Part shown: positions 1 through 64,000 of the stretch, one piece after another
Layout: every line of letters starts with the position of its first letter
Numbering within the stretch: the stretch's first letter is position 1
Virus record (IMG/VR): IMGVR_UViG_3300037483_000425
Span: 12,686-76,685 of that record
Strand: one strand, 5' to 3'
Source: a virus
Taxonomy: Duplodnaviria > Caudoviricetes
DNA length: 64,000 nucleotides
Program-made: the position numbers and the translations under genes
The notes under the pieces: generated by a model
Database searches by the model: none
What the model saw: only the letters and a program-made list of their open reading frames with translations
What the model was told of the DNA's origin: nothing

Positions 1-284
1 GCCTCAAAAATGTCTTCTTCATCAGACTTCGATGCCTTCATTATTTTTTTGTTCTCTTTGTCAATTTTGTATTTATTTAAGATCTTGATAAGATAAGGAT
101 CTTCAGCAATTATTGCATTAGCTAAGAATTCAAAAATTTCCTGTAAAGATAAGTCCATTCGATATGCAATGGCTCTCAGGTCATTTTTTGTTCTCGTAAA
201 TAGTTTTACATGAAGATGTTTTCTCAAATCAAAATCATGATTTCTTCTTAAGTCTGGATCCTTCAGATATTTCGCCTTAACCAT
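1..284 (-). CDS. Hypothetical protein, possible ribbon-helix-helix DNA-binding protein (runs off window edge)
   Basis: Not in ORF track. ATG at 284, open to position 1 (MVKAKYLKDPDLRRNHDFDLRKHLHVKLFTRTKNDLRAIAYRMDLSLQEIFEFL...). TGA-TATAAT 6 nt upstream; strand-helix-helix pattern suggests RHH. Confidence 0.6.
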   Translation of the reverse strand, partial: MVKAKYLKDPDLRRNHDFDLRKHLHVKLFTRTKNDLRAIAYRMDLSLQEIFEFLANAIIAEDPYLIKILNKYKIDKENKKIMKASKSDEEDIFE

Positions 285-296
285 GACTCTATTATA

Positions 297-833
297 TCAT
301 GCAATTGGTCCAGCGGATCCGCCAGGCGGAGGCATTGGAAGCTCTCTTTCTTCTTCCTCTCCGTCTTCACCATAGGCTATGCCGAATTGTCTGTCAAGAA
401 TGTCTTCAAATTCCTCAATTACTTCTAATGGGTAACCATTTTTTAATAAGTTTATTGCGCGTTGAATTATGACAGGTCTTATGTTTAATAGATTTTCAAA
501 ATTCTCATGCAAATTAGCAACTTTTTCTGCAAATATATCAATATTGATTTTTTGCTCACGAGGATCGGCAGGCTGATCCGCTTTCATTTGATCATCACCA
601 ACCGTCATATCTCCCGGGTCTTCCCCTTCAGGATCTTCTTCAAGCAACAACGCAAAATGCTCATCCAATAAAGCTGTTTCTCCTAAATCATCTTCCATAG
701 ACGCATCTTGCTGATAACGCAGGAAAAGAGAATCTAGTTGACTATCCACACTATTCGGAGAAAGTCTCATTGTTTCTTCTTTTAGAACCTCTAACATAAA
801 AGATTCTAAAAATTTATCTACATTTATAGCCAT
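297..833 (-). CDS. Acidic hypothetical protein, in operon with SOD-like gene
   Basis: 178-aa ORF overlapping the upstream gene; no recognised motif. Confidence 0.7.
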   Translation of the reverse strand: MAINVDKFLESFMLEVLKEETMRLSPNSVDSQLDSLFLRYQQDASMEDDLGETALLDEHFALLLEEDPEGEDPGDMTVGDDQMKADQPADPREQKINIDIFAEKVANLHENFENLLNIRPVIIQRAINLLKNGYPLEVIEEFEDILDRQFGIAYGEDGEEEERELPMPPPGGSAGPIA

Positions 834-1519
834 CCTTGCCCTTCTCCACTTATTGCTTGATTTATTAAGTCAGCTCTTTTGAAACGATGCTCAATAACAT
901 TCCAATTTAACTCTTTCATCATAGCAACAATATAGTCTTTTTTGTTATTTAGATAGTCTCGTCTTGCGTGCTCCCACATATCCAAAACGATTACAGGATA
1001 TGCTCCAACAGGAACATGGCAATCATGCCCATCCACAATAAAGTTGATGTAACGCTTTAGATAGGTGCTAAAAGCCGTGACAACCCATCCTCCATTCTTC
1101 GCACTCATCCCGCAAGCAATAAAATCACGTTGCCAATCATTAAATGTGCCAAAATCTCGATTTAAGCGCATATGAGCAAAACTATCCATTCCAATTTCAG
1201 AATAGGGATCGCTTATGTTTGAAAAATATAGCTCATGCAAATAAACCGCATTTATCATATATTGTTCATTAATTTTGACATTTCTATATTGACTATTTAT
1301 ATTTGCAGACATTCTATCTGCAATATCCATTTCAGCACTTAATGCATTGAAATTTTCCACATAACCATTATAAAGCTCTTTATGCGCTTCTTTGGTTTTA
1401 GTAAGAATCATCTCTGTATTCAAATCATAAATTTTAGGCTGAGCAACATAAGCTTCATTTAAATTTTCGTCCAAGCCTAAACTGTCTCTAATAATTTTTT
1501 TAACTTCACCTTTGTTCAT
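824..1519 (-). CDS. Fe/Mn superoxide dismutase-family protein
   Basis: AHKELYNGYV, LHELYF, GGWVV and LDMWEHA match the four metal-ligand positions of Fe/Mn SOD. Confidence 0.8.
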   Translation of the reverse strand: MNKGEVKKIIRDSLGLDENLNEAYVAQPKIYDLNTEMILTKTKEAHKELYNGYVENFNALSAEMDIADRMSANINSQYRNVKINEQYMINAVYLHELYFSNISDPYSEIGMDSFAHMRLNRDFGTFNDWQRDFIACGMSAKNGGWVVTAFSTYLKRYINFIVDGHDCHVPVGAYPVIVLDMWEHARRDYLNNKKDYIVAMMKELNWNVIEHRFKRADLINQAISGEGQGWL

Positions 1520-1522
1520 AAT

Positions 1523-1894
1523 TTATCCCAATTTATATTCGTCCATTAGCTCTTGATAACTAACCTTAAAAAGATAGTTTTCTGGGCTCGATATGTCCAT
1601 TATTTGATTTTCTACATCATTGACTGCAACATAATAATCTAATCCAGAATCTTTGTGAGCTAAACGAATTCCAGATCCCAAAGTTTGAATAATATCCAAA
1701 GTCAGGTTTTCTGGCTTTTTCTTTTTGGTTGGTTCCCGAGATTCTGGATCCGGTTCTTCTTCTTCTCCACCATCTTCTTCTTGTGGCTCTTCCAATTCAA
1801 TTCCTTGCTTTTCACAAAAATCTTTCAATTTTCGTTCGAACTCTTTGCGAACAAGAGTCACCACATCTCTATCTGTGATAACAGGATTGACCAT
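1523..1894 (-). CDS. Hypothetical protein, first gene of a late-type operon
   Basis: 123 aa; GAGG SD and TACTTA at 1917-1922 upstream. Confidence 0.7.
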   Translation of the reverse strand: MVNPVITDRDVVTLVRKEFERKLKDFCEKQGIELEEPQEEDGGEEEEPDPESREPTKKKKPENLTLDIIQTLGSGIRLAHKDSGLDYYVAVNDVENQIMDISSPENYLFKVSYQELMDEYKLG

Positions 1895-1982
1895 ATAAAA
1901 CCTCTTCTATATATCATAAGTATTCATTTGAAAAATAAACAATGTCTATGGATTGCGCGATTGAAGACAATACTTATTCATT

Positions 1983-2606
1983 GTGGGATTAAGGGTAAAA
2001 TATCTTCAATTTATTGAAAATTGTGTTGAAAAAGCGAATTTAGATGGAGACAACCTAACAATAGTTGAACTTGGAAATCAACATATGCGTAATTCTGATA
2101 ATATGTTATCTTTTTACAAAGAAAAAGGCATAAAAAAACCAAAAAGAACTGGCAAGGAATACTTCCAAGCCTGCGGATATGACCACACATCAATTGACTT
2201 AAATGGAAGTGACAAAGCTTTGCGAGAAGACCTCTCCAAAGAGATTAAGAATAAAAAACTATTAAATAATTTCGATGTTCTTACAAATTGCGGAACATCA
2301 GAACATGTCAAAAATCAATATGAATGCTTTAAGAATTGCCATAATTTATGTAATGAAAATTCTGTCATGATTCATATTGTGCCACAACTCGGTAGCTGGA
2401 AGAAACATGGCGATTTCTTTTATAGAAATCAATTTTTTGAAATACTAGCAAAATATTGCCATTATGAAATTATTGACAATACAGTTATTGGCAAACCTCC
2501 AACTGCACTTGTAAGCGTTGGCCTTAAAAAAACAAAAAACGCAGAATTTGTAAGCAAAGAAAAATTTCAAGAACTTTTTACAAAAAACGAATCAAAGTCC
2601 AGCTAA
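1983..2606 (+). CDS. Class I SAM-dependent methyltransferase-like protein
   Basis: IVELGNQ, SIDLNG and DVLTNCGTSEHV motifs; TACTTA 6 nt before the GTG. Confidence 0.6.
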   Translation: MGLRVKYLQFIENCVEKANLDGDNLTIVELGNQHMRNSDNMLSFYKEKGIKKPKRTGKEYFQACGYDHTSIDLNGSDKALREDLSKEIKNKKLLNNFDVLTNCGTSEHVKNQYECFKNCHNLCNENSVMIHIVPQLGSWKKHGDFFYRNQFFEILAKYCHYEIIDNTVIGKPPTALVSVGLKKTKNAEFVSKEKFQELFTKNESKSS

Positions 2607-2798
2607 TTTTGCCCAACGACTGCGACTGAGTTCTTTTTCTTTTTCATCGAACGTCATGTTGGCCAGCAGATCAAACGAATCTCGGTTTGTGGTTTGATAT
2701 TTCGACATTCCACCATTTACTTTCTTTGCAGCCAGTTTTTTTATGCTATCTTCTAGCATTTTAGTCCTCATTTCTATGCAAATGTTATCTAAATTCAT
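2592..2798 (-). CDS. Small protein ending in a copy of the scaffold C-terminal motif (SRWAKLAGL)
   Basis: Start reassigned to ATG 2798 (TATAAT 6 nt upstream); MNLDNI N-terminus; C-terminus matches scaffold 61102-63156 (SRWGELAGF). Confidence 0.7.
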   Translation of the reverse strand: MNLDNICIEMRTKMLEDSIKKLAAKKVNGGMSKYQTTNRDSFDLLANMTFDEKEKELSRSRWAKLAGL

Positions 2799-2805
2799 AT
2801 AAGCA

Positions 2806-3741
2806 TTATATCGCATTTTCTTCAAATGGTATCGGGATAAATATGCTACGAGGATTTTGAAGCGTTTCAAAGCCAGCGGCATTCTTATGACCGCCTCCGC
2901 CAAATAGTTTAGCAATAGCTGAAACATCAGTTTCCCCTTCAGATCGAAGAGAAACAATAGACTTTCCTGAATCTATAAACATAGACCACGCAATAGCAAT
3001 ATCAAACCCATGGATATTTGTTCTTAACAAATGGTGGCATAAATCTGACACGATAACAGGAGAAGAGTCATTAACTGACATAGCATTGTATTCGGATCCA
3101 TCTGGGGCCAGAATACGAACAGGAACAGCCTTCTTCGCCGCAATCTCAACCAACTTTTTCTTAAATCTAAGAATTGCTCTCCCTTCTCCCATAAAAGCTT
3201 GAAGCTGACTCTCAGAACCATCCAAGTCATTAATCCAGTCCAAATTTTCAAAAGACAGTTCCCAACTATCCATAGATGCGAGAAATTCTTTAGAATTATG
3301 GACATTCCATTTCCAAATATCCCGATCTTCGATGCACCTAATCATAAAAGGGGCTTCGTATCCTGGGTTCATGAAATCCCAAGCCATCCGCGCTCCAGAA
3401 CGACCCATATCAAAGACGTAATCACAATCAATTTTACCATCCAGATTTTCAACCGCAGTTTTATGATGATCTAAAATGAGCATCTTATTTGCTCTTCTGT
3501 TCAATTCATTGATAAAATTTGGGTCCTTGTAGGCGAAATCAACCATCAGAACATTTTTTCCATCTACTTCTGGTAACTTTTCTGAGCCATAGCTGGCAAA
3601 AAAGAACTTACAGTTGGGATTGTCCCTCCACACACACCAAGCTGCTCCCCATCCATCTGGACAATTAGAATGAGCGATCACATAATTTATTTCGTGAGGT
3701 TGCATGTCGCGCACCATATCATAGTCATTAATCAATGTCAA
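2806..3741 (-). CDS. DHH/DHHA1-family phosphoesterase
   Basis: HSNCPDG, LDHHKT, EDRDIW and GGGHKNAAGF motifs; exact start uncertain. Confidence 0.85.
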   Translation of the reverse strand: MTLINDYDMVRDMQPHEINYVIAHSNCPDGWGAAWCVWRDNPNCKFFFASYGSEKLPEVDGKNVLMVDFAYKDPNFINELNRRANKMLILDHHKTAVENLDGKIDCDYVFDMGRSGARMAWDFMNPGYEAPFMIRCIEDRDIWKWNVHNSKEFLASMDSWELSFENLDWINDLDGSESQLQAFMGEGRAILRFKKKLVEIAAKKAVPVRILAPDGSEYNAMSVNDSSPVIVSDLCHHLLRTNIHGFDIAIAWSMFIDSGKSIVSLRSEGETDVSAIAKLFGGGGHKNAAGFETLQNPRSIFIPIPFEENAI

Positions 3742-3757
3742 CCGAATATTTATAATC

Positions 3758-3934
3758 GTGGAAGACCAACTAAGACAATTTGTTAGGTCAATAATTCAAG
3801 AAAAAGGACCAATTGTTTCTAGAGAATATAAAGCCTACAAGGGGTCTAAGAAGGCTGGCGCAGACGATCCTGAAGCGATGGCTGCGGCTGCCACAATTGC
3901 AATTAAAGGGAAGCCTGCCAGCAAAGACGAATAA
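3758..3934 (+). CDS. 58-aa protein with capsid-targeting-like N-terminus
   Basis: Not in ORF track. GTG 3758 to TAA 3934 (MEDQLRQFVRSIIQEKG...); TATTTA 5 nt upstream; stop overlaps the next ATG. Confidence 0.7.
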   Translation: MEDQLRQFVRSIIQEKGPIVSREYKAYKGSKKAGADDPEAMAAAATIAIKGKPASKDE

Positions 3935-4359
3935 TGTTATTACGTGAATACATACGCTCCGTTTTGCTTGAAAGGCGAGAATATGACATTTCCACAGAAG
4001 GAACGAGCTATTCTGAGAATCAAATAAAGAAATTTATCAAATTCGCAGCCAATGAACTCAAATTAAAAGAAGTTCCAAAAATTGAGATTGTTCAACGCAT
4101 CCCGAAAGGCACAACAGGAGCATATCACTTTGGCGGAGAATCAAAAAAGATCCAGGTTCGTGGCAATGGACGAAAACTCGTTGATATTTTGAGAAGCTTG
4201 GCGCACGAACTTGTTCACCACAAACAAAAAGAACAAAAAAGACTTCGCAAGATAAGTAAATCCGGCATTGGCGGAAAGATTGAAGACGAAGCAAATGCCA
4301 AAGCTGGACAACTTATCAAAAAATATGGAAAAACGTATAAGCGACTATATAGCGCCTAA
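3934..4359 (+). CDS. HExxH zinc metalloprotease-like protein
   Basis: LAHELVHHKQ plus downstream EDEANAKAG; MLLREYIRSVLLE N-terminus. Confidence 0.7.
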   Translation: MLLREYIRSVLLERREYDISTEGTSYSENQIKKFIKFAANELKLKEVPKIEIVQRIPKGTTGAYHFGGESKKIQVRGNGRKLVDILRSLAHELVHHKQKEQKRLRKISKSGIGGKIEDEANAKAGQLIKKYGKTYKRLYSA

Positions 4360-4453
4360 TATTATCCATATTTTTGTAGAATCCAATGATTCCAAATAGT
4401 GTCTTTATAAGAAACTTTGTGACTTATAGACCCCGTTCCCTGGATAAATTCAT

Positions 4454-4588
4454 CTATTCCAAAGATTTCAAGTCAGAAACTCTTTCTTGTAAATCTTTTA
4501 TTCTCTTTACTAACTCTAAAACTGGATCATGGAATACGATACCATTAGATTTCTCTCTTGGTCGATCATTGAAAGGCTTAATGGTCAT
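4454..4588 (-). CDS. 44-aa hypothetical protein coupled to the MTase
   Basis: ATG 4588 overlaps the MTase end; C-terminal coiled-coil-like stretch. Confidence 0.4.
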   Translation of the reverse strand: MTIKPFNDRPREKSNGIVFHDPVLELVKRIKDLQERVSDLKSLE

Positions 4589-5072
4589 TATCTCTCCCCA
4601 TTGTGAAAAACTCTGGCTTAGAATGCGCTCCATCAAACACAACAACCATTGAAGGAAAAGGAGCAGGAGCTTCTCCCTCAATCATCTTATTCTTGAATTT
4701 CAATCTTCCTTTCACGAAATGAACCTCTTTGGCTCGCATGCAAAACTTATGAAAAAATTGAGTATCCGTTCTTGACGGGATTAATACCACAACAATTGTG
4801 TTTTCTTTACACCCTTCATCAAATGCTTTCTCAACCCATTTTCCAATTTTGCGTCCATAAGGCGGGTTCAAGAAAACAATATTGTTGCTCCAATCTTTAT
4901 TTAATGCATCATCTTCTATTGAAAAGAAGTTATCACATTTTGCATTATCTTTTGTCGCTGCCGCATCAAGAGTAAACTGAAATCGATCATTCAATGAATT
5001 AAAAAATAAGTCGCCTGTTTCCCATTCATTGCTTTTGGATGAGAACATTGTCGCTTGTGTTGCTTTGTCCAT
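4578..5072 (-). CDS. Phage N6-adenine DNA methyltransferase (phage Dam-like family)
   Basis: FTLDAAAT-NAKC-FF, FLNPPYG and LIPSRTDT motifs. Confidence 0.85.
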   Translation of the reverse strand: MDKATQATMFSSKSNEWETGDLFFNSLNDRFQFTLDAAATKDNAKCDNFFSIEDDALNKDWSNNIVFLNPPYGRKIGKWVEKAFDEGCKENTIVVVLIPSRTDTQFFHKFCMRAKEVHFVKGRLKFKNKMIEGEAPAPFPSMVVVFDGAHSKPEFFTMGRDNDH

Positions 5073-5075
5073 TCT

Positions 5076-5873
5076 CTAGCCTGTATTCAATATGCTATCA
5101 GACTCAATCTTAAGTTTGCTTCTTTCTTTTGTCTCCACTCTACGAGTAACTTTAGTAAAAGGTCCATTTAGATGGCGCACAGCCTGATAAGCATAAAATT
5201 GGGCACCATCCTGCCTTCTAAGATGCGCCACCTTTGTTATCTCGTCTTCTCTTCCTGGCACCAAATCATTGTACTTTGTAATCAAAGTTGTCCTTTCACT
5301 TCGAACCCCTTTAATACCAAGAGGGTTTGGGAAAACAAACATTGGCCTTTGTCTGTCCATCCCATCACCATAAGACCCAAGATCAATCTTTTTTTCACGA
5401 ATACCTGTTGCCTCAAGATACAAATCAAAATCAGCATTAATGAAATCGCCATCAACCATCATCATTGAGCCAATTTCATAAAACTCTTTATCAACCAAAA
5501 TCAATTGAGCAAACAAATAATAACAAGGAATTGTGCGATCTTCTCCAGATACTTCGACAACAACTTGCCCACAAGGCGGCGTGCTATTGAAGTTTATATC
5601 CCCAGATTTCGACTTGGAAGTTTTTACCTCCAATCCAAACAATCCATGAACGGAATCATTAACTCCAAAATGAAAGAATGCAAGATCAGGACAAACATGC
5701 GGTGGTGCTACAACATGAAAAACATCAACAAAAACATTGTCATGCAAATATTCAACAAATGGATCCGAAACTACAGAAGATTTCGCAGGAAGCTTAAATC
5801 TCTTTTTTGAACCGTCTTCTGTAAAAAAATGAGAACAAATACTATAAAAAACATTTGGAATGTGCGCTGACAT
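5076..5873 (-). CDS. PD-(D/E)xK nuclease, putative type II restriction endonuclease
   Basis: CPDLAF...GLEVKTSK catalytic pattern; adjacent to the MTase. Confidence 0.55.
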   Translation of the reverse strand: MSAHIPNVFYSICSHFFTEDGSKKRFKLPAKSSVVSDPFVEYLHDNVFVDVFHVVAPPHVCPDLAFFHFGVNDSVHGLFGLEVKTSKSKSGDINFNSTPPCGQVVVEVSGEDRTIPCYYLFAQLILVDKEFYEIGSMMMVDGDFINADFDLYLEATGIREKKIDLGSYGDGMDRQRPMFVFPNPLGIKGVRSERTTLITKYNDLVPGREDEITKVAHLRRQDGAQFYAYQAVRHLNGPFTKVTRRVETKERSKLKIESDSILNTG

Positions 5874-5890
5874 GAACCTCCATTAACGGG

Positions 5891-6280
5891 TTAACAAATT
5901 TTTGTTGTTTTTGAACTAAACACATCATTGAACAAGTGCGTGCTCCATCCTCGTTCGGCCGGTGTTCCCCTATCTGGTGTAACTTTAGTAAAAAACCCCT
6001 GAACTTTATCTTGAATTCCAAATGTCAAATCAGGATCTGTATTTCCATTAATTGGATCGTAATACTCAAGCGCGCCATCAATGTAAGAAATAATCACATT
6101 AGCATCTTCTTCCATTTTTACCTTCTTTTTGATGATTTTGTCTAATTCGTCAAAATCTTCTCCTTTGATCTCTTTAATGTGATCTCGGATAATAAGCGCC
6201 TGTTCTTTTGTCAAAGGCTTGTCATTATTTCTAATTTCAAAAAAGCCCTGTAACCAATATAAAAATTCTATATTATTCAT
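5891..6280 (-). CDS. Phage hypothetical protein (FxYWLQGxFE family), paralog of 52892-53296
   Basis: EFLYWLQGFFEI versus DFLHWLHGFYQM; both also have LTxxQ..I.DHI. Confidence 0.7.
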   Translation of the reverse strand: MNNIEFLYWLQGFFEIRNNDKPLTKEQALIIRDHIKEIKGEDFDELDKIIKKKVKMEEDANVIISYIDGALEYYDPINGNTDPDLTFGIQDKVQGFFTKVTPDRGTPAERGWSTHLFNDVFSSKTTKIC

Positions 6281-8436
6281 TTTATTGCTCCATGAGGCAA
6301 TCCTTCATGATAGCCTGCCATTGTTTGAGTCTTGTACCGAGCATTTCTCCAAAGTTCGTCAAATGTTCTTGCATTGGAATAGCTCATTCCTGATCGAACT
6401 CCCGCCACCAACTCCCCCACAATCTCTTCAACTGTGCCGCCCTCAGACATTCTTGTATGAGTACCCTCGGAAGCGACCTGTCCACGAGCAGGATCCGCCG
6501 CAGAACCCTTATAAAACTTTTGTCCATTCGTTGCAGGCGCGGCCGACTCTTTGGCCGGCGCAAGCAAACCGCCAATCATCACCATATTCGCTCCTGCAAC
6601 AATAGATTTAACAATATCTCCAGAGTAACGAATGCCACCATCTGCAACAAGCAATTTCTCTTCAGCATCTGTCCAATATGCACAATCTTGAATGGCAGAA
6701 AATTGTGGAACTCCATGACCTGTTACAGTCCTTGTTGTGCAGACAGAATTATGTACAATGCAATTGTTGGCAATAAAACTGTGAGTTGGACAATCTACTT
6801 CAATGTCCCAAGTTTCAATTTCGATTTCTTGTTCTTCTCGATCTCTAAATGTTCCATACCAACAATTTTCAGTAAACCTGTTTGATGTATGAATTTTTAC
6901 ATTGTGCGCTTCGTTTAGATTATCAAAATTGCATTCAAAACCAGCCGACTTAGACGGAGTGTGAGCATTATAGCTTTTTCCGAGAATAGAACAACAAAAA
7001 TAAAACAATTCTATTAATTTTTCACTAGTATTTGTGAAGCAATCCCTGCCATTTTTTTCAGTGTGGCCATCAGAATCAATAAGTCCATCATAAATTCCTA
7101 AAACATATTCTTTATTACAAGCAAGATATTTTTCATTAAGGCTCTTTTTTTCTCTTTTGCCGAAATCTTCCAAAAGCATAGCAAAATATTTATTGTAGAT
7201 AATAACAGTTTTTAGATTAGCACTTTCGTCAATCGACGGATTAAGTCCATATCCCCGAAGAATGCCAATCAATTTATCAACAATTCTGTCTTCATTTTTC
7301 CCAAAATACCAACAAACAACCCCACTTCCATTTGGTAAAACTCGTGCATTGCCATCCCCTAAAAAAGTCCCAAATACATACCCTAGATTATATGAACATT
7401 TGATCCATCTTTTGAATTCTTTGTTTCCATTTGTTTTAATTGTGCCTGTAGTAATTTTCGACCTTATTGAAAACTGAGCCAAATCAATCCCAAAATCAAA
7501 TTGTAAATGATAATCAATATTTTTTGGCATCAAAGTCAAAGTTTGATTATTTGTATTTTCAATTTGCTCCCATTTATACTTAGAAGATTTTGGTATTGTC
7601 TTTGACTGTTGCTCTAATAATTTAGATATTCCTTTTGACTGGAATGTCTCCCAAGAAACACTTCGACAATCACCAATCCAATATTTGTGATCAGGCGTAA
7701 CAAAAGTATCTTTATGCCAACTTGATGTTTTCTGTTTAACTACTTTCCTAATTCCGCTATTAATTTTATTAAGTACTCTTACTGGTTTTCCATTCTTATT
7801 AATTACAAATTCTCCAGGATTTATTTTTTCTATATTTTTATATGTACCATTCGCCATAAGAACTTTGGTTCCAGAGGCAAAACAACCAGGACCAACCCCA
7901 CACTTAATTGCATCTGCTCCCCACATAATCAAATCATTTGTAGCAGTTCCTGTTGCCACATTTCCTGCCATAATATAAACATCATCGCCCCACTTGTCTC
8001 GCATCCACTTGATTGTCTCTTCCATCTGAATGCTATGACCATGAGCAATGTCAACAATAAACATCCGCGCCCCCGCATTGTAAAGCGCTTCTGCTCTTTC
8101 TGGCTCATTAATGCCAATTGAAACAAAACAATCCCTCGACTCTTCCTCCCCAGGAATAGTGTATGAATATTTTACTCTTCTATATTCAATAACATTTGCT
8201 TCAATATCCCAAAATCTATGAATGGCCCCAATTCCTCCTGCATCCCACATAGCATTCGCCATTCCTGAATCCGTTACCGTCTTCATGTTGGCCGAAATAA
8301 TAGGGTTTGGCCTTTCATATTTCCATATCTTGACGCTCGTGTTCGCTTCAGAACGAGATCTTAATGTGGTCATTTGCGGGATAAGAATAATATCATCAAA
8401 TGTGTATGATAATGTTGTCATTATATTTTCCACCAT
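6277..8436 (-). CDS. IMP dehydrogenase / GMP reductase family enzyme (no CBS domains) with intein
   Basis: TFDDIILIP, SANMKTV, VDIAHGHS, MAGNVAT, GVGPG|SVCTTR catalytic loop, ADGGIRYSGDIVK; guaB versus guaC not resolved. Confidence 0.9.
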   Translation of the reverse strand: MVENIMTTLSYTFDDIILIPQMTTLRSRSEANTSVKIWKYERPNPIISANMKTVTDSGMANAMWDAGGIGAIHRFWDIEANVIEYRRVKYSYTIPGEEESRDCFVSIGINEPERAEALYNAGARMFIVDIAHGHSIQMEETIKWMRDKWGDDVYIMAGNVATGTATNDLIMWGADAIKCGVGPGCFASGTKVLMANGTYKNIEKINPGEFVINKNGKPVRVLNKINSGIRKVVKQKTSSWHKDTFVTPDHKYWIGDCRSVSWETFQSKGISKLLEQQSKTIPKSSKYKWEQIENTNNQTLTLMPKNIDYHLQFDFGIDLAQFSIRSKITTGTIKTNGNKEFKRWIKCSYNLGYVFGTFLGDGNARVLPNGSGVVCWYFGKNEDRIVDKLIGILRGYGLNPSIDESANLKTVIIYNKYFAMLLEDFGKREKKSLNEKYLACNKEYVLGIYDGLIDSDGHTEKNGRDCFTNTSEKLIELFYFCCSILGKSYNAHTPSKSAGFECNFDNLNEAHNVKIHTSNRFTENCWYGTFRDREEQEIEIETWDIEVDCPTHSFIANNCIVHNSVCTTRTVTGHGVPQFSAIQDCAYWTDAEEKLLVADGGIRYSGDIVKSIVAGANMVMIGGLLAPAKESAAPATNGQKFYKGSAADPARGQVASEGTHTRMSEGGTVEEIVGELVAGVRSGMSYSNARTFDELWRNARYKTQTMAGYHEGLPHGAIK
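6748..7884 (-). mobile_element. Intein with LAGLIDADG homing endonuclease (379 aa)
   Basis: Starts CFASGT, ends IVHN followed by Ser; LGYVFGTFLGDG and GIYDGLIDSDG blocks. Confidence 0.92.
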
Positions 8437-9335
8437 TGAATGGTTTTTTCAAGACCATCCCAAAAACGAACCTTTGGCTCATATCCATACTTGGATAATG
8501 CTGATATATCAGCTTGCGTATGCTTCACATCGCCTGGTCTTTCTGGGGCGTGCTCTATATTAAGATCTCCAAACCTCTTTTTAAGAAATTCTAATATTTC
8601 GTTATTTGAGGTTCGATCACCACAAGCAACATTGAAACAATCACCTTTGAAGATCGTATCAGCTGTTGCAACAATAATGTTAGCATCCACAACATTATCT
8701 ACATAGCAAAGATCTCGACTTTGTTCTCCATCCCCATCGGAACGAAGAGGCGTTCCGTGCTTAATCGCATGACACCAAGCAGCAACCGCTGTGCTATAAG
8801 GAGAATCACCATATTGATAGGGTCCAAATACATTGAAATAACGTAAGCAAACAATATCCAATCCGTACAGCCTATGAAACATTTTGGCAAAATCTTCAAT
8901 CGTTTTCTTTTGCAATGCATAAGGAGAAACGGGATTCAAAGGTTCCGTTTCTTTTGTTGGCATATTCTTTGCTCCACCATAAACAGAAGAACTTGAAGCA
9001 AAGACAAACCGATTCACGTTACCACGTGCCGCCTCCATTAGCTTGATCGTTTTTGCAATATTTGTTTCGGTTGTTTCATAAGGTTGCTCAACAGATAATG
9101 AAACCCTTGGCATGGCCGCTTGGTGAAAAATAACATCGAATTCACTATTGGAGACCTTATCCAAAATGATTGGATCAGCAAAATCCATGGTGAAATTTTC
9201 TTTTCCCATGAAAAACTCATTGTGACCAGAGGATAGATCATCCACAACGGTAACATCTAACCCCATATTCATTAATCTTTCGGTTAAGTTGCTGCCAATA
9301 AAACCGGCTCCGCCTGTGACTAATATTTTCTTCAT
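8421..9335 (-). CDS. NAD-dependent sugar-nucleotide epimerase/dehydratase
   Basis: VTGGAGFIGS, SSSSVYG, YALQK (YxxxK), LRYFNVFGP. Confidence 0.92.
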   Translation of the reverse strand: MKKILVTGGAGFIGSNLTERLMNMGLDVTVVDDLSSGHNEFFMGKENFTMDFADPIILDKVSNSEFDVIFHQAAMPRVSLSVEQPYETTETNIAKTIKLMEAARGNVNRFVFASSSSVYGGAKNMPTKETEPLNPVSPYALQKKTIEDFAKMFHRLYGLDIVCLRYFNVFGPYQYGDSPYSTAVAAWCHAIKHGTPLRSDGDGEQSRDLCYVDNVVDANIIVATADTIFKGDCFNVACGDRTSNNEILEFLKKRFGDLNIEHAPERPGDVKHTQADISALSKYGYEPKVRFWDGLEKTIQWWKI

Positions 9336-9520
9336 TCTTTCCTCAACTTCTTTAATGTTTCATCAATAAAATCCATAGAAAGGTCCATCCAATAAGCTGC
9401 TGTTTCCTGAATCAAACTATAATGCTGACCAGGGTTCAAAAGCTTTGCCAACTCTAAGCATTTTTCCGCTTTTGCTAGTTCAGGATCATTTTTATTCACA
9501 ATATTGTCTAATTTATTCAT
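9332..9520 (-). CDS. Small hypothetical protein with MNKLDNI tag
   Basis: 62 aa, translationally coupled on both sides. Confidence 0.65.
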   Translation of the reverse strand: MNKLDNIVNKNDPELAKAEKCLELAKLLNPGQHYSLIQETAAYWMDLSMDFIDETLKKLRKE

Positions 9521-9969
9521 AAAATCTCCGATAAAAATGTTTGTATTCTTTCTCTTAATTCAGGATGTGCAGGATTCCCCCATCGATCATACCCAATAAC
9601 ATTACAGATAACAATTTTGTCCTTATTGTTGTTAATTGATTCTTGCAATTTCTCAACAAATTCAGATGGAATATTATCTCTTTTGGTAAAAAGATCTGTA
9701 TTAAGAAATAATTCTTCCAGATTTGGACGATTACAAACTATTGTTAAATCTGAATCTTCAATTTGGCGAGAGATAACACTAGGATGCCACCGCATAAAAC
9801 CTGTTGCATATACATTTTTATATCCCAGTGCACTCAAATGCATTGCCATGCTAACACTTCTAACCTGACCATAATTGCAAAGTGTTAAAAGTTTTATTTC
9901 TTCTTTTTGCTTATTTGGCAGATCTGACACCAATAGTTTGTCTCTATATTCCATATCTAATTTACTCAT
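9517..9969 (-). CDS. Low-molecular-weight protein tyrosine phosphatase-like protein
   Basis: LCNYGQVRS = CX5RS P-loop near the N-terminus. Confidence 0.65.
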   Translation of the reverse strand: MSKLDMEYRDKLLVSDLPNKQKEEIKLLTLCNYGQVRSVSMAMHLSALGYKNVYATGFMRWHPSVISRQIEDSDLTIVCNRPNLEELFLNTDLFTKRDNIPSEFVEKLQESINNNKDKIVICNVIGYDRWGNPAHPELRERIQTFLSEIL

Positions 9970-10147
9970 TTATAGCCTCCCAATTGCCACCCACATTAAA
10001 AGAAAATGTTATGTAATCTATCTTTTTGTGGACATAAACCGTCCCAGAAAACCTATTATTTAGTACATCATCTAATTTGGGTCCATTCATTTTAATGGAA
10101 AAAGATAAAGAATCTCTGATTTCTTGAGAGATATTATTAAGTTTCAT
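9962..10147 (-). CDS. Small protein resembling the tail-sheath C-terminal strand
   Basis: NRFSGTVYVHKKIDYITFSFNV aligns with sheath end NRLNGRIVIVPTRTIEFVAIDFVI; MKLNNI tag. Confidence 0.6.
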   Translation of the reverse strand: MKLNNISQEIRDSLSFSIKMNGPKLDDVLNNRFSGTVYVHKKIDYITFSFNVGGNWEAINE

Positions 10148-10722
10148 TTTGTTTCTCCATAAGCAAAATGATGTCGATCAACATGATTTTGCTTAATATT
10201 TGCGCTTACATATTCAAGGTTTGGCATGACTCGATAAATAAGTTCCCACAACCCTTTGTCTGGATATTCTTCTTTAAGTTTGCTTATGTCGTCCGAGCCG
10301 GGTGGTCCCGTTACCATCATTTCAATAATTAATGAAGCTTTATCACAAACTTTGACCATTTGTTTTGTAATTCCGTCTGGCGGTTCCACCCCTAAAAATG
10401 ACCAAATTTTGCTGTCCAAAGCATCTTCAAGACTATGAATGGCATTTCTAACTTCTGGTGTATGATTTTTAATTGGGGAAGGAATGTCTCCAGTATAAGC
10501 TTCATGAAAATCATGCCCCAATGCGTAAACCATCTTATCCAAAGGAAATCCCGCAACCATCCAAATGATTGCTACAAGAACGCTATGATGTAAAACAGAA
10601 AACTCATTGTCTCCGTTATTGCCAAAGCGTTTGTAACGTCCAAGAAGAACTACAATGTCCAATGGGCAAACAAGCCCATGTTCCCCCGATAATGGGGACA
10701 ATTGTCCGGTCCATGTTCTCAT
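10144..10722 (-). CDS. HD-domain 5'-deoxynucleotidase-like (YfbR-type) hydrolase
   Basis: SVLHHS, LGHDFHEAYTGDIPSPIK and VKVCDK motifs. Confidence 0.8.
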   Translation of the reverse strand: MRTWTGQLSPLSGEHGLVCPLDIVVLLGRYKRFGNNGDNEFSVLHHSVLVAIIWMVAGFPLDKMVYALGHDFHEAYTGDIPSPIKNHTPEVRNAIHSLEDALDSKIWSFLGVEPPDGITKQMVKVCDKASLIIEMMVTGPPGSDDISKLKEEYPDKGLWELIYRVMPNLEYVSANIKQNHVDRHHFAYGETK

Positions 10723-11411
10723 ACTATCACCTTAATATTCGCCTTCTCAAAATGCGCAGTCGCATTCTCACTCAATGGAAACCTATAACAAATCGGGAAT
10801 AGAGCGCTTATTCCAATATCTTCATTAGTGGTTTTGGAGATAACCTTTTCTTCATTGCCAACTCTCATTACCGACTTTATCTCTATTGAAAAATCTTCCA
10901 TATCATCGTAATATCGAATTGCAGCACATACTGGACCTTCGAAAACTTCGCATATTGTTAGCTGTTTTGATCCCAAAAGCATAACAACATTTGACCTTCG
11001 ATGAAGATTGCCAAGAGTTACAACTCCCATATATCTTCTAATGCGATCTCCCCTTTCGTTATATTCCGACCATCCAGCATATTTGATGTGCTTATGAGAA
11101 TTGGGAGAAAATTTCCATCTTCCCGACCTTCCTATCTCATATTGCTCAGTTGTTATAGAATAGAAAGGGAAATAAAACCTACAAAGACCATCATCTATGC
11201 GCCACAACTCTTTTGCATATGAATATAAAGCTTGAAAAGTCATGTCAGATTTGACATCAATAATCTTTCTGTCTGTATCAAAAGTAACATCATAATTTGT
11301 AATCAAATTTGGATCTTTAATGATTTTCAAATCTTGAACAGAGATAAGCTCTCCATACTTTTTCCAATAAGCATCAAAACAAACACTTGAACAAATATTA
11401 TTCAGTTTCAT
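10719..11411 (-). CDS. Hypothetical protein with MKLNNI tag
   Basis: 230 aa; coupled to neighbours. Confidence 0.7.
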   Translation of the reverse strand: MKLNNICSSVCFDAYWKKYGELISVQDLKIIKDPNLITNYDVTFDTDRKIIDVKSDMTFQALYSYAKELWRIDDGLCRFYFPFYSITTEQYEIGRSGRWKFSPNSHKHIKYAGWSEYNERGDRIRRYMGVVTLGNLHRRSNVVMLLGSKQLTICEVFEGPVCAAIRYYDDMEDFSIEIKSVMRVGNEEKVISKTTNEDIGISALFPICYRFPLSENATAHFEKANIKVIV

Positions 11412-11601
11412 TCTTCTTTTCCTCTTTTAATTTGTCAATTTCTGCTTGAAGAGCAGAACATCTCATGTCAACATAATACTCAATCGCCTCGCAAAGCTCT
11501 CCGATCGCGCTATTCACTGCAATTCTCTTTGTCCAAGACAAAAGATCCAAAAGCTTAAGCGTCTTTGGGGCTTTCTGTTTTAAAACTTGATCTAATTTCA
11601 T
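11398..11601 (-). CDS. Small hypothetical protein with MKLDQV tag
   Basis: Start reassigned to ATG 11601 (GAGG SD upstream). Confidence 0.65.
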   Translation of the reverse strand: MKLDQVLKQKAPKTLKLLDLLSWTKRIAVNSAIGELCEAIEYYVDMRCSALQAEIDKLKEEKKNETE

Positions 11602-11609
11602 ATTTCCTC

Positions 11610-12629
11610 TCAGAATAGTTTCTCTTTCCATGTTTTGGGAATATTGTCCTTGTTGTCGATTTCTAACTGAACATGATAATCAAATGACATAGCGCCTCGA
11701 TTGCGAATATAATTAACAATAGATTTGATTCCTTCTTCTAAAGTAATGGTTGGCTTAAATCCAAACTTTTCACGAATCTTATTGGATGAACAAATAGGTC
11801 TTTTTACTTCGAATGGCCTATACGGAACAATCTCAGGTTCTACGTTTGATCCCATAATATTAATAACAAGATAAGCCAAGTCTAAAAGAGAGATTTCCCT
11901 ATCATCGGGTCCGATGTTGAAGATTTCTCCATTCTCTCTCAGATCATAGTCTAACAGCTTGATGAATAAATTTACATCATCCTGGATCATCGAAAAGCAT
12001 CGCGTTTGACCCCCTCCATAGACAACAGGACTTCTTCCTTGCAATATAAGATTAACCCATATTGATATAACATTTCTAAACGGATCTGTATATCGTTGCC
12101 TGGGACCTATCACGTTGTGTGGAACCGTGTGAATGACTTCCAGGCCATGCAGTTTTGCTAATAGGTTTAACTGGTCTTCTGCTGCCACTTTCGCCAAGGC
12201 ATATGGGTCAACCGGACATGTCCGCATATCTTCTGTGAATGGAGATTCCTGATCTCCATATCGGCTCATGGAAGAGCAGTTTATAAAACGTTTAACGCCA
12301 GCCTTGATGGCGGCAGTAGCAACGTTGACTGTTCCTGTGAAAACGCTATTAGAGATACTCGCGGGAGCAAAAACACTATATCCTTCATGCGCCAAAGCTG
12401 CGGTGTGATAAACAACATCGCAACCCATCATTTCTTGTGCCATCGTCTCTACTTCATCGATATCAGTTATATCCAACGTCAACAAACTATGATTTGGATG
12501 CTGAATGACGGAATCAGGATATCCTCCAATGAAATTTTCAAAAGAAACAACCTTGTGTCCTTGTTCTAGAAGTTTTTCAGAAATCCATGAGCCAATCAAT
12601 CCTGCTGGACCAGTAAGTGCAATTTTCAT
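11610..12629 (-). CDS. NAD-dependent sugar-nucleotide epimerase/dehydratase
   Basis: TGPAGLIGS, CSSMSRYG, YALAK, HNVIGP. Confidence 0.9.
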   Translation of the reverse strand: MKIALTGPAGLIGSWISEKLLEQGHKVVSFENFIGGYPDSVIQHPNHSLLTLDITDIDEVETMAQEMMGCDVVYHTAALAHEGYSVFAPASISNSVFTGTVNVATAAIKAGVKRFINCSSMSRYGDQESPFTEDMRTCPVDPYALAKVAAEDQLNLLAKLHGLEVIHTVPHNVIGPRQRYTDPFRNVISIWVNLILQGRSPVVYGGGQTRCFSMIQDDVNLFIKLLDYDLRENGEIFNIGPDDREISLLDLAYLVINIMGSNVEPEIVPYRPFEVKRPICSSNKIREKFGFKPTITLEEGIKSIVNYIRNRGAMSFDYHVQLEIDNKDNIPKTWKEKLF

Positions 12630-12636
12630 AAGAATA

Positions 12637-12861
12637 TTATATATTATCTATCTTTTCAAGATAGCAATCATGTAAAATGACCTTTTCTCTTCCCACTAAA
12701 ACAACCGAATTTTGGTGGCTAGGATAAACTTTTGTTTTTGCTATCACCAATCCGATCCTTCCCTCCAATCCCCTTTTCAAATCAGGCACTTGCGGATACC
12801 TTTGTCCAGGAGTTATCTTTTTTACTCTAACGATGCAAGGAGGTTCAAACTTATAAGACAC
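12637..12861 (-). CDS. Small beta-rich (KOW/SH3-like) hypothetical protein
   Basis: 74 aa; GTG immediately after the dnaE stop; GRIGLVI pattern. Confidence 0.55.
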   Translation of the reverse strand: MSYKFEPPCIVRVKKITPGQRYPQVPDLKRGLEGRIGLVIAKTKVYPSHQNSVVLVGREKVILHDCYLEKIDNI

Positions 12862-15800
12862 TTATGTAGGTATTTCCATGACCTCAGAAATTTTGGCAGA
12901 ATATCCTCTTTCATTAGAATTTACATATCCTAAGTAGCCTTTCAATTTGTCCATATTTGAATCATCCGTCCAATCCCACAAGCATACTCTTTCCTGTTTA
13001 CCTGATATTCCGCTTACAGTCATAATCAAAAAGGGCTTCCCATACTGTGTCTTTTTTACAATATAGTCCTCAAGAATAAACCATACTAACGCAGCCGGCG
13101 CATTCTCAGGGAATTCATTAATTGAAACATATCCCTTTTCTCTCAATTTGTTCTGCGCTTTCTTGGAAAGAATCAAATCTAAATCCATTTCTCCCATAAG
13201 CTCTTTGTAAATGGATAGCTTCTCTTGAATGCTCCAGTCTGAAGAATCTGTTTCAGCAGCTAAATTATCAAGCTTCTCACATTGCGTATCCCAATTATCT
13301 TTCTTAAGCCTCTTCTTCAAAAGCATCCAATTATCAATAATGGTTCGAAACATATGAGCATAATTGGAAAATAACTTTCCATCTCCAACGCAATTAAGGC
13401 TATCAAATGCTCCAATCTTAAGCAAAGCGGAAACATTCCTTTTATTGCACTTGCTGTGCTTAAAATTCCCTTCATCGTCCCATAAAAAGTCATAGATTGA
13501 TGAATACGGTCTTTTTGACTCAATCTCTGCAACCGCTGTTTTCCCTGCGCCTTTACACGAGATAAAGGAAGGCATGAACTTTTTGGAATTATCAACAACG
13601 GTCCAGTGATCCGTTGCCTTATTAATATCAATATTTGCAATATCATATCCAAAACCTTTTAGCTCAGATATGGCTTTCGCTTTTTCGTCCGGATTTCCGA
13701 GCTGAGTTTCAACATAAGCACAGAGCCATTCCGGCTCATAATAAGTCAAAAGCCATGCGCAGAGATAAGAGTTAATGGCATAAGAAACGGCGTGAGAATT
13801 GCTAACGCTAATTCCATTTGCATAAAAAGAGTGATCAGGATGATCAACTTCCAGATCATAAGTTTCTCCATGCCCAATAGTCTCAACTTTTTGAATTTTG
13901 TCGTATAAGGCATCAGATATAACTATACTCATGCCATTGTTTATGATGGCTTTTAGCGGGACCATACCATTTTTTGTTTGGATTTTATGATCCAAAGTAC
14001 AAATAAGAGTCTTCCCACTTTCTGTTGTTATTTTTACTAATTTCTTTTTTCCATTACAAATCCGATCTTTCACTTGAACCCACCCATTAATGCTATTTAC
14101 AAAATCTCCAATATTTACATCTTTAATTTTCGTATTTCCGATCCCTTTTACTTCAACAATTGTATTTTCCCACAAACACTTATTGAACGAATATTTTGCA
14201 AAAGACTTAATGTTTTCATACAAGGATTCTGCCAGACTTTTTGATATGCCATTATTTAAAGCCCCTTCAATAAATGCTTTTTCTAATTCAAGAGCTTTCA
14301 TGTATAAAGGCGTCCCAGGTTCTGGTTTTTTTGACACCACTTTTCTCAAAGTGTCACAATCGTCTAATGGTAATCCTCCAACCACATTGCCCAATTTCAT
14401 TGCTTGTTCCTGAAAAACAAGATAACCATAAGTTTCTTCCAAGACTTCCTTGATTAAAGGATGAGGGTATTTTATTTTGCTTGGGTCCTGTTTCGCTTTA
14501 GAATATTTCCGATGGACATGTGCCTCCATGGGGCCAGGACGATATACCGACGTAAGCGCGGCAATATCGATAATATTTCTCGGCTTGGCTTCCATAAAGA
14601 ATCTTTGCGTATCTCTTTGCGAACACTGAAAAATACCAGCAAAATTTCCTGCGCGGTAAACATGTTCGTACACATGTTGATCATCCAAATCAATAACATT
14701 TGGATGAAGATTAGAATCATACCATTTTTTAATGTCTTCAAATTCTGGATTTTTTATATTATGGTGACGCTCAAGAATAAGAGCAATGCACTGCTCAATA
14801 ATTTTCAATGTTTCTAAACCAAGAAGATCATACTTTACCCACCCCAGAGGCTCTAAATAATCTTTCGTCCAAGGTGTCTGTTTGACATTTTTAGACAAAA
14901 TTGTAGGCATTCTTTCAAAAATATTCTCTGAAAGAATAATCCCACCAGCATGCCTGCTAATTGCTTTTTGTTCTCCTGTCAATTCTAGAATATGCTCTCC
15001 AACATTAGGGTATTTCTCAATAAATTCTCTAAACCTCAAAGAATACTTCATCGCATTATCATAATCAATTGACACCTTTTCAAGATCGTCTTTTTTTGAC
15101 CCTGCAATTATCTCTTTGTCTACATTTTTAATCGCATTATTAGCTTCAACAAACTCAATTCCATAAAATTTAGCAAGATCCTTGGTCAAGCTCTTCAAAC
15201 TTAAAGAATTGATGTTTGAAATTGCGATTACATTTTCATCACCAAATTCTTTCATTAAGAGTTTTCTTAATAAGTCTCGATCAGAAAAGTCGCTGTCAAT
15301 ATCAGGAAGTTCGGACCTATCTTTGCTTAAAAATCTTGAAAAAAGCAAATCATATTTTAAAGGATCAATTCCTGTAATGTCAAGAACATAACATAATAAC
15401 GAAGCGCTAGCAGACCCTCTGCCGAATCCAACAAGCATATGCTTATGGGCAAGATCTGTAATCGCTTTCATTGTAAGAAAATACTTTGCAAAATCTTTCT
15501 CTTTAATGACTTGCAATTCTTCATTAAGTCGAACAATGTAATCAAGCTGATTGTCTAAACCTTTTGCTTCCAATCCTTCTTTCGCCATCTTCGCCAATGC
15601 TTGCATTGGCTTGAGACCCTCCGGAACCGTATACGAAGGTAACTTAACCTTTCTGTCAGGCTCAATGTCTTCAATCATATCATGCGCAATATCGTAAGAC
15701 CTTTCAATAGCTTCGCAAACAATATCGTCTTCATAAAAGTCATATTTGGGCTTATGCTCCAAATATTCATCCCACATTTGATCGGCATTCTTTGGATATA

Positions 15801-16788
15801 GTTCGCACTTTAATTCGTCAACAGAATTTGGCAACGGATCATCATCCCACGATCCCGGCCTCAAGCGTCTATAAAGCTCTCTAGCTTTCCACTTGTCCAT
15901 TCCTGGGTAGTGGCTATCCGCCGTTACAATTAGTTTAATCCCAGTTTTTTTGGCAGCTTGAGTTATCAGATAGTTAACGGCATGCTGCGGAGCCAACTTG
16001 TTGAATTGAAGTTCTAAAAAGAAGTTTTCTTCACCGACAGCTTCGACAAAATTGTCGATAACATTTTCAAAACGAGGAAGAATAATGTGTTCTCTTTTCT
16101 TGACTTCATCAACGGTAACGTCTTCCCACTCCAGGTCTTCACATGCCATAAACATTTCGTAAGCCAATGGACCGCCCAAGCACGCTGTTGTTGCAATAAG
16201 GTTTCCTTTTGCTTTCTTTTGGAGTTCGTGATAATCAATTCTTGGGAAATAATATTGTCCCTTTGTATAGCCAAAGGACACGAGGCTAAAGAGGGATTCG
16301 AGCCCTTCATTGTTTTTTGGCAAAATGACAACATGATGTCGCCTTCTAAGAGGGTTTCGCCTTTTAGATCTTGTTGCATTCTCGTCTTCAACTGTTATTG
16401 TCTTTAAATCATCATCATCTGATGTAATATTCTTTTTGTCTTTTTTTCGCTTTTCGTGCTCTTCTTTCTCTTTCTCCCAGTCTCCTAAATCTGGGTGTAG
16501 ATAAAACTCAACGCCCGGAACATATTTGAAATCTCTTCCCTCTTTTTTTAGCTTCTCATATGCCTTATAAGCTTCAGCAAAAGAATTAGCATGACCATGC
16601 TCTGTGATGGCCATCCCATTCATTCCGTTGTTTAAAACAAACTCGAAATGCTCATGGGGTTTGCCGAGTCCATCATAATTGGACGCCCCAGTATGAGCAT
16701 GTAATCCAAAGAATTTTTTTGGTTCTACCATAACTTTGTCAACAATATGGGTTGCTTGCGCCTGAATGCTTACCCATTTCAAAGGCAT
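12862..16788 (-). CDS. dnaE: DNA polymerase III alpha subunit (family C) with mini-intein
   Basis: PHP domain (HAHT..DG, ITEHG, ADSHY), GRGSA, PDIDSDF, RHAGG, FNK|SHA. Confidence 0.95.
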   Translation of the reverse strand: MPLKWVSIQAQATHIVDKVMVEPKKFFGLHAHTGASNYDGLGKPHEHFEFVLNNGMNGMAITEHGHANSFAEAYKAYEKLKKEGRDFKYVPGVEFYLHPDLGDWEKEKEEHEKRKKDKKNITSDDDDLKTITVEDENATRSKRRNPLRRRHHVVILPKNNEGLESLFSLVSFGYTKGQYYFPRIDYHELQKKAKGNLIATTACLGGPLAYEMFMACEDLEWEDVTVDEVKKREHIILPRFENVIDNFVEAVGEENFFLELQFNKLAPQHAVNYLITQAAKKTGIKLIVTADSHYPGMDKWKARELYRRLRPGSWDDDPLPNSVDELKCELYPKNADQMWDEYLEHKPKYDFYEDDIVCEAIERSYDIAHDMIEDIEPDRKVKLPSYTVPEGLKPMQALAKMAKEGLEAKGLDNQLDYIVRLNEELQVIKEKDFAKYFLTMKAITDLAHKHMLVGFGRGSASASLLCYVLDITGIDPLKYDLLFSRFLSKDRSELPDIDSDFSDRDLLRKLLMKEFGDENVIAISNINSLSLKSLTKDLAKFYGIEFVEANNAIKNVDKEIIAGSKKDDLEKVSIDYDNAMKYSLRFREFIEKYPNVGEHILELTGEQKAISRHAGGIILSENIFERMPTILSKNVKQTPWTKDYLEPLGWVKYDLLGLETLKIIEQCIALILERHHNIKNPEFEDIKKWYDSNLHPNVIDLDDQHVYEHVYRAGNFAGIFQCSQRDTQRFFMEAKPRNIIDIAALTSVYRPGPMEAHVHRKYSKAKQDPSKIKYPHPLIKEVLEETYGYLVFQEQAMKLGNVVGGLPLDDCDTLRKVVSKKPEPGTPLYMKALELEKAFIEGALNNGISKSLAESLYENIKSFAKYSFNKCLWENTIVEVKGIGNTKIKDVNIGDFVNSINGWVQVKDRICNGKKKLVKITTESGKTLICTLDHKIQTKNGMVPLKAIINNGMSIVISDALYDKIQKVETIGHGETYDLEVDHPDHSFYANGISVSNSHAVSYAINSYLCAWLLTYYEPEWLCAYVETQLGNPDEKAKAISELKGFGYDIANIDINKATDHWTVVDNSKKFMPSFISCKGAGKTAVAEIESKRPYSSIYDFLWDDEGNFKHSKCNKRNVSALLKIGAFDSLNCVGDGKLFSNYAHMFRTIIDNWMLLKKRLKKDNWDTQCEKLDNLAAETDSSDWSIQEKLSIYKELMGEMDLDLILSKKAQNKLREKGYVSINEFPENAPAALVWFILEDYIVKKTQYGKPFLIMTVSGISGKQERVCLWDWTDDSNMDKLKGYLGYVNSNERGYSAKISEVMEIPT
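13798..14178 (-). mobile_element. Mini-intein (127 aa, no endonuclease) in DnaE
   Basis: CLWENT...CTLDHKI (block B)...TYDLEV...GISVSN followed by Ser; inserted in FNK/SHA. Confidence 0.9.
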
Positions 16789-16954
16789 AAAGAAGCATTC
16801 TCACAATGTCGTCATAAATGACTTCTTTTGGATACCCCTTTCCTTGTTCAAGAAGAGCATCTTCAAACATTTTGTTTAGTTTTTTATCTTCATCATGAAG
16901 CCATTCCTCGGCACACCCGTAAACTTCAGCTTCTTCTATGTTTACATCATACAT
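16739..16954 (-). CDS. Small acidic hypothetical protein
   Basis: Likely start ATG 16954 (MYDVNIEE), directly after a structured element. Confidence 0.55.
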   Translation of the reverse strand: MYDVNIEEAEVYGCAEEWLHDEDKKLNKMFEDALLEQGKGYPKEVIYDDIVRMLLYAFEMGKHSGASNPYC

Positions 16955-16958
16955 AAAA

Positions 16959-17053
16959 TGGTGCTGGCCTCTCACCAGCCCGAGCTTATTATGGCGGCTT
17001 TGCCTCGTATTTCCTTCCGGTTTTGCGGGGACCGACTCGATACGTTGAACCCC
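16959..17053 (-). ncRNA. Candidate structured RNA of unknown class
   Basis: GC-rich intergenic block with GGGG/CCCC, CGTAT/ATACG and CGAG/CTCG complementarities and a GCTGG-TGAGAGG-CCAGC hairpin ending ACCA. Confidence 0.4.
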
Positions 17054-17054
17054 T

Positions 17055-17621
17055 CTACCCCATATGGCTTTTCAGCCTATCAAGCTCTTCACGAAGTTTA
17101 TCAATTTCTTTAGTTAAAGACACAACATAATTTACAATTGGTGGATTCATCTTCCTGTCTTCAAAAACAGTCAGATTAGACTCTCCAATATTAATTGTCA
17201 AGCTTTTTGTTGAATTTCTCTTTTCAGAAACATTACCAAAAACTTCATTATTCTTAATGGGATTTTTATTTTTTAGTTCTTCAACCAAAAAAACAGCCAC
17301 ACGAAGACCAAGAGCTTTCGCCTCACTTATCATGTGGCCAGTTCCACGCGACTTACCGTCCCAAATTGCGATTAATGCATCAGCATGTTTTGCCATCACA
17401 ACATTTCGTATAACGCCAGCTTTTTTCCCGTGCCGATCCCAATCTGCCGGATATTCCGCAACAGGGATATTATTTTGCATAGCCCAAAATGATCCCATAG
17501 AATCAACTCCTTTGGCCATGCCAGAAACAACTTCTGTTATATCCCAATCAATACGACTGATCGCCTCCCTTACAAGAGAATAGTCCGTAATGTTGCGACT
17601 TCCAGCAATAATGGTCTTCAT
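17055..17621 (-). CDS. SLOG-family protein (YspA/DUF2493-like)
   Basis: IIAGSR, VVSGMAKGVD, ADWDRHGKKAGVIRN, WDGKSRGT. Confidence 0.85.
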   Translation of the reverse strand: MKTIIAGSRNITDYSLVREAISRIDWDITEVVSGMAKGVDSMGSFWAMQNNIPVAEYPADWDRHGKKAGVIRNVVMAKHADALIAIWDGKSRGTGHMISEAKALGLRVAVFLVEELKNKNPIKNNEVFGNVSEKRNSTKSLTINIGESNLTVFEDRKMNPPIVNYVVSLTKEIDKLREELDRLKSHMG

Positions 17622-17893
17622 TGAACAAAACCTGTGTTTTTCTTTTGAGCTTCTTGCGCCATCGCTTCAGCTTCCGCAACCAATGTCTTGATTCTTGTTT
17701 CGTGCTCAACCATGTAATCTGAATCCAAATCAAGTTTAGGAAAATCAGATTTATCTTCTGTTTCGGTTAACCTCATCATTCTCATATGATCAACAATGTC
17801 AGAACCCGTGATCATAGCAAGCTGAACCAATTGCGCAATATGTGCGATAACATTATCTGAAAGTTTGTATTGTGTTTTCATATTTTTCTCCAT
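17618..17893 (-). CDS. Hypothetical protein
   Basis: 91 aa; TACAAT 6 nt before the ATG. Confidence 0.7.
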   Translation of the reverse strand: MEKNMKTQYKLSDNVIAHIAQLVQLAMITGSDIVDHMRMMRLTETEDKSDFPKLDLDSDYMVEHETRIKTLVAEAEAMAQEAQKKNTGFVQ

Positions 17894-18022
17894 GAATATA
17901 TTGTAATACCTAAAGCTTAAAAATTATAATTCTAATAAATAATCATTTCTACGATAATATCGTTGAGATTCATGCGATATCATATCAAAGAAAAAACTAG
18001 ATTTATCACATTTTTCAAATTT

Positions 18023-18196
18023 ATCGACGGTGTGCGCGAACGCCGCACCTTGGGCGACAGGACGTCTGTGAGGCCTGAGCGCATTTATGGGCTTATATAT
18101 GATCCTTAATGGGTTTCAAGGGGCTTTATATGATCCATTATTTTTACTGCTTGAACTCAGAGAAAGGCGCTGGATTCCGACCGCGCACGAGGCGAT
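18023..18196. other. GC-rich intergenic element (candidate ncRNA or replication origin)
   Basis: Terminal GTGCGCG/CGCGCAC complementarity; internal near-direct repeats GGGCTT(A/T)TATGATCC; AT-rich flank 17894-18022. Confidence 0.4.
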
Positions 18197-18204
18197 CGTA
18201 GGGG

Positions 18205-19773
18205 TCACATATCAAGCGCTTCTTGCTCTTTTCTTCTTTCTTCTTTTTCTTCTTCTTTCAATTGCCAATAAGCTTTTTCCCATGCTTCTTGCATAGCCGG
18301 CATAGCTTTGTCAATGTCTTGACAATAACGTAAAAAGCTCGCAAAATCATCAGGATGCCCTATCGAATTACCATCTGGTGTGATGTCGAATGAATATCCT
18401 GTTACCATTGCTCCTTCCTCAATCGTGCTTGCAATATAGAAATCCAAATCAACAACACCATTTGATGCTTGATTGACAATATCAAGAGCTTTCTCCAACT
18501 CTTTTCTTGTCATTTTAAAATATTCTTCATCATCTGGGTTTTCAAGAGATATGCCGCCCGTCCAACGAATAAAAGGTTCATCTTCTAATCCACCAACCTC
18601 CCAGTCAATCCAAACATTAGAAATGTCTTCAGCTAAAGTGTCATAATATTGTTGAGCTTCTTGCTCATATTGCTCTTCAATTGAAACAGCTTCTTCATTT
18701 TCATATTCAACATGACCAGAATATGCTTTAGTTTCGAAGAAATTGTTCAAAAGCGAACCACCAGCCGTGTCTGAATATGTTCCTCCGCGAATCTTAATTT
18801 GACTTTGCGGAGGGAGTTCAACTTCTCCATTATCATCATAAAAATCAGATATTTGATTTTCACGCGACCATTCTAAAACTTTATCTTCAAAACCTCCTAC
18901 GTCCAACCCATAAGTCCTTTCTTCTGGCACTGCCAAATCATATTCTTCATCACCATAATCAATAACGAAATTTCTTATTCTCAATCTTGAAATCGGCTTA
19001 ATTCCTTCAATGCTTCGTTCTTTATCTTCAAAAATTTCAGGCTGATTTAAATCAATAGATTCAAAATCATTTTTGTTTACCATATACGCTATGGCTCCAC
19101 CATTTTGGGCTTCTTGAATTGCGCATTTCCAATATGATCCTCCTTTAGAATGGCAAGATTTCAAATTCTTGTAATCGCTCATTCTAAGAAGATCAATTGG
19201 TGCCCTAGAAATAATGATCGCATATCCACTTCCTTCACGAGAATAATCGTCATACAAGTCTTGGATTGTATATAAGACCATCATTGTTCTGGCAATTTCG
19301 TCAGTTATTACCTCATATATTCCTTCTCCGGTTCTTCTTCTCCACCATCTTCTTCTTTCTTTATTATAGAGAAAGAATGGGGCATGTCTTCTACCGTGCA
19401 TTTCTATTGCCTCAACAACAGCGGCCTCTTGTTCGGGAGATAACATGCTCTTGAATTTTTTACTCAATTCTCTTTCTATTTTGGCCAGAACTTTCCCCAG
19501 TCTTCCAACAGTTTTTTGTGGGCCTTTGCGTGTTTCAACTACTTTGTATGCTTTTTTATTATCAATATCGACTTCATATCCATAATCGTCTTCTAAAATA
19601 TCTTTAATATCTTTCATTGTATCTGAAACGAAAGGAAGAGCTACTCTCAAATTTCCTTTGAATAACTCTTCAAATGGCAAATCACCCCTTTCAGACAATG
19701 CATTCTGAACGGTTCTCATGTCCAATTCCAAAAGAAAGCCTTTCAAAAATTCTCGTAGCAATCTCACATTCAT
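18205..19773 (-). CDS. Large hypothetical protein with capsid-targeting-like N-terminus
   Basis: RLLREFLKGFLLE; TATTTA overlaps ATG 19773 and lies 5 nt before GTG 19767, the likely true start. Confidence 0.8.
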   Translation of the reverse strand: MNVRLLREFLKGFLLELDMRTVQNALSERGDLPFEELFKGNLRVALPFVSDTMKDIKDILEDDYGYEVDIDNKKAYKVVETRKGPQKTVGRLGKVLAKIERELSKKFKSMLSPEQEAAVVEAIEMHGRRHAPFFLYNKERRRWWRRRTGEGIYEVITDEIARTMMVLYTIQDLYDDYSREGSGYAIIISRAPIDLLRMSDYKNLKSCHSKGGSYWKCAIQEAQNGGAIAYMVNKNDFESIDLNQPEIFEDKERSIEGIKPISRLRIRNFVIDYGDEEYDLAVPEERTYGLDVGGFEDKVLEWSRENQISDFYDDNGEVELPPQSQIKIRGGTYSDTAGGSLLNNFFETKAYSGHVEYENEEAVSIEEQYEQEAQQYYDTLAEDISNVWIDWEVGGLEDEPFIRWTGGISLENPDDEEYFKMTRKELEKALDIVNQASNGVVDLDFYIASTIEEGAMVTGYSFDITPDGNSIGHPDDFASFLRYCQDIDKAMPAMQEAWEKAYWQLKEEEKEERRKEQEALDM

Positions 19774-19836
19774 AAATACGTCACAAAAAATTCTAAATTT
19801 TTAGAAAATTTATATTGATATAAGGTATACTGAGAT

Positions 19837-20034
19837 ATGACAATCAAAAGTTCATCAAAAGAAGATCTGATTGGGGCTTGCGGCGAAGCTATTAAGGCCA
19901 TGAAACACATCAGAAATGAATTAAGAGAAATTGGATTAGATCATTATGCTGAAGTTTTACAGCGTGCAGAAACGAAATTGTGCAATAATTCGCTATATTT
20001 CTTCGATGATACCGAACCAATGACAATTATGTAA
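19837..20034 (+). CDS. Small hypothetical protein
   Basis: TATACT 5 nt before the ATG. Confidence 0.6.
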   Translation: MTIKSSSKEDLIGACGEAIKAMKHIRNELREIGLDHYAEVLQRAETKLCNNSLYFFDDTEPMTIM

Positions 20035-20233
20035 ACAAATAACCTGAGCCGCTACAAACTAAGCACTCAGAAACAGAATAAAAAAGAGCCACGTTGCCAC
20101 GACCTAAGCAGTCTGGACATTCAACTGGCTCTTTTTCTTCTTTAAAATAATCGTACTCAAAAGCGTCAAAGTCACCTATTTCATATATGTTATGGAATAT
20201 GGCGCCTTGGCGCTTTTTCTTGTTGCGGCTCAT
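20027..20233 (-). CDS. Small zinc-finger protein (DnaJ-type CxxCxGxG pair)
   Basis: CPDCLGRG and CLVCSGSG. Confidence 0.65.
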   Translation of the reverse strand: MSRNKKKRQGAIFHNIYEIGDFDAFEYDYFKEEKEPVECPDCLGRGNVALFYSVSECLVCSGSGYLFT

Positions 20234-20260
20234 ATTACTAATATATCACATAGCCGTACT

Positions 20261-22333
20261 TTAAAGCTCACACATATCTCCATCACAAAATTTGGAACCA
20301 GATATTTTTGTTTCTTTAGATTCTGAAAAGTCAATCGCTTTCAAAGAGTTAGTATATTCTTCATATTCTTCTTTTGAACATTCTTGATACGGCGCTTGAG
20401 AATAAGAATGGTTCGATAATGGCAAAAAGCTTAATGTTTTTACATAAGGAGCGCAAAACTCTATAACACGACCTAAGTCCTTGTTTTCCTCTTCTTTAAA
20501 TGTGATCGTGCAAGACACAGAATTGTCCGACCAATAGTATTGCATTTCTCTAACTGTTAGTGCTTGCTCCCAAATTGATGTATTAAATTTGCTTTTTGTG
20601 AAATTCTCTTCTTTTACTGGGAAATAGATAACTACCGTTCCACCTTTCTCGGCAAACATTTTAAGAACATCGGAATCTCTAATGAGCATATCTTTAGGAA
20701 TTTTTAAATTTTGCTCCTTTTCGATTTCTTGTAATATGGATTCATCTGTCATAGAAAACTCCATACGATATCTCGATTTATAAAGACTCATTACTAGCGG
20801 AGAAGAAGCACTACACCTAACTGTTCTCCAGTAATATTCACTATGCGTAAAATGAACACCAGGCGTAGCTCCAGCCAAAATAGAAACCGTTCCACTTGGC
20901 TTAACTGTTGTCATTCTTACAGATCTTGGTATTCCCAACCATCGTGAATAAACTCTGTCCCAACTTTTAATGCTAGAGTATCCTGTGTCACAAAAGTCTT
21001 TCATAAAAGAATTGTGTCCGTATAATTTTATAGCCTGTTGAATTCCAGACATTGAACATCCGATTCTTCTATTCCGCATCATAACTGCATTTGTTCTTTC
21101 GTCATGCGTTGGAATAAGGGTAACTGTTTTAGCATACAAATAAGCAAACTTAAGGGTTTCTAAAAAGTCCTCAGAAGATTTGTGATTGGCCGGGAAAGTC
21201 TCTACCAAACAACACAATTCATAGTCTTCCAATTGCTGCTCTGCGCAAGGGTTAAATCCAGACACATTATCGTATCTTTCTGATTCAAATGGAATCCAAC
21301 CATCTTTCATGCGGCCATGATGTCTAGCATTGTCAATAAAAATAAGACCTGGTTCTCCATTAAATGCAATATTATCTGTCACTTTTGAAAAATCAGATGA
21401 AAGATTTGCAAAAACCGAATTGTTGCTCGCCCATCTTCTATCTAGCAATTCTTTCGAACAAAGAGAAGGGCTTTTCATTTTTACATAATCAACATCATCG
21501 ATTTCTCCAATCGCTAATTCTGCACTTCTTCTTACATTGCCAGCAACAACACATTTTCCAATATAATTCATTATATCAACAATTGTAACTGAATCTATCG
21601 GATCTCCAATAAGATTATCTAACATTTTTCGTATATTAGAATGTAAATCTATTAAAGGTTGTGGCCCACTAGATTTGCCTCCAAATCCACGAATCAATGC
21701 CCCATATGGGCGAATTTGATCGTAATTGAATTCAACATAATTTCCATTTTGATATGAGTTAAGAAGCAACTTAACTGACTCAACCCATCCTTCTCGTGAA
21801 TCTGGTATTTCATAGATAATTTTTGAATTTTTAGGTTGTTTTATAATGATAGCCCCATTTCCTTTGGCGTCGAATCCGACACCAACGCCAAGCATTAGCA
21901 TGTCCATAGCCCAAGCAAATGGAGAAGCAAATTCAACATTTATATTTTTGGTACTTACATAACCACAATTATTGAGGGCAGCACTTCCGATTTTGTCCAC
22001 CAACTTTGTGCCCATAATCCATAATCCCCTTCCTGGTGGCAAAAACTTAAATTCCCACATACGAGTGAAGAATTCTTGTGCCGTCTTTTGAGCCTTATGT
22101 GCATTCCATGGCAATCCATTTGTTTTGCAATGATTTTCCTGAACAGAAAATGTCCCTTCAGTTACCCGCTTTAATGTGTCAAAAAATTCTTCCTGAACAC
22201 CCTCTTCTGTCATGCGAGAATATGTTCTTTTGTACGTAAAATAAGATAGGGTTCCATAACCCCATTCAGGTTGTTTTTCTCTGTATTTCTCTAAAAATCT
22301 ATCAGAAAGTTTAAATGCCATTATTGTGCTCAC
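20261..22333 (-). CDS. nrdJ: Class II (adenosylcobalamin-dependent) ribonucleotide reductase
   Basis: PPGRGLW, ALNNC, GFGGKSSGP, GNVRRSAE, NPCAEQ, TTVKPSGT. Confidence 0.9.
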   Translation of the reverse strand: MSTIMAFKLSDRFLEKYREKQPEWGYGTLSYFTYKRTYSRMTEEGVQEEFFDTLKRVTEGTFSVQENHCKTNGLPWNAHKAQKTAQEFFTRMWEFKFLPPGRGLWIMGTKLVDKIGSAALNNCGYVSTKNINVEFASPFAWAMDMLMLGVGVGFDAKGNGAIIIKQPKNSKIIYEIPDSREGWVESVKLLLNSYQNGNYVEFNYDQIRPYGALIRGFGGKSSGPQPLIDLHSNIRKMLDNLIGDPIDSVTIVDIMNYIGKCVVAGNVRRSAELAIGEIDDVDYVKMKSPSLCSKELLDRRWASNNSVFANLSSDFSKVTDNIAFNGEPGLIFIDNARHHGRMKDGWIPFESERYDNVSGFNPCAEQQLEDYELCCLVETFPANHKSSEDFLETLKFAYLYAKTVTLIPTHDERTNAVMMRNRRIGCSMSGIQQAIKLYGHNSFMKDFCDTGYSSIKSWDRVYSRWLGIPRSVRMTTVKPSGTVSILAGATPGVHFTHSEYYWRTVRCSASSPLVMSLYKSRYRMEFSMTDESILQEIEKEQNLKIPKDMLIRDSDVLKMFAEKGGTVVIYFPVKEENFTKSKFNTSIWEQALTVREMQYYWSDNSVSCTITFKEEENKDLGRVIEFCAPYVKTLSFLPLSNHSYSQAPYQECSKEEYEEYTNSLKAIDFSESKETKISGSKFCDGDMCEL

Positions 22334-22447
22334 TCAGTTCATAATATAAGAATTCGCCTTACTATCCCTATTTCTAATAAGGATGTACGTACCATCATCT
22401 CTTCGTATTAAATGTCGAATTTTTAATTACTGTTCAAAATCTCCAAC

Positions 22448-23878
22448 TCAAAAATCTTTTTTGTCTGCCTTCAATTTTTCTTTAAGGCGTCGCTTAAAAT
22501 CATTATTTTTGTCTTCTTCAGATTTGGAAAGCTCTGCGTATTCTTCTTGAGAGATTACAGAAAACCGAGATGTTCTCTTGTCCACCTTCATGGGCAGAAT
22601 GTCCCCATCACGGCCGTTACGATTCTTTGCATTGAATCCCATCAAGATTCCCTTGATCTTGTCCTGCGGCTTACAAGCTCCTGTAAAAATAAAATCTGGG
22701 ACGTCCATCTTTCGAAAGGATTCGCTCATGTTCTCGCCCGTCATTAACTCAGCAGAACTTCCCTCTTTATTGCTCTGAGAAGCTGACCAAACAGCAAATT
22801 TGGGAGTCGTTTCACGTCCCAAGTTTCTCAAGTCACGATAAATCGCCTTGAACTCGTGACGACTTGCCGTTTCAAACTTTTTAATGGAACACATTTCATC
22901 AGCATAATCAACAATAACCAAGTCTGGCCAGAAATTCTTTTTCATCATTAATTTCTGAATGTGTCCACGGATTGTTGTGGTCGTGACTTGGCTTGAAGGA
23001 TATTCTTTAATGATCAGCCGACCCAGATTATTCCCATTTTCTTCATACCAACGATTAATCCTCTCTCTGTTTTCTGGGATTTCTCTATTGTTTACGCCGG
23101 TAAACCATCCGTCATACCTGCGGCCAACTTCTTCTTCTCCCATTTCTAATGTATAATGAAGAACGTTGTATCCCTTTTTAACAGCATATGCTCCCATTGC
23201 GACAAGCCAATGAGATTTCCCAACAGATGGCGCCCCAACAAAGATTCCAAGCTCACCACGTCCCAATCCCCCATCCAAAACCTCTTTCTGATCGATCTCA
23301 GGGATTCCTGTAGGGATTGGATCACGCATTGATGTGCTAAATCTGGCCTCTCTATCTTCTTCAAAATCATGCCCAACCGAAACTTCATCTCCGGCCGTAA
23401 GCGCATGCTTCATAACTTCTAAAACTTCAGGATATCGATCTTCAATAATAAGCTCTGTGCTATGATACAAAGCCTCTTTCATAGCTTGCTTTTTGCAGAA
23501 ATCTAATGCTTTTTCTTTGACATAGGGAAGGTCCCGAAGATCAGGCTCTTCCTTCGTCTTCTTCAAAAGCGGAACAATCCTTCTTAATATAATCTTGTCA
23601 GAATCCGTTCCATTATCTAATGCATCTTTTAGAATTCCTGCCAAAATTGCAATTGTAGGGAAGGTTCTATACTGATGATAGTAATCATAATATCTCTTAA
23701 CCAGGTATTGAAAATGCTCAAGCTCAAAGTATTCAACCTTGATAATCTCGACCATTTGCTCAGCCCAAGAAAAATCAATCAACAATGCTTGAATTACTCT
23801 TTCTTGAAAGTCTTCTCCGTATCCAGAGAAAGTAGGATTATCCATCGAGCTATCGCCCGAAGCCAGTTTATTTGTCAT
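22448..23878 (-). CDS. Replicative DNA helicase (DnaB/T4 gp41-like)
   Basis: Walker A GAPSVGKS, YTLEM, IVDYAD, ASQSN, KNRNG. Confidence 0.9.
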   Translation of the reverse strand: MTNKLASGDSSMDNPTFSGYGEDFQERVIQALLIDFSWAEQMVEIIKVEYFELEHFQYLVKRYYDYYHQYRTFPTIAILAGILKDALDNGTDSDKIILRRIVPLLKKTKEEPDLRDLPYVKEKALDFCKKQAMKEALYHSTELIIEDRYPEVLEVMKHALTAGDEVSVGHDFEEDREARFSTSMRDPIPTGIPEIDQKEVLDGGLGRGELGIFVGAPSVGKSHWLVAMGAYAVKKGYNVLHYTLEMGEEEVGRRYDGWFTGVNNREIPENRERINRWYEENGNNLGRLIIKEYPSSQVTTTTIRGHIQKLMMKKNFWPDLVIVDYADEMCSIKKFETASRHEFKAIYRDLRNLGRETTPKFAVWSASQSNKEGSSAELMTGENMSESFRKMDVPDFIFTGACKPQDKIKGILMGFNAKNRNGRDGDILPMKVDKRTSRFSVISQEEYAELSKSEEDKNNDFKRRLKEKLKADKKDF

Positions 23879-23890
23879 ATTGTCTCCTTA

Positions 23891-24847
23891 TTAGGTACTG
23901 TAAATAAGGAAATGAAAAGCATTGCAGATTTGATCTGGTTCAAGGCCATCAAGTTCAAGATCTAAATACGATCTCAAAAACTTAATCTTGTTCCACTGCG
24001 GCGTGTACTCATCTACAATTTTGTTGATCTCTTGAATCTGTCCATACGACAAAAGATTATTATCCAATGTCATTAGTTTCATATTCCTTCGAACAATCTC
24101 TTCATTCTCCACAATATTTGTATACATAGCGAGAGGTTTTTTATCCTCAGAAGCATGCTTCTTGCTCTCATTAATGACATCATCAATCGTTATATCATTA
24201 TCTTTAAAATCAAATCTCTTTGCCAATGTCTTAAACCCAACACGAGGAACACCAGGAATGTTGTCAGAGTTATCTCCATTTAGAGCCTTGGCAACACAAA
24301 AATTCTTCGGAGCGATGTTGTATTCACTAATAACATCCTCCATATTCATAAATGTCTTCTTCCCAGGGCGATAAATCTTTGTCTTTTCATCTAATAATTG
24401 ATAAAAATCTTTATCAGATGAAACAATGATCTTATCTAAGTCTTTAAACTTTGTTGTGCAAAGATATCCAATAACATCATCCGCCTCACAATTCTCCACA
24501 TAAATTTGAGTTACCGGCAAAGCCTGGAGCAATTGAATTATGCATCTCTTTTGATAATCCTCATTCTCTGGCGTATCAGGAATCGCATCTCCATAAAATC
24601 GATTTGTTCGCAATGGCTTTCGCCTCTGTTTGTACTCAGGAAAAAGTTTAAGACGTTTTGGGGAACCACCGCCTTCCCATATGACAAACACTTTTGTTGG
24701 GCTTAGACGTTTGCTGAGAGCCGCCAGAGCCTTCATAAACCCAACCGTGCCGCCAACAAGCTCTCCATTCCGATCATGTTGAGGATTCGCCATAAAATGA
24801 CGAATAAAGTTGTTCATTGCATCAATTAATAATATCGGACGAGACAT
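23891..24847 (-). CDS. 5'-3' exonuclease / RNase H (FEN-like)
   Basis: LIDAMN, FPEYKQRR, EADDVI, SSDKDFYQL, GDNSDNIPGVPRVG. Confidence 0.92.
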   Translation of the reverse strand: MSRPILLIDAMNNFIRHFMANPQHDRNGELVGGTVGFMKALAALSKRLSPTKVFVIWEGGGSPKRLKLFPEYKQRRKPLRTNRFYGDAIPDTPENEDYQKRCIIQLLQALPVTQIYVENCEADDVIGYLCTTKFKDLDKIIVSSDKDFYQLLDEKTKIYRPGKKTFMNMEDVISEYNIAPKNFCVAKALNGDNSDNIPGVPRVGFKTLAKRFDFKDNDITIDDVINESKKHASEDKKPLAMYTNIVENEEIVRRNMKLMTLDNNLLSYGQIQEINKIVDEYTPQWNKIKFLRSYLDLELDGLEPDQICNAFHFLIYST

Positions 24848-24848
24848 A

Positions 24849-25265
24849 TTATTTTAAATCCTCTAATTCATCCATAAGAGCCTGAATCTGATTCTCTATT
24901 CCTTTTTTCTTGTTTTTTCTATCTTTTTTCTTGTTTTTTCTATCTTCCTTATTAAATTCCTCAAGCTCCTTCTCGAATTCTCCAAGTTTTTCTTTGAATT
25001 CTTTCATTCTTATTTCATGTTTTTTTAGTTTTTCTTTATATCTTGGATCGTGAACTTTGTAATGTCGCTCAAGTGTTGTCTCAACATATCCATAATCAAC
25101 ATCAACACATAAAAAAAGCTCTTCAACTGGATATTGAGAATATTTTTCGATTATGCCACTTATTGATGTTTTCCTGTCTTCTACATATTCCAATATAGCT
25201 CCCTCATCCATCATTTCTTTTGGTTTTGTTGGTCTTCTTGGTGGTCTTGGTGGAGTCTTTCTCAT
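24849..25265 (-). CDS. Hypothetical protein with charged coiled coil
   Basis: 138 aa; codirectional in the replication operon. Confidence 0.55.
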   Translation of the reverse strand: MRKTPPRPPRRPTKPKEMMDEGAILEYVEDRKTSISGIIEKYSQYPVEELFLCVDVDYGYVETTLERHYKVHDPRYKEKLKKHEIRMKEFKEKLGEFEKELEEFNKEDRKNKKKDRKNKKKGIENQIQALMDELEDLK

Positions 25266-25575
25266 TTTGTTCCTTACATTTTTTATATGTTACAACTACC
25301 TTTTCACATGGCTCAACTTCATAAGCTTTTATCTCTTTATACAAATTTTCAGAAAACATATCCATCCCATGTTCAGAATCATATTCATAAACAAATTGAT
25401 AAAATTTTCCATTAGGATGCTTTATTACAACCATTTGCTCCGAATACCCTCTTAACCCTCGTCCAATCTCTTTTGTATAAACAACAAAACTTGGTCCAGT
25501 ATCTCCATCATTTATTTCATGCCCCATTAAAAAAGCAAGCTCATTAGGATGGAATAACCTTGTTATGTAACTCAT
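25204..25575 (-). CDS. Hypothetical protein
   Basis: ATGA overlap with the dUTPase stop. Confidence 0.6.
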   Translation of the reverse strand: MSYITRLFHPNELAFLMGHEINDGDTGPSFVVYTKEIGRGLRGYSEQMVVIKHPNGKFYQFVYEYDSEHGMDMFSENLYKEIKAYEVEPCEKVVVTYKKCKEQNEKDSTKTTKKTNKTKRNDG

Positions 25576-26021
25576 TTCAATCCTGTGCTTCCCAACTTTC
25601 CATCTCCACGACTTGTCTCTTCGTCATAAATCTCATCAGACTCAACAAGCTCAACATCATAATTGACCTTCACAAAAACTCCCTGAGCTATCTTTGTCCC
25701 TGGATCAATTGTTTGAGTCTCTGTTCCAATATTATGAAGATTGATAAATACGTCATCATTATAACCATAATCAACCACACATGAACCAACAACAAGACTC
25801 TTCTTTGCAGCAATGCCTCCCTTGTTCTTGATCTCAAGCATATAACCATTCGGGACTTCTATCTTGAGTCCCGTTGGCAATAAAACAGATTCTCCTGGGG
25901 CTATCTCCTTCGATAGCCTGTCTTTTCTCGGGCAATAAAACAAATCCATGCCAGCATCTGTCGCGTGCGCCCTGACCGGCATCTTCGCACTCTCATGAAG
26001 TTTTTTAATTCGAATTTTCAT
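25572..26021 (-). CDS. dut: Trimeric dUTPase
   Basis: DAGMDL, VVDYGY, IAQGVF, RGDGKLGSTG. Confidence 0.92.
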   Translation of the reverse strand: MKIRIKKLHESAKMPVRAHATDAGMDLFYCPRKDRLSKEIAPGESVLLPTGLKIEVPNGYMLEIKNKGGIAAKKSLVVGSCVVDYGYNDDVFINLHNIGTETQTIDPGTKIAQGVFVKVNYDVELVESDEIYDEETSRGDGKLGSTGLK

Positions 26022-27253
26022 GCGATTTCCTCCATTGCTTCATCTTCGGCAAACATATCATCAATCGTTGGATCACGAACTTCGGCTTCCTTATTCTTCC
26101 TATCCATCTTTGTCGACATCAAAGCATCATAACATTCTTTTGTTAGATCTTTATAATCTTCCATTAATGTATTCTCGGTCTTCACTCTAGCGAACTTAAT
26201 CTCTTCAATCTCTTCACCAGTTTTGAAGATTGTTATTTTTCTTTTCGATCCTCCGCCATCAAACTTACAAAGTCGACCATCACTCAATTCAATCTCTTTG
26301 ACAGCGATAAAGCTTTCCCAAATTGGCATATGCTCTTTCAATCCAACTCCAAAATGAATATCAATCTCACATGTCCTAAAAGGTGCCGCAACCTTATTCT
26401 TGGCAGTTCTTGCTCTTACGCGGATACCGCAAGGCTGCGCTCCAGCAGCAACAGCTAATTTCTTTTCTTGTTCTTTTGGCCAAACCTGAGTAACAGGCTT
26501 TATCTCAAGAGCTACACTTTTCGCATATTTAACGAATGAACCACCTTTTGTTTGATGCTTATTCGTATCATATTTGTTGACATTGAATAAGTCATACCAT
26601 TGATTTACAATAACAAAAGCGGCAGCGCTCTCATTAATCGCTGGCGTAATCTTCCTCATCCCAAAAGTAATTTGTTTTGCGTTCAGTCCAGGTCTTTGAA
26701 TATCATCAAAATCCATGTCTCGTTCAATACGTGACCCAATTCCTCCTAAGCTATCCCAGAAAATTCCAATAGGAACAGTTTTTCCATATGGTGCCATTTC
26801 CTTAAGGAATTCATCAGCCGCTTCAAAAACGCCTTCAATAGAATCGACCTTTGCATATATAAATCTTTCACTAATATCGACACCTAAACTTTTAAGATTA
26901 TTAATTGATGTTGCAAGTTCTGTGTCAATGTATAGACATATTCCACCAGCTTGCTGAATCCCTCTTGCAATCTGATAACAAATATGAGATTTGCCAATCG
27001 ATTCTGGTCCGTATATCTCAACGAATCTGCCACCAGGAATGCCTCCTTGACCTTCATGCATCCCCGAGCAAATCCAATCTAAACCCCATGATTGTGTTGA
27101 GTACCATCTTTCAATCTTGGCAGGATCTTCGTCTTTTGAAAGGTCATAGTAAACTTGAGATCCGAACTTCTTATTAAGACGAGTTAGCATTCCGGCAGCG
27201 AACTCTTTAATTTCATCAGCATTAGGTTGTTTCTTATTTTTGCTTTTAGCCAT
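26018..27253 (-). CDS. recA: RecA/UvsX recombinase
   Basis: GPESIGKS, YIDTE, WDSLG, VIVNQ, KNKVAAPF; start placed at MAKSK (GGAG SD). Confidence 0.92.
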   Translation of the reverse strand: MAKSKNKKQPNADEIKEFAAGMLTRLNKKFGSQVYYDLSKDEDPAKIERWYSTQSWGLDWICSGMHEGQGGIPGGRFVEIYGPESIGKSHICYQIARGIQQAGGICLYIDTELATSINNLKSLGVDISERFIYAKVDSIEGVFEAADEFLKEMAPYGKTVPIGIFWDSLGGIGSRIERDMDFDDIQRPGLNAKQITFGMRKITPAINESAAAFVIVNQWYDLFNVNKYDTNKHQTKGGSFVKYAKSVALEIKPVTQVWPKEQEKKLAVAAGAQPCGIRVRARTAKNKVAAPFRTCEIDIHFGVGLKEHMPIWESFIAVKEIELSDGRLCKFDGGGSKRKITIFKTGEEIEEIKFARVKTENTLMEDYKDLTKECYDALMSTKMDRKNKEAEVRDPTIDDMFAEDEAMEEIA

Positions 27254-27264
27254 AAAATTTCTCC

Positions 27265-27296
27265 AAAAAAACAGGGTGACAAGAGAAATCACCCTG
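27265..27296 (-). terminator. Intrinsic terminator between ssb and recA
   Basis: CAGGGTGA-N9-TCACCCTG followed by T7 on the minus strand, immediately before the recA SD. Confidence 0.7.
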
Positions 27297-27344
27297 CTTT
27301 TATAACCTTCAAGCCTAATGCTTGTCTCTTAGGTCCATTTTGTC

Positions 27345-28268
27345 TTATTCGTCAGCTTGATAAGCTTCTAGTGCAGCTTTTGCTTCTTCGGTACTCATAA
27401 CGTCACCACTTTTCTTAGATTTGTGACCTTTTTTCTTAGGTGCCGGCTCTTTGGATGGTGCTTCCGCCGCTGCATGGTGTTCCGTACCAGAGTCATTTAC
27501 TTCTTCATCTGTCGGAGTTGCACTATTGGCAAAATTCTCTAATAGCTTCTGAAGTCCTGCGTAATCATGACGCTGCCACTTAACCGCTTCCATCAATTCC
27601 GGAACCCCATTGAGCCATTTTTCAATTTGCTCAGGGTCTTCGCTCAATGGACGATTCTTGAATTCTGGATCAACCGCCCCAATCTTTTTATTCATTGGCT
27701 TTTTCTTACCGGCAACATGCACAACACTTACCGTTAGCCAACGAGCATTGTCCGGATCATTCAGAACTCCATAATCGTCATACTTCATAAAAAGTTCCGT
27801 CAACCTCTTATGAACAAAGCTTGAGCTAAACTTCCAAAGTCTTGGACCTAACTCTTCCTCTCCCTCAACAATAAGTGGAATATATGCAGTCTGCGAAGCA
27901 AACAACTTCTTTGCCAATTCCTTGTCTTGGTTTACTCCATTTTCGTCAACCTCTGTGCTGTCCCATAATTCATCAATGCTTGCTTGAACAGGATCAGGCT
28001 CTCCGAATTGCTTAAGGGTCAATGGAGCTTTAATAAAGCGTCCATTTTCATCCTTTTGTCCACCAAGAGCGTAGTAAAACCATAACTCCTTGAATGGATA
28101 ATCTTCCTGATCAGGCCAAGGAAGCAAATATACTTTGTATTCTATGCTGGTCTCGCCATCTGGAAGCTGAGGTGTCCAAAAAATGCTCTTTCTCGATGTT
28201 CTTGGTCTCTCTCCGCTCAAGCGTGCGAGGTTATTCTTTAATTTGTCTAGATTTAGCTTTTTTACCAT
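27345..28268 (-). CDS. Single-stranded DNA-binding protein (T4 gp32-like)
   Basis: FWTP, YPFKELWFYY, GEPDPV, GPRLWKF, acidic C-tail; located next to recA. Confidence 0.8.
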   Translation of the reverse strand: MVKKLNLDKLKNNLARLSGERPRTSRKSIFWTPQLPDGETSIEYKVYLLPWPDQEDYPFKELWFYYALGGQKDENGRFIKAPLTLKQFGEPDPVQASIDELWDSTEVDENGVNQDKELAKKLFASQTAYIPLIVEGEEELGPRLWKFSSSFVHKRLTELFMKYDDYGVLNDPDNARWLTVSVVHVAGKKKPMNKKIGAVDPEFKNRPLSEDPEQIEKWLNGVPELMEAVKWQRHDYAGLQKLLENFANSATPTDEEVNDSGTEHHAAAEAPSKEPAPKKKGHKSKKSGDVMSTEEAKAALEAYQADE

Positions 28269-28353
28269 TTTGTTATCAACCTTTCGTTCTCTGTGGTTGT
28301 TGAATACCCGAGCTTTCGTTCTCTGTCGCCCTTTTGGGTACTCTAATATTATA
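28269..28353 (-). promoter_or_regulatory. ssb promoter and structured leader with duplicated 14-nt loop
   Basis: TATAAT at 28348-28353; ACAGAGAACGAAAG at 28313-28326 and 28281-28294; GAGTACCC/GGGTATTC stem. Confidence 0.7.
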
Positions 28354-28462
28354 CGATCAAATGGTAAGTTTATAAAAAATCTGCCTCCCTAATTTAATCA
28401 ATGATTTCAATAACTTATAAGAATTTTTACTTAAAATTTTAAGTAATAATATCAAGCACTTA

Positions 28463-28858
28463 TCAATCAAATTCTGGAACTGTATAAGGATGGTGAGAAA
28501 TCTTCTCATCCATTATTTTCCCATCAACAATATTCTTCCAAGCGAATGTCATGCCGTTACGATCCTCGGGGACCTTTCTTCCATGAAGAACTGCCTTTTG
28601 ATTATATTTGAAACCGAGATCGATCAAATGTCTCATTGATATATTCGGAACAAGATAACAGTTTTCTCCGAAATAACTTGCGGGAATAACATCATAACCT
28701 AAAGATTGGAGATCAGCTAATAAAGATTCGTTAGACTGATTATTGAATTCTGGGCCTGTTTCAACCTCTTGAGGGTTCTCTGCGGTAATAAGCCCTATTT
28801 GATTCAGCTTATGAGAGAAGAACTCTCTCAAAAGAGCTTTAATCAACTTCCGAGCCAT
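28463..28858 (-). CDS. DUF3293-like protein
   Basis: ITAENP...N..L..DL..LG...EN..LV...LG.KYNQ.AVL pattern. Confidence 0.55.
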   Translation of the reverse strand: MARKLIKALLREFFSHKLNQIGLITAENPQEVETGPEFNNQSNESLLADLQSLGYDVIPASYFGENCYLVPNISMRHLIDLGFKYNQKAVLHGRKVPEDRNGMTFAWKNIVDGKIMDEKISHHPYTVPEFD

Positions 28859-29810
28859 CGCCCCACGCCCTCATTGATGGTTCGTAATGCTTCTTATTTT
28901 TTTTTCTTTTTTTTTCAGCAGAGTTTCCGCCCTTCATTCCCAAAGGCCCAGTGTATCCTCTAATCTGTCCAGAAGGCTGTCCTGCCATTCCCATGGCTCC
29001 GCCTCCAACTGCCGAAACCTCATTCGTTGGAGTTTCGCTATCATCCATAGGATCTTCAGGACCATCATCCTTGAATCCACCTTCTCCCTCAAGCTCTCCC
29101 AAAATTTCAGATTCAGTCATTTCAGAATGTGACGCTTTCTCAATAGCATCTTCTAAGTCACCCGAATATTCCATCGCACCATCTTCTAAATTATATGCAA
29201 CGTATCCATCATAATCGCCAAAAACACCTATAATCATTCCAGTTTGAGGATTCTTATATATGTCCCAATTTCCAGATAATTTTCCAAAATTCATATTTCT
29301 AGTATCAGTGAACACAAACATACCAGCAGAGGTTTGAACAGGCGCATCTCGATACTCTAAAATCATTCTCCTTAAATAAGAACGCAATAATAGTGACTCT
29401 TCCATATTATTATAAATATGTTCTGGATCCTTTATTCCAGGCCCTGACTGCTTTCTTATGGCATCATGTCCTGCCTTCATGTAGTCAGAATAATAACGAG
29501 GAAAAGTATAAGGAGGATCAAAAGTCGCTCCCTTATCTTCCGGATCATCAGGATCTCCCATCCAATATTCAGTATCTTCAGGCGTTGATGTTTGTTGCAT
29601 CATTCTGCTTGCCATCATTGTTGGTGCCTGATTGGGCATCCCTGTCTGCCCTGCTCTTGGCCAAGGTTTGGGCGGTCTACTTTGAAGATGTGTACTATGC
29701 GGCGCCATTGGCCCAATAGCTCCACCTCCATGACGATTCCTGTTCTTATTCAATCCGAAAATAGATCTAAGAGTATAAGTTCCGTCAGTTGTTTCATCTT
29801 CTTCTTCCAC
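28839..29810 (-). CDS. Low-complexity late protein, probable virion internal protein
   Basis: TATTTA just upstream; internal ESLLLRSYLRRMILE motif. Confidence 0.7.
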   Translation of the reverse strand: MEEEDETTDGTYTLRSIFGLNKNRNRHGGGAIGPMAPHSTHLQSRPPKPWPRAGQTGMPNQAPTMMASRMMQQTSTPEDTEYWMGDPDDPEDKGATFDPPYTFPRYYSDYMKAGHDAIRKQSGPGIKDPEHIYNNMEESLLLRSYLRRMILEYRDAPVQTSAGMFVFTDTRNMNFGKLSGNWDIYKNPQTGMIIGVFGDYDGYVAYNLEDGAMEYSGDLEDAIEKASHSEMTESEILGELEGEGGFKDDGPEDPMDDSETPTNEVSAVGGGAMGMAGQPSGQIRGYTGPLGMKGGNSAEKKRKKNKKHYEPSMRAWGDGSEVD

Positions 29811-29811
29811 A

Positions 29812-29825
29812 TAAATACTTATTTA
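29812..29825. promoter_or_regulatory. Back-to-back late-type promoters (TAAATA-CT-TATTTA)
   Basis: Perfect inverted hexamer pair in a 20-bp gap between divergent genes. Confidence 0.65.
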
Positions 29826-29830
29826 GCGAA

Positions 29831-30079
29831 ATGGATAACCTTCGCCAAATAATAAGAACACAACTTTTAGAATATCGAGATGGAAAAACTGAGCCAGATG
29901 TTCTCGTAGGAAACAATCCAGAATCAACAGATCAACTAATCGACAACATTATTAAAACACTTTATGAACTCAAAGGTCAAGACATTGAACCGTATAAGGA
30001 AATGCTCCAAAATATGTTCAAAACGATTCAACAAGTCGATACAAGCGACATATCAGATCTTGGCCTTGCCGATTCATAA
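29831..30079 (+). CDS. Small protein with capsid-targeting-like N-terminus
   Basis: Start reassigned to ATG 29831 (TATTTA 5 nt upstream); MDNLRQIIRTQLLE. Confidence 0.7.
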   Translation: MDNLRQIIRTQLLEYRDGKTEPDVLVGNNPESTDQLIDNIIKTLYELKGQDIEPYKEMLQNMFKTIQQVDTSDISDLGLADS

Positions 30080-30355
30080 ATATCGTGATCTTCCATTCTC
30101 AATAACTTGAGCAATAACTTCTGGCGGGATTTGTGGAAATCTCATTTTTCCCTCCTGATCTCTGCACCAATTTTCAAGCTGAACCCATCCATCAAAGTTT
30201 TCAGGGAACAACCAAGTTGGCCAAGTCTGACTAACAAGATCTTCACGAATCTTTCGATCCGCTTCCATCTTCTTCTTCATCAACTCGTCAATATTGGAGA
30301 CAAAAGCTTCGGTATCAAATTTCGGAATTTCAAATGGCTTTTCGTCTTCTTTCAT
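30074..30355 (-). CDS. Hypothetical protein
   Basis: 93 aa; SD upstream. Confidence 0.6.
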   Translation of the reverse strand: MKEDEKPFEIPKFDTEAFVSNIDELMKKKMEADRKIREDLVSQTWPTWLFPENFDGWVQLENWCRDQEGKMRFPQIPPEVIAQVIENGRSRYL

Positions 30356-30539
30356 ATATCCCCTTTTTTATGCGATAATAGATTTTATATCCAAAATGGC
30401 CAATCATAAATCCCGTGAGCATAATGGTTACAATATACAACCAATATGGTTGAAAGACTGGCATACAATATCCTGACAATCCCGATAATGGCAGGATAAT
30501 GGAACACACAATAATCAGATCTAATTTAGTTATTCGCAT
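30330..30539 (-). CDS. Small membrane protein (2 TM)
   Basis: Two hydrophobic stretches followed by a basic tail. Confidence 0.55.
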   Translation of the reverse strand: MRITKLDLIIVCSIILPLSGLSGYCMPVFQPYWLYIVTIMLTGFMIGHFGYKIYYRIKKGIYERRRKAI

Positions 30540-31087
30540 CTTGAAACCACAAATCTTAATGCTGCGTAAACTGCGAAAGCCAAAGGCGGTTCTCCGAACT
30601 TGTACTCTTCATTATTCCCGCCACCAGCTGCTATTGCCAAATACTCATCATGAGTCAACGTAATCCCAAAATTCTGCAACAAAAACAAGCTTCGATCATG
30701 GGTTCTCATAAATGGGCATTCAGAGTTGTATTTGAAGAATTCTCCCTTATTATCTCGATGCCACTTGCTCTCTTGCTCAATCAGAAGATCGGTCTCTAAA
30801 TCTCCAACCATCCCGATATTGCGAAACAAATTTGCGATAACAATAGAAGAGTGATCCAACTCAAGACCAAATTTTTCATTTAAATCCATACAAACTTTAA
30901 GGCACTTAAGATTTTGATCGACAAGGCCGCCAGGATAAGACTTAATCGTTGCAGGACAAACAGCCAATCGATCCCCCAATTCTTCGAACATTGAAGCAAC
31001 CGCCTGTCTTTGGCCAGAGCCATTCTCTGCCAAGCTAGCAAAGGTATTCCAATTTTTCTTAATCTTTTCTTCAGATAGCATAATCAA
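30530..31087 (-). CDS. Degenerate HD-fold-like protein
   Basis: ANLFRNIGMVG where an HD motif would be expected; HDRSLFLLQ. Confidence 0.45.
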   Translation of the reverse strand: MIMLSEEKIKKNWNTFASLAENGSGQRQAVASMFEELGDRLAVCPATIKSYPGGLVDQNLKCLKVCMDLNEKFGLELDHSSIVIANLFRNIGMVGDLETDLLIEQESKWHRDNKGEFFKYNSECPFMRTHDRSLFLLQNFGITLTHDEYLAIAAGGGNNEEYKFGEPPLAFAVYAALRFVVSRCE

Positions 31088-32268
31088 AGCATATCAGAAC
31101 CCAACAAAAGTTTTCCAGGTAATTTCATAATATTTCCACCATCCCTTTTGATTTTATTAATCAATTCATCACTAATAAGTTCTGGCGGGAAATCTAACAT
31201 AGCATTATCATGAATAATGAATATTGGAATAATCAATTCTGGAAGCATTTGAAAAATGTTCCAAAACCCAAGCATAGCCGCATCTACAGCTGTGCTCTGA
31301 ATGTAATTGTTGTAAAGTTTGTGACCAGAAGCATCCTTCGGATAAATCGCACGTCCAAAGAAGTTCCTAATAAATCCGTTCTTCTTATATTCCTCAATAA
31401 GCCTTCTTCTGATTCTAAAAACATCAAAATATTCTTGAACCATTGGCTGCATCTCTTTACACTTTTCAAGATCCAACCCCGTCTCTTCTGACAGCTTTTT
31501 GATTCCAGAACCATATAAAACAGAAAGCGTAACTAACTTCGCAATTTCTCTTGTGAACCTTCCCTCAAATAATGTTTCATTAATATCAGAATATATGTCG
31601 TCCTTGATCTCCTTTCCGGCCAACATTAATGCAATTCTTGGCTCCAAAGAAACAAAGTCAAATTGAATTATTTTACCACCATCATATCTCGACTTGATAA
31701 TCGTTTTGAAATCACGATTCAATCTCAAGATTTGAGGACCTCTTTTTACAATATGTCTTCCTGATATTGTCTTAATCTGTTCATAAACAATCCGATCCGC
31801 AAATCCATCCTCATTTGGCTCGAAACTGTCAATAACATCCTCATTTGCTCCATGAATATTATGTGTGGCCAAAAACTCCCACTTCTTATTATGAATCTTT
31901 GCCGGAGAGAGCTTCGCTAAAGCTTTATAAGCAGGAACAAAGACTTCTCTGTAATAGGAGAGATCTGTTTCATCTAAAGCCTTGTTAATCTTTCCAATCG
32001 TCTCTGACAAAAATAGATCGAACTCATGCTCAGGAAGAACCTGTTTCCATGGGACTTCTTTAAAAGTCAATGAACGCATCATTTTGACAAATGCTTTTGA
32101 AGGAAGAATCTCTTGATGATTCCCACACAAATGCAAAGCGGACAACAAATCCCATTCTGAACTTATGTTTTTTCCAACAATCCAGGTATTTTCTGGGACG
32201 TTTTTTGTCCAGCCGTCAAAGTAATGCTGATCTGCGCCCAAGATGGATTTATCCAGGCAAAATCGCAC
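31084..32268 (-). CDS. Family A DNA polymerase, polymerase domain only
   Basis: Motif A DFVSLEPRI, motif B REIAKLVTLSVLYG, NYIQSTA, motif C IHD; no exonuclease domains. Confidence 0.75.
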   Translation of the reverse strand: MRFCLDKSILGADQHYFDGWTKNVPENTWIVGKNISSEWDLLSALHLCGNHQEILPSKAFVKMMRSLTFKEVPWKQVLPEHEFDLFLSETIGKINKALDETDLSYYREVFVPAYKALAKLSPAKIHNKKWEFLATHNIHGANEDVIDSFEPNEDGFADRIVYEQIKTISGRHIVKRGPQILRLNRDFKTIIKSRYDGGKIIQFDFVSLEPRIALMLAGKEIKDDIYSDINETLFEGRFTREIAKLVTLSVLYGSGIKKLSEETGLDLEKCKEMQPMVQEYFDVFRIRRRLIEEYKKNGFIRNFFGRAIYPKDASGHKLYNNYIQSTAVDAAMLGFWNIFQMLPELIIPIFIIHDNAMLDFPPELISDELINKIKRDGGNIMKLPGKLLLGSDML

Positions 32269-32285
32269 AACCTATCTTACCAACA

Positions 32286-35165
32286 TTAAGAGCCGGTTTG
32301 TCCACCATCTGTATCATCAAATTCAGAAAGGATACTAATAGCGCTCTTCACATTCTGCAACAAGCTATTATATTGGCCATAAGCATCTCCGATGGGTGTA
32401 AGAAAACAACTCGTTTGAAATGAACCTGGCTTAATTGAGTGCTGAATTTTTGTTGCGGCATAGATGTTGTCAATGCTTGTTCCCGTTCTTAGATCACAAA
32501 ATAGGTTTTGTGTGAATTCAAAAATTGGACAACCCATCATTCTCATATCCGCTTGTGCGGGGAATACACGAATAGGCAAACCAGATGTCGCCGCCCCTTC
32601 AGGCGATAAGTCTCCACGATCTCCCGTTGTAATCATATTAATGGTGGACAATTTTTGATCTTGCATCGTTTTGAATCCGGCATCCAAAACTGCACTATTA
32701 TTCATTCCATGAAAATATGTCGGCATTGTATTTGCAATAAATGACTTAATCTGATTTGCTCCAGCAACAAATCGATACACTTGAGCTTCAGGATCTCCCT
32801 TACCATCTACTGGCATAATCCTGCGAATATAATTTCTTCCTACAGCTTTTTGAATCAGTTTTTTTAATTGAGATTTATCGTCGCCGTCAAGAACCAAAGG
32901 TGCTTCTGGGTCCACGCCAGCTCTCGCTTCGCTAACAAATTGACCTAATGTTGAAATAGAGTTGTTTCTCTGTGCGGCCAAGAATTCTCCCTGACTTTGA
33001 TAAGCAGATGCAAACTTGTCAAATATGTGGATTCTCAAGACCGTATATCCATCAAATAAGGACTTAGGCTTTCCTTCACTATCTGGTGCTCCAGGAACAC
33101 ATTCCACATACATATCAATCTGGGGCAGCTTAAATCGCCCATCAGGAACTCCCGCCTCTTTCATCCTTTCTTCAATCTCATTATTCAATTTTGTTGGATT
33201 ATTTCTAAATTCTCTTTTGGGAATGTTCCTTTTCCCTGTTTCCTTATCTGGCTCATAACTGTAAAGATCTCTCAATCCATATGTTGGATTAGAAATGTCC
33301 TCCAAAAATGTATTGGACAAAAAGCTCATAAATTCTCTTAGTGCCAAATTAGAAGTCCTTCTCAATGTTGCCAGCTTCTTATATCTTTTTTGAAAATCAG
33401 AAATGACAATAGGAAAAGAACCAATGTTCATTCCTTTGCCAAATCCGGCATTATCATTCAATGTATAATAAACGAATTGAATATCATCAAACTTTTTCAA
33501 GGCAGCCAAAGGCTGTCCTATAAACAATGTCATTATTTTCGCCAGTGAAACAAACTGTTCAAACTTATCACCTCCAACAAGTCTATTTTTCAAAAATTCC
33601 GTTTCCAAAAATGGATCCGGAGTCCTCTTTCCTCCTTGCTTAACCGACCTCCCTTTAATAACGCTTATTTTATCATCAATTGCCTTGCCAATAACAATAC
33701 CAATGTCTCGCGCTGCCCCGTTTGTTCCATCTGTTCCATAAAGATCGATCAATGAATCTCTCAATTCTTTGGCATCATGCGAAGGATTGTCTGAAAGATT
33801 GACCAATGTTTTCTCAAGTTCTCGTTGAAGTTTTCGACTTAATTGCAGATTTGAATTTTGATCGCCGGCTGTGCTCAAGATTTGTTGTCCACGAATTTCC
33901 TTTGTTAGATTATCATTTTTGAAAATGCTTTGCCTTAGCTCAGATATACGCTCTTGCAATTTGTTGATTATTTTTTGTGTGTCCTCAACTTTGGCACTTT
34001 GACCAACTTTGCTGGTATACATGTCAACAGCGCCTTTTGTATATAAAGACAAAGAAACGTCAACTTCTCCATTTGGTCTAAATCCCAAATCATAATTGCT
34101 TACAGCATATTTTTCTTTAACTCTCAAGGCGTTCAGAAAATTTCCAAACACATTATTTCCACTTTTGTCTGGATGTTCCCATCCATATTCAATTAGCATT
34201 TCTGTAACATTATAGAGTCCTGGCTTGATAAAATCAGCTATTTCATGCAATCTCGTTTGGTCATGCAAAGTGAAAGCAAGCTTTGCGGTTCTATGAGACA
34301 TCAGCCCAGCAGCTGGTGCCACGTCCACATCGAAACTCTTTAGTGATGCCAAAGGCCGAAATTTGTCAAGAACAGGAACAACACGAGCAGAACTGGCATC
34401 GGACGTATTTGCATTAATAAGAGTTTGTGGCATTAAAAACAATTCCATGCCAGCCTCTCCAAATCCATCAGAATTATTGTCTCCAGCCAATGCAAACTCT
34501 GTATCACGAGAAACTGCTGTCTGCATCTTCAAATCAAACGATCCATTCAGCGGACCATTAGAATATAAAGAAGTCGCTCCATTCAAAAATTTAACAGAAG
34601 ATAATGTTGATGCACGACCTGTGGCCGAAATCGCCGGTCTTTGGAATTGAAATTTAACCGTCAAATAAGGAATCGCTCGGGACCACTCTAATGTTGGAAT
34701 TGCGCTCAAAAAAACTGATAAAGCATTCGCATTTTTATTTGAAGGGGAAATTCTTGAAGTCATAACCTGATAAACGGATAAAGACGTGTTATTTTTGCTT
34801 GGATTATTTGGTGTGCTATTTATGCCTTCATCATTAGAAGATCCAAGAATTTCTTTAATCCCAATTGACTCTCCTGATGCAAACGTAAATTCTGGCTCAT
34901 AAATGGCTCGGACTACCTTATTTGTTTTTCCTGCACCCAGACTAAGATCTAATGCTGTTATTTTCTTAACAAGAGAAGGAGAGATTAAAGACCCTCTTTG
35001 TGTTTCAACAACAAGACTTGATAATTCTTTCAATAATAAAGGAGGATCATCTTCATTAGGCAACACATTTAAAAGAAGATCGCTGCTTACCAACTCTTCT
35101 AAAGAAAAAAGTTGATAATACTTTCTCAAGTCAGCAACAGCATCATCTAAAGCAGTTTTTGGCAT
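32286..35165 (-). CDS. Baseplate hub-like structural protein
   Basis: 959 aa; IEYGW and KIQHSIKPGSFQT hub-like signatures; position in the tail module. Confidence 0.55.
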   Translation of the reverse strand: MPKTALDDAVADLRKYYQLFSLEELVSSDLLLNVLPNEDDPPLLLKELSSLVVETQRGSLISPSLVKKITALDLSLGAGKTNKVVRAIYEPEFTFASGESIGIKEILGSSNDEGINSTPNNPSKNNTSLSVYQVMTSRISPSNKNANALSVFLSAIPTLEWSRAIPYLTVKFQFQRPAISATGRASTLSSVKFLNGATSLYSNGPLNGSFDLKMQTAVSRDTEFALAGDNNSDGFGEAGMELFLMPQTLINANTSDASSARVVPVLDKFRPLASLKSFDVDVAPAAGLMSHRTAKLAFTLHDQTRLHEIADFIKPGLYNVTEMLIEYGWEHPDKSGNNVFGNFLNALRVKEKYAVSNYDLGFRPNGEVDVSLSLYTKGAVDMYTSKVGQSAKVEDTQKIINKLQERISELRQSIFKNDNLTKEIRGQQILSTAGDQNSNLQLSRKLQRELEKTLVNLSDNPSHDAKELRDSLIDLYGTDGTNGAARDIGIVIGKAIDDKISVIKGRSVKQGGKRTPDPFLETEFLKNRLVGGDKFEQFVSLAKIMTLFIGQPLAALKKFDDIQFVYYTLNDNAGFGKGMNIGSFPIVISDFQKRYKKLATLRRTSNLALREFMSFLSNTFLEDISNPTYGLRDLYSYEPDKETGKRNIPKREFRNNPTKLNNEIEERMKEAGVPDGRFKLPQIDMYVECVPGAPDSEGKPKSLFDGYTVLRIHIFDKFASAYQSQGEFLAAQRNNSISTLGQFVSEARAGVDPEAPLVLDGDDKSQLKKLIQKAVGRNYIRRIMPVDGKGDPEAQVYRFVAGANQIKSFIANTMPTYFHGMNNSAVLDAGFKTMQDQKLSTINMITTGDRGDLSPEGAATSGLPIRVFPAQADMRMMGCPIFEFTQNLFCDLRTGTSIDNIYAATKIQHSIKPGSFQTSCFLTPIGDAYGQYNSLLQNVKSAISILSEFDDTDGGQTGS

Positions 35166-35166
35166 C

Positions 35167-35460
35167 TTAACCTATAATCTCCGTAATATCATCTAAGCTC
35201 GGAATTCTAATTAGCGTTCCTGGCGGAGCTTGAATGCTCCATCCAATCTCAGATGCAGCAGCAATTATCCACCAAAGCTTTGCGTCTCCATAAACTTGTC
35301 CAGCAATACTATCCAGTCTCTGACCCTTAGATAGAATCTGAACTGTTGACTTAATCAATCCTGATTCTATACCATTTCGGATAGAAATAATTGCTTTGGA
35401 TGTACCATACCTTTGATTGACTCCAATAATATTTGAACGAGCGTATCTTTTAATTGACAT
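35167..35460 (-). CDS. LysM/tail-X-like baseplate protein
   Basis: GQRLDSIAGQVYGDAKLWWIIAAA...PGTLIRIP. Confidence 0.75.
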   Translation of the reverse strand: MSIKRYARSNIIGVNQRYGTSKAIISIRNGIESGLIKSTVQILSKGQRLDSIAGQVYGDAKLWWIIAAASEIGWSIQAPPGTLIRIPSLDDITEIIG

Positions 35461-38400
35461 TATTGACCTTTCTTATTCGGGTTCCTCAAAGCGATGGAAG
35501 CCTTTTGATGATTCTCAATAAAGTTTTCTTCAGCTGTATCGTTTGCCATATAAGCATCTCCATTAATCCTATGAGCAATCTGTCCAACAGGATACTGAAC
35601 AGCACGCATGAATCCTGTATGATCAATGCCTGGCGCGATATCATGGATTACTGCAAACGTAATATTGCATTTCAAAAACTTGGGAGCCCTTGACCCAAAC
35701 TCAGAAGTTTCCCAAACAATCGTTGGCGCAGCAAGTTCCGTGAAAGAAAGCGTTGTAATCACGCCTCCCAAGCCTTTACCCTGAACTGACTCAAAAGCAC
35801 GAACAATTGAATTTTGATCAGAGCTAAATGGATTTTCAATGCCTGATGCAAAAACATCTCCATTTTCTGTTATGCCTTGACCTTTAAGCCCCGCTGGAAT
35901 CAATGGATTATTACTAAATCCAGCAGCCCTAATGACCCCAATTGGATCAGGAACCAAATCATCATGTGTTACCAAAAATTCTCCACTTGTTTCATCCGCT
36001 TCCGCTTGCGGTCCTGAAGCTATGCGAACTTTGTAATAAGCAACCTGATGCTCTCCATAAGGCTTTACCTTTGCTGTCGACAATCCTGGGACTATTCCTA
36101 AAGCAAATATTGGGCCCACAATTTCAACTTGTGTGCTCGCCGTGATTACCAACTTCTTTCTTGGCTTTTGGCCAAATAATGCCTTCGCTCTTGCTGCTTT
36201 TCTTAATGGATCAGCACCCTCAGCCGAAGGATATCCAGATCTCTTTGGCAATAATATTGCCGTTTCGCTAGCCTGATATCCATCTTTTGACTCTTCCGTT
36301 ACCGCAGGATTCCTCAACATCCTTGAACGTGTTTCAAGAATCTTCTTCTTTTTTGTTTCAACATTCGGATCTCCAATTGTTTTCAAGATATTAGATTTAT
36401 CGCTTCCAACTCCAAATAATCTCTCTAAAGCAAATTTAGAATAATTTGTTCTAATTAAATCACCTATTCTCAATCTAATAACTGGCGTGCTCGCTGGAAC
36501 CTGAGAAAATGGCTGGATGAATTTTGTACCAGCCTGATCTGAAACCTGCCTTCCTTCAGTCCAAGATGGATACACCAAAGAAGACAACTTATTAATCTTC
36601 CACCACATCAAATCAAAATCTTCTTTATTTGTAGCGACAATATTAAATGTAAATGTTATCGTTCTTTCCGTTGACGCATATGTTCTAACATTGTCAATTC
36701 TTCCAAATGCTTGAGAACTTTCGTATTGTGGAGTATAGACATCCTCTAAAGAATCCAAAAATGCATGAAATGATATAATCTCATTCGTCCTCAAATCATG
36801 AAAGTAAAATGGAACATATTCTGAATCAAGCTGTGTCTCAATTTCTTCAACAACTTCTTTCTTTATTCTTCCGTTTCCATCGACGTCTTTTCCTTTAGCA
36901 ACCTGATTTTCCTGAATCGACGCCAAAGCTCTATCAAAATGATTTGCATTATTGTCATGCGCAAGTAAAGAGCCCGCCTTCAAAATCTCAGCAGGAAACA
37001 AGAATTTAGAAAGAGTGGCTCCTGTTTGCATTCCAGACTTCAGACCAGATCTGCTGTTTCGAATTCTCATTACATTCGTTGCAGGATTAATCGGGAGATT
37101 CTCGATAGAAGACTTCTTTCGATCTTTTGGATCGAATCCTTGTTCTCTAATCTCTTCTGCACGATCTCCCAATTGAGCAAGAACATTTAAAAATGCAATG
37201 ATTTTAGAACTCTTTAATATATCAATTAATCCTAAAAATGCTTGCGCTGCATCCAATGGATTCTGAGAATTGGTGAACACATCAGCTACACTATTCACAA
37301 TAGTATTCCCGCTTCGCAAAATAGAACGAACAAGAATTGTATATGTTTGAGGTTCTTTTAGTAATCTCTTAAAGCTTGCGCCATCAAAATCAAAGAACAC
37401 ATCCAGGCCTGAGTTAACGACCGTCAAAAAGTCTCGCTCAGTTTCACGAATACCAATTGCCCTCAAAGAAAATGCACGAAAGCCTGACAAGTCTTCTTTC
37501 CCAAATTCTCCAGCAACAAAAGGCCCACGATTTGGAACATTGGCAAGCTTTTCTTTTACCATCAAGGACAAAAATCCAACAAAAGCCTGAGTTACCAATC
37601 TAATGCTCACAGCTAACGCTGTTCCGAGGATTGTCATGCCTATTGGCAAAAATCCGTCATAAGGCTCAAATGGGGTATTCAAGTGTCCCCACGATCTATT
37701 GCTAGGATGAATCGCCTCTTCAGAATCTGTTCTAATCTTTTCTATTCCAAAGTTTTCTTCCATGACGGTGGAAGCACGAACATTATTTGTGTCTACTTTG
37801 ACCACACCAATCTGTGTTGCTCCTGGGATTAATGTTAACGCTCCGAAACCTGGATCACTGGGGTTTCCTTCTTGAACGCCGCGAACCTCTCTCGCAGCCC
37901 TAAGCATTAATGAATGTCCAATTTGTTGAAGTTCGTTCAGCCTAATATCTGACTTATTGCTTATAGAAGGATCTTTAGAAGACGGCGCAGAATATTTTCC
38001 AAACTGTCTCTGAACTCGTGCAATAACATTTGGAGCAGAATTTTCTGAATCTCTATTTGCATTTCCTAAAAATGGACCATTAACGCCCGGAGAAAAACGA
38101 TTATTATCAAGAGCATTCATAACTGCCCTAATTGTTGGATCATTAGACTGAGGCGTTGTAGACTGCCCAGAATTGTTTGTATTTCCTTCAATGTCCTTTA
38201 AAAATGTGTCAGCTTTGCCTTTTGTTAAAAAATCACCAATTGATGGAAGAAACATGTTCTGGCTATCAGAATATGTTGACAAATTTGGATTATTCATTGT
38301 TGATGCATATGGATTCTCTGCTCCCCTGACTTTATCATCCAAGGGTGCAGGATCTCCATTTTCGTCTCTTGATTTGCTCTTTTGAATTCCTGGAGCTATC

Positions 38401-38564
38401 TTGAATGTATTTCCATCTCTTCCATCAATCGACAAGCAACGCAAATAATCAGCAAGCGTCTCAATGACTTCATCCTTGAGATCGTCTCCAACTTGCGCTT
38501 TCCCATCTTCCCCAGAGCCATCTATAATATAAATGACTTCTTCATTTTCATCAACTTTTGGCAT
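35460..38564 (-). CDS. Baseplate / tail-tube initiator-like protein
   Basis: YVPFYFHDLRT...GRID.V..Y..TERTITFTF domain; tail module position. Confidence 0.55.
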   Translation of the reverse strand: MPKVDENEEVIYIIDGSGEDGKAQVGDDLKDEVIETLADYLRCLSIDGRDGNTFKIAPGIQKSKSRDENGDPAPLDDKVRGAENPYASTMNNPNLSTYSDSQNMFLPSIGDFLTKGKADTFLKDIEGNTNNSGQSTTPQSNDPTIRAVMNALDNNRFSPGVNGPFLGNANRDSENSAPNVIARVQRQFGKYSAPSSKDPSISNKSDIRLNELQQIGHSLMLRAAREVRGVQEGNPSDPGFGALTLIPGATQIGVVKVDTNNVRASTVMEENFGIEKIRTDSEEAIHPSNRSWGHLNTPFEPYDGFLPIGMTILGTALAVSIRLVTQAFVGFLSLMVKEKLANVPNRGPFVAGEFGKEDLSGFRAFSLRAIGIRETERDFLTVVNSGLDVFFDFDGASFKRLLKEPQTYTILVRSILRSGNTIVNSVADVFTNSQNPLDAAQAFLGLIDILKSSKIIAFLNVLAQLGDRAEEIREQGFDPKDRKKSSIENLPINPATNVMRIRNSRSGLKSGMQTGATLSKFLFPAEILKAGSLLAHDNNANHFDRALASIQENQVAKGKDVDGNGRIKKEVVEEIETQLDSEYVPFYFHDLRTNEIISFHAFLDSLEDVYTPQYESSQAFGRIDNVRTYASTERTITFTFNIVATNKEDFDLMWWKINKLSSLVYPSWTEGRQVSDQAGTKFIQPFSQVPASTPVIRLRIGDLIRTNYSKFALERLFGVGSDKSNILKTIGDPNVETKKKKILETRSRMLRNPAVTEESKDGYQASETAILLPKRSGYPSAEGADPLRKAARAKALFGQKPRKKLVITASTQVEIVGPIFALGIVPGLSTAKVKPYGEHQVAYYKVRIASGPQAEADETSGEFLVTHDDLVPDPIGVIRAAGFSNNPLIPAGLKGQGITENGDVFASGIENPFSSDQNSIVRAFESVQGKGLGGVITTLSFTELAAPTIVWETSEFGSRAPKFLKCNITFAVIHDIAPGIDHTGFMRAVQYPVGQIAHRINGDAYMANDTAEENFIENHQKASIALRNPNKKGQ

Positions 38565-38788
38565 TATTCCCCACTATTATCTATTACTTCATTCATCTTC
38601 TTGGATATTGCATCCACAAATTCTTTCTCTTTCATAAGCTTTTCCAAAGGATTAAAAAACTGCTCTTGCCAAGCTTTCATATATTTCTCCATATATGCCG
38701 AAATCGCCTTTCTTTCTTCTTTGTCAGCCGATTCTAAAATCTGTTGATACTTTTCGTCTTCAATCAATTGTTTATATAAATCTTTCAT
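38564..38788 (-). CDS. Small hypothetical tail-module protein
   Basis: 74 aa, coupled on both sides. Confidence 0.6.
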   Translation of the reverse strand: MKDLYKQLIEDEKYQQILESADKEERKAISAYMEKYMKAWQEQFFNPLEKLMKEKEFVDAISKKMNEVIDNSGE

Positions 38789-41700
38789 TATGTCTTTTTA
38801 CTCGCTTTTGTTGAAGTTAGAAATACATTTTGATCTTTAATGGCAGAAGTTACCGCTTCAGGGTCTAAGAATACCTCAACTTTTACATCAAATTTCATTT
38901 TTTGATTCTCGATTCTAAATTTGTCGTCACCCTTAAGTCCCAGGGCTCGACCAAGATTTTCAATTTGAGGTCTTAGTGTTTTGATATTAATTCCGCTCAA
39001 GTGTTTAGTAATTTCATTTGCTGCCGTAATCATTTTGGAGATTGCTTTTACTGCGGGCATTTCTGCCATATCTGCATCTCCAACTTTTGACTTCTTGGCA
39101 TTCGTATTGAATTTCATGAACTCATCATGAAATAGTCGAATTCCACCAATCGCTGTGCCCATAGATTCTATATTCACAATTCCGTCAGATATCTCTTTGC
39201 GACTTGCGTTTAGTCTTCCAAATCCTTCAAGCAAAGATTTGTCAGCCAAATTATCAACAGAGCCGCGGATTGTCGTCATTGCCTTTGAGACTTCTTCTGG
39301 CTTAATTTGTCCGACCTTAATGAGAACACCCAATCCATCAGCCGCTTGACCGAACATTTTTATAGATTCTATTGCCAATATTGATTGGCCAATCTGCTCA
39401 TCAGAAAATGCTTTTCCAATATCCAGAAGGTCAGCACGTAAACCCCCATTGCCATCTTTTCCAATAAGCATTGGCTTAACTGTTTCTCTAAAAGTTTCAA
39501 GAGTTTTTTCAACCTGTTTAGGTTTCATCTTTTTAATTCTATTGAAAATATCAAGTTCTACGTCGCTTACATCGGCTCCACCCATTTGGAGCTTTCTTTT
39601 CAAAGATTCCGTAGCTTCTTTCCGTTTTCTTTGTTCAGGAGATACTTCAAGAGCTGTCCCGGCCTCAAGGAATGGAGACATAATTGACTGAACTTTTGCT
39701 TGAGCTTTTGCCGAAGCCTTGTCAAGTCGAGCAATTTCTTTATTAATGTCGTCTTCAGATGGACCTAAAGCAAATCCAGCCTCGCTAAGGCCCATTGTTG
39801 CGACTCCAAGCAATGCCCTATTCTCTTTTGCTGATCTTACCTGCTCTCTTTGAAACATAAGCTTTTCTCTTTCCGCCTCAATTCCTCTTAATCGAATATT
39901 TTCTTCAGTTGCCGCCTCCTGGGCGCGAAGCATCATGTCTTTCTTGGTAAGATCATGCTTTTTACCAAGAGCTATTAGCATATCTGCCTGATGTCCTCGC
40001 TCAGCCATTGCTATAGCTTCTAATTCTTCTTTTTGGATACCAAGTTCCTTGTTCTGGCCAGAAATCTGCTGACGTCGCTGTGCCGCTACCTTTGCAGCGC
40101 TTTCTACTTTTTTATCAATAAATTCATATTGCTCTGCTACATCAGACCAAGCTTCATAAAATTTGTACGCAATAAGACCAGCCAAAGCAACAGCTGCACC
40201 CATCAAACCTCCCCTTGCCCCCATCATAAGCATTTTTTGCCAACCCATACTTGCAATGGATTTCGTCAAAGATGATGTAACATGAGGATTGCTTAATGCA
40301 GCACCAAGCCCAGAAGCCATCCCCTTTGCTATTCCTGGAACAACTATCATTGCTGCCGCAATCATTCCAGGCTTTGATCCAAGAATTTTCCATAATGTTG
40401 GCCAAAAATGTTTGTCAACCCATGCAACAACATGATCCCAAACTTCTTTCATTAGCTCAACAAAAGCATCTTTTAATTGCCCTGCGACCGGACCTAGCTG
40501 TCTTGATATCTCATACCAAATGTCAAACAGCAAAGATGCCCCACCTTGACCAGCCTTATCAAACATCTCCTTAAAGGCCGTCGCAAAATCAGTTTCACCA
40601 CGAACAACACGCGTTATCACCTTAAAGAAATCACGCACTTTCTCCATAGCAATCTTCAAGCCAGACAACACAATTTGTCCAACAGCCTTCATTGCCTTTT
40701 TCAGTCCTCCAACAATTTTGCCCATAGCCGAACTTTCCATGTCAACCATGTCAAAAAATGCATTATTCAGGGCTTTCAAAAGATTTTTCAATGCATCTTC
40801 TGCCGTTGAAGGATCCCCAAGATCTTTAAAGAAATTGCGGAAACCCTGAACAACTTTTCCTGCCATTTTTCTAAATTTATCTGGACTGAAGAAATCTCCA
40901 ACACCTCTAATAAATTGCTTCATTCCTGGGAACATCGTAATGAATGCTCGACCAACACGGCGTCCAGCATGCTCTGTTGCCCAGAGGCTAAGCCTGATAT
41001 TTCTCATAACTCGCCAGAAGTCCTTGTTCCAACGAATACCAATTCTCAATCCTCGGACAAACCGATCAAAGAATCCTCCCATTCTATGCCCCTGAAGAAC
41101 AATTCTTTCGATAGAAGCTGCCAATCTCTGCATGGCTTCTGCTTGTGTTATTTGCTGTTGTTCCGCTGTTTGTCCAGCTTGCGCAACTTCATCATAACTC
41201 TTGCCTTGATTCTTTAAAGCAAAAACAGCATTCAATGCCTGGTCTTCAATTCCAGCGGTTGCAGCAAGATAATTTCTTTCTTGACGGGTTAGCTTGCTAA
41301 TATCTTTGCCAGCTTCGAAGAATGATTGACGAAGCATTTCAATCCTCTTTCCAGGATCCTGCTCCTTAATCATTTTCATCGCATCAATATTGATTCCAAA
41401 AGCTTGAGCAAGACGCGCTGCGCTATCTGCTGCATCCTCAAAGTTGTCAAACTTATCAACAATGCCTAAGAGATCCTTGAAGTCAACACCTAATCGTCTT
41501 GTATATGTAGACAATTGAGCCATTTCACGAACACCAACTGATCCAAATTTCTTTAGATCTTGAGACATCATTCCGACATCACGAGCAATAACTTTCTGGG
41601 ATATTCCAAATTGCTTTCCTAATGAAGTTGAAAAGTTCGTTACGGTTCTTAATGTCTCTTCAAATGTTTTCCCCGTTCCCTGCGTCAATTGGGCCATGGT

Positions 41701-42525
41701 TTTCATTTGTTCATTTGACAATCCAAGACCTTTTTGATATGCCACCATTCGTTCTGCATTTTCTGCAATATGTAATCCGAACTCATGGAATACGGCACCC
41801 ATTTCTGTTGCCAATTCACGAATGGCATTCAATCTATCCCACAAGAATCCCGTCACACGAAAGGTGCTCAATCCTGTTTCAGCCAACTCTCCACGCATAG
41901 AACGAGCCGCAGAAATAACATTCTTGGCCATATCTGTATGAAAATCACCAAATGTTTTTCGAACATTTTCGTAAGCTTTCCATAGTTCCACGCCTCCGCC
42001 ACCACGATTCGCTTCCGCAACAAATGCATTGAATATCTTAAATGGAATTGATAATATAGATTTGCTGATACTAAAGATGCCTTGAACAGCTGTTGCCGCC
42101 AAAGAAATTACTCCTTGGAGTCCGTGACTTAGCGTAGTAAATCCCTTACTTATTCCATCAATAAATCCAACTGAAGCCGCACCCCATGATGACGTTTCTG
42201 CTGTTCCTTTTTGATATTGTTCAAATAAGCTCTCAAATCCATCATCTTGTTCTTCCATGGATTCAGCCAGAATTTCTGACATATCTTGCTGTTTTTCAGA
42301 GAACTCTTGCGCGGCTGCGGCTGCATCTCTCAATGAATTCGCTGTACTCTGCGCATTTCTTGCAATATCTCCACTTAGCTGAGCCTCACCTAATGCATTA
42401 ATAAGCTCATTAGTAACCTGAGCTTGTTGGCGGAAAAGACGAGTTGTTTCAGATACAATTCTTTTCCTTTCCGTCAAAAGCTCATTAAGTTGCTTTTGAG
42501 TTTCTACATTGTTAGCGTCAGCCAT
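38788..42525 (-). CDS. Tape measure protein
   Basis: 1245 aa, A/G-rich and helical; downstream of chaperone and tube genes. Confidence 0.8.
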   Translation of the reverse strand: MADANNVETQKQLNELLTERKRIVSETTRLFRQQAQVTNELINALGEAQLSGDIARNAQSTANSLRDAAAAAQEFSEKQQDMSEILAESMEEQDDGFESLFEQYQKGTAETSSWGAASVGFIDGISKGFTTLSHGLQGVISLAATAVQGIFSISKSILSIPFKIFNAFVAEANRGGGGVELWKAYENVRKTFGDFHTDMAKNVISAARSMRGELAETGLSTFRVTGFLWDRLNAIRELATEMGAVFHEFGLHIAENAERMVAYQKGLGLSNEQMKTMAQLTQGTGKTFEETLRTVTNFSTSLGKQFGISQKVIARDVGMMSQDLKKFGSVGVREMAQLSTYTRRLGVDFKDLLGIVDKFDNFEDAADSAARLAQAFGINIDAMKMIKEQDPGKRIEMLRQSFFEAGKDISKLTRQERNYLAATAGIEDQALNAVFALKNQGKSYDEVAQAGQTAEQQQITQAEAMQRLAASIERIVLQGHRMGGFFDRFVRGLRIGIRWNKDFWRVMRNIRLSLWATEHAGRRVGRAFITMFPGMKQFIRGVGDFFSPDKFRKMAGKVVQGFRNFFKDLGDPSTAEDALKNLLKALNNAFFDMVDMESSAMGKIVGGLKKAMKAVGQIVLSGLKIAMEKVRDFFKVITRVVRGETDFATAFKEMFDKAGQGGASLLFDIWYEISRQLGPVAGQLKDAFVELMKEVWDHVVAWVDKHFWPTLWKILGSKPGMIAAAMIVVPGIAKGMASGLGAALSNPHVTSSLTKSIASMGWQKMLMMGARGGLMGAAVALAGLIAYKFYEAWSDVAEQYEFIDKKVESAAKVAAQRRQQISGQNKELGIQKEELEAIAMAERGHQADMLIALGKKHDLTKKDMMLRAQEAATEENIRLRGIEAEREKLMFQREQVRSAKENRALLGVATMGLSEAGFALGPSEDDINKEIARLDKASAKAQAKVQSIMSPFLEAGTALEVSPEQRKRKEATESLKRKLQMGGADVSDVELDIFNRIKKMKPKQVEKTLETFRETVKPMLIGKDGNGGLRADLLDIGKAFSDEQIGQSILAIESIKMFGQAADGLGVLIKVGQIKPEEVSKAMTTIRGSVDNLADKSLLEGFGRLNASRKEISDGIVNIESMGTAIGGIRLFHDEFMKFNTNAKKSKVGDADMAEMPAVKAISKMITAANEITKHLSGINIKTLRPQIENLGRALGLKGDDKFRIENQKMKFDVKVEVFLDPEAVTSAIKDQNVFLTSTKASKKT

Positions 42526-42577
42526 GAGATCTTAATTCTAGTTCTAAATATCTAATAGCAACAAAAAAGGACCGTAA

Positions 42578-42898
42578 TTACGATCCTTCAAAGTTCATTG
42601 TCCTAATGTCTCTCGATTTCCATCGAGCATTTGTTTCTTCGCGGAACCTTTCAGGCTGAACCTGTCTTAGCTTGCCGCGATAAATTCCCTTTTCTGCCTC
42701 AGTAAGCGGCCTTTCTTCTTTCTCGTCTTGGCCATTTTGCTTCTTGACTTCTTTGACAATTTCTCCAATAAAATATCGTCTAAGATTTACTGGCAAAAAT
42801 CTTGCTTCCCAGTATGAAAATCTTCCATAATAAACAAGGAGAAATAGTTCTCGATTATATAAAGAGCGATCATTCAGGCCAAAAAAATTGTGCCCCAA
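42578..42898 (-). CDS. Tail assembly chaperone C-terminal extension (probable frameshift product)
   Basis: Overlaps the upstream gene in the +1 frame across a T7 run; weak TTG start with no SD. Confidence 0.6.
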   Translation of the reverse strand: MGHNFFGLNDRSLYNRELFLLVYYGRFSYWEARFLPVNLRRYFIGEIVKEVKKQNGQDEKEERPLTEAEKGIYRGKLRQVQPERFREETNARWKSRDIRTMNFEGS

Positions 42899-43718
42899 GA
42901 GGCATACCTACCTCTTCATCCTGTCCACAGGCCGGGCAAGTTGCAATTTGACGCATAACCATCCCTGGCTCATGCTTGTCCATATACTTACGCAATGCCT
43001 TGGAATCTCCCGCTCTCATAGAATCCACAAATCGCGCAATATAACCTTTATCTTCAATATCGTCTACTTGAACAATGCTGTACTTCAATCTCGTTGTGAC
43101 AAATTGATCTTGCAAATTCCCAAGCTTTTTCATCTTATCTTGAATGATATTAATTTCTTCTTCATCATCTCCTGTTAAAAACTTGAAATATACTTTTCTT
43201 TTGGAAATTGGCAATTCAAATTCAAATACATTAGTGCCAGATCTAACTGGCGACAAATCTAACCTTTTTAGAGGTAATTTATCTAATCTAAATGTGTTTT
43301 CAAAATTGTGACCGCAAGAGTTACACTCAATCTCGGCCGGATATTCGGATCCATATCCTGTAATTCTCAAACTCACCATGATTGCATTTCTGTCTCCCGC
43401 AATCATCTCTCCAACGTTAATCTCTTTATCCACCAAACATGATTTGATTAATTCAGTGATTACCGTTCCCTTTTTGATAAGAGCACGAGAAGTAAGAATG
43501 TCTTCCTCGCGTGCGGTCATAACTCTAATATCAACCGTTTCTCGACCACATAATGGGGATTTTTCAGGATAGACCATCCCTTTCGATGGCAAAGGAACAC
43601 TCTCTGCCGGAATATCATCCATCGGTTGCATAATCACATTTGAATTGTTAGAATTAAAAACCTTATTACGTTGTGCTCTATCTTCGCTCATAGCGGATTC
43701 TGTTATTTCTTCTGCCAT
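42870..43718 (-). CDS. Tail/baseplate assembly chaperone (T4 gp26-like)
   Basis: VPLPSKG, MTAREEDIL, DRNAIMVSLRITGYG, two CxxC, FFWP end. Confidence 0.8.
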   Translation of the reverse strand: MAEEITESAMSEDRAQRNKVFNSNNSNVIMQPMDDIPAESVPLPSKGMVYPEKSPLCGRETVDIRVMTAREEDILTSRALIKKGTVITELIKSCLVDKEINVGEMIAGDRNAIMVSLRITGYGSEYPAEIECNSCGHNFENTFRLDKLPLKRLDLSPVRSGTNVFEFELPISKRKVYFKFLTGDDEEEINIIQDKMKKLGNLQDQFVTTRLKYSIVQVDDIEDKGYIARFVDSMRAGDSKALRKYMDKHEPGMVMRQIATCPACGQDEEVGMPLGAQFFWPE

Positions 43719-43927
43719 AATTTAACCCTTTTTGGATAAACCTGTTCTAGAAAATGATAGGTCAACCCAGGTACTTTGTTAATGTGTCCAAGATCTTTTT
43801 TTATCATACAAAGAAATCTGCCTTAGTTCTTTATATGAAAATTTAAAATAATGCATTAATAGAAATGTTTCTTCATTTTTGAGATCTGGACGATTCATCA
43901 ACTACTAACTATAGCAATCCTTAAAAA

Positions 43928-44599
43928 TTAAGAATTTGGCTTTCTAATGACGAACACAGATTCTAATGAAACTTCAAGATCATATTTCTTTGCAAATTCA
44001 TTAACTGCTTTTTTTACGCCAGGGAATGTATTGTAATCATCTCCGCACAATATTCCGCCAGGACGAAGCAATCTCCAATAATGCTCTAAGTCTTTCATTA
44101 CGCTTTCATATTCATGAGCAGCATCTAAATAAATAAGTTCTGCTTTTGCTCCCCATTTATTCAATAATTCAAATGCATTATCAGAAGTGTTGGGAAATGG
44201 AATAACATAATTTTGAAGACTTAATCTTTTGACATTTGCAAGAAATTGGTAATAAAGTTGAGGATATCCATGTTTGTGATTTAGTCCTCCCCAACGATGC
44301 TGGTTTTTCTTATCGACCCAGTGTTCTGGGCTCCCTAGCCACGTATCAACGCAAACTATTTTCCCATCGATATTGTTGTCTTGCAAAGCTTTAGCCATGT
44401 TGCAGGCACTCTGGCCTTTCCATGTCCCAACCTCAATAATTAATTTCGGCCTTATTTGCTTAATTGTTTGCCCAAACCAAGGACGATTTCCTCCCCATCC
44501 CTGCAAATCCAATTCAAATCCTTCTTCTTTAAAGTCTTTATAAATATCACATCCATAAATCGAATGAATCGTTATCGGCCTTTGGTTCTTTTTACCCAT
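43928..44599 (-). CDS. Class I SAM-dependent methyltransferase (Methyltransf_24-like)
   Basis: IEVGTWKGQS, CVDTW, YLDAAHEY, GGILCGDDY; start placed at MGKKN (ORF track starts at 44626). Confidence 0.8.
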   Translation of the reverse strand: MGKKNQRPITIHSIYGCDIYKDFKEEGFELDLQGWGGNRPWFGQTIKQIRPKLIIEVGTWKGQSACNMAKALQDNNIDGKIVCVDTWLGSPEHWVDKKNQHRWGGLNHKHGYPQLYYQFLANVKRLSLQNYVIPFPNTSDNAFELLNKWGAKAELIYLDAAHEYESVMKDLEHYWRLLRPGGILCGDDYNTFPGVKKAVNEFAKKYDLEVSLESVFVIRKPNS

Positions 44600-44694
44600 A
44601 TTAAATAATATGACATATAAGGCCATTGTATAGCTTTATAATCTTTACTGTTCGATATGACTTAGCGATATTGAAACCATCTGCCTGCAAATAG

Positions 44695-44729
44695 CAAAAA
44701 AATAAAGCCACACCCATTGTGAGTGTGGC
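44695..44729 (-). terminator. Intrinsic terminator after the tail tube gene
   Basis: GCCACAC/GTGTGGC stem with a T-rich tail on the minus strand. Confidence 0.65.
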
Positions 44730-44753
44730 CAAATTTGACGTGAGAAAACTCAC

Positions 44754-45242
44754 TTAAAATTGTAAAACCGCCAAGTCGTAACGAATTGTTAATGTCACGT
44801 CAGCTGACTCAGTATTATCATATGCCAATTCTCCAAAGTTTGCTTCTTGAATATAAGCACCTTTGATATCCCAAAGCTCAACAACTGCACCCAATGGGTC
44901 AAGCATTTTTAGCTGAATATCTCGCTTATAAAAATCGGCATAACCACCACGTTGAGTAACGTGTTCTTGGCCTAATCTAATCCATTCCATAACCTGCTGA
45001 GCACCAGATGGCGCTATCGCATCATGCAAAGCTACACTAAGCTCACCAAATGTGTACTTTGATGCAAGATAACGTGTCGCATTAATATAGTTGATTGTGA
45101 ATGTTTCTGTGCTGATTGTTGGTCGAGCAGCCGTCTTCAAAAGAAAGCTGTCAATGCCTTCAATAGCTAAAAGCCAACGAAACTTTCGTTTTGGTTCGAA
45201 AGTATTCGCAAGCATATCTTGAACGTCAAGTACCTCTGCCAT
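44754..45242 (-). CDS. Tail tube protein (T4 gp19-like)
   Basis: FEPKRKFRW, ARP, WIRL, YKRDI.LKMLDP.G..VE.W.IKGA, YD. Confidence 0.88.
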   Translation of the reverse strand: MAEVLDVQDMLANTFEPKRKFRWLLAIEGIDSFLLKTAARPTISTETFTINYINATRYLASKYTFGELSVALHDAIAPSGAQQVMEWIRLGQEHVTQRGGYADFYKRDIQLKMLDPLGAVVELWDIKGAYIQEANFGELAYDNTESADVTLTIRYDLAVLQF

Positions 45243-45259
45243 TGTTTAATCTCCTAATC

Positions 45260-45265
45260 TAAGTA
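45260..45265 (-). promoter_or_regulatory. Late-type promoter hexamer TACTTA (tube gene); representative of about 17 sites
   Basis: TA(T/C/G)TTA also upstream of MCP (61094), scaffold (63180), sheaths (51383, 48298), neck (56560), TMP (42545) and cargo genes. Confidence 0.7.
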
Positions 45266-45282
45266 GTCCCTTACTGAAAAAT

Positions 45283-48200
45283 TTATATAGTAACTCCATT
45301 ATTTGTTACAACGAAGTCAAGTGCCACGAATTCAACCGTACGTGTTGGCTGAATATAAATCACACCACGAACTGTATTGTTTTCAACATCAGCTTGTGTT
45401 GTCGTACTCGTGTCAATTCTCACACGGTATCTATCAATACCAGCCTGCTCTTGAATCTTATTAAGAATAGGATTCACACGAGCAGAGAATCGTGCAAGTG
45501 TTTCTTCCCTATTTGGTTCAAATAGGAAGTCATTAGCAACTCGTTTGACTCTTCTTCTAAGCTCAAGAAGAAGTCGACGGACATTGATTCGATCCAATGC
45601 CGATTGTGCAGCAAGCAAGGTCTTCTGACCCCACACAACAACCCCTGGACCTCCTGGGAATGCCGTAATAGGATTGATATCAACCTCGTACAAATCATCA
45701 AGATTGCCTTGATTTAATGTGACCGCAGTTTGCTTCACATTCTCCATAGCACCGCGAGTAAATCCTGCTGGTGCTAACCATGGATGCCCAACCGCATCAT
45801 TCAACGCGTATGCGCCAATAACACCAACAGACGGAGGAACGCGCACATTTGTATTTGTAGTAGGATCTTTAATCACCAAGTCTGGAAAATATGCCGCTCC
45901 AAAGCTTGAATCTATCGCTCTTGCCGCAAATGAGTTTACAGTATTCTGAACATTTACATCCTGTAATGAAGAAGTGATAACGCTATTAACAGTATCCCTT
46001 TCTTCAATGTCCATAATATAGATCGCATCAAATCTAGACTGTGCTGTGATTAATGCCTGATCAGTGACAACGGAATGTCTAATACCTGGGATTGCTAAAA
46101 TATTAACATCTACTTCAGATGTCTCTCCCATAATGTCCAAAGCTTTTCTGTAGGCACGAACTGTTGGGCCTTCATCCTGACCACGAGCTGTAAAGTTCAT
46201 TTCTTCAATAATAGCTCTATTTGTTAAGTCGTTCTCATCTTTGTCAAAGATGTTGACTCCATCGAATCCTCCTTGCATAAAGAAAGAGAACTTGGTCAAA
46301 GAGCGAACACCCAAGATGGACAAGTCAGTGCTCAAATCAAGCGCCCTAGTCTTATTCGAAATATCGTCTGTAATGTTTCCTTCACGAACATATGTCCATT
46401 CATCAACCGTTTTGAGATTCGCTTTTCCGTCAGACCCTGTAACAACTTGAATATTCTCAAGAGAGAAGATATTATTATTGAATACATCGGCATCTAAGTT
46501 GCCATTCGCAGAACTAAATGCCGTTCCTTCATTATTCCCAACCTGAATATTTTGATTAGTCGTCATAAATCCAGGAAAGTATTTTGCAAAGCTTCTAACA
46601 GTTTCTTCAGGTTCTGCACTCTTGTTTGGCTCAGTTGTTGAGATGTTCTTTTCAAACTGAACTCCCCAATATAGATTTCGATTAATAACCTTCTTAGGAT
46701 CAACGCCTATTGTAATGTTCTTTCTAAATGGTGTTGGTGGCTCAACAGAACGCTGAAGAATATCAGCGGATACAGCGACACTTGAGCTAACTGTGGTTAG
46801 TGGAGCAGAGCCAGAGGTAACAAGATGATATTTTCCACGGAAACCTGCCGGCAATGCTGTTGGCTCAACATCCCCATTGAATACTTCATCAGTAATCTCA
46901 ACACGAACACGACCAGAAACATTTGGGTAATTCCCATCTACAACAAGTTTTTGTGTTCCGTTTGCTCTGTCAAAGTCAAAGTATCTATATTCGTCGCCAA
47001 TTGCTTTTCCAATAAAGCGATCAGATGATGGATTGAGAGACAATCCTCGATAAGACTCTAGAACAACCTTGTTATCGTCATTATCACTTATGTCTCTTAC
47101 GAGAAGATCAAACGTGCCAAACTGATCCTCTTCACTTTGACTTGGGGAAATATTCTCAATAGAGAACTTATAAGATTCAGAATCTCCAGCCCCATCAGAA
47201 AGACCGTGCAATCTGAAAAGATTCTTCGGAGAACCACCGAATTTCTGGGATATGACATAAGGACTAATCGCCGCGCTAAACCTATCCTCAAAGTTTTCAT
47301 AGTTTGGAACAGTTGGAGAACCCGTATTTCTTGCCTCGCTTCCCGTTGTTATAAATGCGATATCTTGCAAGCTTGCATATTGGCCGCTTGCGAATCCGTC
47401 CAATAAAAGTCCGGTTCCCGTTACCGCTGCCAATGCCGGATGGATATCATAATGTGTATAAAGAAGATATCCAGCCTTTTGCATGCTGAAGGGGTCTTTG
47501 TTCAAAAGATTGGCAAAATAATTTGGAGCAGTTGGATCAAAAGATGCCGTTACAACATTTGGATATGAAGAATCGGTTCCCTTATGTCCATTCAAAAGAA
47601 GAACAAATTCTTGCTTTGCCGTAGATCCATTGAGCAATTGAACAGAGCCAGTCAAATCACCCTTCAATGTTCCCGCACCAGCTGTTGCCGGATCAGTCGC
47701 GCTTGGAGCGGAACTGTCTACTGCCAATGTGGAGGAAAGAAGAGGAATAACTCCAGAAGCCGCCAATAGGACACCACGAATAATTGGATGAGCACTTGTT
47801 CCATCTTGAATCTGTGCAGAAGAAAAGATATCTGAGCCAGCAGACTCGCTCATGTAACAACCCAAGAAATAAGTTCGTCCTGGCTCTCCTTCAGAAACAG
47901 CATAAGGATTATCTCCAAAATTTCCTGTATCTAATGGCTGTTGCTCTCCAACAACAAATCCAGCGGACTCAACAGATCCAATGTTATTGCCTGTAGTAAG
48001 CCTTTTCTCCCCCTTACCAACACCCAAAACTTTTAGATAAGTTAGTGCCGTAGAATTGTTCAGCCATTCCGAAGCTGCCAAAGGTCCATATTTTTCCCCG
48101 TCAGATGGTCCAAATTTGGAATTATAATTTTGCAATGTTCCTACGGTAAGAGGAACAAATGCCGGTCCACGCGTTGACGTTCCGATAATACCCGCAGGAG

Positions 48201-48285
48201 TCCCTATGGGACCAGTTTGTGATGGTCCTGAAAGATCAATCTCATTCGCACTTACGCCAGGGCTTTTGAAAGTCAACTCAACCAT
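45283..48285 (-). CDS. Tail sheath protein 2
   Basis: FKSPGV..EID, RGPAFVP, WLAPAGFTRG, INPI, GQKT, RINVRRLL, PTRTVEF. Confidence 0.92.
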   Translation of the reverse strand: MVELTFKSPGVSANEIDLSGPSQTGPIGTPAGIIGTSTRGPAFVPLTVGTLQNYNSKFGPSDGEKYGPLAASEWLNNSTALTYLKVLGVGKGEKRLTTGNNIGSVESAGFVVGEQQPLDTGNFGDNPYAVSEGEPGRTYFLGCYMSESAGSDIFSSAQIQDGTSAHPIIRGVLLAASGVIPLLSSTLAVDSSAPSATDPATAGAGTLKGDLTGSVQLLNGSTAKQEFVLLLNGHKGTDSSYPNVVTASFDPTAPNYFANLLNKDPFSMQKAGYLLYTHYDIHPALAAVTGTGLLLDGFASGQYASLQDIAFITTGSEARNTGSPTVPNYENFEDRFSAAISPYVISQKFGGSPKNLFRLHGLSDGAGDSESYKFSIENISPSQSEEDQFGTFDLLVRDISDNDDNKVVLESYRGLSLNPSSDRFIGKAIGDEYRYFDFDRANGTQKLVVDGNYPNVSGRVRVEITDEVFNGDVEPTALPAGFRGKYHLVTSGSAPLTTVSSSVAVSADILQRSVEPPTPFRKNITIGVDPKKVINRNLYWGVQFEKNISTTEPNKSAEPEETVRSFAKYFPGFMTTNQNIQVGNNEGTAFSSANGNLDADVFNNNIFSLENIQVVTGSDGKANLKTVDEWTYVREGNITDDISNKTRALDLSTDLSILGVRSLTKFSFFMQGGFDGVNIFDKDENDLTNRAIIEEMNFTARGQDEGPTVRAYRKALDIMGETSEVDVNILAIPGIRHSVVTDQALITAQSRFDAIYIMDIEERDTVNSVITSSLQDVNVQNTVNSFAARAIDSSFGAAYFPDLVIKDPTTNTNVRVPPSVGVIGAYALNDAVGHPWLAPAGFTRGAMENVKQTAVTLNQGNLDDLYEVDINPITAFPGGPGVVVWGQKTLLAAQSALDRINVRRLLLELRRRVKRVANDFLFEPNREETLARFSARVNPILNKIQEQAGIDRYRVRIDTSTTTQADVENNTVRGVIYIQPTRTVEFVALDFVVTNNGVTI

Positions 48286-48320
48286 TTGCTTCTCCTATAA
48301 ATACACTCTTAATTGAAAAA

Positions 48321-51300
48321 TTACACATCAAAACTTACACCTGCATTTGTAATCACAAAATCAATCGCAACAAACTCAATAGTTCTGGTTGGAACAATAA
48401 CAATTCGGCCATTCAAACGATTCTGCTCGGCATCCTTGTCAGAGTTATTACGCTCATCCATGATTACATCAAATCTCTCGATTCCTTGCTGAGCCTGAAT
48501 CAAACTAAGCTGAGGAACAACTTGATTAATGAAACGCAATCTTGTAGTTATTGTGTTTTGTTCGAATACAATATTCTTTCCGATATTCGTAACAATTCTC
48601 TTGACCTCTAAAAGAAGTCGTCTAATATTAACTCGATCCAATGCGCTTTTTGCTTGCTGAAGGTTCTTTTGTCCAAAGATTACAAATCCTTCATTCGGAA
48701 AATTTGCAATTGGATTAATGCGAGCATCGTATAAAGTATCACGATCCCCAGTTGTCAATCTAACAGCAATGTTTGTCACAAAGTCTAATGCGCCTCGATT
48801 AAATCCTGCTGGCGCGAACCATGGAAATCCAACTCGATCATTGAATCCTAATGCAGACAAAGCCGCAATAGATGCCGGCAATTGCACCTTTCGATTGTTG
48901 ACAACATCATCAATAACAACATCTGGGAAATATGTTGCAGCGTAACTGTTATCCACTGCTCGTGATTCAAAGTTCTCCGCAGTTTTACGCACATCAGGCT
49001 TTGAATCGCTATCGTCAAATAAACGCACGCCTTGATCGTCATAACTTGGGATATCCATGACATAAAGAGCCATAGAGAATTCCCTCGTCTTTGTTGCAAC
49101 AAAGTCTGTTACAAAGCTGTCTCTGATTCCAGGGATTGCCAAAATATTAATGGATGGAATCTGAGCGCCGTTCGCAGATAATGTGAATGGATCCAAGAAT
49201 ATTTTTGCAGCAGTTTGATAACTAAAGATTGCATTATTTTCTTTTCCTGCACCAGCCGGATTGACAGCCAATCCTGTTGCTAAATATGCAGAAGACGCCC
49301 CACCATCAGTATCGCTTGAAGATGCCCTATCATTTAGACGAGAAGCATTCTTATCAAGAATATTCACTCCATCAAATCCGCCATACATAATATTTGTGAA
49401 CTTATTGAATGTCTGGAATCTATTAAAGTCTGCTGAAGACGTTAAATTCACTAATGTAGCCATGGTGATACGATCCGTAATCACCCCGTCAGAAACCTTA
49501 TAACTGGTAGCATCAGGCTCTGCATTTCTAAGGTATGCGGCCTCTCTAATATGATCTTCAGCTGTACCTGAAAGATTTGCCACATTGCTATTACTAAACG
49601 CAACACGAGCTAATGTGAACTTATTCTCATTGAATGAATCAACATTTGAACCTGTAACCAAGGTATCCAACTTAGACAATCCAACAAACTTGGAATAAGA
49701 TTTTCCAAGACCGCTCTTTTCTTTCGTTGTGTTAGAATTCAATGGTACTTTATTTCTTTCGAGCTTAGCTCCCCAATAAAGGCGACCATCAACCTCTTCA
49801 GAAACGCCAGGGTTTCCTGCAAATCCAGCTTCCGAAACGCTTCCACGTGTGACCTTGAATCTGTATGGAAGTGGAGGAACTATGGACCCACTAAGTTGCC
49901 CAACAGATCCTGAACCTCCTAGTCTAATATTGACACTGGTTGGATCTCCATCAGTATTCAAATCGTTTGTCTTAAGAGCTTCAATGCCTCGGAATCCGAA
50001 CGGCAAAGCCCTTGCTGGAATAAGCCTTCTTTCTACAGCTTCTTCCATAACGATTCTTACAACATTGGACTTATTCTCATAACGACCTTCATCAACAATG
50101 CGACGCTCATCTTCGCTATCTGCGTCGAAAATATAACGAACTTTTCTGTCACCAATCTTTCTTGCAACATAATTCTCGCTTCTAGGATCTAAGTTGCAAT
50201 CAGGGAATCTAGCCACAATTTGCGGATCTTGGTCTGTGTCCTCCCATTTTCTAATTTGAACTTCAAATGTACCAAATGGATTTGTTGGATCCGTGCTTGC
50301 ACGAAGATTTGCAATAGAAACCTTAATGCGATTATTCGCATAATTTCCATCGTCTAATGCTTCGAAATAAAAGAGATCGTACTCTGTTTTACCAAATGGC
50401 TGAGAAATAAACTTGGTTGTTTTCGCGGCTTGAAATCTGGTATCAAAGTGACCATAAGCATCGCGGAAAAGCATTGCTGTATCGCCAGAAGAATCCGACG
50501 TATTCGAAGTCCCAGACAAAATCGCAATAGATCCGGCATCGGTTGAGACGGCCGCCACTTCAGCATCGACAGAATAATCTAGATATAAAAGATGATTCAA
50601 TTCAGCAAATCTATCAGGATTTGTATTAAGAATCTTTGCAATATAATCAGAGCTTCCAGGATCTAAAGATGCTGTGAAAATCGTTGCTTTAAGCGTTGAA
50701 GAAACAATAAGCTTAAACTTATTTGAACTATTCAAAGAAGCAACATCGTCAATAACTGGTGTTGCCAACTGTGATCCAGTTAACTCTTCATCTCCATCAG
50801 CAACCAGGATTCGAGACCCGCTTGTATTGAAAATAACGGCACGAACCACATAAGCATCATCTGTTGCTGATGTTGCAGTAAAGCTGTCATTATCTGTAAA
50901 AATAGGCATGCCAGACACTTCTTCTGTCTGGACTTCGTGTTTGGCTACCAAGAATTGAACAGGACCAAGATGTCTGTCATCTGTTCCAACCGTTCCGGTA
51001 ACAATAAATCCTGCGTTTTTAACTTGACCAGTTAGCCTGGTTTTCTCAATATCATCTGTTGTATCATTAGCACCAGCACCAAGCACACGCATAAATGAGA
51101 CAGACGTGCGATTGGCCAAAAATTTATCAATAGCGTATGTTGCCGGATGCTTAGGATCTAATCCGCCAAATCTTGTTTCAAAATCTGGGGACGATCCCAA
51201 TGTCACCGGCACAAAAGCAGGACCGCGCGGCGAGGTTCCAATAACGCCGGCAGGAACACCCGCTGGACCCTCTTGACGAGCACTGAGGTCTCTCTCTATT

Positions 51301-51338
51301 TCAAAAAATCCTGGTGATCTGAATGTTTGCTCAGCCAT
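48321..51338 (-). CDS. Tail sheath protein 1
   Basis: Same motifs; start at MAEQTF with AGGAG SD. Confidence 0.92.
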   Translation of the reverse strand: MAEQTFRSPGFFEIERDLSARQEGPAGVPAGVIGTSPRGPAFVPVTLGSSPDFETRFGGLDPKHPATYAIDKFLANRTSVSFMRVLGAGANDTTDDIEKTRLTGQVKNAGFIVTGTVGTDDRHLGPVQFLVAKHEVQTEEVSGMPIFTDNDSFTATSATDDAYVVRAVIFNTSGSRILVADGDEELTGSQLATPVIDDVASLNSSNKFKLIVSSTLKATIFTASLDPGSSDYIAKILNTNPDRFAELNHLLYLDYSVDAEVAAVSTDAGSIAILSGTSNTSDSSGDTAMLFRDAYGHFDTRFQAAKTTKFISQPFGKTEYDLFYFEALDDGNYANNRIKVSIANLRASTDPTNPFGTFEVQIRKWEDTDQDPQIVARFPDCNLDPRSENYVARKIGDRKVRYIFDADSEDERRIVDEGRYENKSNVVRIVMEEAVERRLIPARALPFGFRGIEALKTNDLNTDGDPTSVNIRLGGSGSVGQLSGSIVPPLPYRFKVTRGSVSEAGFAGNPGVSEEVDGRLYWGAKLERNKVPLNSNTTKEKSGLGKSYSKFVGLSKLDTLVTGSNVDSFNENKFTLARVAFSNSNVANLSGTAEDHIREAAYLRNAEPDATSYKVSDGVITDRITMATLVNLTSSADFNRFQTFNKFTNIMYGGFDGVNILDKNASRLNDRASSSDTDGGASSAYLATGLAVNPAGAGKENNAIFSYQTAAKIFLDPFTLSANGAQIPSINILAIPGIRDSFVTDFVATKTREFSMALYVMDIPSYDDQGVRLFDDSDSKPDVRKTAENFESRAVDNSYAATYFPDVVIDDVVNNRKVQLPASIAALSALGFNDRVGFPWFAPAGFNRGALDFVTNIAVRLTTGDRDTLYDARINPIANFPNEGFVIFGQKNLQQAKSALDRVNIRRLLLEVKRIVTNIGKNIVFEQNTITTRLRFINQVVPQLSLIQAQQGIERFDVIMDERNNSDKDAEQNRLNGRIVIVPTRTIEFVAIDFVITNAGVSFDV

Positions 51339-51431
51339 TATTTGCTCCTTACCCAACTAGCGAGGGTTTACAATACTAATAATAAGTAGTAGTCACTTCT
51401 TCAAAACACATATGTCAAACTTCGCACAAAT

Positions 51432-52631
51432 TTAGGGAATTTCTATATTTAGAAGCCGTTTTGCACTGATTGTTGTTTCTCCTTTTCGTGCATCTCTTCG
51501 CTTAATTCGAACAAAAGCTTCTTCTTCCTCTCCTGAAAACGGATCTCTAATAATGTCAGATGTAAAAATTTCAGGAAGTCTTGTTATCGGCCTTCCACGA
51601 TTATCTAAATTCTCTAAATTATCTAAGATAAAATCATCAGGATTTCCCGTAGGTGCTGTCCCTTCATTTCTGTGTTGATCGAAAATTCCATCATATACAC
51701 CAAAAGAGATTTCTGGTGCTGACAAATACTTTCTAAAAGGAACCATGTCCCCGCCATTTTTGTTTGCAATCATATAAGCCGGAACAGTAACATTAAAAAC
51801 ATAACGATGAACTCGTTCATCATTCGTAAATTCTTCATAATTGTCTTGCGTATCAATTGCGTCTTCAAAATATGCAACAAACCAATATCCTTTCTTAGAA
51901 TTGATTTTATACGTTCGACCTTGACCGTCATAATTGGTCATTACACTTTCAATCATTTGATTCATATGAAGCTGAAAACTTGTCCAAAAGACAATCTCAT
52001 ATGTAGCTACATATCGAATAGGAAATGGAATCGTGATTATCTCAAATATATTATTTGAAATATTGTTTCTCAAATTCTTGTCAGAAGCATTTGGATCCCT
52101 CCTTGTCGCAACCGTCCCAGGATTAGAACCTTGCAACGTTCCAGCATTCAATAAGTTGCTTACACTTGCTGCATTATCCTGATTTGTCAACCCAATCTTA
52201 TTTATTAGATTTTGATATTGAGGATCTCTTTCACTCAACCTTTTCTTAATGACAAAATCCCCAGTATCTTGACCAATCGCACTTCCCATATTCTCTTTGG
52301 CTTGATTCAACCCCGTTCTTCTAACGCTAATAATAGGCAAAATTAAAGCACCACTTTTGTCACGAATCGGGTTTCGCCTCTCTCTTAATGCAAACCTCTC
52401 TCCTGTAGCAAAAACAACAGGAACTTTTCTTTCAAATTGATCAATTGATTCATCGTCTCGTGTAGTGATAAAAATCTGTTTATCATTCTCAAAAAGATTA
52501 AACATAGCCTCGTCAACATCTCGGATGCCAACTGAAGGAATATGGAAATCCGTAGGAACATTCGCTCCCTCATAGCCAGAAGGAATCCTATTTCCCAAAG
52601 GCTGATTTGTCATTTCCTTTTGTGTACTCAC
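51432..52631 (-). CDS. Tail terminator / sheath stabiliser (T4 gp15-like)
   Basis: VPVVFATGERF, LPIISVRRT, P.P....Y.I..WT; position between neck and sheath. Confidence 0.65.
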   Translation of the reverse strand: MSTQKEMTNQPLGNRIPSGYEGANVPTDFHIPSVGIRDVDEAMFNLFENDKQIFITTRDDESIDQFERKVPVVFATGERFALRERRNPIRDKSGALILPIISVRRTGLNQAKENMGSAIGQDTGDFVIKKRLSERDPQYQNLINKIGLTNQDNAASVSNLLNAGTLQGSNPGTVATRRDPNASDKNLRNNISNNIFEIITIPFPIRYVATYEIVFWTSFQLHMNQMIESVMTNYDGQGRTYKINSKKGYWFVAYFEDAIDTQDNYEEFTNDERVHRYVFNVTVPAYMIANKNGGDMVPFRKYLSAPEISFGVYDGIFDQHRNEGTAPTGNPDDFILDNLENLDNRGRPITRLPEIFTSDIIRDPFSGEEEEAFVRIKRRDARKGETTISAKRLLNIEIP

Positions 52632-52670
52632 CTATATAACTATGCAAATAAAGTATTGTATACTAATAAT

Positions 52671-52895
52671 ATGTTTAACAATATATTATCAAAAGAAGAA
52701 GTAGAAAAAAGATTTCCTAAAGGCTCATCTGTAGAAATTTTAGGAACAGATCGCCTTGGGATTGTTGTCTCGGAAGCAAAAGTTTATCACCCCCTAAAAC
52801 AATGCGGCTATCCAAAATGCGATTGTAAAACAATCAGCGAATTAGACAAAGAAAAACAATCAATTATGGTTCCATATGATATAATGAATTTATGA
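52671..52895 (+). CDS. Small hypothetical protein
   Basis: Start reassigned to ATG 52671 (TATACT 6 nt upstream); coupled to the next gene. Confidence 0.6.
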   Translation: MFNNILSKEEVEKRFPKGSSVEILGTDRLGIVVSEAKVYHPLKQCGYPKCDCKTISELDKEKQSIMVPYDIMNL

Positions 52896-53296
52896 CAAAT
52901 AATGATTTTTTACATTGGTTACATGGATTTTATCAAATGATTGGCGACACGACCTATTGCTTGACTGATCGACAAGTTGACACAATTCTTGATCATATTG
53001 ATCTTGTTCGAAACAACCCTCACAATGCCTTGTCACGACAAATACAATTGACCGAATATATCGCAGGACTATTTGGAATGTGGGACACATTCAATGATAA
53101 ACAAAAATGGAACGCAGGAGATCGGGCCAGAATCGCTCTCTATTTCTATTTTAATCCAGATCGAGCAATGTATGGGTGGCGTTTCCCAATGTATGGGTGG
53201 CGTTTCCCTTCTTCTCTAAGAAAAACATCATTCGAAACTCAAAGATCAGAGTCTTTAGATGCTATTGTAAATCCTAAAATGTTCGTAAGCTGCTAA
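52892..53296 (+). CDS. Paralog of 5891-6280 with an internal 7-aa duplication
   Basis: FLHWLHGFYQM; MYGWRFP occurs twice. Confidence 0.65.
   Translation: MTNNDFLHWLHGFYQMIGDTTYCLTDRQVDTILDHIDLVRNNPHNALSRQIQLTEYIAGLFGMWDTFNDKQKWNAGDRARIALYFYFNPDRAMYGWRFPMYGWRFPSSLRKTSFETQRSESLDAIVNPKMFVSC
53166..53207 (+). repeat. Perfect 21-bp tandem duplication
   Basis: CAATGTATGGGTGGCGTTTCC twice, in frame. Confidence 0.95.
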
Positions 53297-53976
53297 TCGG
53301 AATCCGTATCTCCCTCTCCATAAAAGGCATTTCCAGCTTTACCAACTTGTCCTCTTTCTGATATTTCGGCAGGCTCAGAGACAATTGGGGGATCCAAGAC
53401 CCCTTTATCAACAAGATCTCTCTTGTCTCCAGTTTGCCCTTCCTTGTTTTCGTCAAATCCACGCTGTTGCACAAACGTATCCTGAACAGCATCTTCGTCC
53501 GACAAACGCTCTTCCAACGGCCCAAGTGGTCTAATTGCAAAGTTGTCTTTGCGCGCTTGGCGTCCAATTAACTCAATTCCATCATCATATTCAACTTGAC
53601 CATATATGTTTCTAAACGTTCTAACGGACATTATTTCAAATATGTCCGTTCCATAACTGAAGAAATCTCCATCCTTTAGCTCAATTTCTTTTTGAATCAT
53701 GTCACGAGACTGAATATAAACCTTAATTGACAAAATAGAATCTTGACCAAACTTGTTGGTCTTTACTTCAGCTGGCTGCCAATCAACAATACAATTTATC
53801 TCAATTGGGTTTTCTAAAATCTTTGTTACCGCTTCTTCATAAACTTCATCTACATCCGTCTTATCAAATGAGATAGGATAATAATATATCTTTTGTCCAA
53901 CGAGATCTTTAGTCACTTCCTTGGAAATATCATTAAAGAAATCAATCTCTCTTGGAGTTATAAACAAACGAGGCAT
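53293..53976 (-). CDS. Neck / head-closure protein (T4 gp14-like)
   Basis: LVGQKIYYYP, DEVYEE, GDFFSYG; position in the neck cluster. Confidence 0.7.
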   Translation of the reverse strand: MPRLFITPREIDFFNDISKEVTKDLVGQKIYYYPISFDKTDVDEVYEEAVTKILENPIEINCIVDWQPAEVKTNKFGQDSILSIKVYIQSRDMIQKEIELKDGDFFSYGTDIFEIMSVRTFRNIYGQVEYDDGIELIGRQARKDNFAIRPLGPLEERLSDEDAVQDTFVQQRGFDENKEGQTGDKRDLVDKGVLDPPIVSEPAEISERGQVGKAGNAFYGEGDTDSD

Positions 53977-53990
53977 ATTAACAAATAGTA

Positions 53991-54608
53991 TTAATAATCA
54001 GGTTCTTCCCAAGAAAAACCGATCCCCTCAATATCGCTTGCCTTCTTCTTTTCAGCTTCAGGATCAAATACTGAATAATTTTCCATTTCTTCTGGCGACT
54101 CAACAGCATCAGAATCAATATCCATGCTTGGCTCAATTGGCTTTCTTGGCTTGATTCTATGGGCTTTCGCTATTTCATCAGGAATTGTAGTCCCACGAAT
54201 TCCTCTTACCAATCTTTCACGAGAAACCAAATGCTGAGGAACATCATAAAGATCTGCTAATTTTATATCTGAAACTTTTCCCAACATCTGAAGAATCTCT
54301 GGTGAATTTCTAATTTTTGCCCACTGGACCATCTCAATCGGAATTCCAAATTCTTCAGCAATAGCTCCATCTTTTTCTATTCCCAAACGGGCAATTGCTT
54401 CAGGTGGCAAATCTGGTTGCCTAGAAGCATACTTTAATGCCAACCTCTGACCACGAGGATGCATCCATCCCCATTTTTCTTGCTGTTCGGGGCTCAGCTT
54501 TGGCGGCGGCTCTACATCCTCCATTCCAAGCGTTCCCTTTGGCTCCCTTGGCGGCTCATCCAATTCTTTAATCAAGAAATTTATGTATTCACGCAATAAA
54601 TTCTTCAT
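53991..54608 (-). CDS. HTH-repeat protein with capsid-targeting-like N-terminus
   Basis: MKNLLREYINFLIKE; two LG..D..IA...G/D..V repeats; TAGTTA 5 nt upstream. Confidence 0.65.
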   Translation of the reverse strand: MKNLLREYINFLIKELDEPPREPKGTLGMEDVEPPPKLSPEQQEKWGWMHPRGQRLALKYASRQPDLPPEAIARLGIEKDGAIAEEFGIPIEMVQWAKIRNSPEILQMLGKVSDIKLADLYDVPQHLVSRERLVRGIRGTTIPDEIAKAHRIKPRKPIEPSMDIDSDAVESPEEMENYSVFDPEAEKKKASDIEGIGFSWEEPDY

Positions 54609-54616
54609 AATGATAA

Positions 54617-55333
54617 CTATTTGTCACCTTTGGTAATGTTTTCATTCTCCCATAAAGGTTGAGTATTCAAATAATGAAAACATTTCTTTTGTTGTTCCGG
54701 ATCAGATAAATCGAATTTAGAACAAGGGCAAATATGATCTATGCACCATCCTCCCCTTCCATAATTCTCCCAACTCATTCCATATTGAAATTTAGACTCT
54801 AAATATATCTTATATTCCTCAATAGAACACCCAAGAAGACTAAGCGTTTTTTTAGATTTGCATTTTCCATTCAAAGCATCATATATCCTTTTTCTACAAT
54901 TTTGAAGAATACGATATCCTACATCTTCTTTCCTTCTTTTTGCCCTAACCACTCTTGCACGTTCTCTTAGTTTATCCTTATTTTTTTCCCTATATTTTCT
55001 CTGATACTCAGCCAATTTTTCAGCATTTTCTTGAGCGTATTTCTTTTTTTTAAAGGCAATTAATTCTTTGTTTTTTTCTCGATATATTTTTCCGCGTTCT
55101 TTTATCTTTTCTTTGTTTGCCTCAGCATATTTTTTAACGCATTTGAGGATATTTTTTTTATTTTTTTCATAATATTTTTTTTGATATTTTCTAATTTTAT
55201 TCCTGTTCTTCAAGTATCTATTTGATTTTTTGTCTTCAAAACAAACTTTGCACTCAGAACGATATTTTTGACTGTCTTTTCTAAAATAGAATTCAGAAAG
55301 TTCTTTTTCGGAGTTACATGTTTTACATATCAT
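54617..55333 (-). CDS. HNH-type homing endonuclease-like protein
   Basis: N-terminal CxxC..CxxC, KEK-rich linker, WENYG..WCIDHICPC..HY.NTQPLW; start moved to ATG 55333. Confidence 0.8.
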   Translation of the reverse strand: MICKTCNSEKELSEFYFRKDSQKYRSECKVCFEDKKSNRYLKNRNKIRKYQKKYYEKNKKNILKCVKKYAEANKEKIKERGKIYREKNKELIAFKKKKYAQENAEKLAEYQRKYREKNKDKLRERARVVRAKRRKEDVGYRILQNCRKRIYDALNGKCKSKKTLSLLGCSIEEYKIYLESKFQYGMSWENYGRGGWCIDHICPCSKFDLSDPEQQKKCFHYLNTQPLWENENITKGDK

Positions 55334-55368
55334 GAAAAAGTATATCAACTTTTTCTGGTACGATAAAA

Positions 55369-56550
55369 TTACCCTGCAACAATCATAAAACCATTAGGCA
55401 TCGGCACGCCACGTAATTGCCTCATAAGATTTTCAGACTTTGTAGCTTGCTGTTCAACCAAACTATCATATGTGAGATTCTCAAGCTGATCTCTCAACTG
55501 AGTCCTTAGTCTTTCTTTTTCTTCATATCCGCGAGTCAACAAATCGTCATAGTTCAATTGGACATCTGTGTTCGGAACAGGAATATTCCTTACTTTACCA
55601 CGAATATACCCAAGACGAATCATACACAATGCTAAAGTATATTCTCTAATCCATTGTTTCCCAACAGAATTGATTGTATTATAAGACAAATTATCATATG
55701 GAATATTAGATAGATTGGAGATTCCAAATATGGAATCATCAGCAGATCCGCTTAAGAATGCCTTATTATTAAAAGGATCGCCAGGAAATGAAACTCTAAC
55801 AAATAGCTTTCGAGGATTTCCTGAATCACGAATCGGAACTGGCATAATTCTTAGCTGTTGTCCAATAACTCGATAACTATAATTCGATCTCCTTACGCGC
55901 TGAGAAAGCTGCAATTGTCCTTGACGAAGCAAGTCTTCAAAGACAGGAAGAACATAAAAGATTGTCTCTGGCGTGAAACTTTCAAAATTGAATTCGTTAT
56001 TCAAAAAGTTGATAGCAGATGTGCTATCAAAGAAACGGAAAGCCACAGCCGGGCTAAAATGGAAAACTTCCGTTATTCGCATCCTTCCTTGAGATCCGGT
56101 CGGCTGCAAATCAAACAAAGGCGTTCCATTACCATCAACCAATTCTGTTACTAAATCATAATCTTGACGCCCCTTTTCCAAAGTGATCGATCCAGACAAT
56201 TGGTTCTGATAACCAGAATATGAAGCCTCTTGAGAATAAGGCTCGGCTTGGCGAATCAAAAACTCAAGAGTTTCTCTGGGATATAGATTTTGAACATTAG
56301 AGCCTGTACTTTGCCCTAATAAGGTTGCCATGTTTGAACGAGCCTGGAATTCATTAATGATGGCTCCCCAAACCAAAGTTGCCTCTTCAAAGGCATCCCA
56401 GATTGTTTTACTTGTCAACTCAACAGAAAGGACATCATCCCCCAACGCTCTCTTCACATAGTTTATAATACTATCTGCATCCGCCTGGAAGGTGGTGTCG
56501 CTGTCAAATATCCCAAATGCTGTTGGGTTCGTAACGTCAAGAAATCCCAT
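55369..56550 (-). CDS. Neck / head-tail adaptor protein (T4 gp13-like)
   Basis: LG..VLSVELT, WIREYTLAL...LG.IRGK, L.YDDLL..G. Confidence 0.8.
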   Translation of the reverse strand: MGFLDVTNPTAFGIFDSDTTFQADADSIINYVKRALGDDVLSVELTSKTIWDAFEEATLVWGAIINEFQARSNMATLLGQSTGSNVQNLYPRETLEFLIRQAEPYSQEASYSGYQNQLSGSITLEKGRQDYDLVTELVDGNGTPLFDLQPTGSQGRMRITEVFHFSPAVAFRFFDSTSAINFLNNEFNFESFTPETIFYVLPVFEDLLRQGQLQLSQRVRRSNYSYRVIGQQLRIMPVPIRDSGNPRKLFVRVSFPGDPFNNKAFLSGSADDSIFGISNLSNIPYDNLSYNTINSVGKQWIREYTLALCMIRLGYIRGKVRNIPVPNTDVQLNYDDLLTRGYEEKERLRTQLRDQLENLTYDSLVEQQATKSENLMRQLRGVPMPNGFMIVAG

Positions 56551-56606
56551 ATCTCTTGATAAATATGGGATTTAATCGGTTTTATTTTGTTTTCCAGAAA
56601 TCACTT

Positions 56607-57272
56607 TCAAATGACGGAATTTTTAAATCCCTCATGGATCTCCATGGATATTTTTATGCTTTGATTAATTACATTGATCGAATCTCCGCCTTTCTTTAGC
56701 CTAATAACGAATTTAATAAATTTTCCACTAAGAGGATTGCTTATCCAATTTCCGTCTTTGAAATCGCCTCGCTCATTATGTCTTCGAAGATTGAGTGCCG
56801 CACCATTACCGGCCCGAGCCTGGTTCCAATCTCCTTGATATTTAGGACCCCAAGGAACCGCATCATTTCGCAGCATACCCAAATCAGATATAATAATTTT
56901 ATAGATTCGATGTAAATCGCCTTTTGGAATCGCTTTTTCTATTTCATAAGTTGGAATTATAAGATATTGAAAATCTAATTCACTATCAAGATCATTAAAA
57001 ACATCTGGATCGAAACTTACTAATCGAGCATTTGTTTTGGTAAATTCTTTAGATCTACTAACCGTCCCATAATTGAAAAACAAATCATTTCCTTGAATGT
57101 TTGCCCATGCTCCTTGCCATAAATCTTTTGTTTTTACAGTCCCTGAATCATAAACCGGACCATATCCTCCGCCACCGATCAAATCATATTGTCTGCCCGT
57201 ACTATATGTCCGCTTGATTCCACCGACGAACAAATCGCTGCGCAACTTATTGAATATATTGTCTAATTCCAT
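56607..57272 (-). CDS. Stand-alone paralog of the MCP insertion domain
   Basis: Colinear blocks match MCP aa ~144-330 (TGRQYDLIG, LNLRRHNERGD, KFVIRLKKGG). Confidence 0.88.
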   Translation of the reverse strand: MELDNIFNKLRSDLFVGGIKRTYSTGRQYDLIGGGGYGPVYDSGTVKTKDLWQGAWANIQGNDLFFNYGTVSRSKEFTKTNARLVSFDPDVFNDLDSELDFQYLIIPTYEIEKAIPKGDLHRIYKIIISDLGMLRNDAVPWGPKYQGDWNQARAGNGAALNLRRHNERGDFKDGNWISNPLSGKFIKFVIRLKKGGDSINVINQSIKISMEIHEGFKNSVI

Positions 57273-57277
57273 ATTTT

Positions 57278-57286
57278 ATTATATCA
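57278..57286 (-). promoter_or_regulatory. Extended -10 promoter TGA-TATAAT, leaderless; representative of about 12 sites
   Basis: 5 nt before ATG 57272. Confidence 0.7.
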
Positions 57287-57291
57287 CATCA

Positions 57292-57609
57292 TCAATAAAA
57301 ATTTCTGTCAATTGGAGCGCAAAGAGAAACAAATCTTCCCATCCGCGAGTCCTTTGAAACATCTGAAACAACAAATACAGCATGTCTAAGACCAATGGCT
57401 TTTGCAATATATTCTCTATTTTTTGGAACCCTTGCAATCATAGTTTCTGCGTTTACCTTTCCTGATGCCACCAAAACAGCATCAGGTGTGCCATCCTTTT
57501 CTTTGTCATATATACACCATTCGGCATCTTGGTCTTTTCTCAAAACATCATTAAAATGAAGAGAAACGTCTTCATATAATTCATCGTCAATAATTTGATC
57601 TAATTTCAT
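57292..57609 (-). CDS. Small protein with MKLDQI tag and possible sheath-like motif
   Basis: PKNREYIAKAIG resembles sheath PSSDRFIGKAIG; TGA-TATAAT 6 nt upstream. Confidence 0.65.
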   Translation of the reverse strand: MKLDQIIDDELYEDVSLHFNDVLRKDQDAEWCIYDKEKDGTPDAVLVASGKVNAETMIARVPKNREYIAKAIGLRHAVFVVSDVSKDSRMGRFVSLCAPIDRNFY

Positions 57610-57616
57610 ATTTTCA

Positions 57617-58150
57617 TTATATCATATGGTCCCAGAATATCTCATCATCCTGATTGACAAACCTTATTTTATCAAAAGTCAATGACCCAAATGGGATTTC
57701 AATGTCGTCTGGGAGCTTTTCATTTTCACTATAATACAACGATATATGAGCTTTGAATTTGGGATAATCCGAAGGTGGCGCTCCGCACTTCTGGATCCCT
57801 TTATCAATCTTCTTATATGCTTTACCCAATTCCTTAGAATCAAGCATGACAACCAAAGCGTCTCCCAGTCTCTCTAATCCAACCGCTTTGCACTTAAATT
57901 TTCCTAACTCTAAAGAATTAAGAAATGGGATAATTTCATCCAAATGCCTTTCCCCTTTCCACCAACGAATTGTGCAATGCATCTCGTCCGGTGACAAAAC
58001 CTTTGCACCTTTAGGAATCTTCAATGATTTTCTGAATTTTAATATTTTATCAATCGATCTTTTATCAGGATAGGCTGCGATCATTGATGTCGGCTGATCA
58101 GAATCTATCTTCTCAAAAAGAATCCGCATATATTCTCTCAATAACAACAC
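57617..58150 (-). CDS. 2H phosphoesterase (LigT/Acb1-like fold)
   Basis: Two Hx(T/S) motifs (MHCTI, AHISL); MLLLREYMRILFE N-terminus; TATTTA 5 nt upstream. Confidence 0.8.
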   Translation of the reverse strand: MLLLREYMRILFEKIDSDQPTSMIAAYPDKRSIDKILKFRKSLKIPKGAKVLSPDEMHCTIRWWKGERHLDEIIPFLNSLELGKFKCKAVGLERLGDALVVMLDSKELGKAYKKIDKGIQKCGAPPSDYPKFKAHISLYYSENEKLPDDIEIPFGSLTFDKIRFVNQDDEIFWDHMI

Positions 58151-58174
58151 ATAGATAAATAGGCTTATTAATAC

Positions 58175-58480
58175 CTATCTTCCAAAAAGAAGCCTGAATG
58201 CTATAAAGTCAAGCTTCTTTGAACAATCAAATGGTAGCGATAATGCGATTTCATTAGAACAAATAACTACCATTTCTTCCTCCGGAGTAAGTCCACAATA
58301 AGCCTTTAAGTCTTGTAATCTGTCCCATGAAAAGAACTTAAGCTTTGATTCAACCTGTCCTGTCGAGTGCCAATAGTAATAATACATAGAACCATTTTCG
58401 TCTATGTAAATTGGAATATTCAATCCAAATTTGGAAAGCAATCTATTTCTAATTCTTCTACCTAATTTTTGTTTAGTCAT
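58175..58480 (-). CDS. Small protein containing an MCP P-domain segment
   Basis: QDLKAYCGLTPEEEMVVICSNEIALSL versus MCP QDLNAFHSLDAEVELTKILSEQVALDI (11/27 identical); start ATG 58480 with GAGG SD. Confidence 0.7.
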   Translation of the reverse strand: MTKQKLGRRIRNRLLSKFGLNIPIYIDENGSMYYYYWHSTGQVESKLKFFSWDRLQDLKAYCGLTPEEEMVVICSNEIALSLPFDCSKKLDFIAFRLLFGR

Positions 58481-58512
58481 GTTTCCCCTCGGAATCATAG
58501 CTCTCTAACCAC

Positions 58513-59103
58513 TTAATGTAATGCTTGCCCCATTCTAGCCTCAAGTCCGCCATGATCTTCATGAAGCTTTTCAACAAGACTACGAATACTTCCACGCTCT
58601 AAAAGAATAGAGATTTCTTTCTCTAATGAGTCTATGTCCCCTAGTCTGCTCTTTAACTTGGTTGTTATCTCCATTTGAAGATCAGGCAACCCTGTTGCTT
58701 GCAATGTCAACATATATTTGGGCGTGTTTTTGTGGGCAAAGCGAAACCAAAACAATACATTAATATTTTAGATGTCACAATTCTAAAAGAGTTTATTTCA
58801 TGCCAAGGAAGGGTGTGGCGACCATATTTCTCATGAATATGAACAGGATAGCACTTGAAATTATTGATCTTTTCATGCTCAAAAATTTCTATCAGGCACA
58901 TAAATGATATTTCTCACATATTTTAAGTCAAAAGGGGAAGCATTGCTTCCCTTTTCTTTCATTAGCTCGCTTACAAGCACATTCCTTACAAACATAACGA
59001 TATCCTCCATTAGATTTGGTATCTTTCCTCCAATGATATTCTGTAAGATACTTGTTGTTTTACTACACGACCTGCATACTTGTTGCACCCTATTTTCTTC
59101 CAT
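58513..59103 (-). pseudogene. Apparently frameshifted/decayed gene region beginning with a split zinc ribbon
   Basis: TATAAT-N7-ATG start; CRSC in one frame and YHWRKD..YVCKEC in another; protein-like segments then alternate between frames. Confidence 0.4.
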
Positions 59104-59138
59104 AAAAATAATTATACAATATTTTATGCATAATATAC

Positions 59139-59169
59139 AAAAAAAAGGGAAGCTCTAATAGAGCTTCCC
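59139..59169 (-). terminator. Intrinsic terminator after the MCP gene
   Basis: GGGAAGCTCT-N3-AGAGCTTCCC followed by T8 on the minus strand. Confidence 0.85.
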
Positions 59170-59193
59170 CCTTTGTAAAATCTAATGTTTAGA

Positions 59194-61071
59194 TTAGATT
59201 ACGTTTAGATCAATGACCGTAACGGTGCCGTAAAAGTCGCTTCTGACCATTTTCTTGCCATAACGTGTCATGACGCCTTTACGAGGAGTAAAATCTTCCT
59301 GAGCAAAGATTGTTGGAGTAACAATCAATGGTACATACGGAGCGTACACATATCCAGTCTCAAGGTAGTTTCCGCCCTTGAATCCAACAAGGATCTTGTT
59401 ACGTGGGAAGTATGGGTCTTTGTAGACCGTCCAACGATTAGCCACGGTGCCGACGTTTTCTGCGCCGACTGCGAATGGCGTGGAGACCTGGCCGTTTCCG
59501 TCAATCTTGTAAGAGGTCTTGTAGAAAGCACTCTGTTCAAGGATTGTGGCAACGTCTGGACCGACAACAAGGAAGTTGGCAGATCCACGTAGGGTCTTCT
59601 TATGAATCTCATTAGAGACATCAGTGATGGTCTCAATAAGGGTTTCATACCATTCACGAACTGTGCCCGTGAATTGTGGACCAGTTGACAGCGTGCTAGC
59701 AAGCTGCACTTCATTACCAGTTTGCTTATTGACAAACTTACCAGGAGCACGGCTCCAGTAGTAGTTTGCACCATTCGCCTCGGTAAGAAGGTCATTAAGA
59801 ACCTCTCGGTCGATATCCAGAGCAACCTGCTCAGAAAGGATCTTGGTAAGCTCAACCTCAGCGTCAAGGCTGTGGAAGGCATTCAAGTCCTGAGCAAGCT
59901 CAGGGGACCAACGTGCTCTCAACTTACGTGTACTAGCAACGACGCTGATTTGCTCAATCTTGATATCAATCTCAGGGATTGCCGGAGATGGAGCATCGAT
60001 CGCGAAATCAGATTCGAATGCTGGAATGGTAAGAGTATCACCGTCTGTTCCGCCAACGTTCAAGGTGTCAGAAACCGCAGCAGATACGTGAATATCGGCA
60101 GTGGTTACACCAGGAACTGGTACGGTTCCGCCATTAGAAAGACGGATAACAAACTTAACGTGATCTCCACCAATCGCATCAGGAGTAAAGGTAGATCCAT
60201 TCCAATCACCGCGCTCATTCTGGCGACGAAGGTTTAGAACACCACGTCCACCCTGATAGTTCTCACCCCAAGCAACAACATTGCCATTGGAACCGAAGTC
60301 AAGAAGAGCGATTTGCTTCACTGCTTGAACATCGCCTGTTGGCAATGCAGATTGAATTGCTGAGACAGGAACGAACAAGAATGAATAATCAAGAAGATTA
60401 GCTTCAAGGTCGCGCTGAATATCAGCATCAAACATGACCAACTTAGCATTTGAACCGGAGAAGTCAGTGTTAGCCGCGACCGTACCGGAAACGACGAACG
60501 CATTATTAGCACCAGTAAATGCACCAAGGTTATCATTAGAGCTTGAAAGGGTAAGGGATCCGGTATGAACCTTTGTAAATCCTGTACCAACAAGGTCGTA
60601 TTGTCCACCAGTAGCGAGAGAGCCAGAACGGACTCCAGCGCCAACTGGGTTGTTATAGATGGAATCGCCAGAGGTATAAACGGTATCGGTTCCATCACCG
60701 CCTACGTTATTACCGTATGTGTAATCCAAGTAGAATAGCAATCCTGCTGGAAGGCTCATTGGCTGAATCGAGACAAGCTCATTTGCTACCAATCCACCGA
60801 ATACTCGGCGTACGATAGGAAATGCGACATTGCTGAAACCGCGGACCTGACCAGACGAGGTAAGTGCTGCCCCACCAGTTGAGAGACTGCTAGATTCTCG
60901 CAAAATCTCTGCTGCTTGGTTCTCAAGCAATCGAGACATGTTTTCACGATCGTAGCCGGTAAGACCACGAAGCAATCCTGTTCTGTGCCATTTGTCGACA
61001 AGGCGCTTAGCCTCGTGTCCTAAGTGGCGACCCCTAATATCTTCAGTTAATTTATCAAGTGAAAAAGACAT
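59194..61071 (-). CDS. Major capsid protein (T4 gp23-like) with a large insertion domain
   Basis: FPIVRRV..L.ANELVSIQPMS.P.GL.FYLD, RKLRARWS.ELAQDL, YAPYVPL, F.P.KG.MTRYG. Confidence 0.95.
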   Translation of the reverse strand: MSFSLDKLTEDIRGRHLGHEAKRLVDKWHRTGLLRGLTGYDRENMSRLLENQAAEILRESSSLSTGGAALTSSGQVRGFSNVAFPIVRRVFGGLVANELVSIQPMSLPAGLLFYLDYTYGNNVGGDGTDTVYTSGDSIYNNPVGAGVRSGSLATGGQYDLVGTGFTKVHTGSLTLSSSNDNLGAFTGANNAFVVSGTVAANTDFSGSNAKLVMFDADIQRDLEANLLDYSFLFVPVSAIQSALPTGDVQAVKQIALLDFGSNGNVVAWGENYQGGRGVLNLRRQNERGDWNGSTFTPDAIGGDHVKFVIRLSNGGTVPVPGVTTADIHVSAAVSDTLNVGGTDGDTLTIPAFESDFAIDAPSPAIPEIDIKIEQISVVASTRKLRARWSPELAQDLNAFHSLDAEVELTKILSEQVALDIDREVLNDLLTEANGANYYWSRAPGKFVNKQTGNEVQLASTLSTGPQFTGTVREWYETLIETITDVSNEIHKKTLRGSANFLVVGPDVATILEQSAFYKTSYKIDGNGQVSTPFAVGAENVGTVANRWTVYKDPYFPRNKILVGFKGGNYLETGYVYAPYVPLIVTPTIFAQEDFTPRKGVMTRYGKKMVRSDFYGTVTVIDLNVI

Positions 61072-61101
61072 TCTTTTTTCTCCAATTCAAGAATAAGTAG
61101 T

Positions 61102-63156
61102 TTACTCGTTTAGAAATCCTGCTAATTCTCCCCAACGAGAGAATTCTTTTTGTTCCCCTTCGGTCAAAGTAGAGCCTGGCTTGGTTGCCCTTGACGAACC
61201 GCCAAGGATTTGGCGACTCTGAACTCCCTCTTTAAGCTTCTTCTTTTGCTCTCCTTTGCCGGAAAGAACTTCGTTAAGTCCTGCAAAGAGTTTCTTTACT
61301 TCATTAATAGATTCCGCCTCATCTAAAGCCTCAATTATTGTGAGTCTCTGTTTCTTTGACAGATTTTCGTTTTGCAATAGTTTATTTGCATACACTAGCT
61401 TCGTATTGAAAAGATTGGTTTCGCGAAGCTGTTCATGTGATTCCTGCAAATCTCCGCGGAGCTTATTAAGCGCCACTTTGTAAGTTCTAAGAGATTCAAG
61501 CATTTCACGATTAAGCACTGCTTCATCGAGACTCGCTTCTTTTGACTCTTTTTCTTTCGCAGCCAATTCTGCGCCGCGCTTTTCTTGCGCCTTTCTTTCT
61601 TCATCAGACAAAGATTTCTTTAGTCGTCTTCCTCGTCCACCCATCTTTGCAGCGTGACGTGAGACACCCAATACTTCGTCTAATTCATCTTCCCCCTCTT
61701 TCACGGTGAATCCCGTTCCAAGAGGATCAAGTGTATTCAAATCTTCTTCATCAACGAAAAGCTCCTGCTTGGTATCGCCTCCACCGAAGTTATCCAAACT
61801 TCCAGGTCCGTTACCCCACTGCATTGCTTTCATTTTGTTCTCGGCCATTGCCGCGCGACGCTTCTTGAGACGCATTAACTCTTGCTTTAGTGCAACCTCA
61901 GAAATCTCAATGACTTCATCATCTTCGCTTTCGCCAATAGCTTGTGAGCGAGACATTCTTTGAGTGTCACCAGGACCCTCTTCAGGCTCTAACCAAGGGG
62001 CTCCGCCCAAATGCTCTCCGGTCTTTTGACCATCGAGATCTTTCTTTGGTCGTCTTCCTCGTCCACCCATTTTTTCAGCGTGACGAGAAACTCCTAATAC
62101 TTCATCAATCTCAGACTCGTAAACGTCTTCCATTTCCATTTCCATTTCTTCATCTCCACCCATTTCTAGGTCGTCTAAATCATCACCCATTTCTTCATCG
62201 GGCATTTCAAGTTCGTCTTCGCCAACGCTTACATCGGCCATGATTTCTCCTTCCATTTCTTCGGGAATCTCAGGCAATCCTTGAATAATAACCTTAAGTT
62301 CTGCTTCTGTTAGTGCGCCATGTTTATTCGCCATCTTATAAATCTCCTTAAAAATAACATTAACCTGTTTTGCAATTTGGTTGACCTTATTATTTTCTGC
62401 AACTTCTTGCAGTTCAGCCAATGCTTTATTGAGCACATGCGCCTCTTTCATTAGTCGGACGCATTCTTTTCCAAAAAACCTCTGTGCTTTTTTCGACAAT
62501 CCACTCTCAGAAATGATCTTGAACTGCCGAAACTTCTTGGCAAGAATATTCTTGCTCTCATTAATAAGTCTAACCTTTGATGGAACTAAAAGATTATTGG
62601 TAGCCTCATATAATTCTTCTAGCTTGCCCTCAATAATCTTAGCTGTGTCCTTCGGCATGACATTTTTCTTCTTATCTTCCTGAAGAGACTTGTATGTCTT
62701 TTCAAGTTCGCTTTTAACCTGGCGAAGCTTTTCTGAATATTTGACTTCGCTTAGATTTGACTCGTGAATTTTTTCTAATTTTTCAGCAATACGAAGAGCG
62801 CGAACACCATATTTCTCCGCCTTAGCTCCAGCAATCTCCGCTAAAGCCTCAACGGATTCACGCGTAAGCTCAACATCATCGTCAGGAGCCGCGTTCTCAT
62901 ATGTCATTCCAGTTTCTTTCTTATCTTCTTTTTGCTTCTTTTTTTGTAATTCCTTGTCCTTATCTTTCGGATCAATAATCACATCCTCGTCCATCCCCTC
63001 ATCCAATTCTACGCCCTCGCTTAAAAGCTCTCTCTCGATCATCCCCTTAATTGTGGGAGTAATCTGATCGATAATAGCCTTTTTAGCATTATTCTCAGCT
63101 ATTTCTCGTAGCTCTTTAGCATTCGCTAATGCTTCTTTATGTAATGCAGTAGACAA
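61102..63156 (-). CDS. Prohead core / scaffold protein
   Basis: Directly upstream of MCP; E/K-rich coiled coils, NLFNTKLVYANKL, SRWGELAG end; TTG start with AAGGA SD. Confidence 0.8.
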   Translation of the reverse strand: MSTALHKEALANAKELREIAENNAKKAIIDQITPTIKGMIERELLSEGVELDEGMDEDVIIDPKDKDKELQKKKQKEDKKETGMTYENAAPDDDVELTRESVEALAEIAGAKAEKYGVRALRIAEKLEKIHESNLSEVKYSEKLRQVKSELEKTYKSLQEDKKKNVMPKDTAKIIEGKLEELYEATNNLLVPSKVRLINESKNILAKKFRQFKIISESGLSKKAQRFFGKECVRLMKEAHVLNKALAELQEVAENNKVNQIAKQVNVIFKEIYKMANKHGALTEAELKVIIQGLPEIPEEMEGEIMADVSVGEDELEMPDEEMGDDLDDLEMGGDEEMEMEMEDVYESEIDEVLGVSRHAEKMGGRGRRPKKDLDGQKTGEHLGGAPWLEPEEGPGDTQRMSRSQAIGESEDDEVIEISEVALKQELMRLKKRRAAMAENKMKAMQWGNGPGSLDNFGGGDTKQELFVDEEDLNTLDPLGTGFTVKEGEDELDEVLGVSRHAAKMGGRGRRLKKSLSDEERKAQEKRGAELAAKEKESKEASLDEAVLNREMLESLRTYKVALNKLRGDLQESHEQLRETNLFNTKLVYANKLLQNENLSKKQRLTIIEALDEAESINEVKKLFAGLNEVLSGKGEQKKKLKEGVQSRQILGGSSRATKPGSTLTEGEQKEFSRWGELAGFLNE
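61615..62106 (-). repeat. Two copies of a 22-aa peptide in the scaffold (61615-61680 and 62041-62106)
   Basis: DEVLGVSRHAEKMGGRGRRPKK and DEVLGVSRHAAKMGGRGRRLKK. Confidence 0.9.
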
Positions 63157-63235
63157 GTCTAATCCTTCTATTCTTGAAATAAATAGTAACTCTCTTTCAA
63201 AAAAACATTAAACGACCAATTTTGAAAAAATAAAT

Positions 63236-63892
63236 TTAATAAAATAATGGAAATTGTTTTTCATATTCTTCTTCGCCCCAATCTTCTTTCCACTCTTGTT
63301 CCGGCTCTGGCTCCATTTCTCCATGTGTTCGATCCAATTCATCTTCATGTTTTGTCATTAGATCTCTCAAAGAAAAAACAGGCTTTAATGCTTCTTTGTC
63401 TTGTTTGAAGTTAAAACCGCTGCTCCAACCAAATTGCGTTCCACCTGGAATATTCGTGCCCCATTGGGTCTTCGCCCCATCGGGCTCGGATGAACGGCTC
63501 CTATTACGAAAAATGTCTTCTAATACCATTTTTACGCAATCCCGCACCAATGATTCGCCGGCCAAACCAACCGTTGAATCATCAAAGAAAGAAAAGGGAT
63601 CCCCTCCTTGTCTTGAAACATAATGAGGATCTGTCGATGTATGCACCCCAACCTTATTGGCAAATCTTTTCTGAGTCTCTGGGCCGAATTCAAACTCTTC
63701 TTCGTCGCCTTCGGCCGGAAGCTCATATAAATCATATGGAAACCCTGTTGCCGATATTGGCATGGGCTTCATCTTTCCATTTAGTTTTCCATATCCATGA
63801 CCCGTATTTGCATCCGGATTGGCACCACGTAAATAATTCCCAGGATAATTATTCAAAGGAACCGTTGCACCATGTTCTTTCAATTTCGCCAC
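63236..63892 (-). CDS. Late hypothetical protein, probably head-associated
   Basis: TAGTTA 5 nt before the GTG; internal ESLVRDCVKMVLE motif. Confidence 0.7.
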   Translation of the reverse strand: MAKLKEHGATVPLNNYPGNYLRGANPDANTGHGYGKLNGKMKPMPISATGFPYDLYELPAEGDEEEFEFGPETQKRFANKVGVHTSTDPHYVSRQGGDPFSFFDDSTVGLAGESLVRDCVKMVLEDIFRNRSRSSEPDGAKTQWGTNIPGGTQFGWSSGFNFKQDKEALKPVFSLRDLMTKHEDELDRTHGEMEPEPEQEWKEDWGEEEYEKQFPLFY

Positions 63893-63908
63893 GTAAATAA
63901 CTATATTA

Positions 63909-63939
63909 CAAAAAATAAAGCCCGAATAAATCGGGCTTT
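63909..63939 (-). terminator. Intrinsic terminator
   Basis: AAAGCCCGA-N5-TCGGGCTTT with a T-rich tail on the minus strand. Confidence 0.7.
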
Positions 63940-64000
63940 CTAAATAAGATCAAAATAAAATATTATGAACTTGATTTCCCTGGCAATAATTTGTCAAATT

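Follow-up and report, generated by a model that had tools for sequence, protein, structure and literature searches.

The window, a 64,000-nucleotide stretch from the genome of a large, uncultured T4-like phage, carries stand-alone pieces of the virus's own head proteins as separate small genes, and such selected pieces recur across the clade, where they also derive from portal, terminase, and the Gol segment and A-domain of the major capsid protein (MCP). They form a recurring design and not a single tagged family: interfaces of head assembly have been exapted, most likely as competitive binders. A previous sequence-only reading had proposed at least four, and possibly five, mimics of capsid, scaffold and sheath proteins, mostly sharing an N-terminal tag. 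All five ORFs are present, the start of 58175 lying at 58498 or 58480, and misassembly is rejected since an independent assembly covers positions 55300-60775 without a difference. The genes and their actual or claimed parents are:

59194..61071, minus strand: parent gene, T4 gp23-type MCP, 625 aa (PF07068, E 2e-74; aligns to T4 gp23)
61102..63156, minus strand: probable scaffold/core gene, upstream of the MCP gene (synteny and C-termini, 65 loci)
45283..51338, minus strand: two tail-sheath genes, from which 9962 and 57292 were claimed to derive (both over the PF17482 cut-off)
56607..57272, minus strand: insertion (I) domain of the MCP (residues about 136-336) as a stand-alone copy, tagged, 221 aa, leaderless promoter
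58175..58498, minus strand: untagged protein with MCP spine-helix segment 394-420 at its residues 62-88, 107 aa (101 aa if the start is 58480)
2592..2798, minus strand: tagged 68-aa protein with a C-terminal R-W-x-x-L-A-G-L head-protein motif (profile and consensus comparison)
9962..10147, minus strand: tagged 61-aa protein; claim of a sheath C-terminal strand unsupported
57292..57609, minus strand: tagged 105-aa protein with a leaderless promoter; claim of a sheath motif unsupported
57617..58150, minus strand: Acb1-like 2H phosphoesterase between two MCP-fragment genes (PF23474, E 3e-10, above the curated cut-off)

The gene at 56607-57272 encodes, as had been proposed, the MCP insertion domain as a protein of its own; the copy is genuine, folded and under selection. 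It matches MCP residues 136-315 with 37% identity over 194 aa (BLAST E 3e-30; profile E 8e-35) and is identical to the MCP at 19 of the 23 columns that are at least 90% conserved and at 51 of 154 elsewhere. The AF2 model of the copy is good (pLDDT 84, pTM 0.78), while that of the full MCP is poor outside the insertion. Lysine and arginine make up 13% of the copy as compared with 5% of the parent domain. Recent duplication and a DNA-level function are both rejected, since blastn finds no match to the MCP gene and third codon positions are saturated. A relative, P0005, is encoded in the same island of another phage; word-limited searches, two of which missed P0005 itself, revealed no further stand-alone insertion domains, and no close homologue of 56607 was found among 5.8 billion proteins. 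A fold search with the model reached at best Z 3.7 in the PDB and E 0.002 among viral proteins, which is not evidence of a new fold.

The second MCP fragment, 58175, is weak but real. BLAST gives a non-significant E of 0.1 against MCP 394-420, whereas a windowed profile gives E 0.002-0.003 with all reversed decoys scoring worse, and none of 2000 shuffles equals its score. Its orthologue in a related genome (L158:12719-13102; 34% identity, E 5e-13) matches the same MCP segment, 394-420 (shuffle p 0.004). The proposed MCP origin thus stands as a weak match, and the segment is the spine helix. Both copies fall below PF07068 detection and the HK97 core is incomplete in each, 56607 comprising MCP 136-336 only and 58175 MCP 394-420 only.

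Of the proposed scaffold piece at 2592-2798 the motif survives, and the scaffold-specific reading is unsupported. The last eight residues equal the scaffold C-terminal consensus of the clade, the scaffold profile gives E 0.11 (the best non-scaffold match to it; best decoy 5.1), and a decoy-controlled windowed profile run gives E 0.005, a value bettered by 2 of 648 decoys. The match is limited to 10-16 C-terminal residues, and the name scaffold fragment is too narrow because the same motif borders, at the end or start, about 15 non-scaffold proteins in relatives; the head-protein motif itself is real. The sheath origin of 9962 and 57292 is rejected, as BLAST, windowed profiles with decoys and PF17482 yielded nothing above chance, and a PDB sequence search, the ESM Atlas and phage tblastn were likewise at chance level. 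For 9962-10147 the best structural match is the tape measure (E 0.56, equalled by 112 of 648 decoys), the sheath window gives E 0.65 with a best decoy of 0.26, PF17482 is not matched, and the shuffle p of 0.25 against the whole sheath falls to 0.013 only on a 60-aa end chosen post hoc, against which 8 of 647 small ORFs do equally well. For 57292-57609, 19 decoys are better and the shuffle p is 0.13. A very short sheath remnant may nevertheless be present in either protein.

The pattern of substitution in the three fragments of this genome indicates that selection acts on the encoded proteins. Identity is near random at third codon positions (0.19-0.34) and 0.61-0.71 at second positions, the conserved MCP columns are retained, and under simulated neutral decay to 35-44% identity a 201-codon frame stays open in at most 0.2% of runs. 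Available strains are either almost identical or lack coverage of these genes.

The shared N-terminal tag exists as described. A six-frame search of the 76.7-kb contig finds its pattern exactly seven times, in each case where an ORF begins, and at six annotated starts as compared with 0.11 expected (maximum 3 in 5000 draws). The tagged genes missing from the first list (9332, 10719 and 11398) and the promoter elements are:

9332..9520, minus strand: tagged 62-aa protein; virion fragment not found
10719..11411, minus strand: tagged 230-aa protein, homologous to the first ~200 aa of a Thr/Gly-rich, 555-aa protein found in relatives
11398..11601, minus strand: tagged 67-aa protein; virion fragment not found
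2805..2810, minus strand: TATAAT, 6 nt before the ATG of 2592-2798
57278..57283, minus strand: TATAAT, leaderless-type -10 box, 5 nt before the ATG of 56607-57272
57616..57621, minus strand: TATAAT, 6 nt before the ATG of 57292-57609

The product of 10719..11411 shares 24-27% identity with its homologues (L021, L018 and L023; E 2e-13 to 4e-10), and their 555-aa parent, which matches no Pfam or PHROG family, is probably a virion or fibre protein. The tag is lineage-specific and enriched on fragment genes. Most tagged proteins are without a detectable fragment and most fragment proteins without the tag, which dissolves the proposed single family of tag plus fragment; the tag is neither required nor enough. 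It is best read as a leader peptide that is specific to the lineage and belongs to accessory genes which change fast, being frequent, not constant, on fragment genes, and other genes are marked by a separate leader of the L-R-E-Y-I type. A DNA cassette is rejected as its Leu and Ile codons differ synonymously. The tag aligns in register with the first helix of terminase in the terminase-piece family, yet ranks only in the top 4% of 8-mers, so that a copy of this helix is a lead only. The contrast in promoters was confirmed: TATAAT lies 5-6 nt before the ATG at 2798, 57272 and 57609, whereas the MCP, sheath, tape-measure and neck genes are preceded by a late-like TA-N-TTA motif. Judged from these promoter motifs, the TATAAT genes may be expressed early.

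The recurrence of fragment genes was surveyed in related contigs of 30-320 kb, using 50 core families at an equal depth of four sequences (876 windows) and 1,739 small ORFs with their reversed decoys, the best of which reached E 0.003. At a threshold of E<0.001 this census contains 14 MCP, two portal and two terminase fragment genes, the remaining matches being ordinary paralogues or split genes; pieces of sheath, baseplate, neck, tape measure, RecA, SSB and GroEL were not detected, and a separate run with tube windows gave no tube fragment and one tube-like paralogue (G002). The copied segments are the Gol segment, insertion domain, spine helix, A-domain, portal and terminase ATPase. The Gol segment is copied most often (6 of 17) and provides a third MCP piece of this genome, C1:126-572, just beyond the window (profile E 7e-11); further Gol-type genes occur in L001, L081, G001, G002 and phages XacN1 and Ah1. 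MCP profile positions 80-108 align with T4 gp23 94-122, which we take to be the Gol peptide, the activator of Lit. Copies of the A-domain only, retaining its C-terminal strand, are found in L250, L158 and G002, and some copies unite distant MCP segments with domain-clean cuts. Fragment genes occupy hypervariable slots between conserved genes, several of them directly behind the MCP gene, and are patchy and non-orthologous among close relatives; orthologues of 56607, 58175 and the terminase piece were found over long distances. Orthologues of the Acb1-like gene adjoin portal or terminase fragment genes in L004 and G001. This adjacency to a gene of counter-defence type is restricted to three genomes, the case in G001 has an estimated ~8% probability by chance, and the three cases are suggestive only.

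The explanation that we favour, and hold to be plausible if somewhat short of probable, is that these are accessory self-mimic genes whose shared purpose is counter-defence, as decoys for sensors of capsid, terminase and portal. The lineage has repeatedly excised interface pieces of head-assembly proteins, chiefly of the MCP and in some cases of portal and terminase ATPase. These pieces were joined to new leaders or to partner domains, came under non-late promoters and have been maintained by selection at the protein level. The products would be incapable of shell building and most likely act as competitive binders, which may occupy host sensors of capsid, portal or terminase, or shield the MCP, ahead of the late appearance of the true proteins. 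Sensors are known to be triggered by MCP, portal and terminase (PMC11087589; 10.64898/2026.01.04.697583), and the recurrent pieces coincide with surfaces read by sensors (Gol, spine helix and A-domain): CapRel contacts the spine helix and P-domain sheet (PMC9712102), and Avs7, 8 and 10 contact the A-domain (10.64898/2026.01.04.697583). The insertion domain would be a poor sensor decoy because Avs sensors leave variable extensions unbound (10.64898/2026.01.04.697583); its copy would dock on the MCP and not on a sensor. Furthermore, the fragments could be triggers and not blockers, because the Gol peptide alone triggers Lit when overproduced (PMC9712102). It also counts against the decoy reading that high conservation and high expression of the MCP may favour both capture and detection. 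A bolder version, in which huge T4-like phages have their capsid, portal and terminase tiled into a modular arsenal of many small early mimics behind a common leader peptide, swapped as cassettes and blinding host sensors, is doubtful. If true, the copied segments would map the surfaces read by immunity, including those of sensors still undiscovered (e.g. for the insertion domain).

The decoy function is indistinguishable from assembly interference, a tentative second reading in which binding of the pieces to MCP, scaffold, portal or terminase would either time the assembly of the virus's own heads or spoil those of co-infecting relatives. For 56607-57272 and 2592-2798 this modulator or dominant-negative blocker is the better reading, and the insertion-domain copy leans towards it. 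The I domain of T4 rests on the adjacent capsomer subunit, which would make a free I domain a natural competitor (PMC9958956); every copied segment is a subunit interface, and the satellite capsid homologue Ccm can redirect assembly (PMC8569155). The predicted complex of 56607 with MCP 60-625 scores 0.32, the best of three controls 0.00, with at least 74% of contacts shared between runs and a partner pLDDT of at least 74. Of the reference pairs, 58 of 80 solved complexes attained the mark for this score, as did 2 of 110 mismatches; the prediction is weak because at 0.60 or below the mark was attained by only seven solved complexes and by both mismatches, and likeness to the MCP's own I-domain contact could produce it. 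A blocker that hits relatives with 60-80% identity should, however, also poison the heads of its own phage if its timing is not strict. Pieces of sheath or tube, with which tails could be blocked as well, are absent, and divergence of the copies from their own MCP amounts to 45-65%, with a shift towards charged and aromatic residues.

It is improbable that the fragments are minor virion components, made at low level, in which the copied piece would anchor a partner domain to prohead or capsid as decoration or cargo tag. The I domain folds alone in the AF2 model, the 2592 motif is found on many head-region proteins and several fragment genes follow the MCP gene directly, but the leaderless TATAAT promoters in place of the late motif, the altered Lys+Arg content of the copy and the patchy, non-orthologous presence speak against such a role. 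Equally hard to sustain is gene-nursery debris, whereby pieces of a recombination-prone, highly expressed gene drift in accessory slots and the conserved parts alone are detectable. The branches are long (2.6 and 3.6 as compared with 0.29 changes per site), the slots are hypervariable and 56607 lacks a close homologue; against this, frames are open at saturation, invariant residues are kept, orthologues exist at long distance, the cuts are domain-clean and unite distant MCP segments, and other conserved genes yield no fragments. Finally, host-factor binders, Gol-type pieces that bind EF-Tu or chaperonin and tune translation or MCP folding without a role in defence, are very unlikely: T4 MCP binds EF-Tu (a finding cited in 10.64898/2026.01.04.697583) and Gol is the commonest copied piece, but this would account for a single segment among the five or six that are copied, and for no gene of the five first proposed.

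Bacteria sense phages via capsid, portal and terminase, proteins that leave phages little room for change, and the number of general counters known for such sensors is small. Fragments under selection come from precisely these three proteins, with none from tail or replication proteins, and are candidate counters. The occurrence of one fragment type in cultured phages (XacN1 ORF261 and Aeromonas phage Ah1 gp328) makes the idea testable, and if the fragments block assembly instead they would be capsid inhibitors of natural origin, guided by sequence. A further effect is mis-annotation: the 129-aa Gol-type protein of Ah1 is labelled 'major head protein'. The literature that was searched, mostly without subscription papers, holds no description of such fragment genes or of a stand-alone Gol gene.

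Among known systems, T4 gp23 (PF07068; PDB 6UZC, 7VS5, 5VF3) represents the type of MCP from which the fragments derive, 56607 matching the domain inserted in its E-loop; this insertion is ~200 aa in the clade and 60 aa in T4, and has no PDB fold match above Z 3.7. The vertex paralogue gp24 is a near full-length, late and stoichiometric shell protein, whereas the fragments are 50-290 aa and lack the HK97 core. The T4 capsid-targeting sequence is an N-terminal peptide of late, packaged proteins with a prohead-protease site at its end; the tag is without the fixed L/I-x-E end and stands on TATAAT or operon-internal genes. Ccm retains the whole HK97 fold and enters the shell. Encoded by the satellite SaPIbov5, it is a capsid homologue apart from the capsid gene which alters head assembly of a helper phage (PMC8569155; PMC5052747), whereas the short pieces described here are encoded by the lytic phage itself. 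Family 4 'A-domain encapsulins' (PF08967; PMC8346489) are a single HK97-fold domain as a free protein, with the same cut as in L250, L158 and G002, but they are cellular and belong to enzyme operons of thermophiles; the five genes first proposed include no A-domain, and neither window genes nor the A-domain copies of relatives, all of which are phage genes, match PF08967. In the Gol/Lit/EF-Tu system (PMC9712102) Gol lies inside T4 gp23 and triggers defence, whereas here the Gol segment is found in separate genes. A likeness in working principle is offered by DSAD1, the anti-DSR2 protein of SPbeta-like phages (PMC11087589). Its function is demonstrated, whereas the fragments described here are known from their genes, as recognisable copies of several of the virus's own virion genes directed at head proteins; as a small phage protein that competes with the tail tube for a host sensor, DSAD1 embodies the principle that is proposed here.

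The window comprises C1:12686-76685 of a 76.7-kb virus record, approximately one quarter of the genome of a huge T4-like phage. Its major capsid protein (MCP, 59194-61071) is of the gp23 type and carries an insertion of ~200 aa between its two PF07068 blocks. Relatives were collected by MCP and sheath and include two ~320-kb records, G001 and G002, the former encoding an MCP 79% identical to that of the window phage. Two tandem tail-sheath paralogues of ~1000 aa each (45283-51338) are kept in relatives, and a small paralogous-looking pair with a similar aromatic N-terminus (5891-6280 and 52892-53296) is also present in G001 and L157. The small genes under study, some of which are tagged, i.e. 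start with M-[KEN]-L-[DN]-[NQ]-[IV], are the following (positions in the window; C1, record coordinates).

C1:126-572 (+) (= L107:126-572), 12.1 kb before the window: 148-aa protein carrying MCP 79-121, overlooked in the sequence-only reading
2592-2798: protein ending in the clade's scaffold C-terminal consensus
10719-11411: tagged copy of the N-terminal domain of a 555-aa Thr/Gly-rich protein, likewise overlooked
56607-57272: MCP insertion domain
58175-58498: MCP spine-helix piece, weakly matched

The product of 56607-57272 matches MCP 136-315 (37% identity, E 3e-30), as had been proposed, and the match runs on to residue ~336 to comprise the entire insertion domain, which is also the one part of the MCP that structure prediction models well (167-340). 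When aligned MCP insertions are supplied, it is predicted to fold alone (pLDDT 84, pTM 0.78). It retains 19 of 23 near-invariant MCP residues versus 51 of 154 remaining ones, and in simulations of neutral decay to its distance the frame is still open in ≤0.2% of runs. A second stand-alone copy, P0005 (L081:6813-7535), is found in the corresponding MCP-to-neck island of a different phage and begins with a motif that may resemble the N-terminus of tail-sheath proteins (Y-L-S-P-G-V). The two copies have derived residues in common, and a common origin is likely from these sequences, though only likely because both are long branches.

The segment in C1:126-572 (53% identity, E 7e-11) aligns with T4 gp23 94-122, presumably the Gol peptide; the gene has a leaderless-type promoter and no tag. 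Gol-type genes also occur in cultured phages (XacN1 ORF261 and Aeromonas phage Ah1 gp328; PHROG 12830). Scattered over G001 (L119-L135) are ~25 paralogues that share an N-terminus and carry H-R-x-D-G-P-A repeats; in one of them (234944-235597) the Gol segment is fused on.

The remaining claims of the sequence-only reading fared unevenly. Its second MCP piece, 58175-58498, matches spine-helix segment 394-420 weakly, above all decoys and shuffles, and this block is just what stays conserved in the L158 orthologue. The scaffold consensus of 2592-2798 is present, but it also occurs at the end or start of ~15 other proteins of relatives which makes it a motif of head proteins and not a piece of the scaffold. 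The TATAAT promoters noted before three of the small genes are real, whereas the sheath signals of 9962-10147 and 57292-57609 are no better than chance. The tag is far above chance in the genome and, since its codons vary synonymously, is a peptide. It is lineage-specific (29/775 ORFs in close relatives versus 12/3,609 in distant ones, P 9e-14), and tagged genes are enriched for fragments (6-8/31 versus 12-23/617, P about 1e-4), four of the tagged fragment genes being one terminase-piece family. However, it does not define a fragment family, as most tagged proteins lack a fragment and most fragment proteins lack the tag; its distribution marks variable accessory slots. The conserved epimerase - HD hydrolase - epimerase operon (window 8421-12629, G001 6305-10274, L157 4548-7789) holds different small tagged genes per genome in the slots between its own genes, and these slots are hypervariable cassette sites. 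A second leader, L-[RK]-[EQ]-[YFI]-[IL], is found on unrelated genes (3934-4359, 18205-19773, 28463-28858, 29831-30079, 53991-54608) and, unlike the tag, is widespread in distant relatives; it is a candidate capsid-targeting sequence.

The pieces hold up as real and recurrent, are under selection and derive from head-assembly proteins only. Second codon positions are much better kept than third in most of the pairs compared; by itself this contrast would not settle the matter, given that saturation affects the MCP side too, but together with open frames and orthologues it establishes selection on the protein. G001 has four MCP-piece genes, two of them with tagged starts in a cluster syntenic with window 9332-11631, and G002 has two to four. 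In the A-domain-only genes of relatives, MCP 436-550 runs straight into the C-terminal strand, the intervening part being lost. Portal pieces occur in G001, L004 and G002. Directly behind their MCP gene, close relatives also have a tagged gene for the terminase ATPase alone, whose Walker motifs are altered; this gene is absent from the MCP island of the window.

L081:1613-2353: terminase-ATPase-only orthologue
L001:5681-6325: terminase-ATPase-only orthologue
L004:12863-13606: terminase-ATPase-only orthologue
G001 287977-288609: terminase-ATPase-only orthologue

In a search of 1,739 small ORFs, alongside their reversed sequences, with profiles of equal depth for 50 core families, fragment genes were found for MCP (14), portal (2) and terminase (2) and none for sheath, baseplate, neck, tape measure, RecA, SSB or GroEL. 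Terminase and portal pieces form a single 473-aa frame in L002:12210-13631 and two frames in L004:12863-14283, a strain or assembly difference. G001 153564-154421 encodes a degenerate 285-aa mini-capsid without insertion domain (MCP 361-439 detectable, PF07068 E 0.014), and G002 151826-152221 a second tail-tube-like protein (131 aa, E 9e-23) far from the tail module.

The pieces would act as competitive binders, and a role in counter-defence is a fair way short of certain, somewhat below an even chance. MCP, portal and terminase are known triggers of host sensors (PMC11087589; 10.64898/2026.01.04.697583), and several copied surfaces are the sensor-read ones: Gol (Lit), spine helix (CapRel) and A-domain (Avs7, 8, 10). 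An Acb1-like gene lies next to fragment genes in three genomes. In the window this 2H phosphoesterase (57617-58150) shows the two H-x-T/S motifs, starts with a leader of the L-R-E-Y type and is preceded by a late-like motif; its product may be packaged and injected. What speaks against a sensor role of 56607-57272 is that Avs proteins ignore variable extensions, while the T4 I domain lies on the neighbouring subunit (PMC9958956). Reading the fragment genes as an arsenal of decoys is doubtful. Interference with assembly is about equally doubtful. It has weak support from the predicted complex of 56607-57272 with MCP, which scores 0.32 (best control 0.00); a pass at this level is oftener wrong than right, and it may reflect likeness. 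That the pieces are virion parts is improbable, that they are debris slightly more so, and binding of a host factor is the least probable. Different pieces may well have different jobs.

As competitors for a sensor the fragments would resemble DSAD1 (PMC11087589), and as capsid homologues altering assembly they would work like Ccm (PMC8569155), although they are members of neither type. Family 4 encapsulins (PMC8346489) are the sole published single-domain HK97 derivatives found, and the searchable literature yielded no description of phage genes of fragment-copy design. The present case contributes an insertion-domain copy of the T4 type, pieces of several kinds within one lineage, a controlled specificity test and a partial link of fragment genes to a leader peptide.

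Follow-up and report, generated by a model that had tools for sequence, protein, structure and literature searches.

The stretch of DNA analysed here (64,000 nucleotides, referred to as the window) comprises bases 12686-76685 of a 76,685-base IMG/VR record, which CheckV estimates to be about 25% complete. Nearly all genes of the window are carried by the minus strand. They include the gene for a gp23-like major capsid protein (MCP), an accessory island that begins at the terminator-like hairpin behind this gene, and a gp13-like gene at which the island ends. The island measures 2.6 kb and contains six genes: ORFs of 74, 80 and 107 amino acids, a gene for an Acb1-like phosphodiesterase, an ORF of 105 amino acids, and P0001, the gene with which this work is concerned. 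P0001 lies 1.9 kb downstream of the MCP gene and directly upstream of gp13; its location downstream of the MCP terminator, claimed in an earlier note made from the sequence alone, could be verified from the hairpin of 15-bp stem and T run at 59174-59142. The features referred to below are as follows.

59194..61071, minus strand: gp23-like MCP, 625 amino acids (PF07068 at 2e-74; phrog_138)
60073..60621, minus strand: parent segment of P0001, MCP residues 151-333, comprising the end of linker 1 and the insertion (I) domain (from BLASTP and AF2 models)
59142..59174, minus strand: intrinsic-terminator-like hairpin, 15-bp stem plus T run, after the MCP stop; opens the island
57617..58150, minus strand: Acb1-like 2H phosphodiesterase, anti-CBASS family (PF23474 at 3.3e-10), with TATTTA at -11
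57292..57609, minus strand: 105-amino-acid ORF belonging to no known family, upstream neighbour of P0001, starting with MKLDQI and preceded by a box of the form TGATATAAT-N6-ATG
57278..57286, minus strand: TGATATAAT, extended -10-like box and putative leaderless promoter, 5 nt before the P0001 ATG
56607..57272, minus strand: P0001, 221-amino-acid stand-alone paralog of the MCP I domain (from the ORF, BLASTP and AF2)
57231..57272, minus strand: N-terminal 14 residues of P0001 (MELDNI...), not MCP-derived, with a helix predicted at residues 6-13
57168..57209, minus strand: P0001 residues 22-35, kept end of linker 1, T-G-x-Q-Y-D-L-x-G (from BLASTP)
56628..57167, minus strand: P0001 residues 36-215, globular I-domain fold, mostly beta (pLDDT about 90-98 in most blocks)
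55369..56550, minus strand: gp13-like neck or head-tail adaptor protein (phrog_211), closing the island, with TATTTA at -15

The insertion region of the window's MCP is common to more than 420 MCPs, 620-640 amino acids long, encoded on contigs of up to 375 kb, indicating that the phage belongs to a large clade of uncultured jumbo T4-like phages. The closest named relatives, Microcystis phage Mel-JY01, Flavobacterium phage immuto and Rhodothermus phage RM378, are all distant. Public sequencing runs containing window DNA are sediment and soil metagenomes; no RNA run is listed among them. Short contigs identical to parts of the 55300-61100 interval were found in sediment and soil metagenomes of several separate studies, indicating that the phage, or very close strains of it, is not confined to one sample. 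Among the contigs from four such runs, just the probable source contig extends across P0001; the identical short pieces cover other parts of the interval.

In related phages, the interval corresponding to the island spans 2.5-7.5 kb and contains mostly unshared genes, proteins with SIR2 domains among them (positions 15067-15783 in locus L004 and 2512-3225 in locus L005). The L005 island also has a papain-like peptidase and a Mom/GNAT-like ORF. Such variability in gene content identifies the island as a hyperplastic accessory region like those of T4-type phages (PMC2839356, PMC4122927). A PADLOC search with the island proteins gave no match. The Acb1-like protein (57617-58150) shows two H-x-T/S motifs and begins with MLLREYMRILFE, a leader resembling the T4 capsid-targeting sequences that are cleaved after L-x-E; its gene has the late-type TATTTA motif. 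Packaging of the protein into the head, as an anti-CBASS enzyme, is conceivable. On the far side of the island, the gp13-like protein has a 75% identical ortholog in L004, which carries PF26809. An HNH/endonuclease VII-like gene (54617-55348, minus strand) is wedged between gp13 and the next conserved gene; just 2 of 85 related loci have it, which makes a mobile homing endonuclease its probable identity. The portal gene of L004 contains an intein with an HNH domain.

Relationship of P0001 to the capsid insertion domain

The P0001 reading frame starts with an unambiguous ATG and has an in-frame stop one codon upstream. In a BLASTP comparison, residues 22-196 of P0001 align with MCP residues 151-315, with 66 identities in 176 positions (38%) and an E value of 2e-31. 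The short peptide matches from which the earlier note had deduced a stand-alone copy of the insertion domain are all present in this alignment, and the deduction holds: searches of Pfam and PHROG with P0001 yielded no match, and the alignment spans MCP residues 151-315 alone, so that the HK97-fold core (N-arm, P and A domains) by which gp23-type MCPs (PF07068) are recognised is missing from the protein. Its homology to the I domain is seen throughout the clade, with identities of 24-41% to 77 MCP domains.

Structure prediction gave a P0001 model with a pLDDT of 83.5 and a pTM of 0.78 (AF2, alignment of 79 sequences), in which residues 40-215 are folded and residues 1-35 unfolded. The model of the MCP is confident across the insertion domain (residues 166-335), and the order of strands and helices in this portion is that of P0001 residues 36-215. 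DSSP strings of the two models show a one-to-one correspondence of secondary-structure elements at an offset of about 128 residues, down to a shared last strand formed by residues 205-212 in P0001 and 327-333 in the MCP. As modelled, then, P0001 comprises the entire I domain, preceded by roughly the final 15 linker residues, and is free of the HK97 core. The model suggests that the retained linker end (residues 22-35) lacks order in the isolated protein (pLDDT below 50); Y29, D30, L31 and G35 within it occupy columns conserved in at least 90% of the MCPs.

In the searches made, the domain resembled no solved structure. Foldseek found nothing in the PDB at E 0.001 or better, a profile search of PDB sequences gave no match, and a wide search with VIA-align returned no clear fold, the best hit being an unrelated reductase (Z 3.8, rmsd 3.6 over 86 residues). 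In BFVD, a single unnamed viral protein of 523 amino acids was retrieved (E 1e-3, TM 0.36), and in the ESM Atlas, scores of 0.88 were obtained with unnamed viral clusters, to be taken as leads only.

A start of the form M-x-L-[DN]-[NQ]-[IV] is common to P0001 and six otherwise unrelated ORFs of the window, all on the minus strand (starts at 57272, 57609, 11601, 11411, 10147, 9520 and 2798). The codons differ among these starts, so conservation is at the peptide level. Similar starts, MKLQEI and MKLKKI, are found in island genes of relatives.

Over 179 aligned codons, P0001 and the MCP segment are 49.9% identical in nucleotide sequence, with pS at 0.72 (saturated) and pN at 0.435. In the L-N-L-R-R-x-N-E-R-G-D block, 25 of 33 nucleotides are identical and the codon differences are mostly synonymous. 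These figures bear out an observation of the earlier note, that synonymous sites have diverged while residues are conserved, and the dN/dS estimate it had called for came to about 0.26, as expected under purifying selection. In simulations of neutral decay, run until the MCP segment had fallen to 38% protein identity, the frame remained open in only 0.1% of cases (mean, 6 stops), and nucleotide identity at that point was still 64%. On the strength of its codons, P0001 is thus confirmed as a selected gene under purifying selection and not debris. Of the 'old, selected copy' proposed previously, the selection stands; the age is doubtful. Synonymous sites are saturated, but trees put the gene beside the window's own derived MCP subclade, on a branch at least four times the length of the MCP branches, as would fit a younger, accelerated duplicate, although the AU test discussed below does not reject an older origin (p 0.186).

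Among the 77 MCP domains, 25 columns from P0001 residue 26 to the end show conservation of 90% or more, and P0001 has the conserved residue in 21 of them. Many of the residues kept are polar or lie in loops (D88, D119, W141, G142, Q146, N161, L162, R163, R164, R168 and G169), and the W-G..Y-Q-G and L-N-L-R-R-x-N-x-R-G motifs of MCP I domains are both present. D88, D119, Q146, N161, R163 and R164 are also kept by a second solo copy, P0126 (see below), which has lost R168/G169 and part of the linker motif. At variable columns, P0001 agrees with the MCP consensus in just 48 of 158 cases (30%). Charged residues make up 25% of the protein, as against a median of 11.6% in MCP domains; the corresponding figures for A, G, S and T combined are 25% and 43.5%, and the pI is 8.9, compared with 4.7 for the domain of the window's own MCP. 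The composition of P0126 is shifted in the same way. Judging from these values, the make-up of P0001 has moved from that of a shell domain to a charged, basic, soluble type. The proposal that the protein is a faithful decoy of the capsid surface fits poorly with this make-up and with the 30% consensus match on the variable surface. Furthermore, P0001 is no closer to its own MCP (35% identity) than to the MCPs of relatives (up to 41%), and so shows no sign of co-evolution with a mimicked target.

Distribution of the free copy and putative promoter motifs upstream

A full HMMER scan of 1.84 billion cluster representatives produced eight matches. Six of them correspond to fragmentary or chimeric MCPs, and one, P0126 (240 amino acids), is a true second solo protein. 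Word-based searches of 5.8 billion proteins, using P0001 or a profile of the two solos, disclosed no solo proteins beyond these two. Likewise, no solo copy was detected by tblastn in phage GenBank, and no further one by a pattern scan of IMG/VR contigs with P0001 or by a scan of JGI metagenomes with the two-solo profile. The contig that encodes P0126 (L005) is 8.7 kb long, and the gene occupies the position that P0001 has in the window, immediately before gp13. Compared with the window, this contig is 90% identical in the C-terminal part of the MCP and 73% in gp13; the two solo proteins are only 31-34% identical to each other. A second copy of the I domain is absent from 81 relatives with related MCPs (80 IMG/VR loci and one Logan locus), including phages whose MCPs are 83-84% identical to that of the window. 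As far as these searches reach, the solo I-domain gene is very rare, sporadic and fast-evolving.

The TGnTATAAT box noticed previously ahead of P0001 is indeed present, 5 nt before the ATG, and recurs before other accessory genes. No Shine-Dalgarno site precedes the P0001 ATG. In the window, the same layout occurs at 57616-57624, 57278-57286, 291-299 and 2805-2812 on the minus strand and at 52877-52885 on the plus strand; in relatives, it is found with island genes at positions 5974 and 6260 of L005 and 6991 of L006. Both in the window and in close relatives, the boxes stand 5-7 nt before the ATG of small accessory genes, in no case accompanied by a Shine-Dalgarno sequence. When both strands of 2.36 Mb of related loci were scanned, 9 of 43 TGNTATAAT sites showed the box-then-ATG layout. 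A box in L005 precedes a gene of 178 amino acids whose stop lies 1 nt before the start of P0126, suggesting that the second solo gene is driven by the same type of box. From the spacing between box and ATG, the predicted transcription start falls on the A of the ATG or beside it, and the resulting mRNAs would be leaderless.

A different motif is associated with structural genes. TA-N-TTA (in the variants TATTTA, TACTTA and TAGTTA) is found in the 45 nt preceding 17 of the window's 57 minus-strand gene starts, where about 2 would be expected, a roughly eightfold excess. The carriers are mainly head, neck and tail genes (a scaffold-like gene, the MCP gene, gp13 and tail genes), together with the Acb1-like gene; examples are the starts at 61071, 63156, 56550, 58150, 52631 and 48285. 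The motif is placed either about 25-30 nt upstream of the start, in combination with a Shine-Dalgarno sequence, or at -11/-7 where no such sequence is present. It is a candidate late-promoter motif. The region upstream of P0001 does not contain it, which, together with the presence of the TGnTATAAT box, sets the gene apart from the structural genes in regulatory class. The early expression attributed to P0001 in the earlier note is a reasonable inference from this class, by analogy with T4. No terminator-like site was found on the minus strand from 58150 to 56550, however, so late read-through into P0001 from the TAnTTA-type start upstream is possible.

The arrangement calls to mind the PeSL cassettes in hyperplastic regions of T4-type phages, where small variable genes lying between core blocks have early-type promoters of their own and gene content is shuffled between close relatives (PMC2839356, PMC4122927). 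Like the genes of these cassettes, P0001 has a recurring sigma-70-type box, the putative promoter TGATATAAT, directly upstream. Unlike them, it has a -10-type box only, at leaderless spacing, and no adjacent stem-loop partner.

Possible functions of the free domain

The I domain of T4 gp23 and gp24, connected to the capsid protein core by long linkers that gain order only through the lattice, sits atop the adjacent subunit within its capsomer (PMC9546572). The native task of an I domain would therefore be to bind another MCP subunit in trans. The domain studied here resembles that of T4 in being an extra surface domain inserted via long linkers into a gp23-type HK97-fold MCP (PMC9546572). It differs in that no sequence or fold match to solved structures, T4 included, could be detected for the domain of this clade, and in that, in this phage, it is additionally encoded by a gene of its own.

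P0001 keeps the polar and loop positions and the linker end but has an otherwise altered surface, which we take to indicate continued use of the conserved binding face. We envisage that P0001 probably has a host-type (extended -10) promoter of its own, from which a leaderless mRNA is made apart from the late genes, and that the free protein would act through the trans-binding face of the I domain. It might bind unassembled capsid protein or substitute for the capsid domain toward a factor that recognises the conserved face. As docking sites within the assembled capsomer are all taken by tethered I domains, a free copy could compete only on unassembled MCP. The accessory island, the Acb1-like neighbour, the promoter class, the patchy distribution and the fast divergence point to a function in conflict. 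We therefore tentatively favour, with a probability of about 0.4, a role for P0001 as a trans-acting mimic or MCP binder serving counter-defence or competition, and not as a core part of the virion. Several observations weigh against this role: the conserved positions could serve the fold alone; P0126 has dispensed with R168/G169 and part of the linker motif; P0001 is 35% identical to its own MCP, against up to 41% for the MCPs of relatives; and the late-type start upstream, with no terminator intervening, means that P0001 may also be made late.

Prediction of a complex between the MCP and P0001 scored 0.33, compared with 0.00 for the best of three controls, and lends weak support to binding. 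The mark applied is reached by 58 of 80 solved complexes and by 2 of 110 mismatched pairs; among scores of 0.60 or less, it is reached by 7 of the 80 solved complexes and by both of the mismatched pairs that pass. Contact agreement between runs was at least 58% and the partner pLDDT at least 67. Custom alignments were used, and as the partner alignment consisted mostly of MCP domain rows, the positive score may merely echo the MCP-MCP contact of the lattice.

MCPs are frequent triggers of bacterial immunity (bioRxiv 10.64898/2026.01.04.697583). It is conceivable, if rather doubtful, that the free I-domain copy counters capsid-sensing immunity by masking newly made capsid protein or by occupying the sensor. 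The literature searched describes no phage gene that copies part of the phage's own capsid protein against immunity. To our knowledge, no defence system senses the MCP insertion domain.

The main rival, which we consider unlikely, is that P0001 is a non-essential decoration or cement protein on the shell exterior, made late or by read-through, in the manner of Hoc and Soc of T4. The latter are the products of small, dispensable genes found near head genes; they bind the shell surface, and their distribution among T4-like phages is patchy. P0001 differs from them in being MCP-derived and in having a non-structural upstream motif; the family and PDB searches brought out no relation in sequence or fold to Hoc (Ig-like) or Soc. 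A place on the shell would suit the position of the gene in the head-neck module, 1.9 kb past the MCP and next to gp13 with a terminator on neither side, its descent from a domain that binds the capsid surface in trans, and the retention of the linker motif and polar positions; the complex prediction (0.33, best control 0.00) is weak evidence in the same direction, with the same caveat of a lattice echo. It is at odds with an upstream motif of the accessory class in place of the TAnTTA of structural genes, and with the absence of the gene from phages whose MCPs are 83-84% identical. In addition, the solo proteins are only 31-34% identical, yet the MCP core to be bound is about 90% identical, and in the assembled capsomer the native docking sites are already filled.

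P0001 might alternatively modulate or poison assembly by capping the docking site of MCP monomers, either timing assembly of the phage's own capsids or hindering co-infecting relatives, a possibility also raised in the earlier note and one to which we assign a low probability. Docking of the I domain in trans, retention of contact-type conserved residues and a separate promoter class are all compatible with such an activity, as is the fast, sporadic evolution that a gene involved in conflict would show. A regulator of the phage's own assembly, however, would be expected in close relatives as well, and no precedent was found in the literature searched.

Origin of P0001 and other capsid-derived pieces

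In the tree of I domains, the two solo proteins group with the domains of four MCPs, those of L010, the window, L004 and L006, and this set is supported (SH-aLRT 98). P0001 keeps its place, with the same support of 98, when P0126 is removed; P0126 alone has the same neighbours, without support. A tree of MCP cores, rooted with an outgroup, shows the window's subclade to be derived and not basal. The solo branches measure 1.15 and 4.5 changes per column, compared with 0.28 for the window's MCP domain. P0001 is 35-41% identical to the domains of the window subclade and 24-35% to other MCP domains. An AU test did not reject a tree in which the solos lie outside 11 MCP rows that include the window subclade (p 0.186). 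The best reading of these data, not a secure one in view of the long branches, is a duplication inside the window's MCP subclade followed by at least fourfold faster evolution. P0001 itself is considered to be a working accessory gene, formed by duplication into the island of the insertion-domain segment alone of the lineage's own capsid gene.

The converse scenario, in which the solo represents an ancestral free decoration protein later captured by the capsid gene as its insertion domain, is very improbable. It could draw on the AU test, which retains an 11-row MCP clade devoid of solos, but maximum-likelihood trees place P0001 with the derived window subclade whether or not P0126 is included, this subclade is nested in the rooted core tree, identities are highest within it, and the domain is present in more than 420 MCPs as opposed to two solos. 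Equally remote is the view of P0001 as a decaying leftover of a partial duplication or a silent gene-conversion donor for the MCP: the gene is rare, its branch is very long and a homing-type HNH/endonuclease VII gene lies nearby, but 221 codons have stayed open through a 62% change in residues (against 0.1% of neutral simulations), dN/dS is about 0.26, the fold is confidently predicted, a second intact copy exists in P0126, and no nucleotide word beyond 10 nt, itself out of register, is common to P0001 and the MCP gene, where shuffled sequences average 9.7. A word of chance length provides neither a substrate for gene conversion nor a trace of it, and the suggestion that P0001 serves as a recombination donor for surface variation is not supported. 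The functionless-leftover reading is largely refuted by the coding evidence.

Retention of a capsid-gene duplicate has a parallel in the T4 vertex protein gp24, a paralog of gp23 kept by selection in the same genome. However, gp24 is a full-length HK97-fold shell protein, and P0001 is the insertion domain alone. A free domain might complement a vertex paralog devoid of the I domain; no second gp23-like gene was found in the present record or in five relatives up to 65% complete, all of which are incomplete genomes. Taken as a capsid-gene paralog that consists of the insertion domain alone and has been refashioned as a soluble protein, P0001 has no described counterpart in the literature searched. 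It represents a clean, selected case of a structural-protein domain freed from the shell and rebuilt in soluble form in a region of counter-defence genes. If P0001 binds capsid protein or a host sensor, self-mimicry of virion parts would be a new tactic; if it is a decoration protein, it would show that the capsid gene itself can give rise to such proteins. Whichever applies, the two copies known make domain-level gene birth visible in a giant-phage lineage, in a rare and datable instance.

By their MCP cores, L007-L009 cluster with the window (SH-aLRT 99), to which they are 88% identical in the C-terminal part. The insertion domains of these MCPs, only 54% identical to the window's, fall outside the window group in the domain tree. 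This mismatch suggests that the surface domain evolves much faster than the core or is exchanged between phages.

Within the island, the 107-amino-acid ORF (58175-58498, minus strand) has a likeness to MCP residues 394-420, where the spine helix begins, that is too weak to establish a further capsid-derived piece (11 of 27 identities and E 0.001, from one comparison). About 12 kb before the window, an ORF of 150 amino acids (L088 120-572, plus strand; G000:C1:120-572) constitutes a solo N-terminal MCP segment. It contains the most conserved N-terminal segment of the MCP, L-V-S-x-Q-P-M-S-L ... L-D-Y-T-Y-G. Counting P0001 and this ORF, at least two different pieces of the capsid protein are present as separate genes in the same phage, and P0001 may be part of a wider habit of making stand-alone pieces of virion proteins. 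The Gol segment of T4 gp23, involved in Lit/EF-Tu exclusion, is likewise a piece of MCP that matters outside the shell; P0001 derives from a different part of the MCP, and it is the 150-amino-acid ORF that corresponds to the Gol region.
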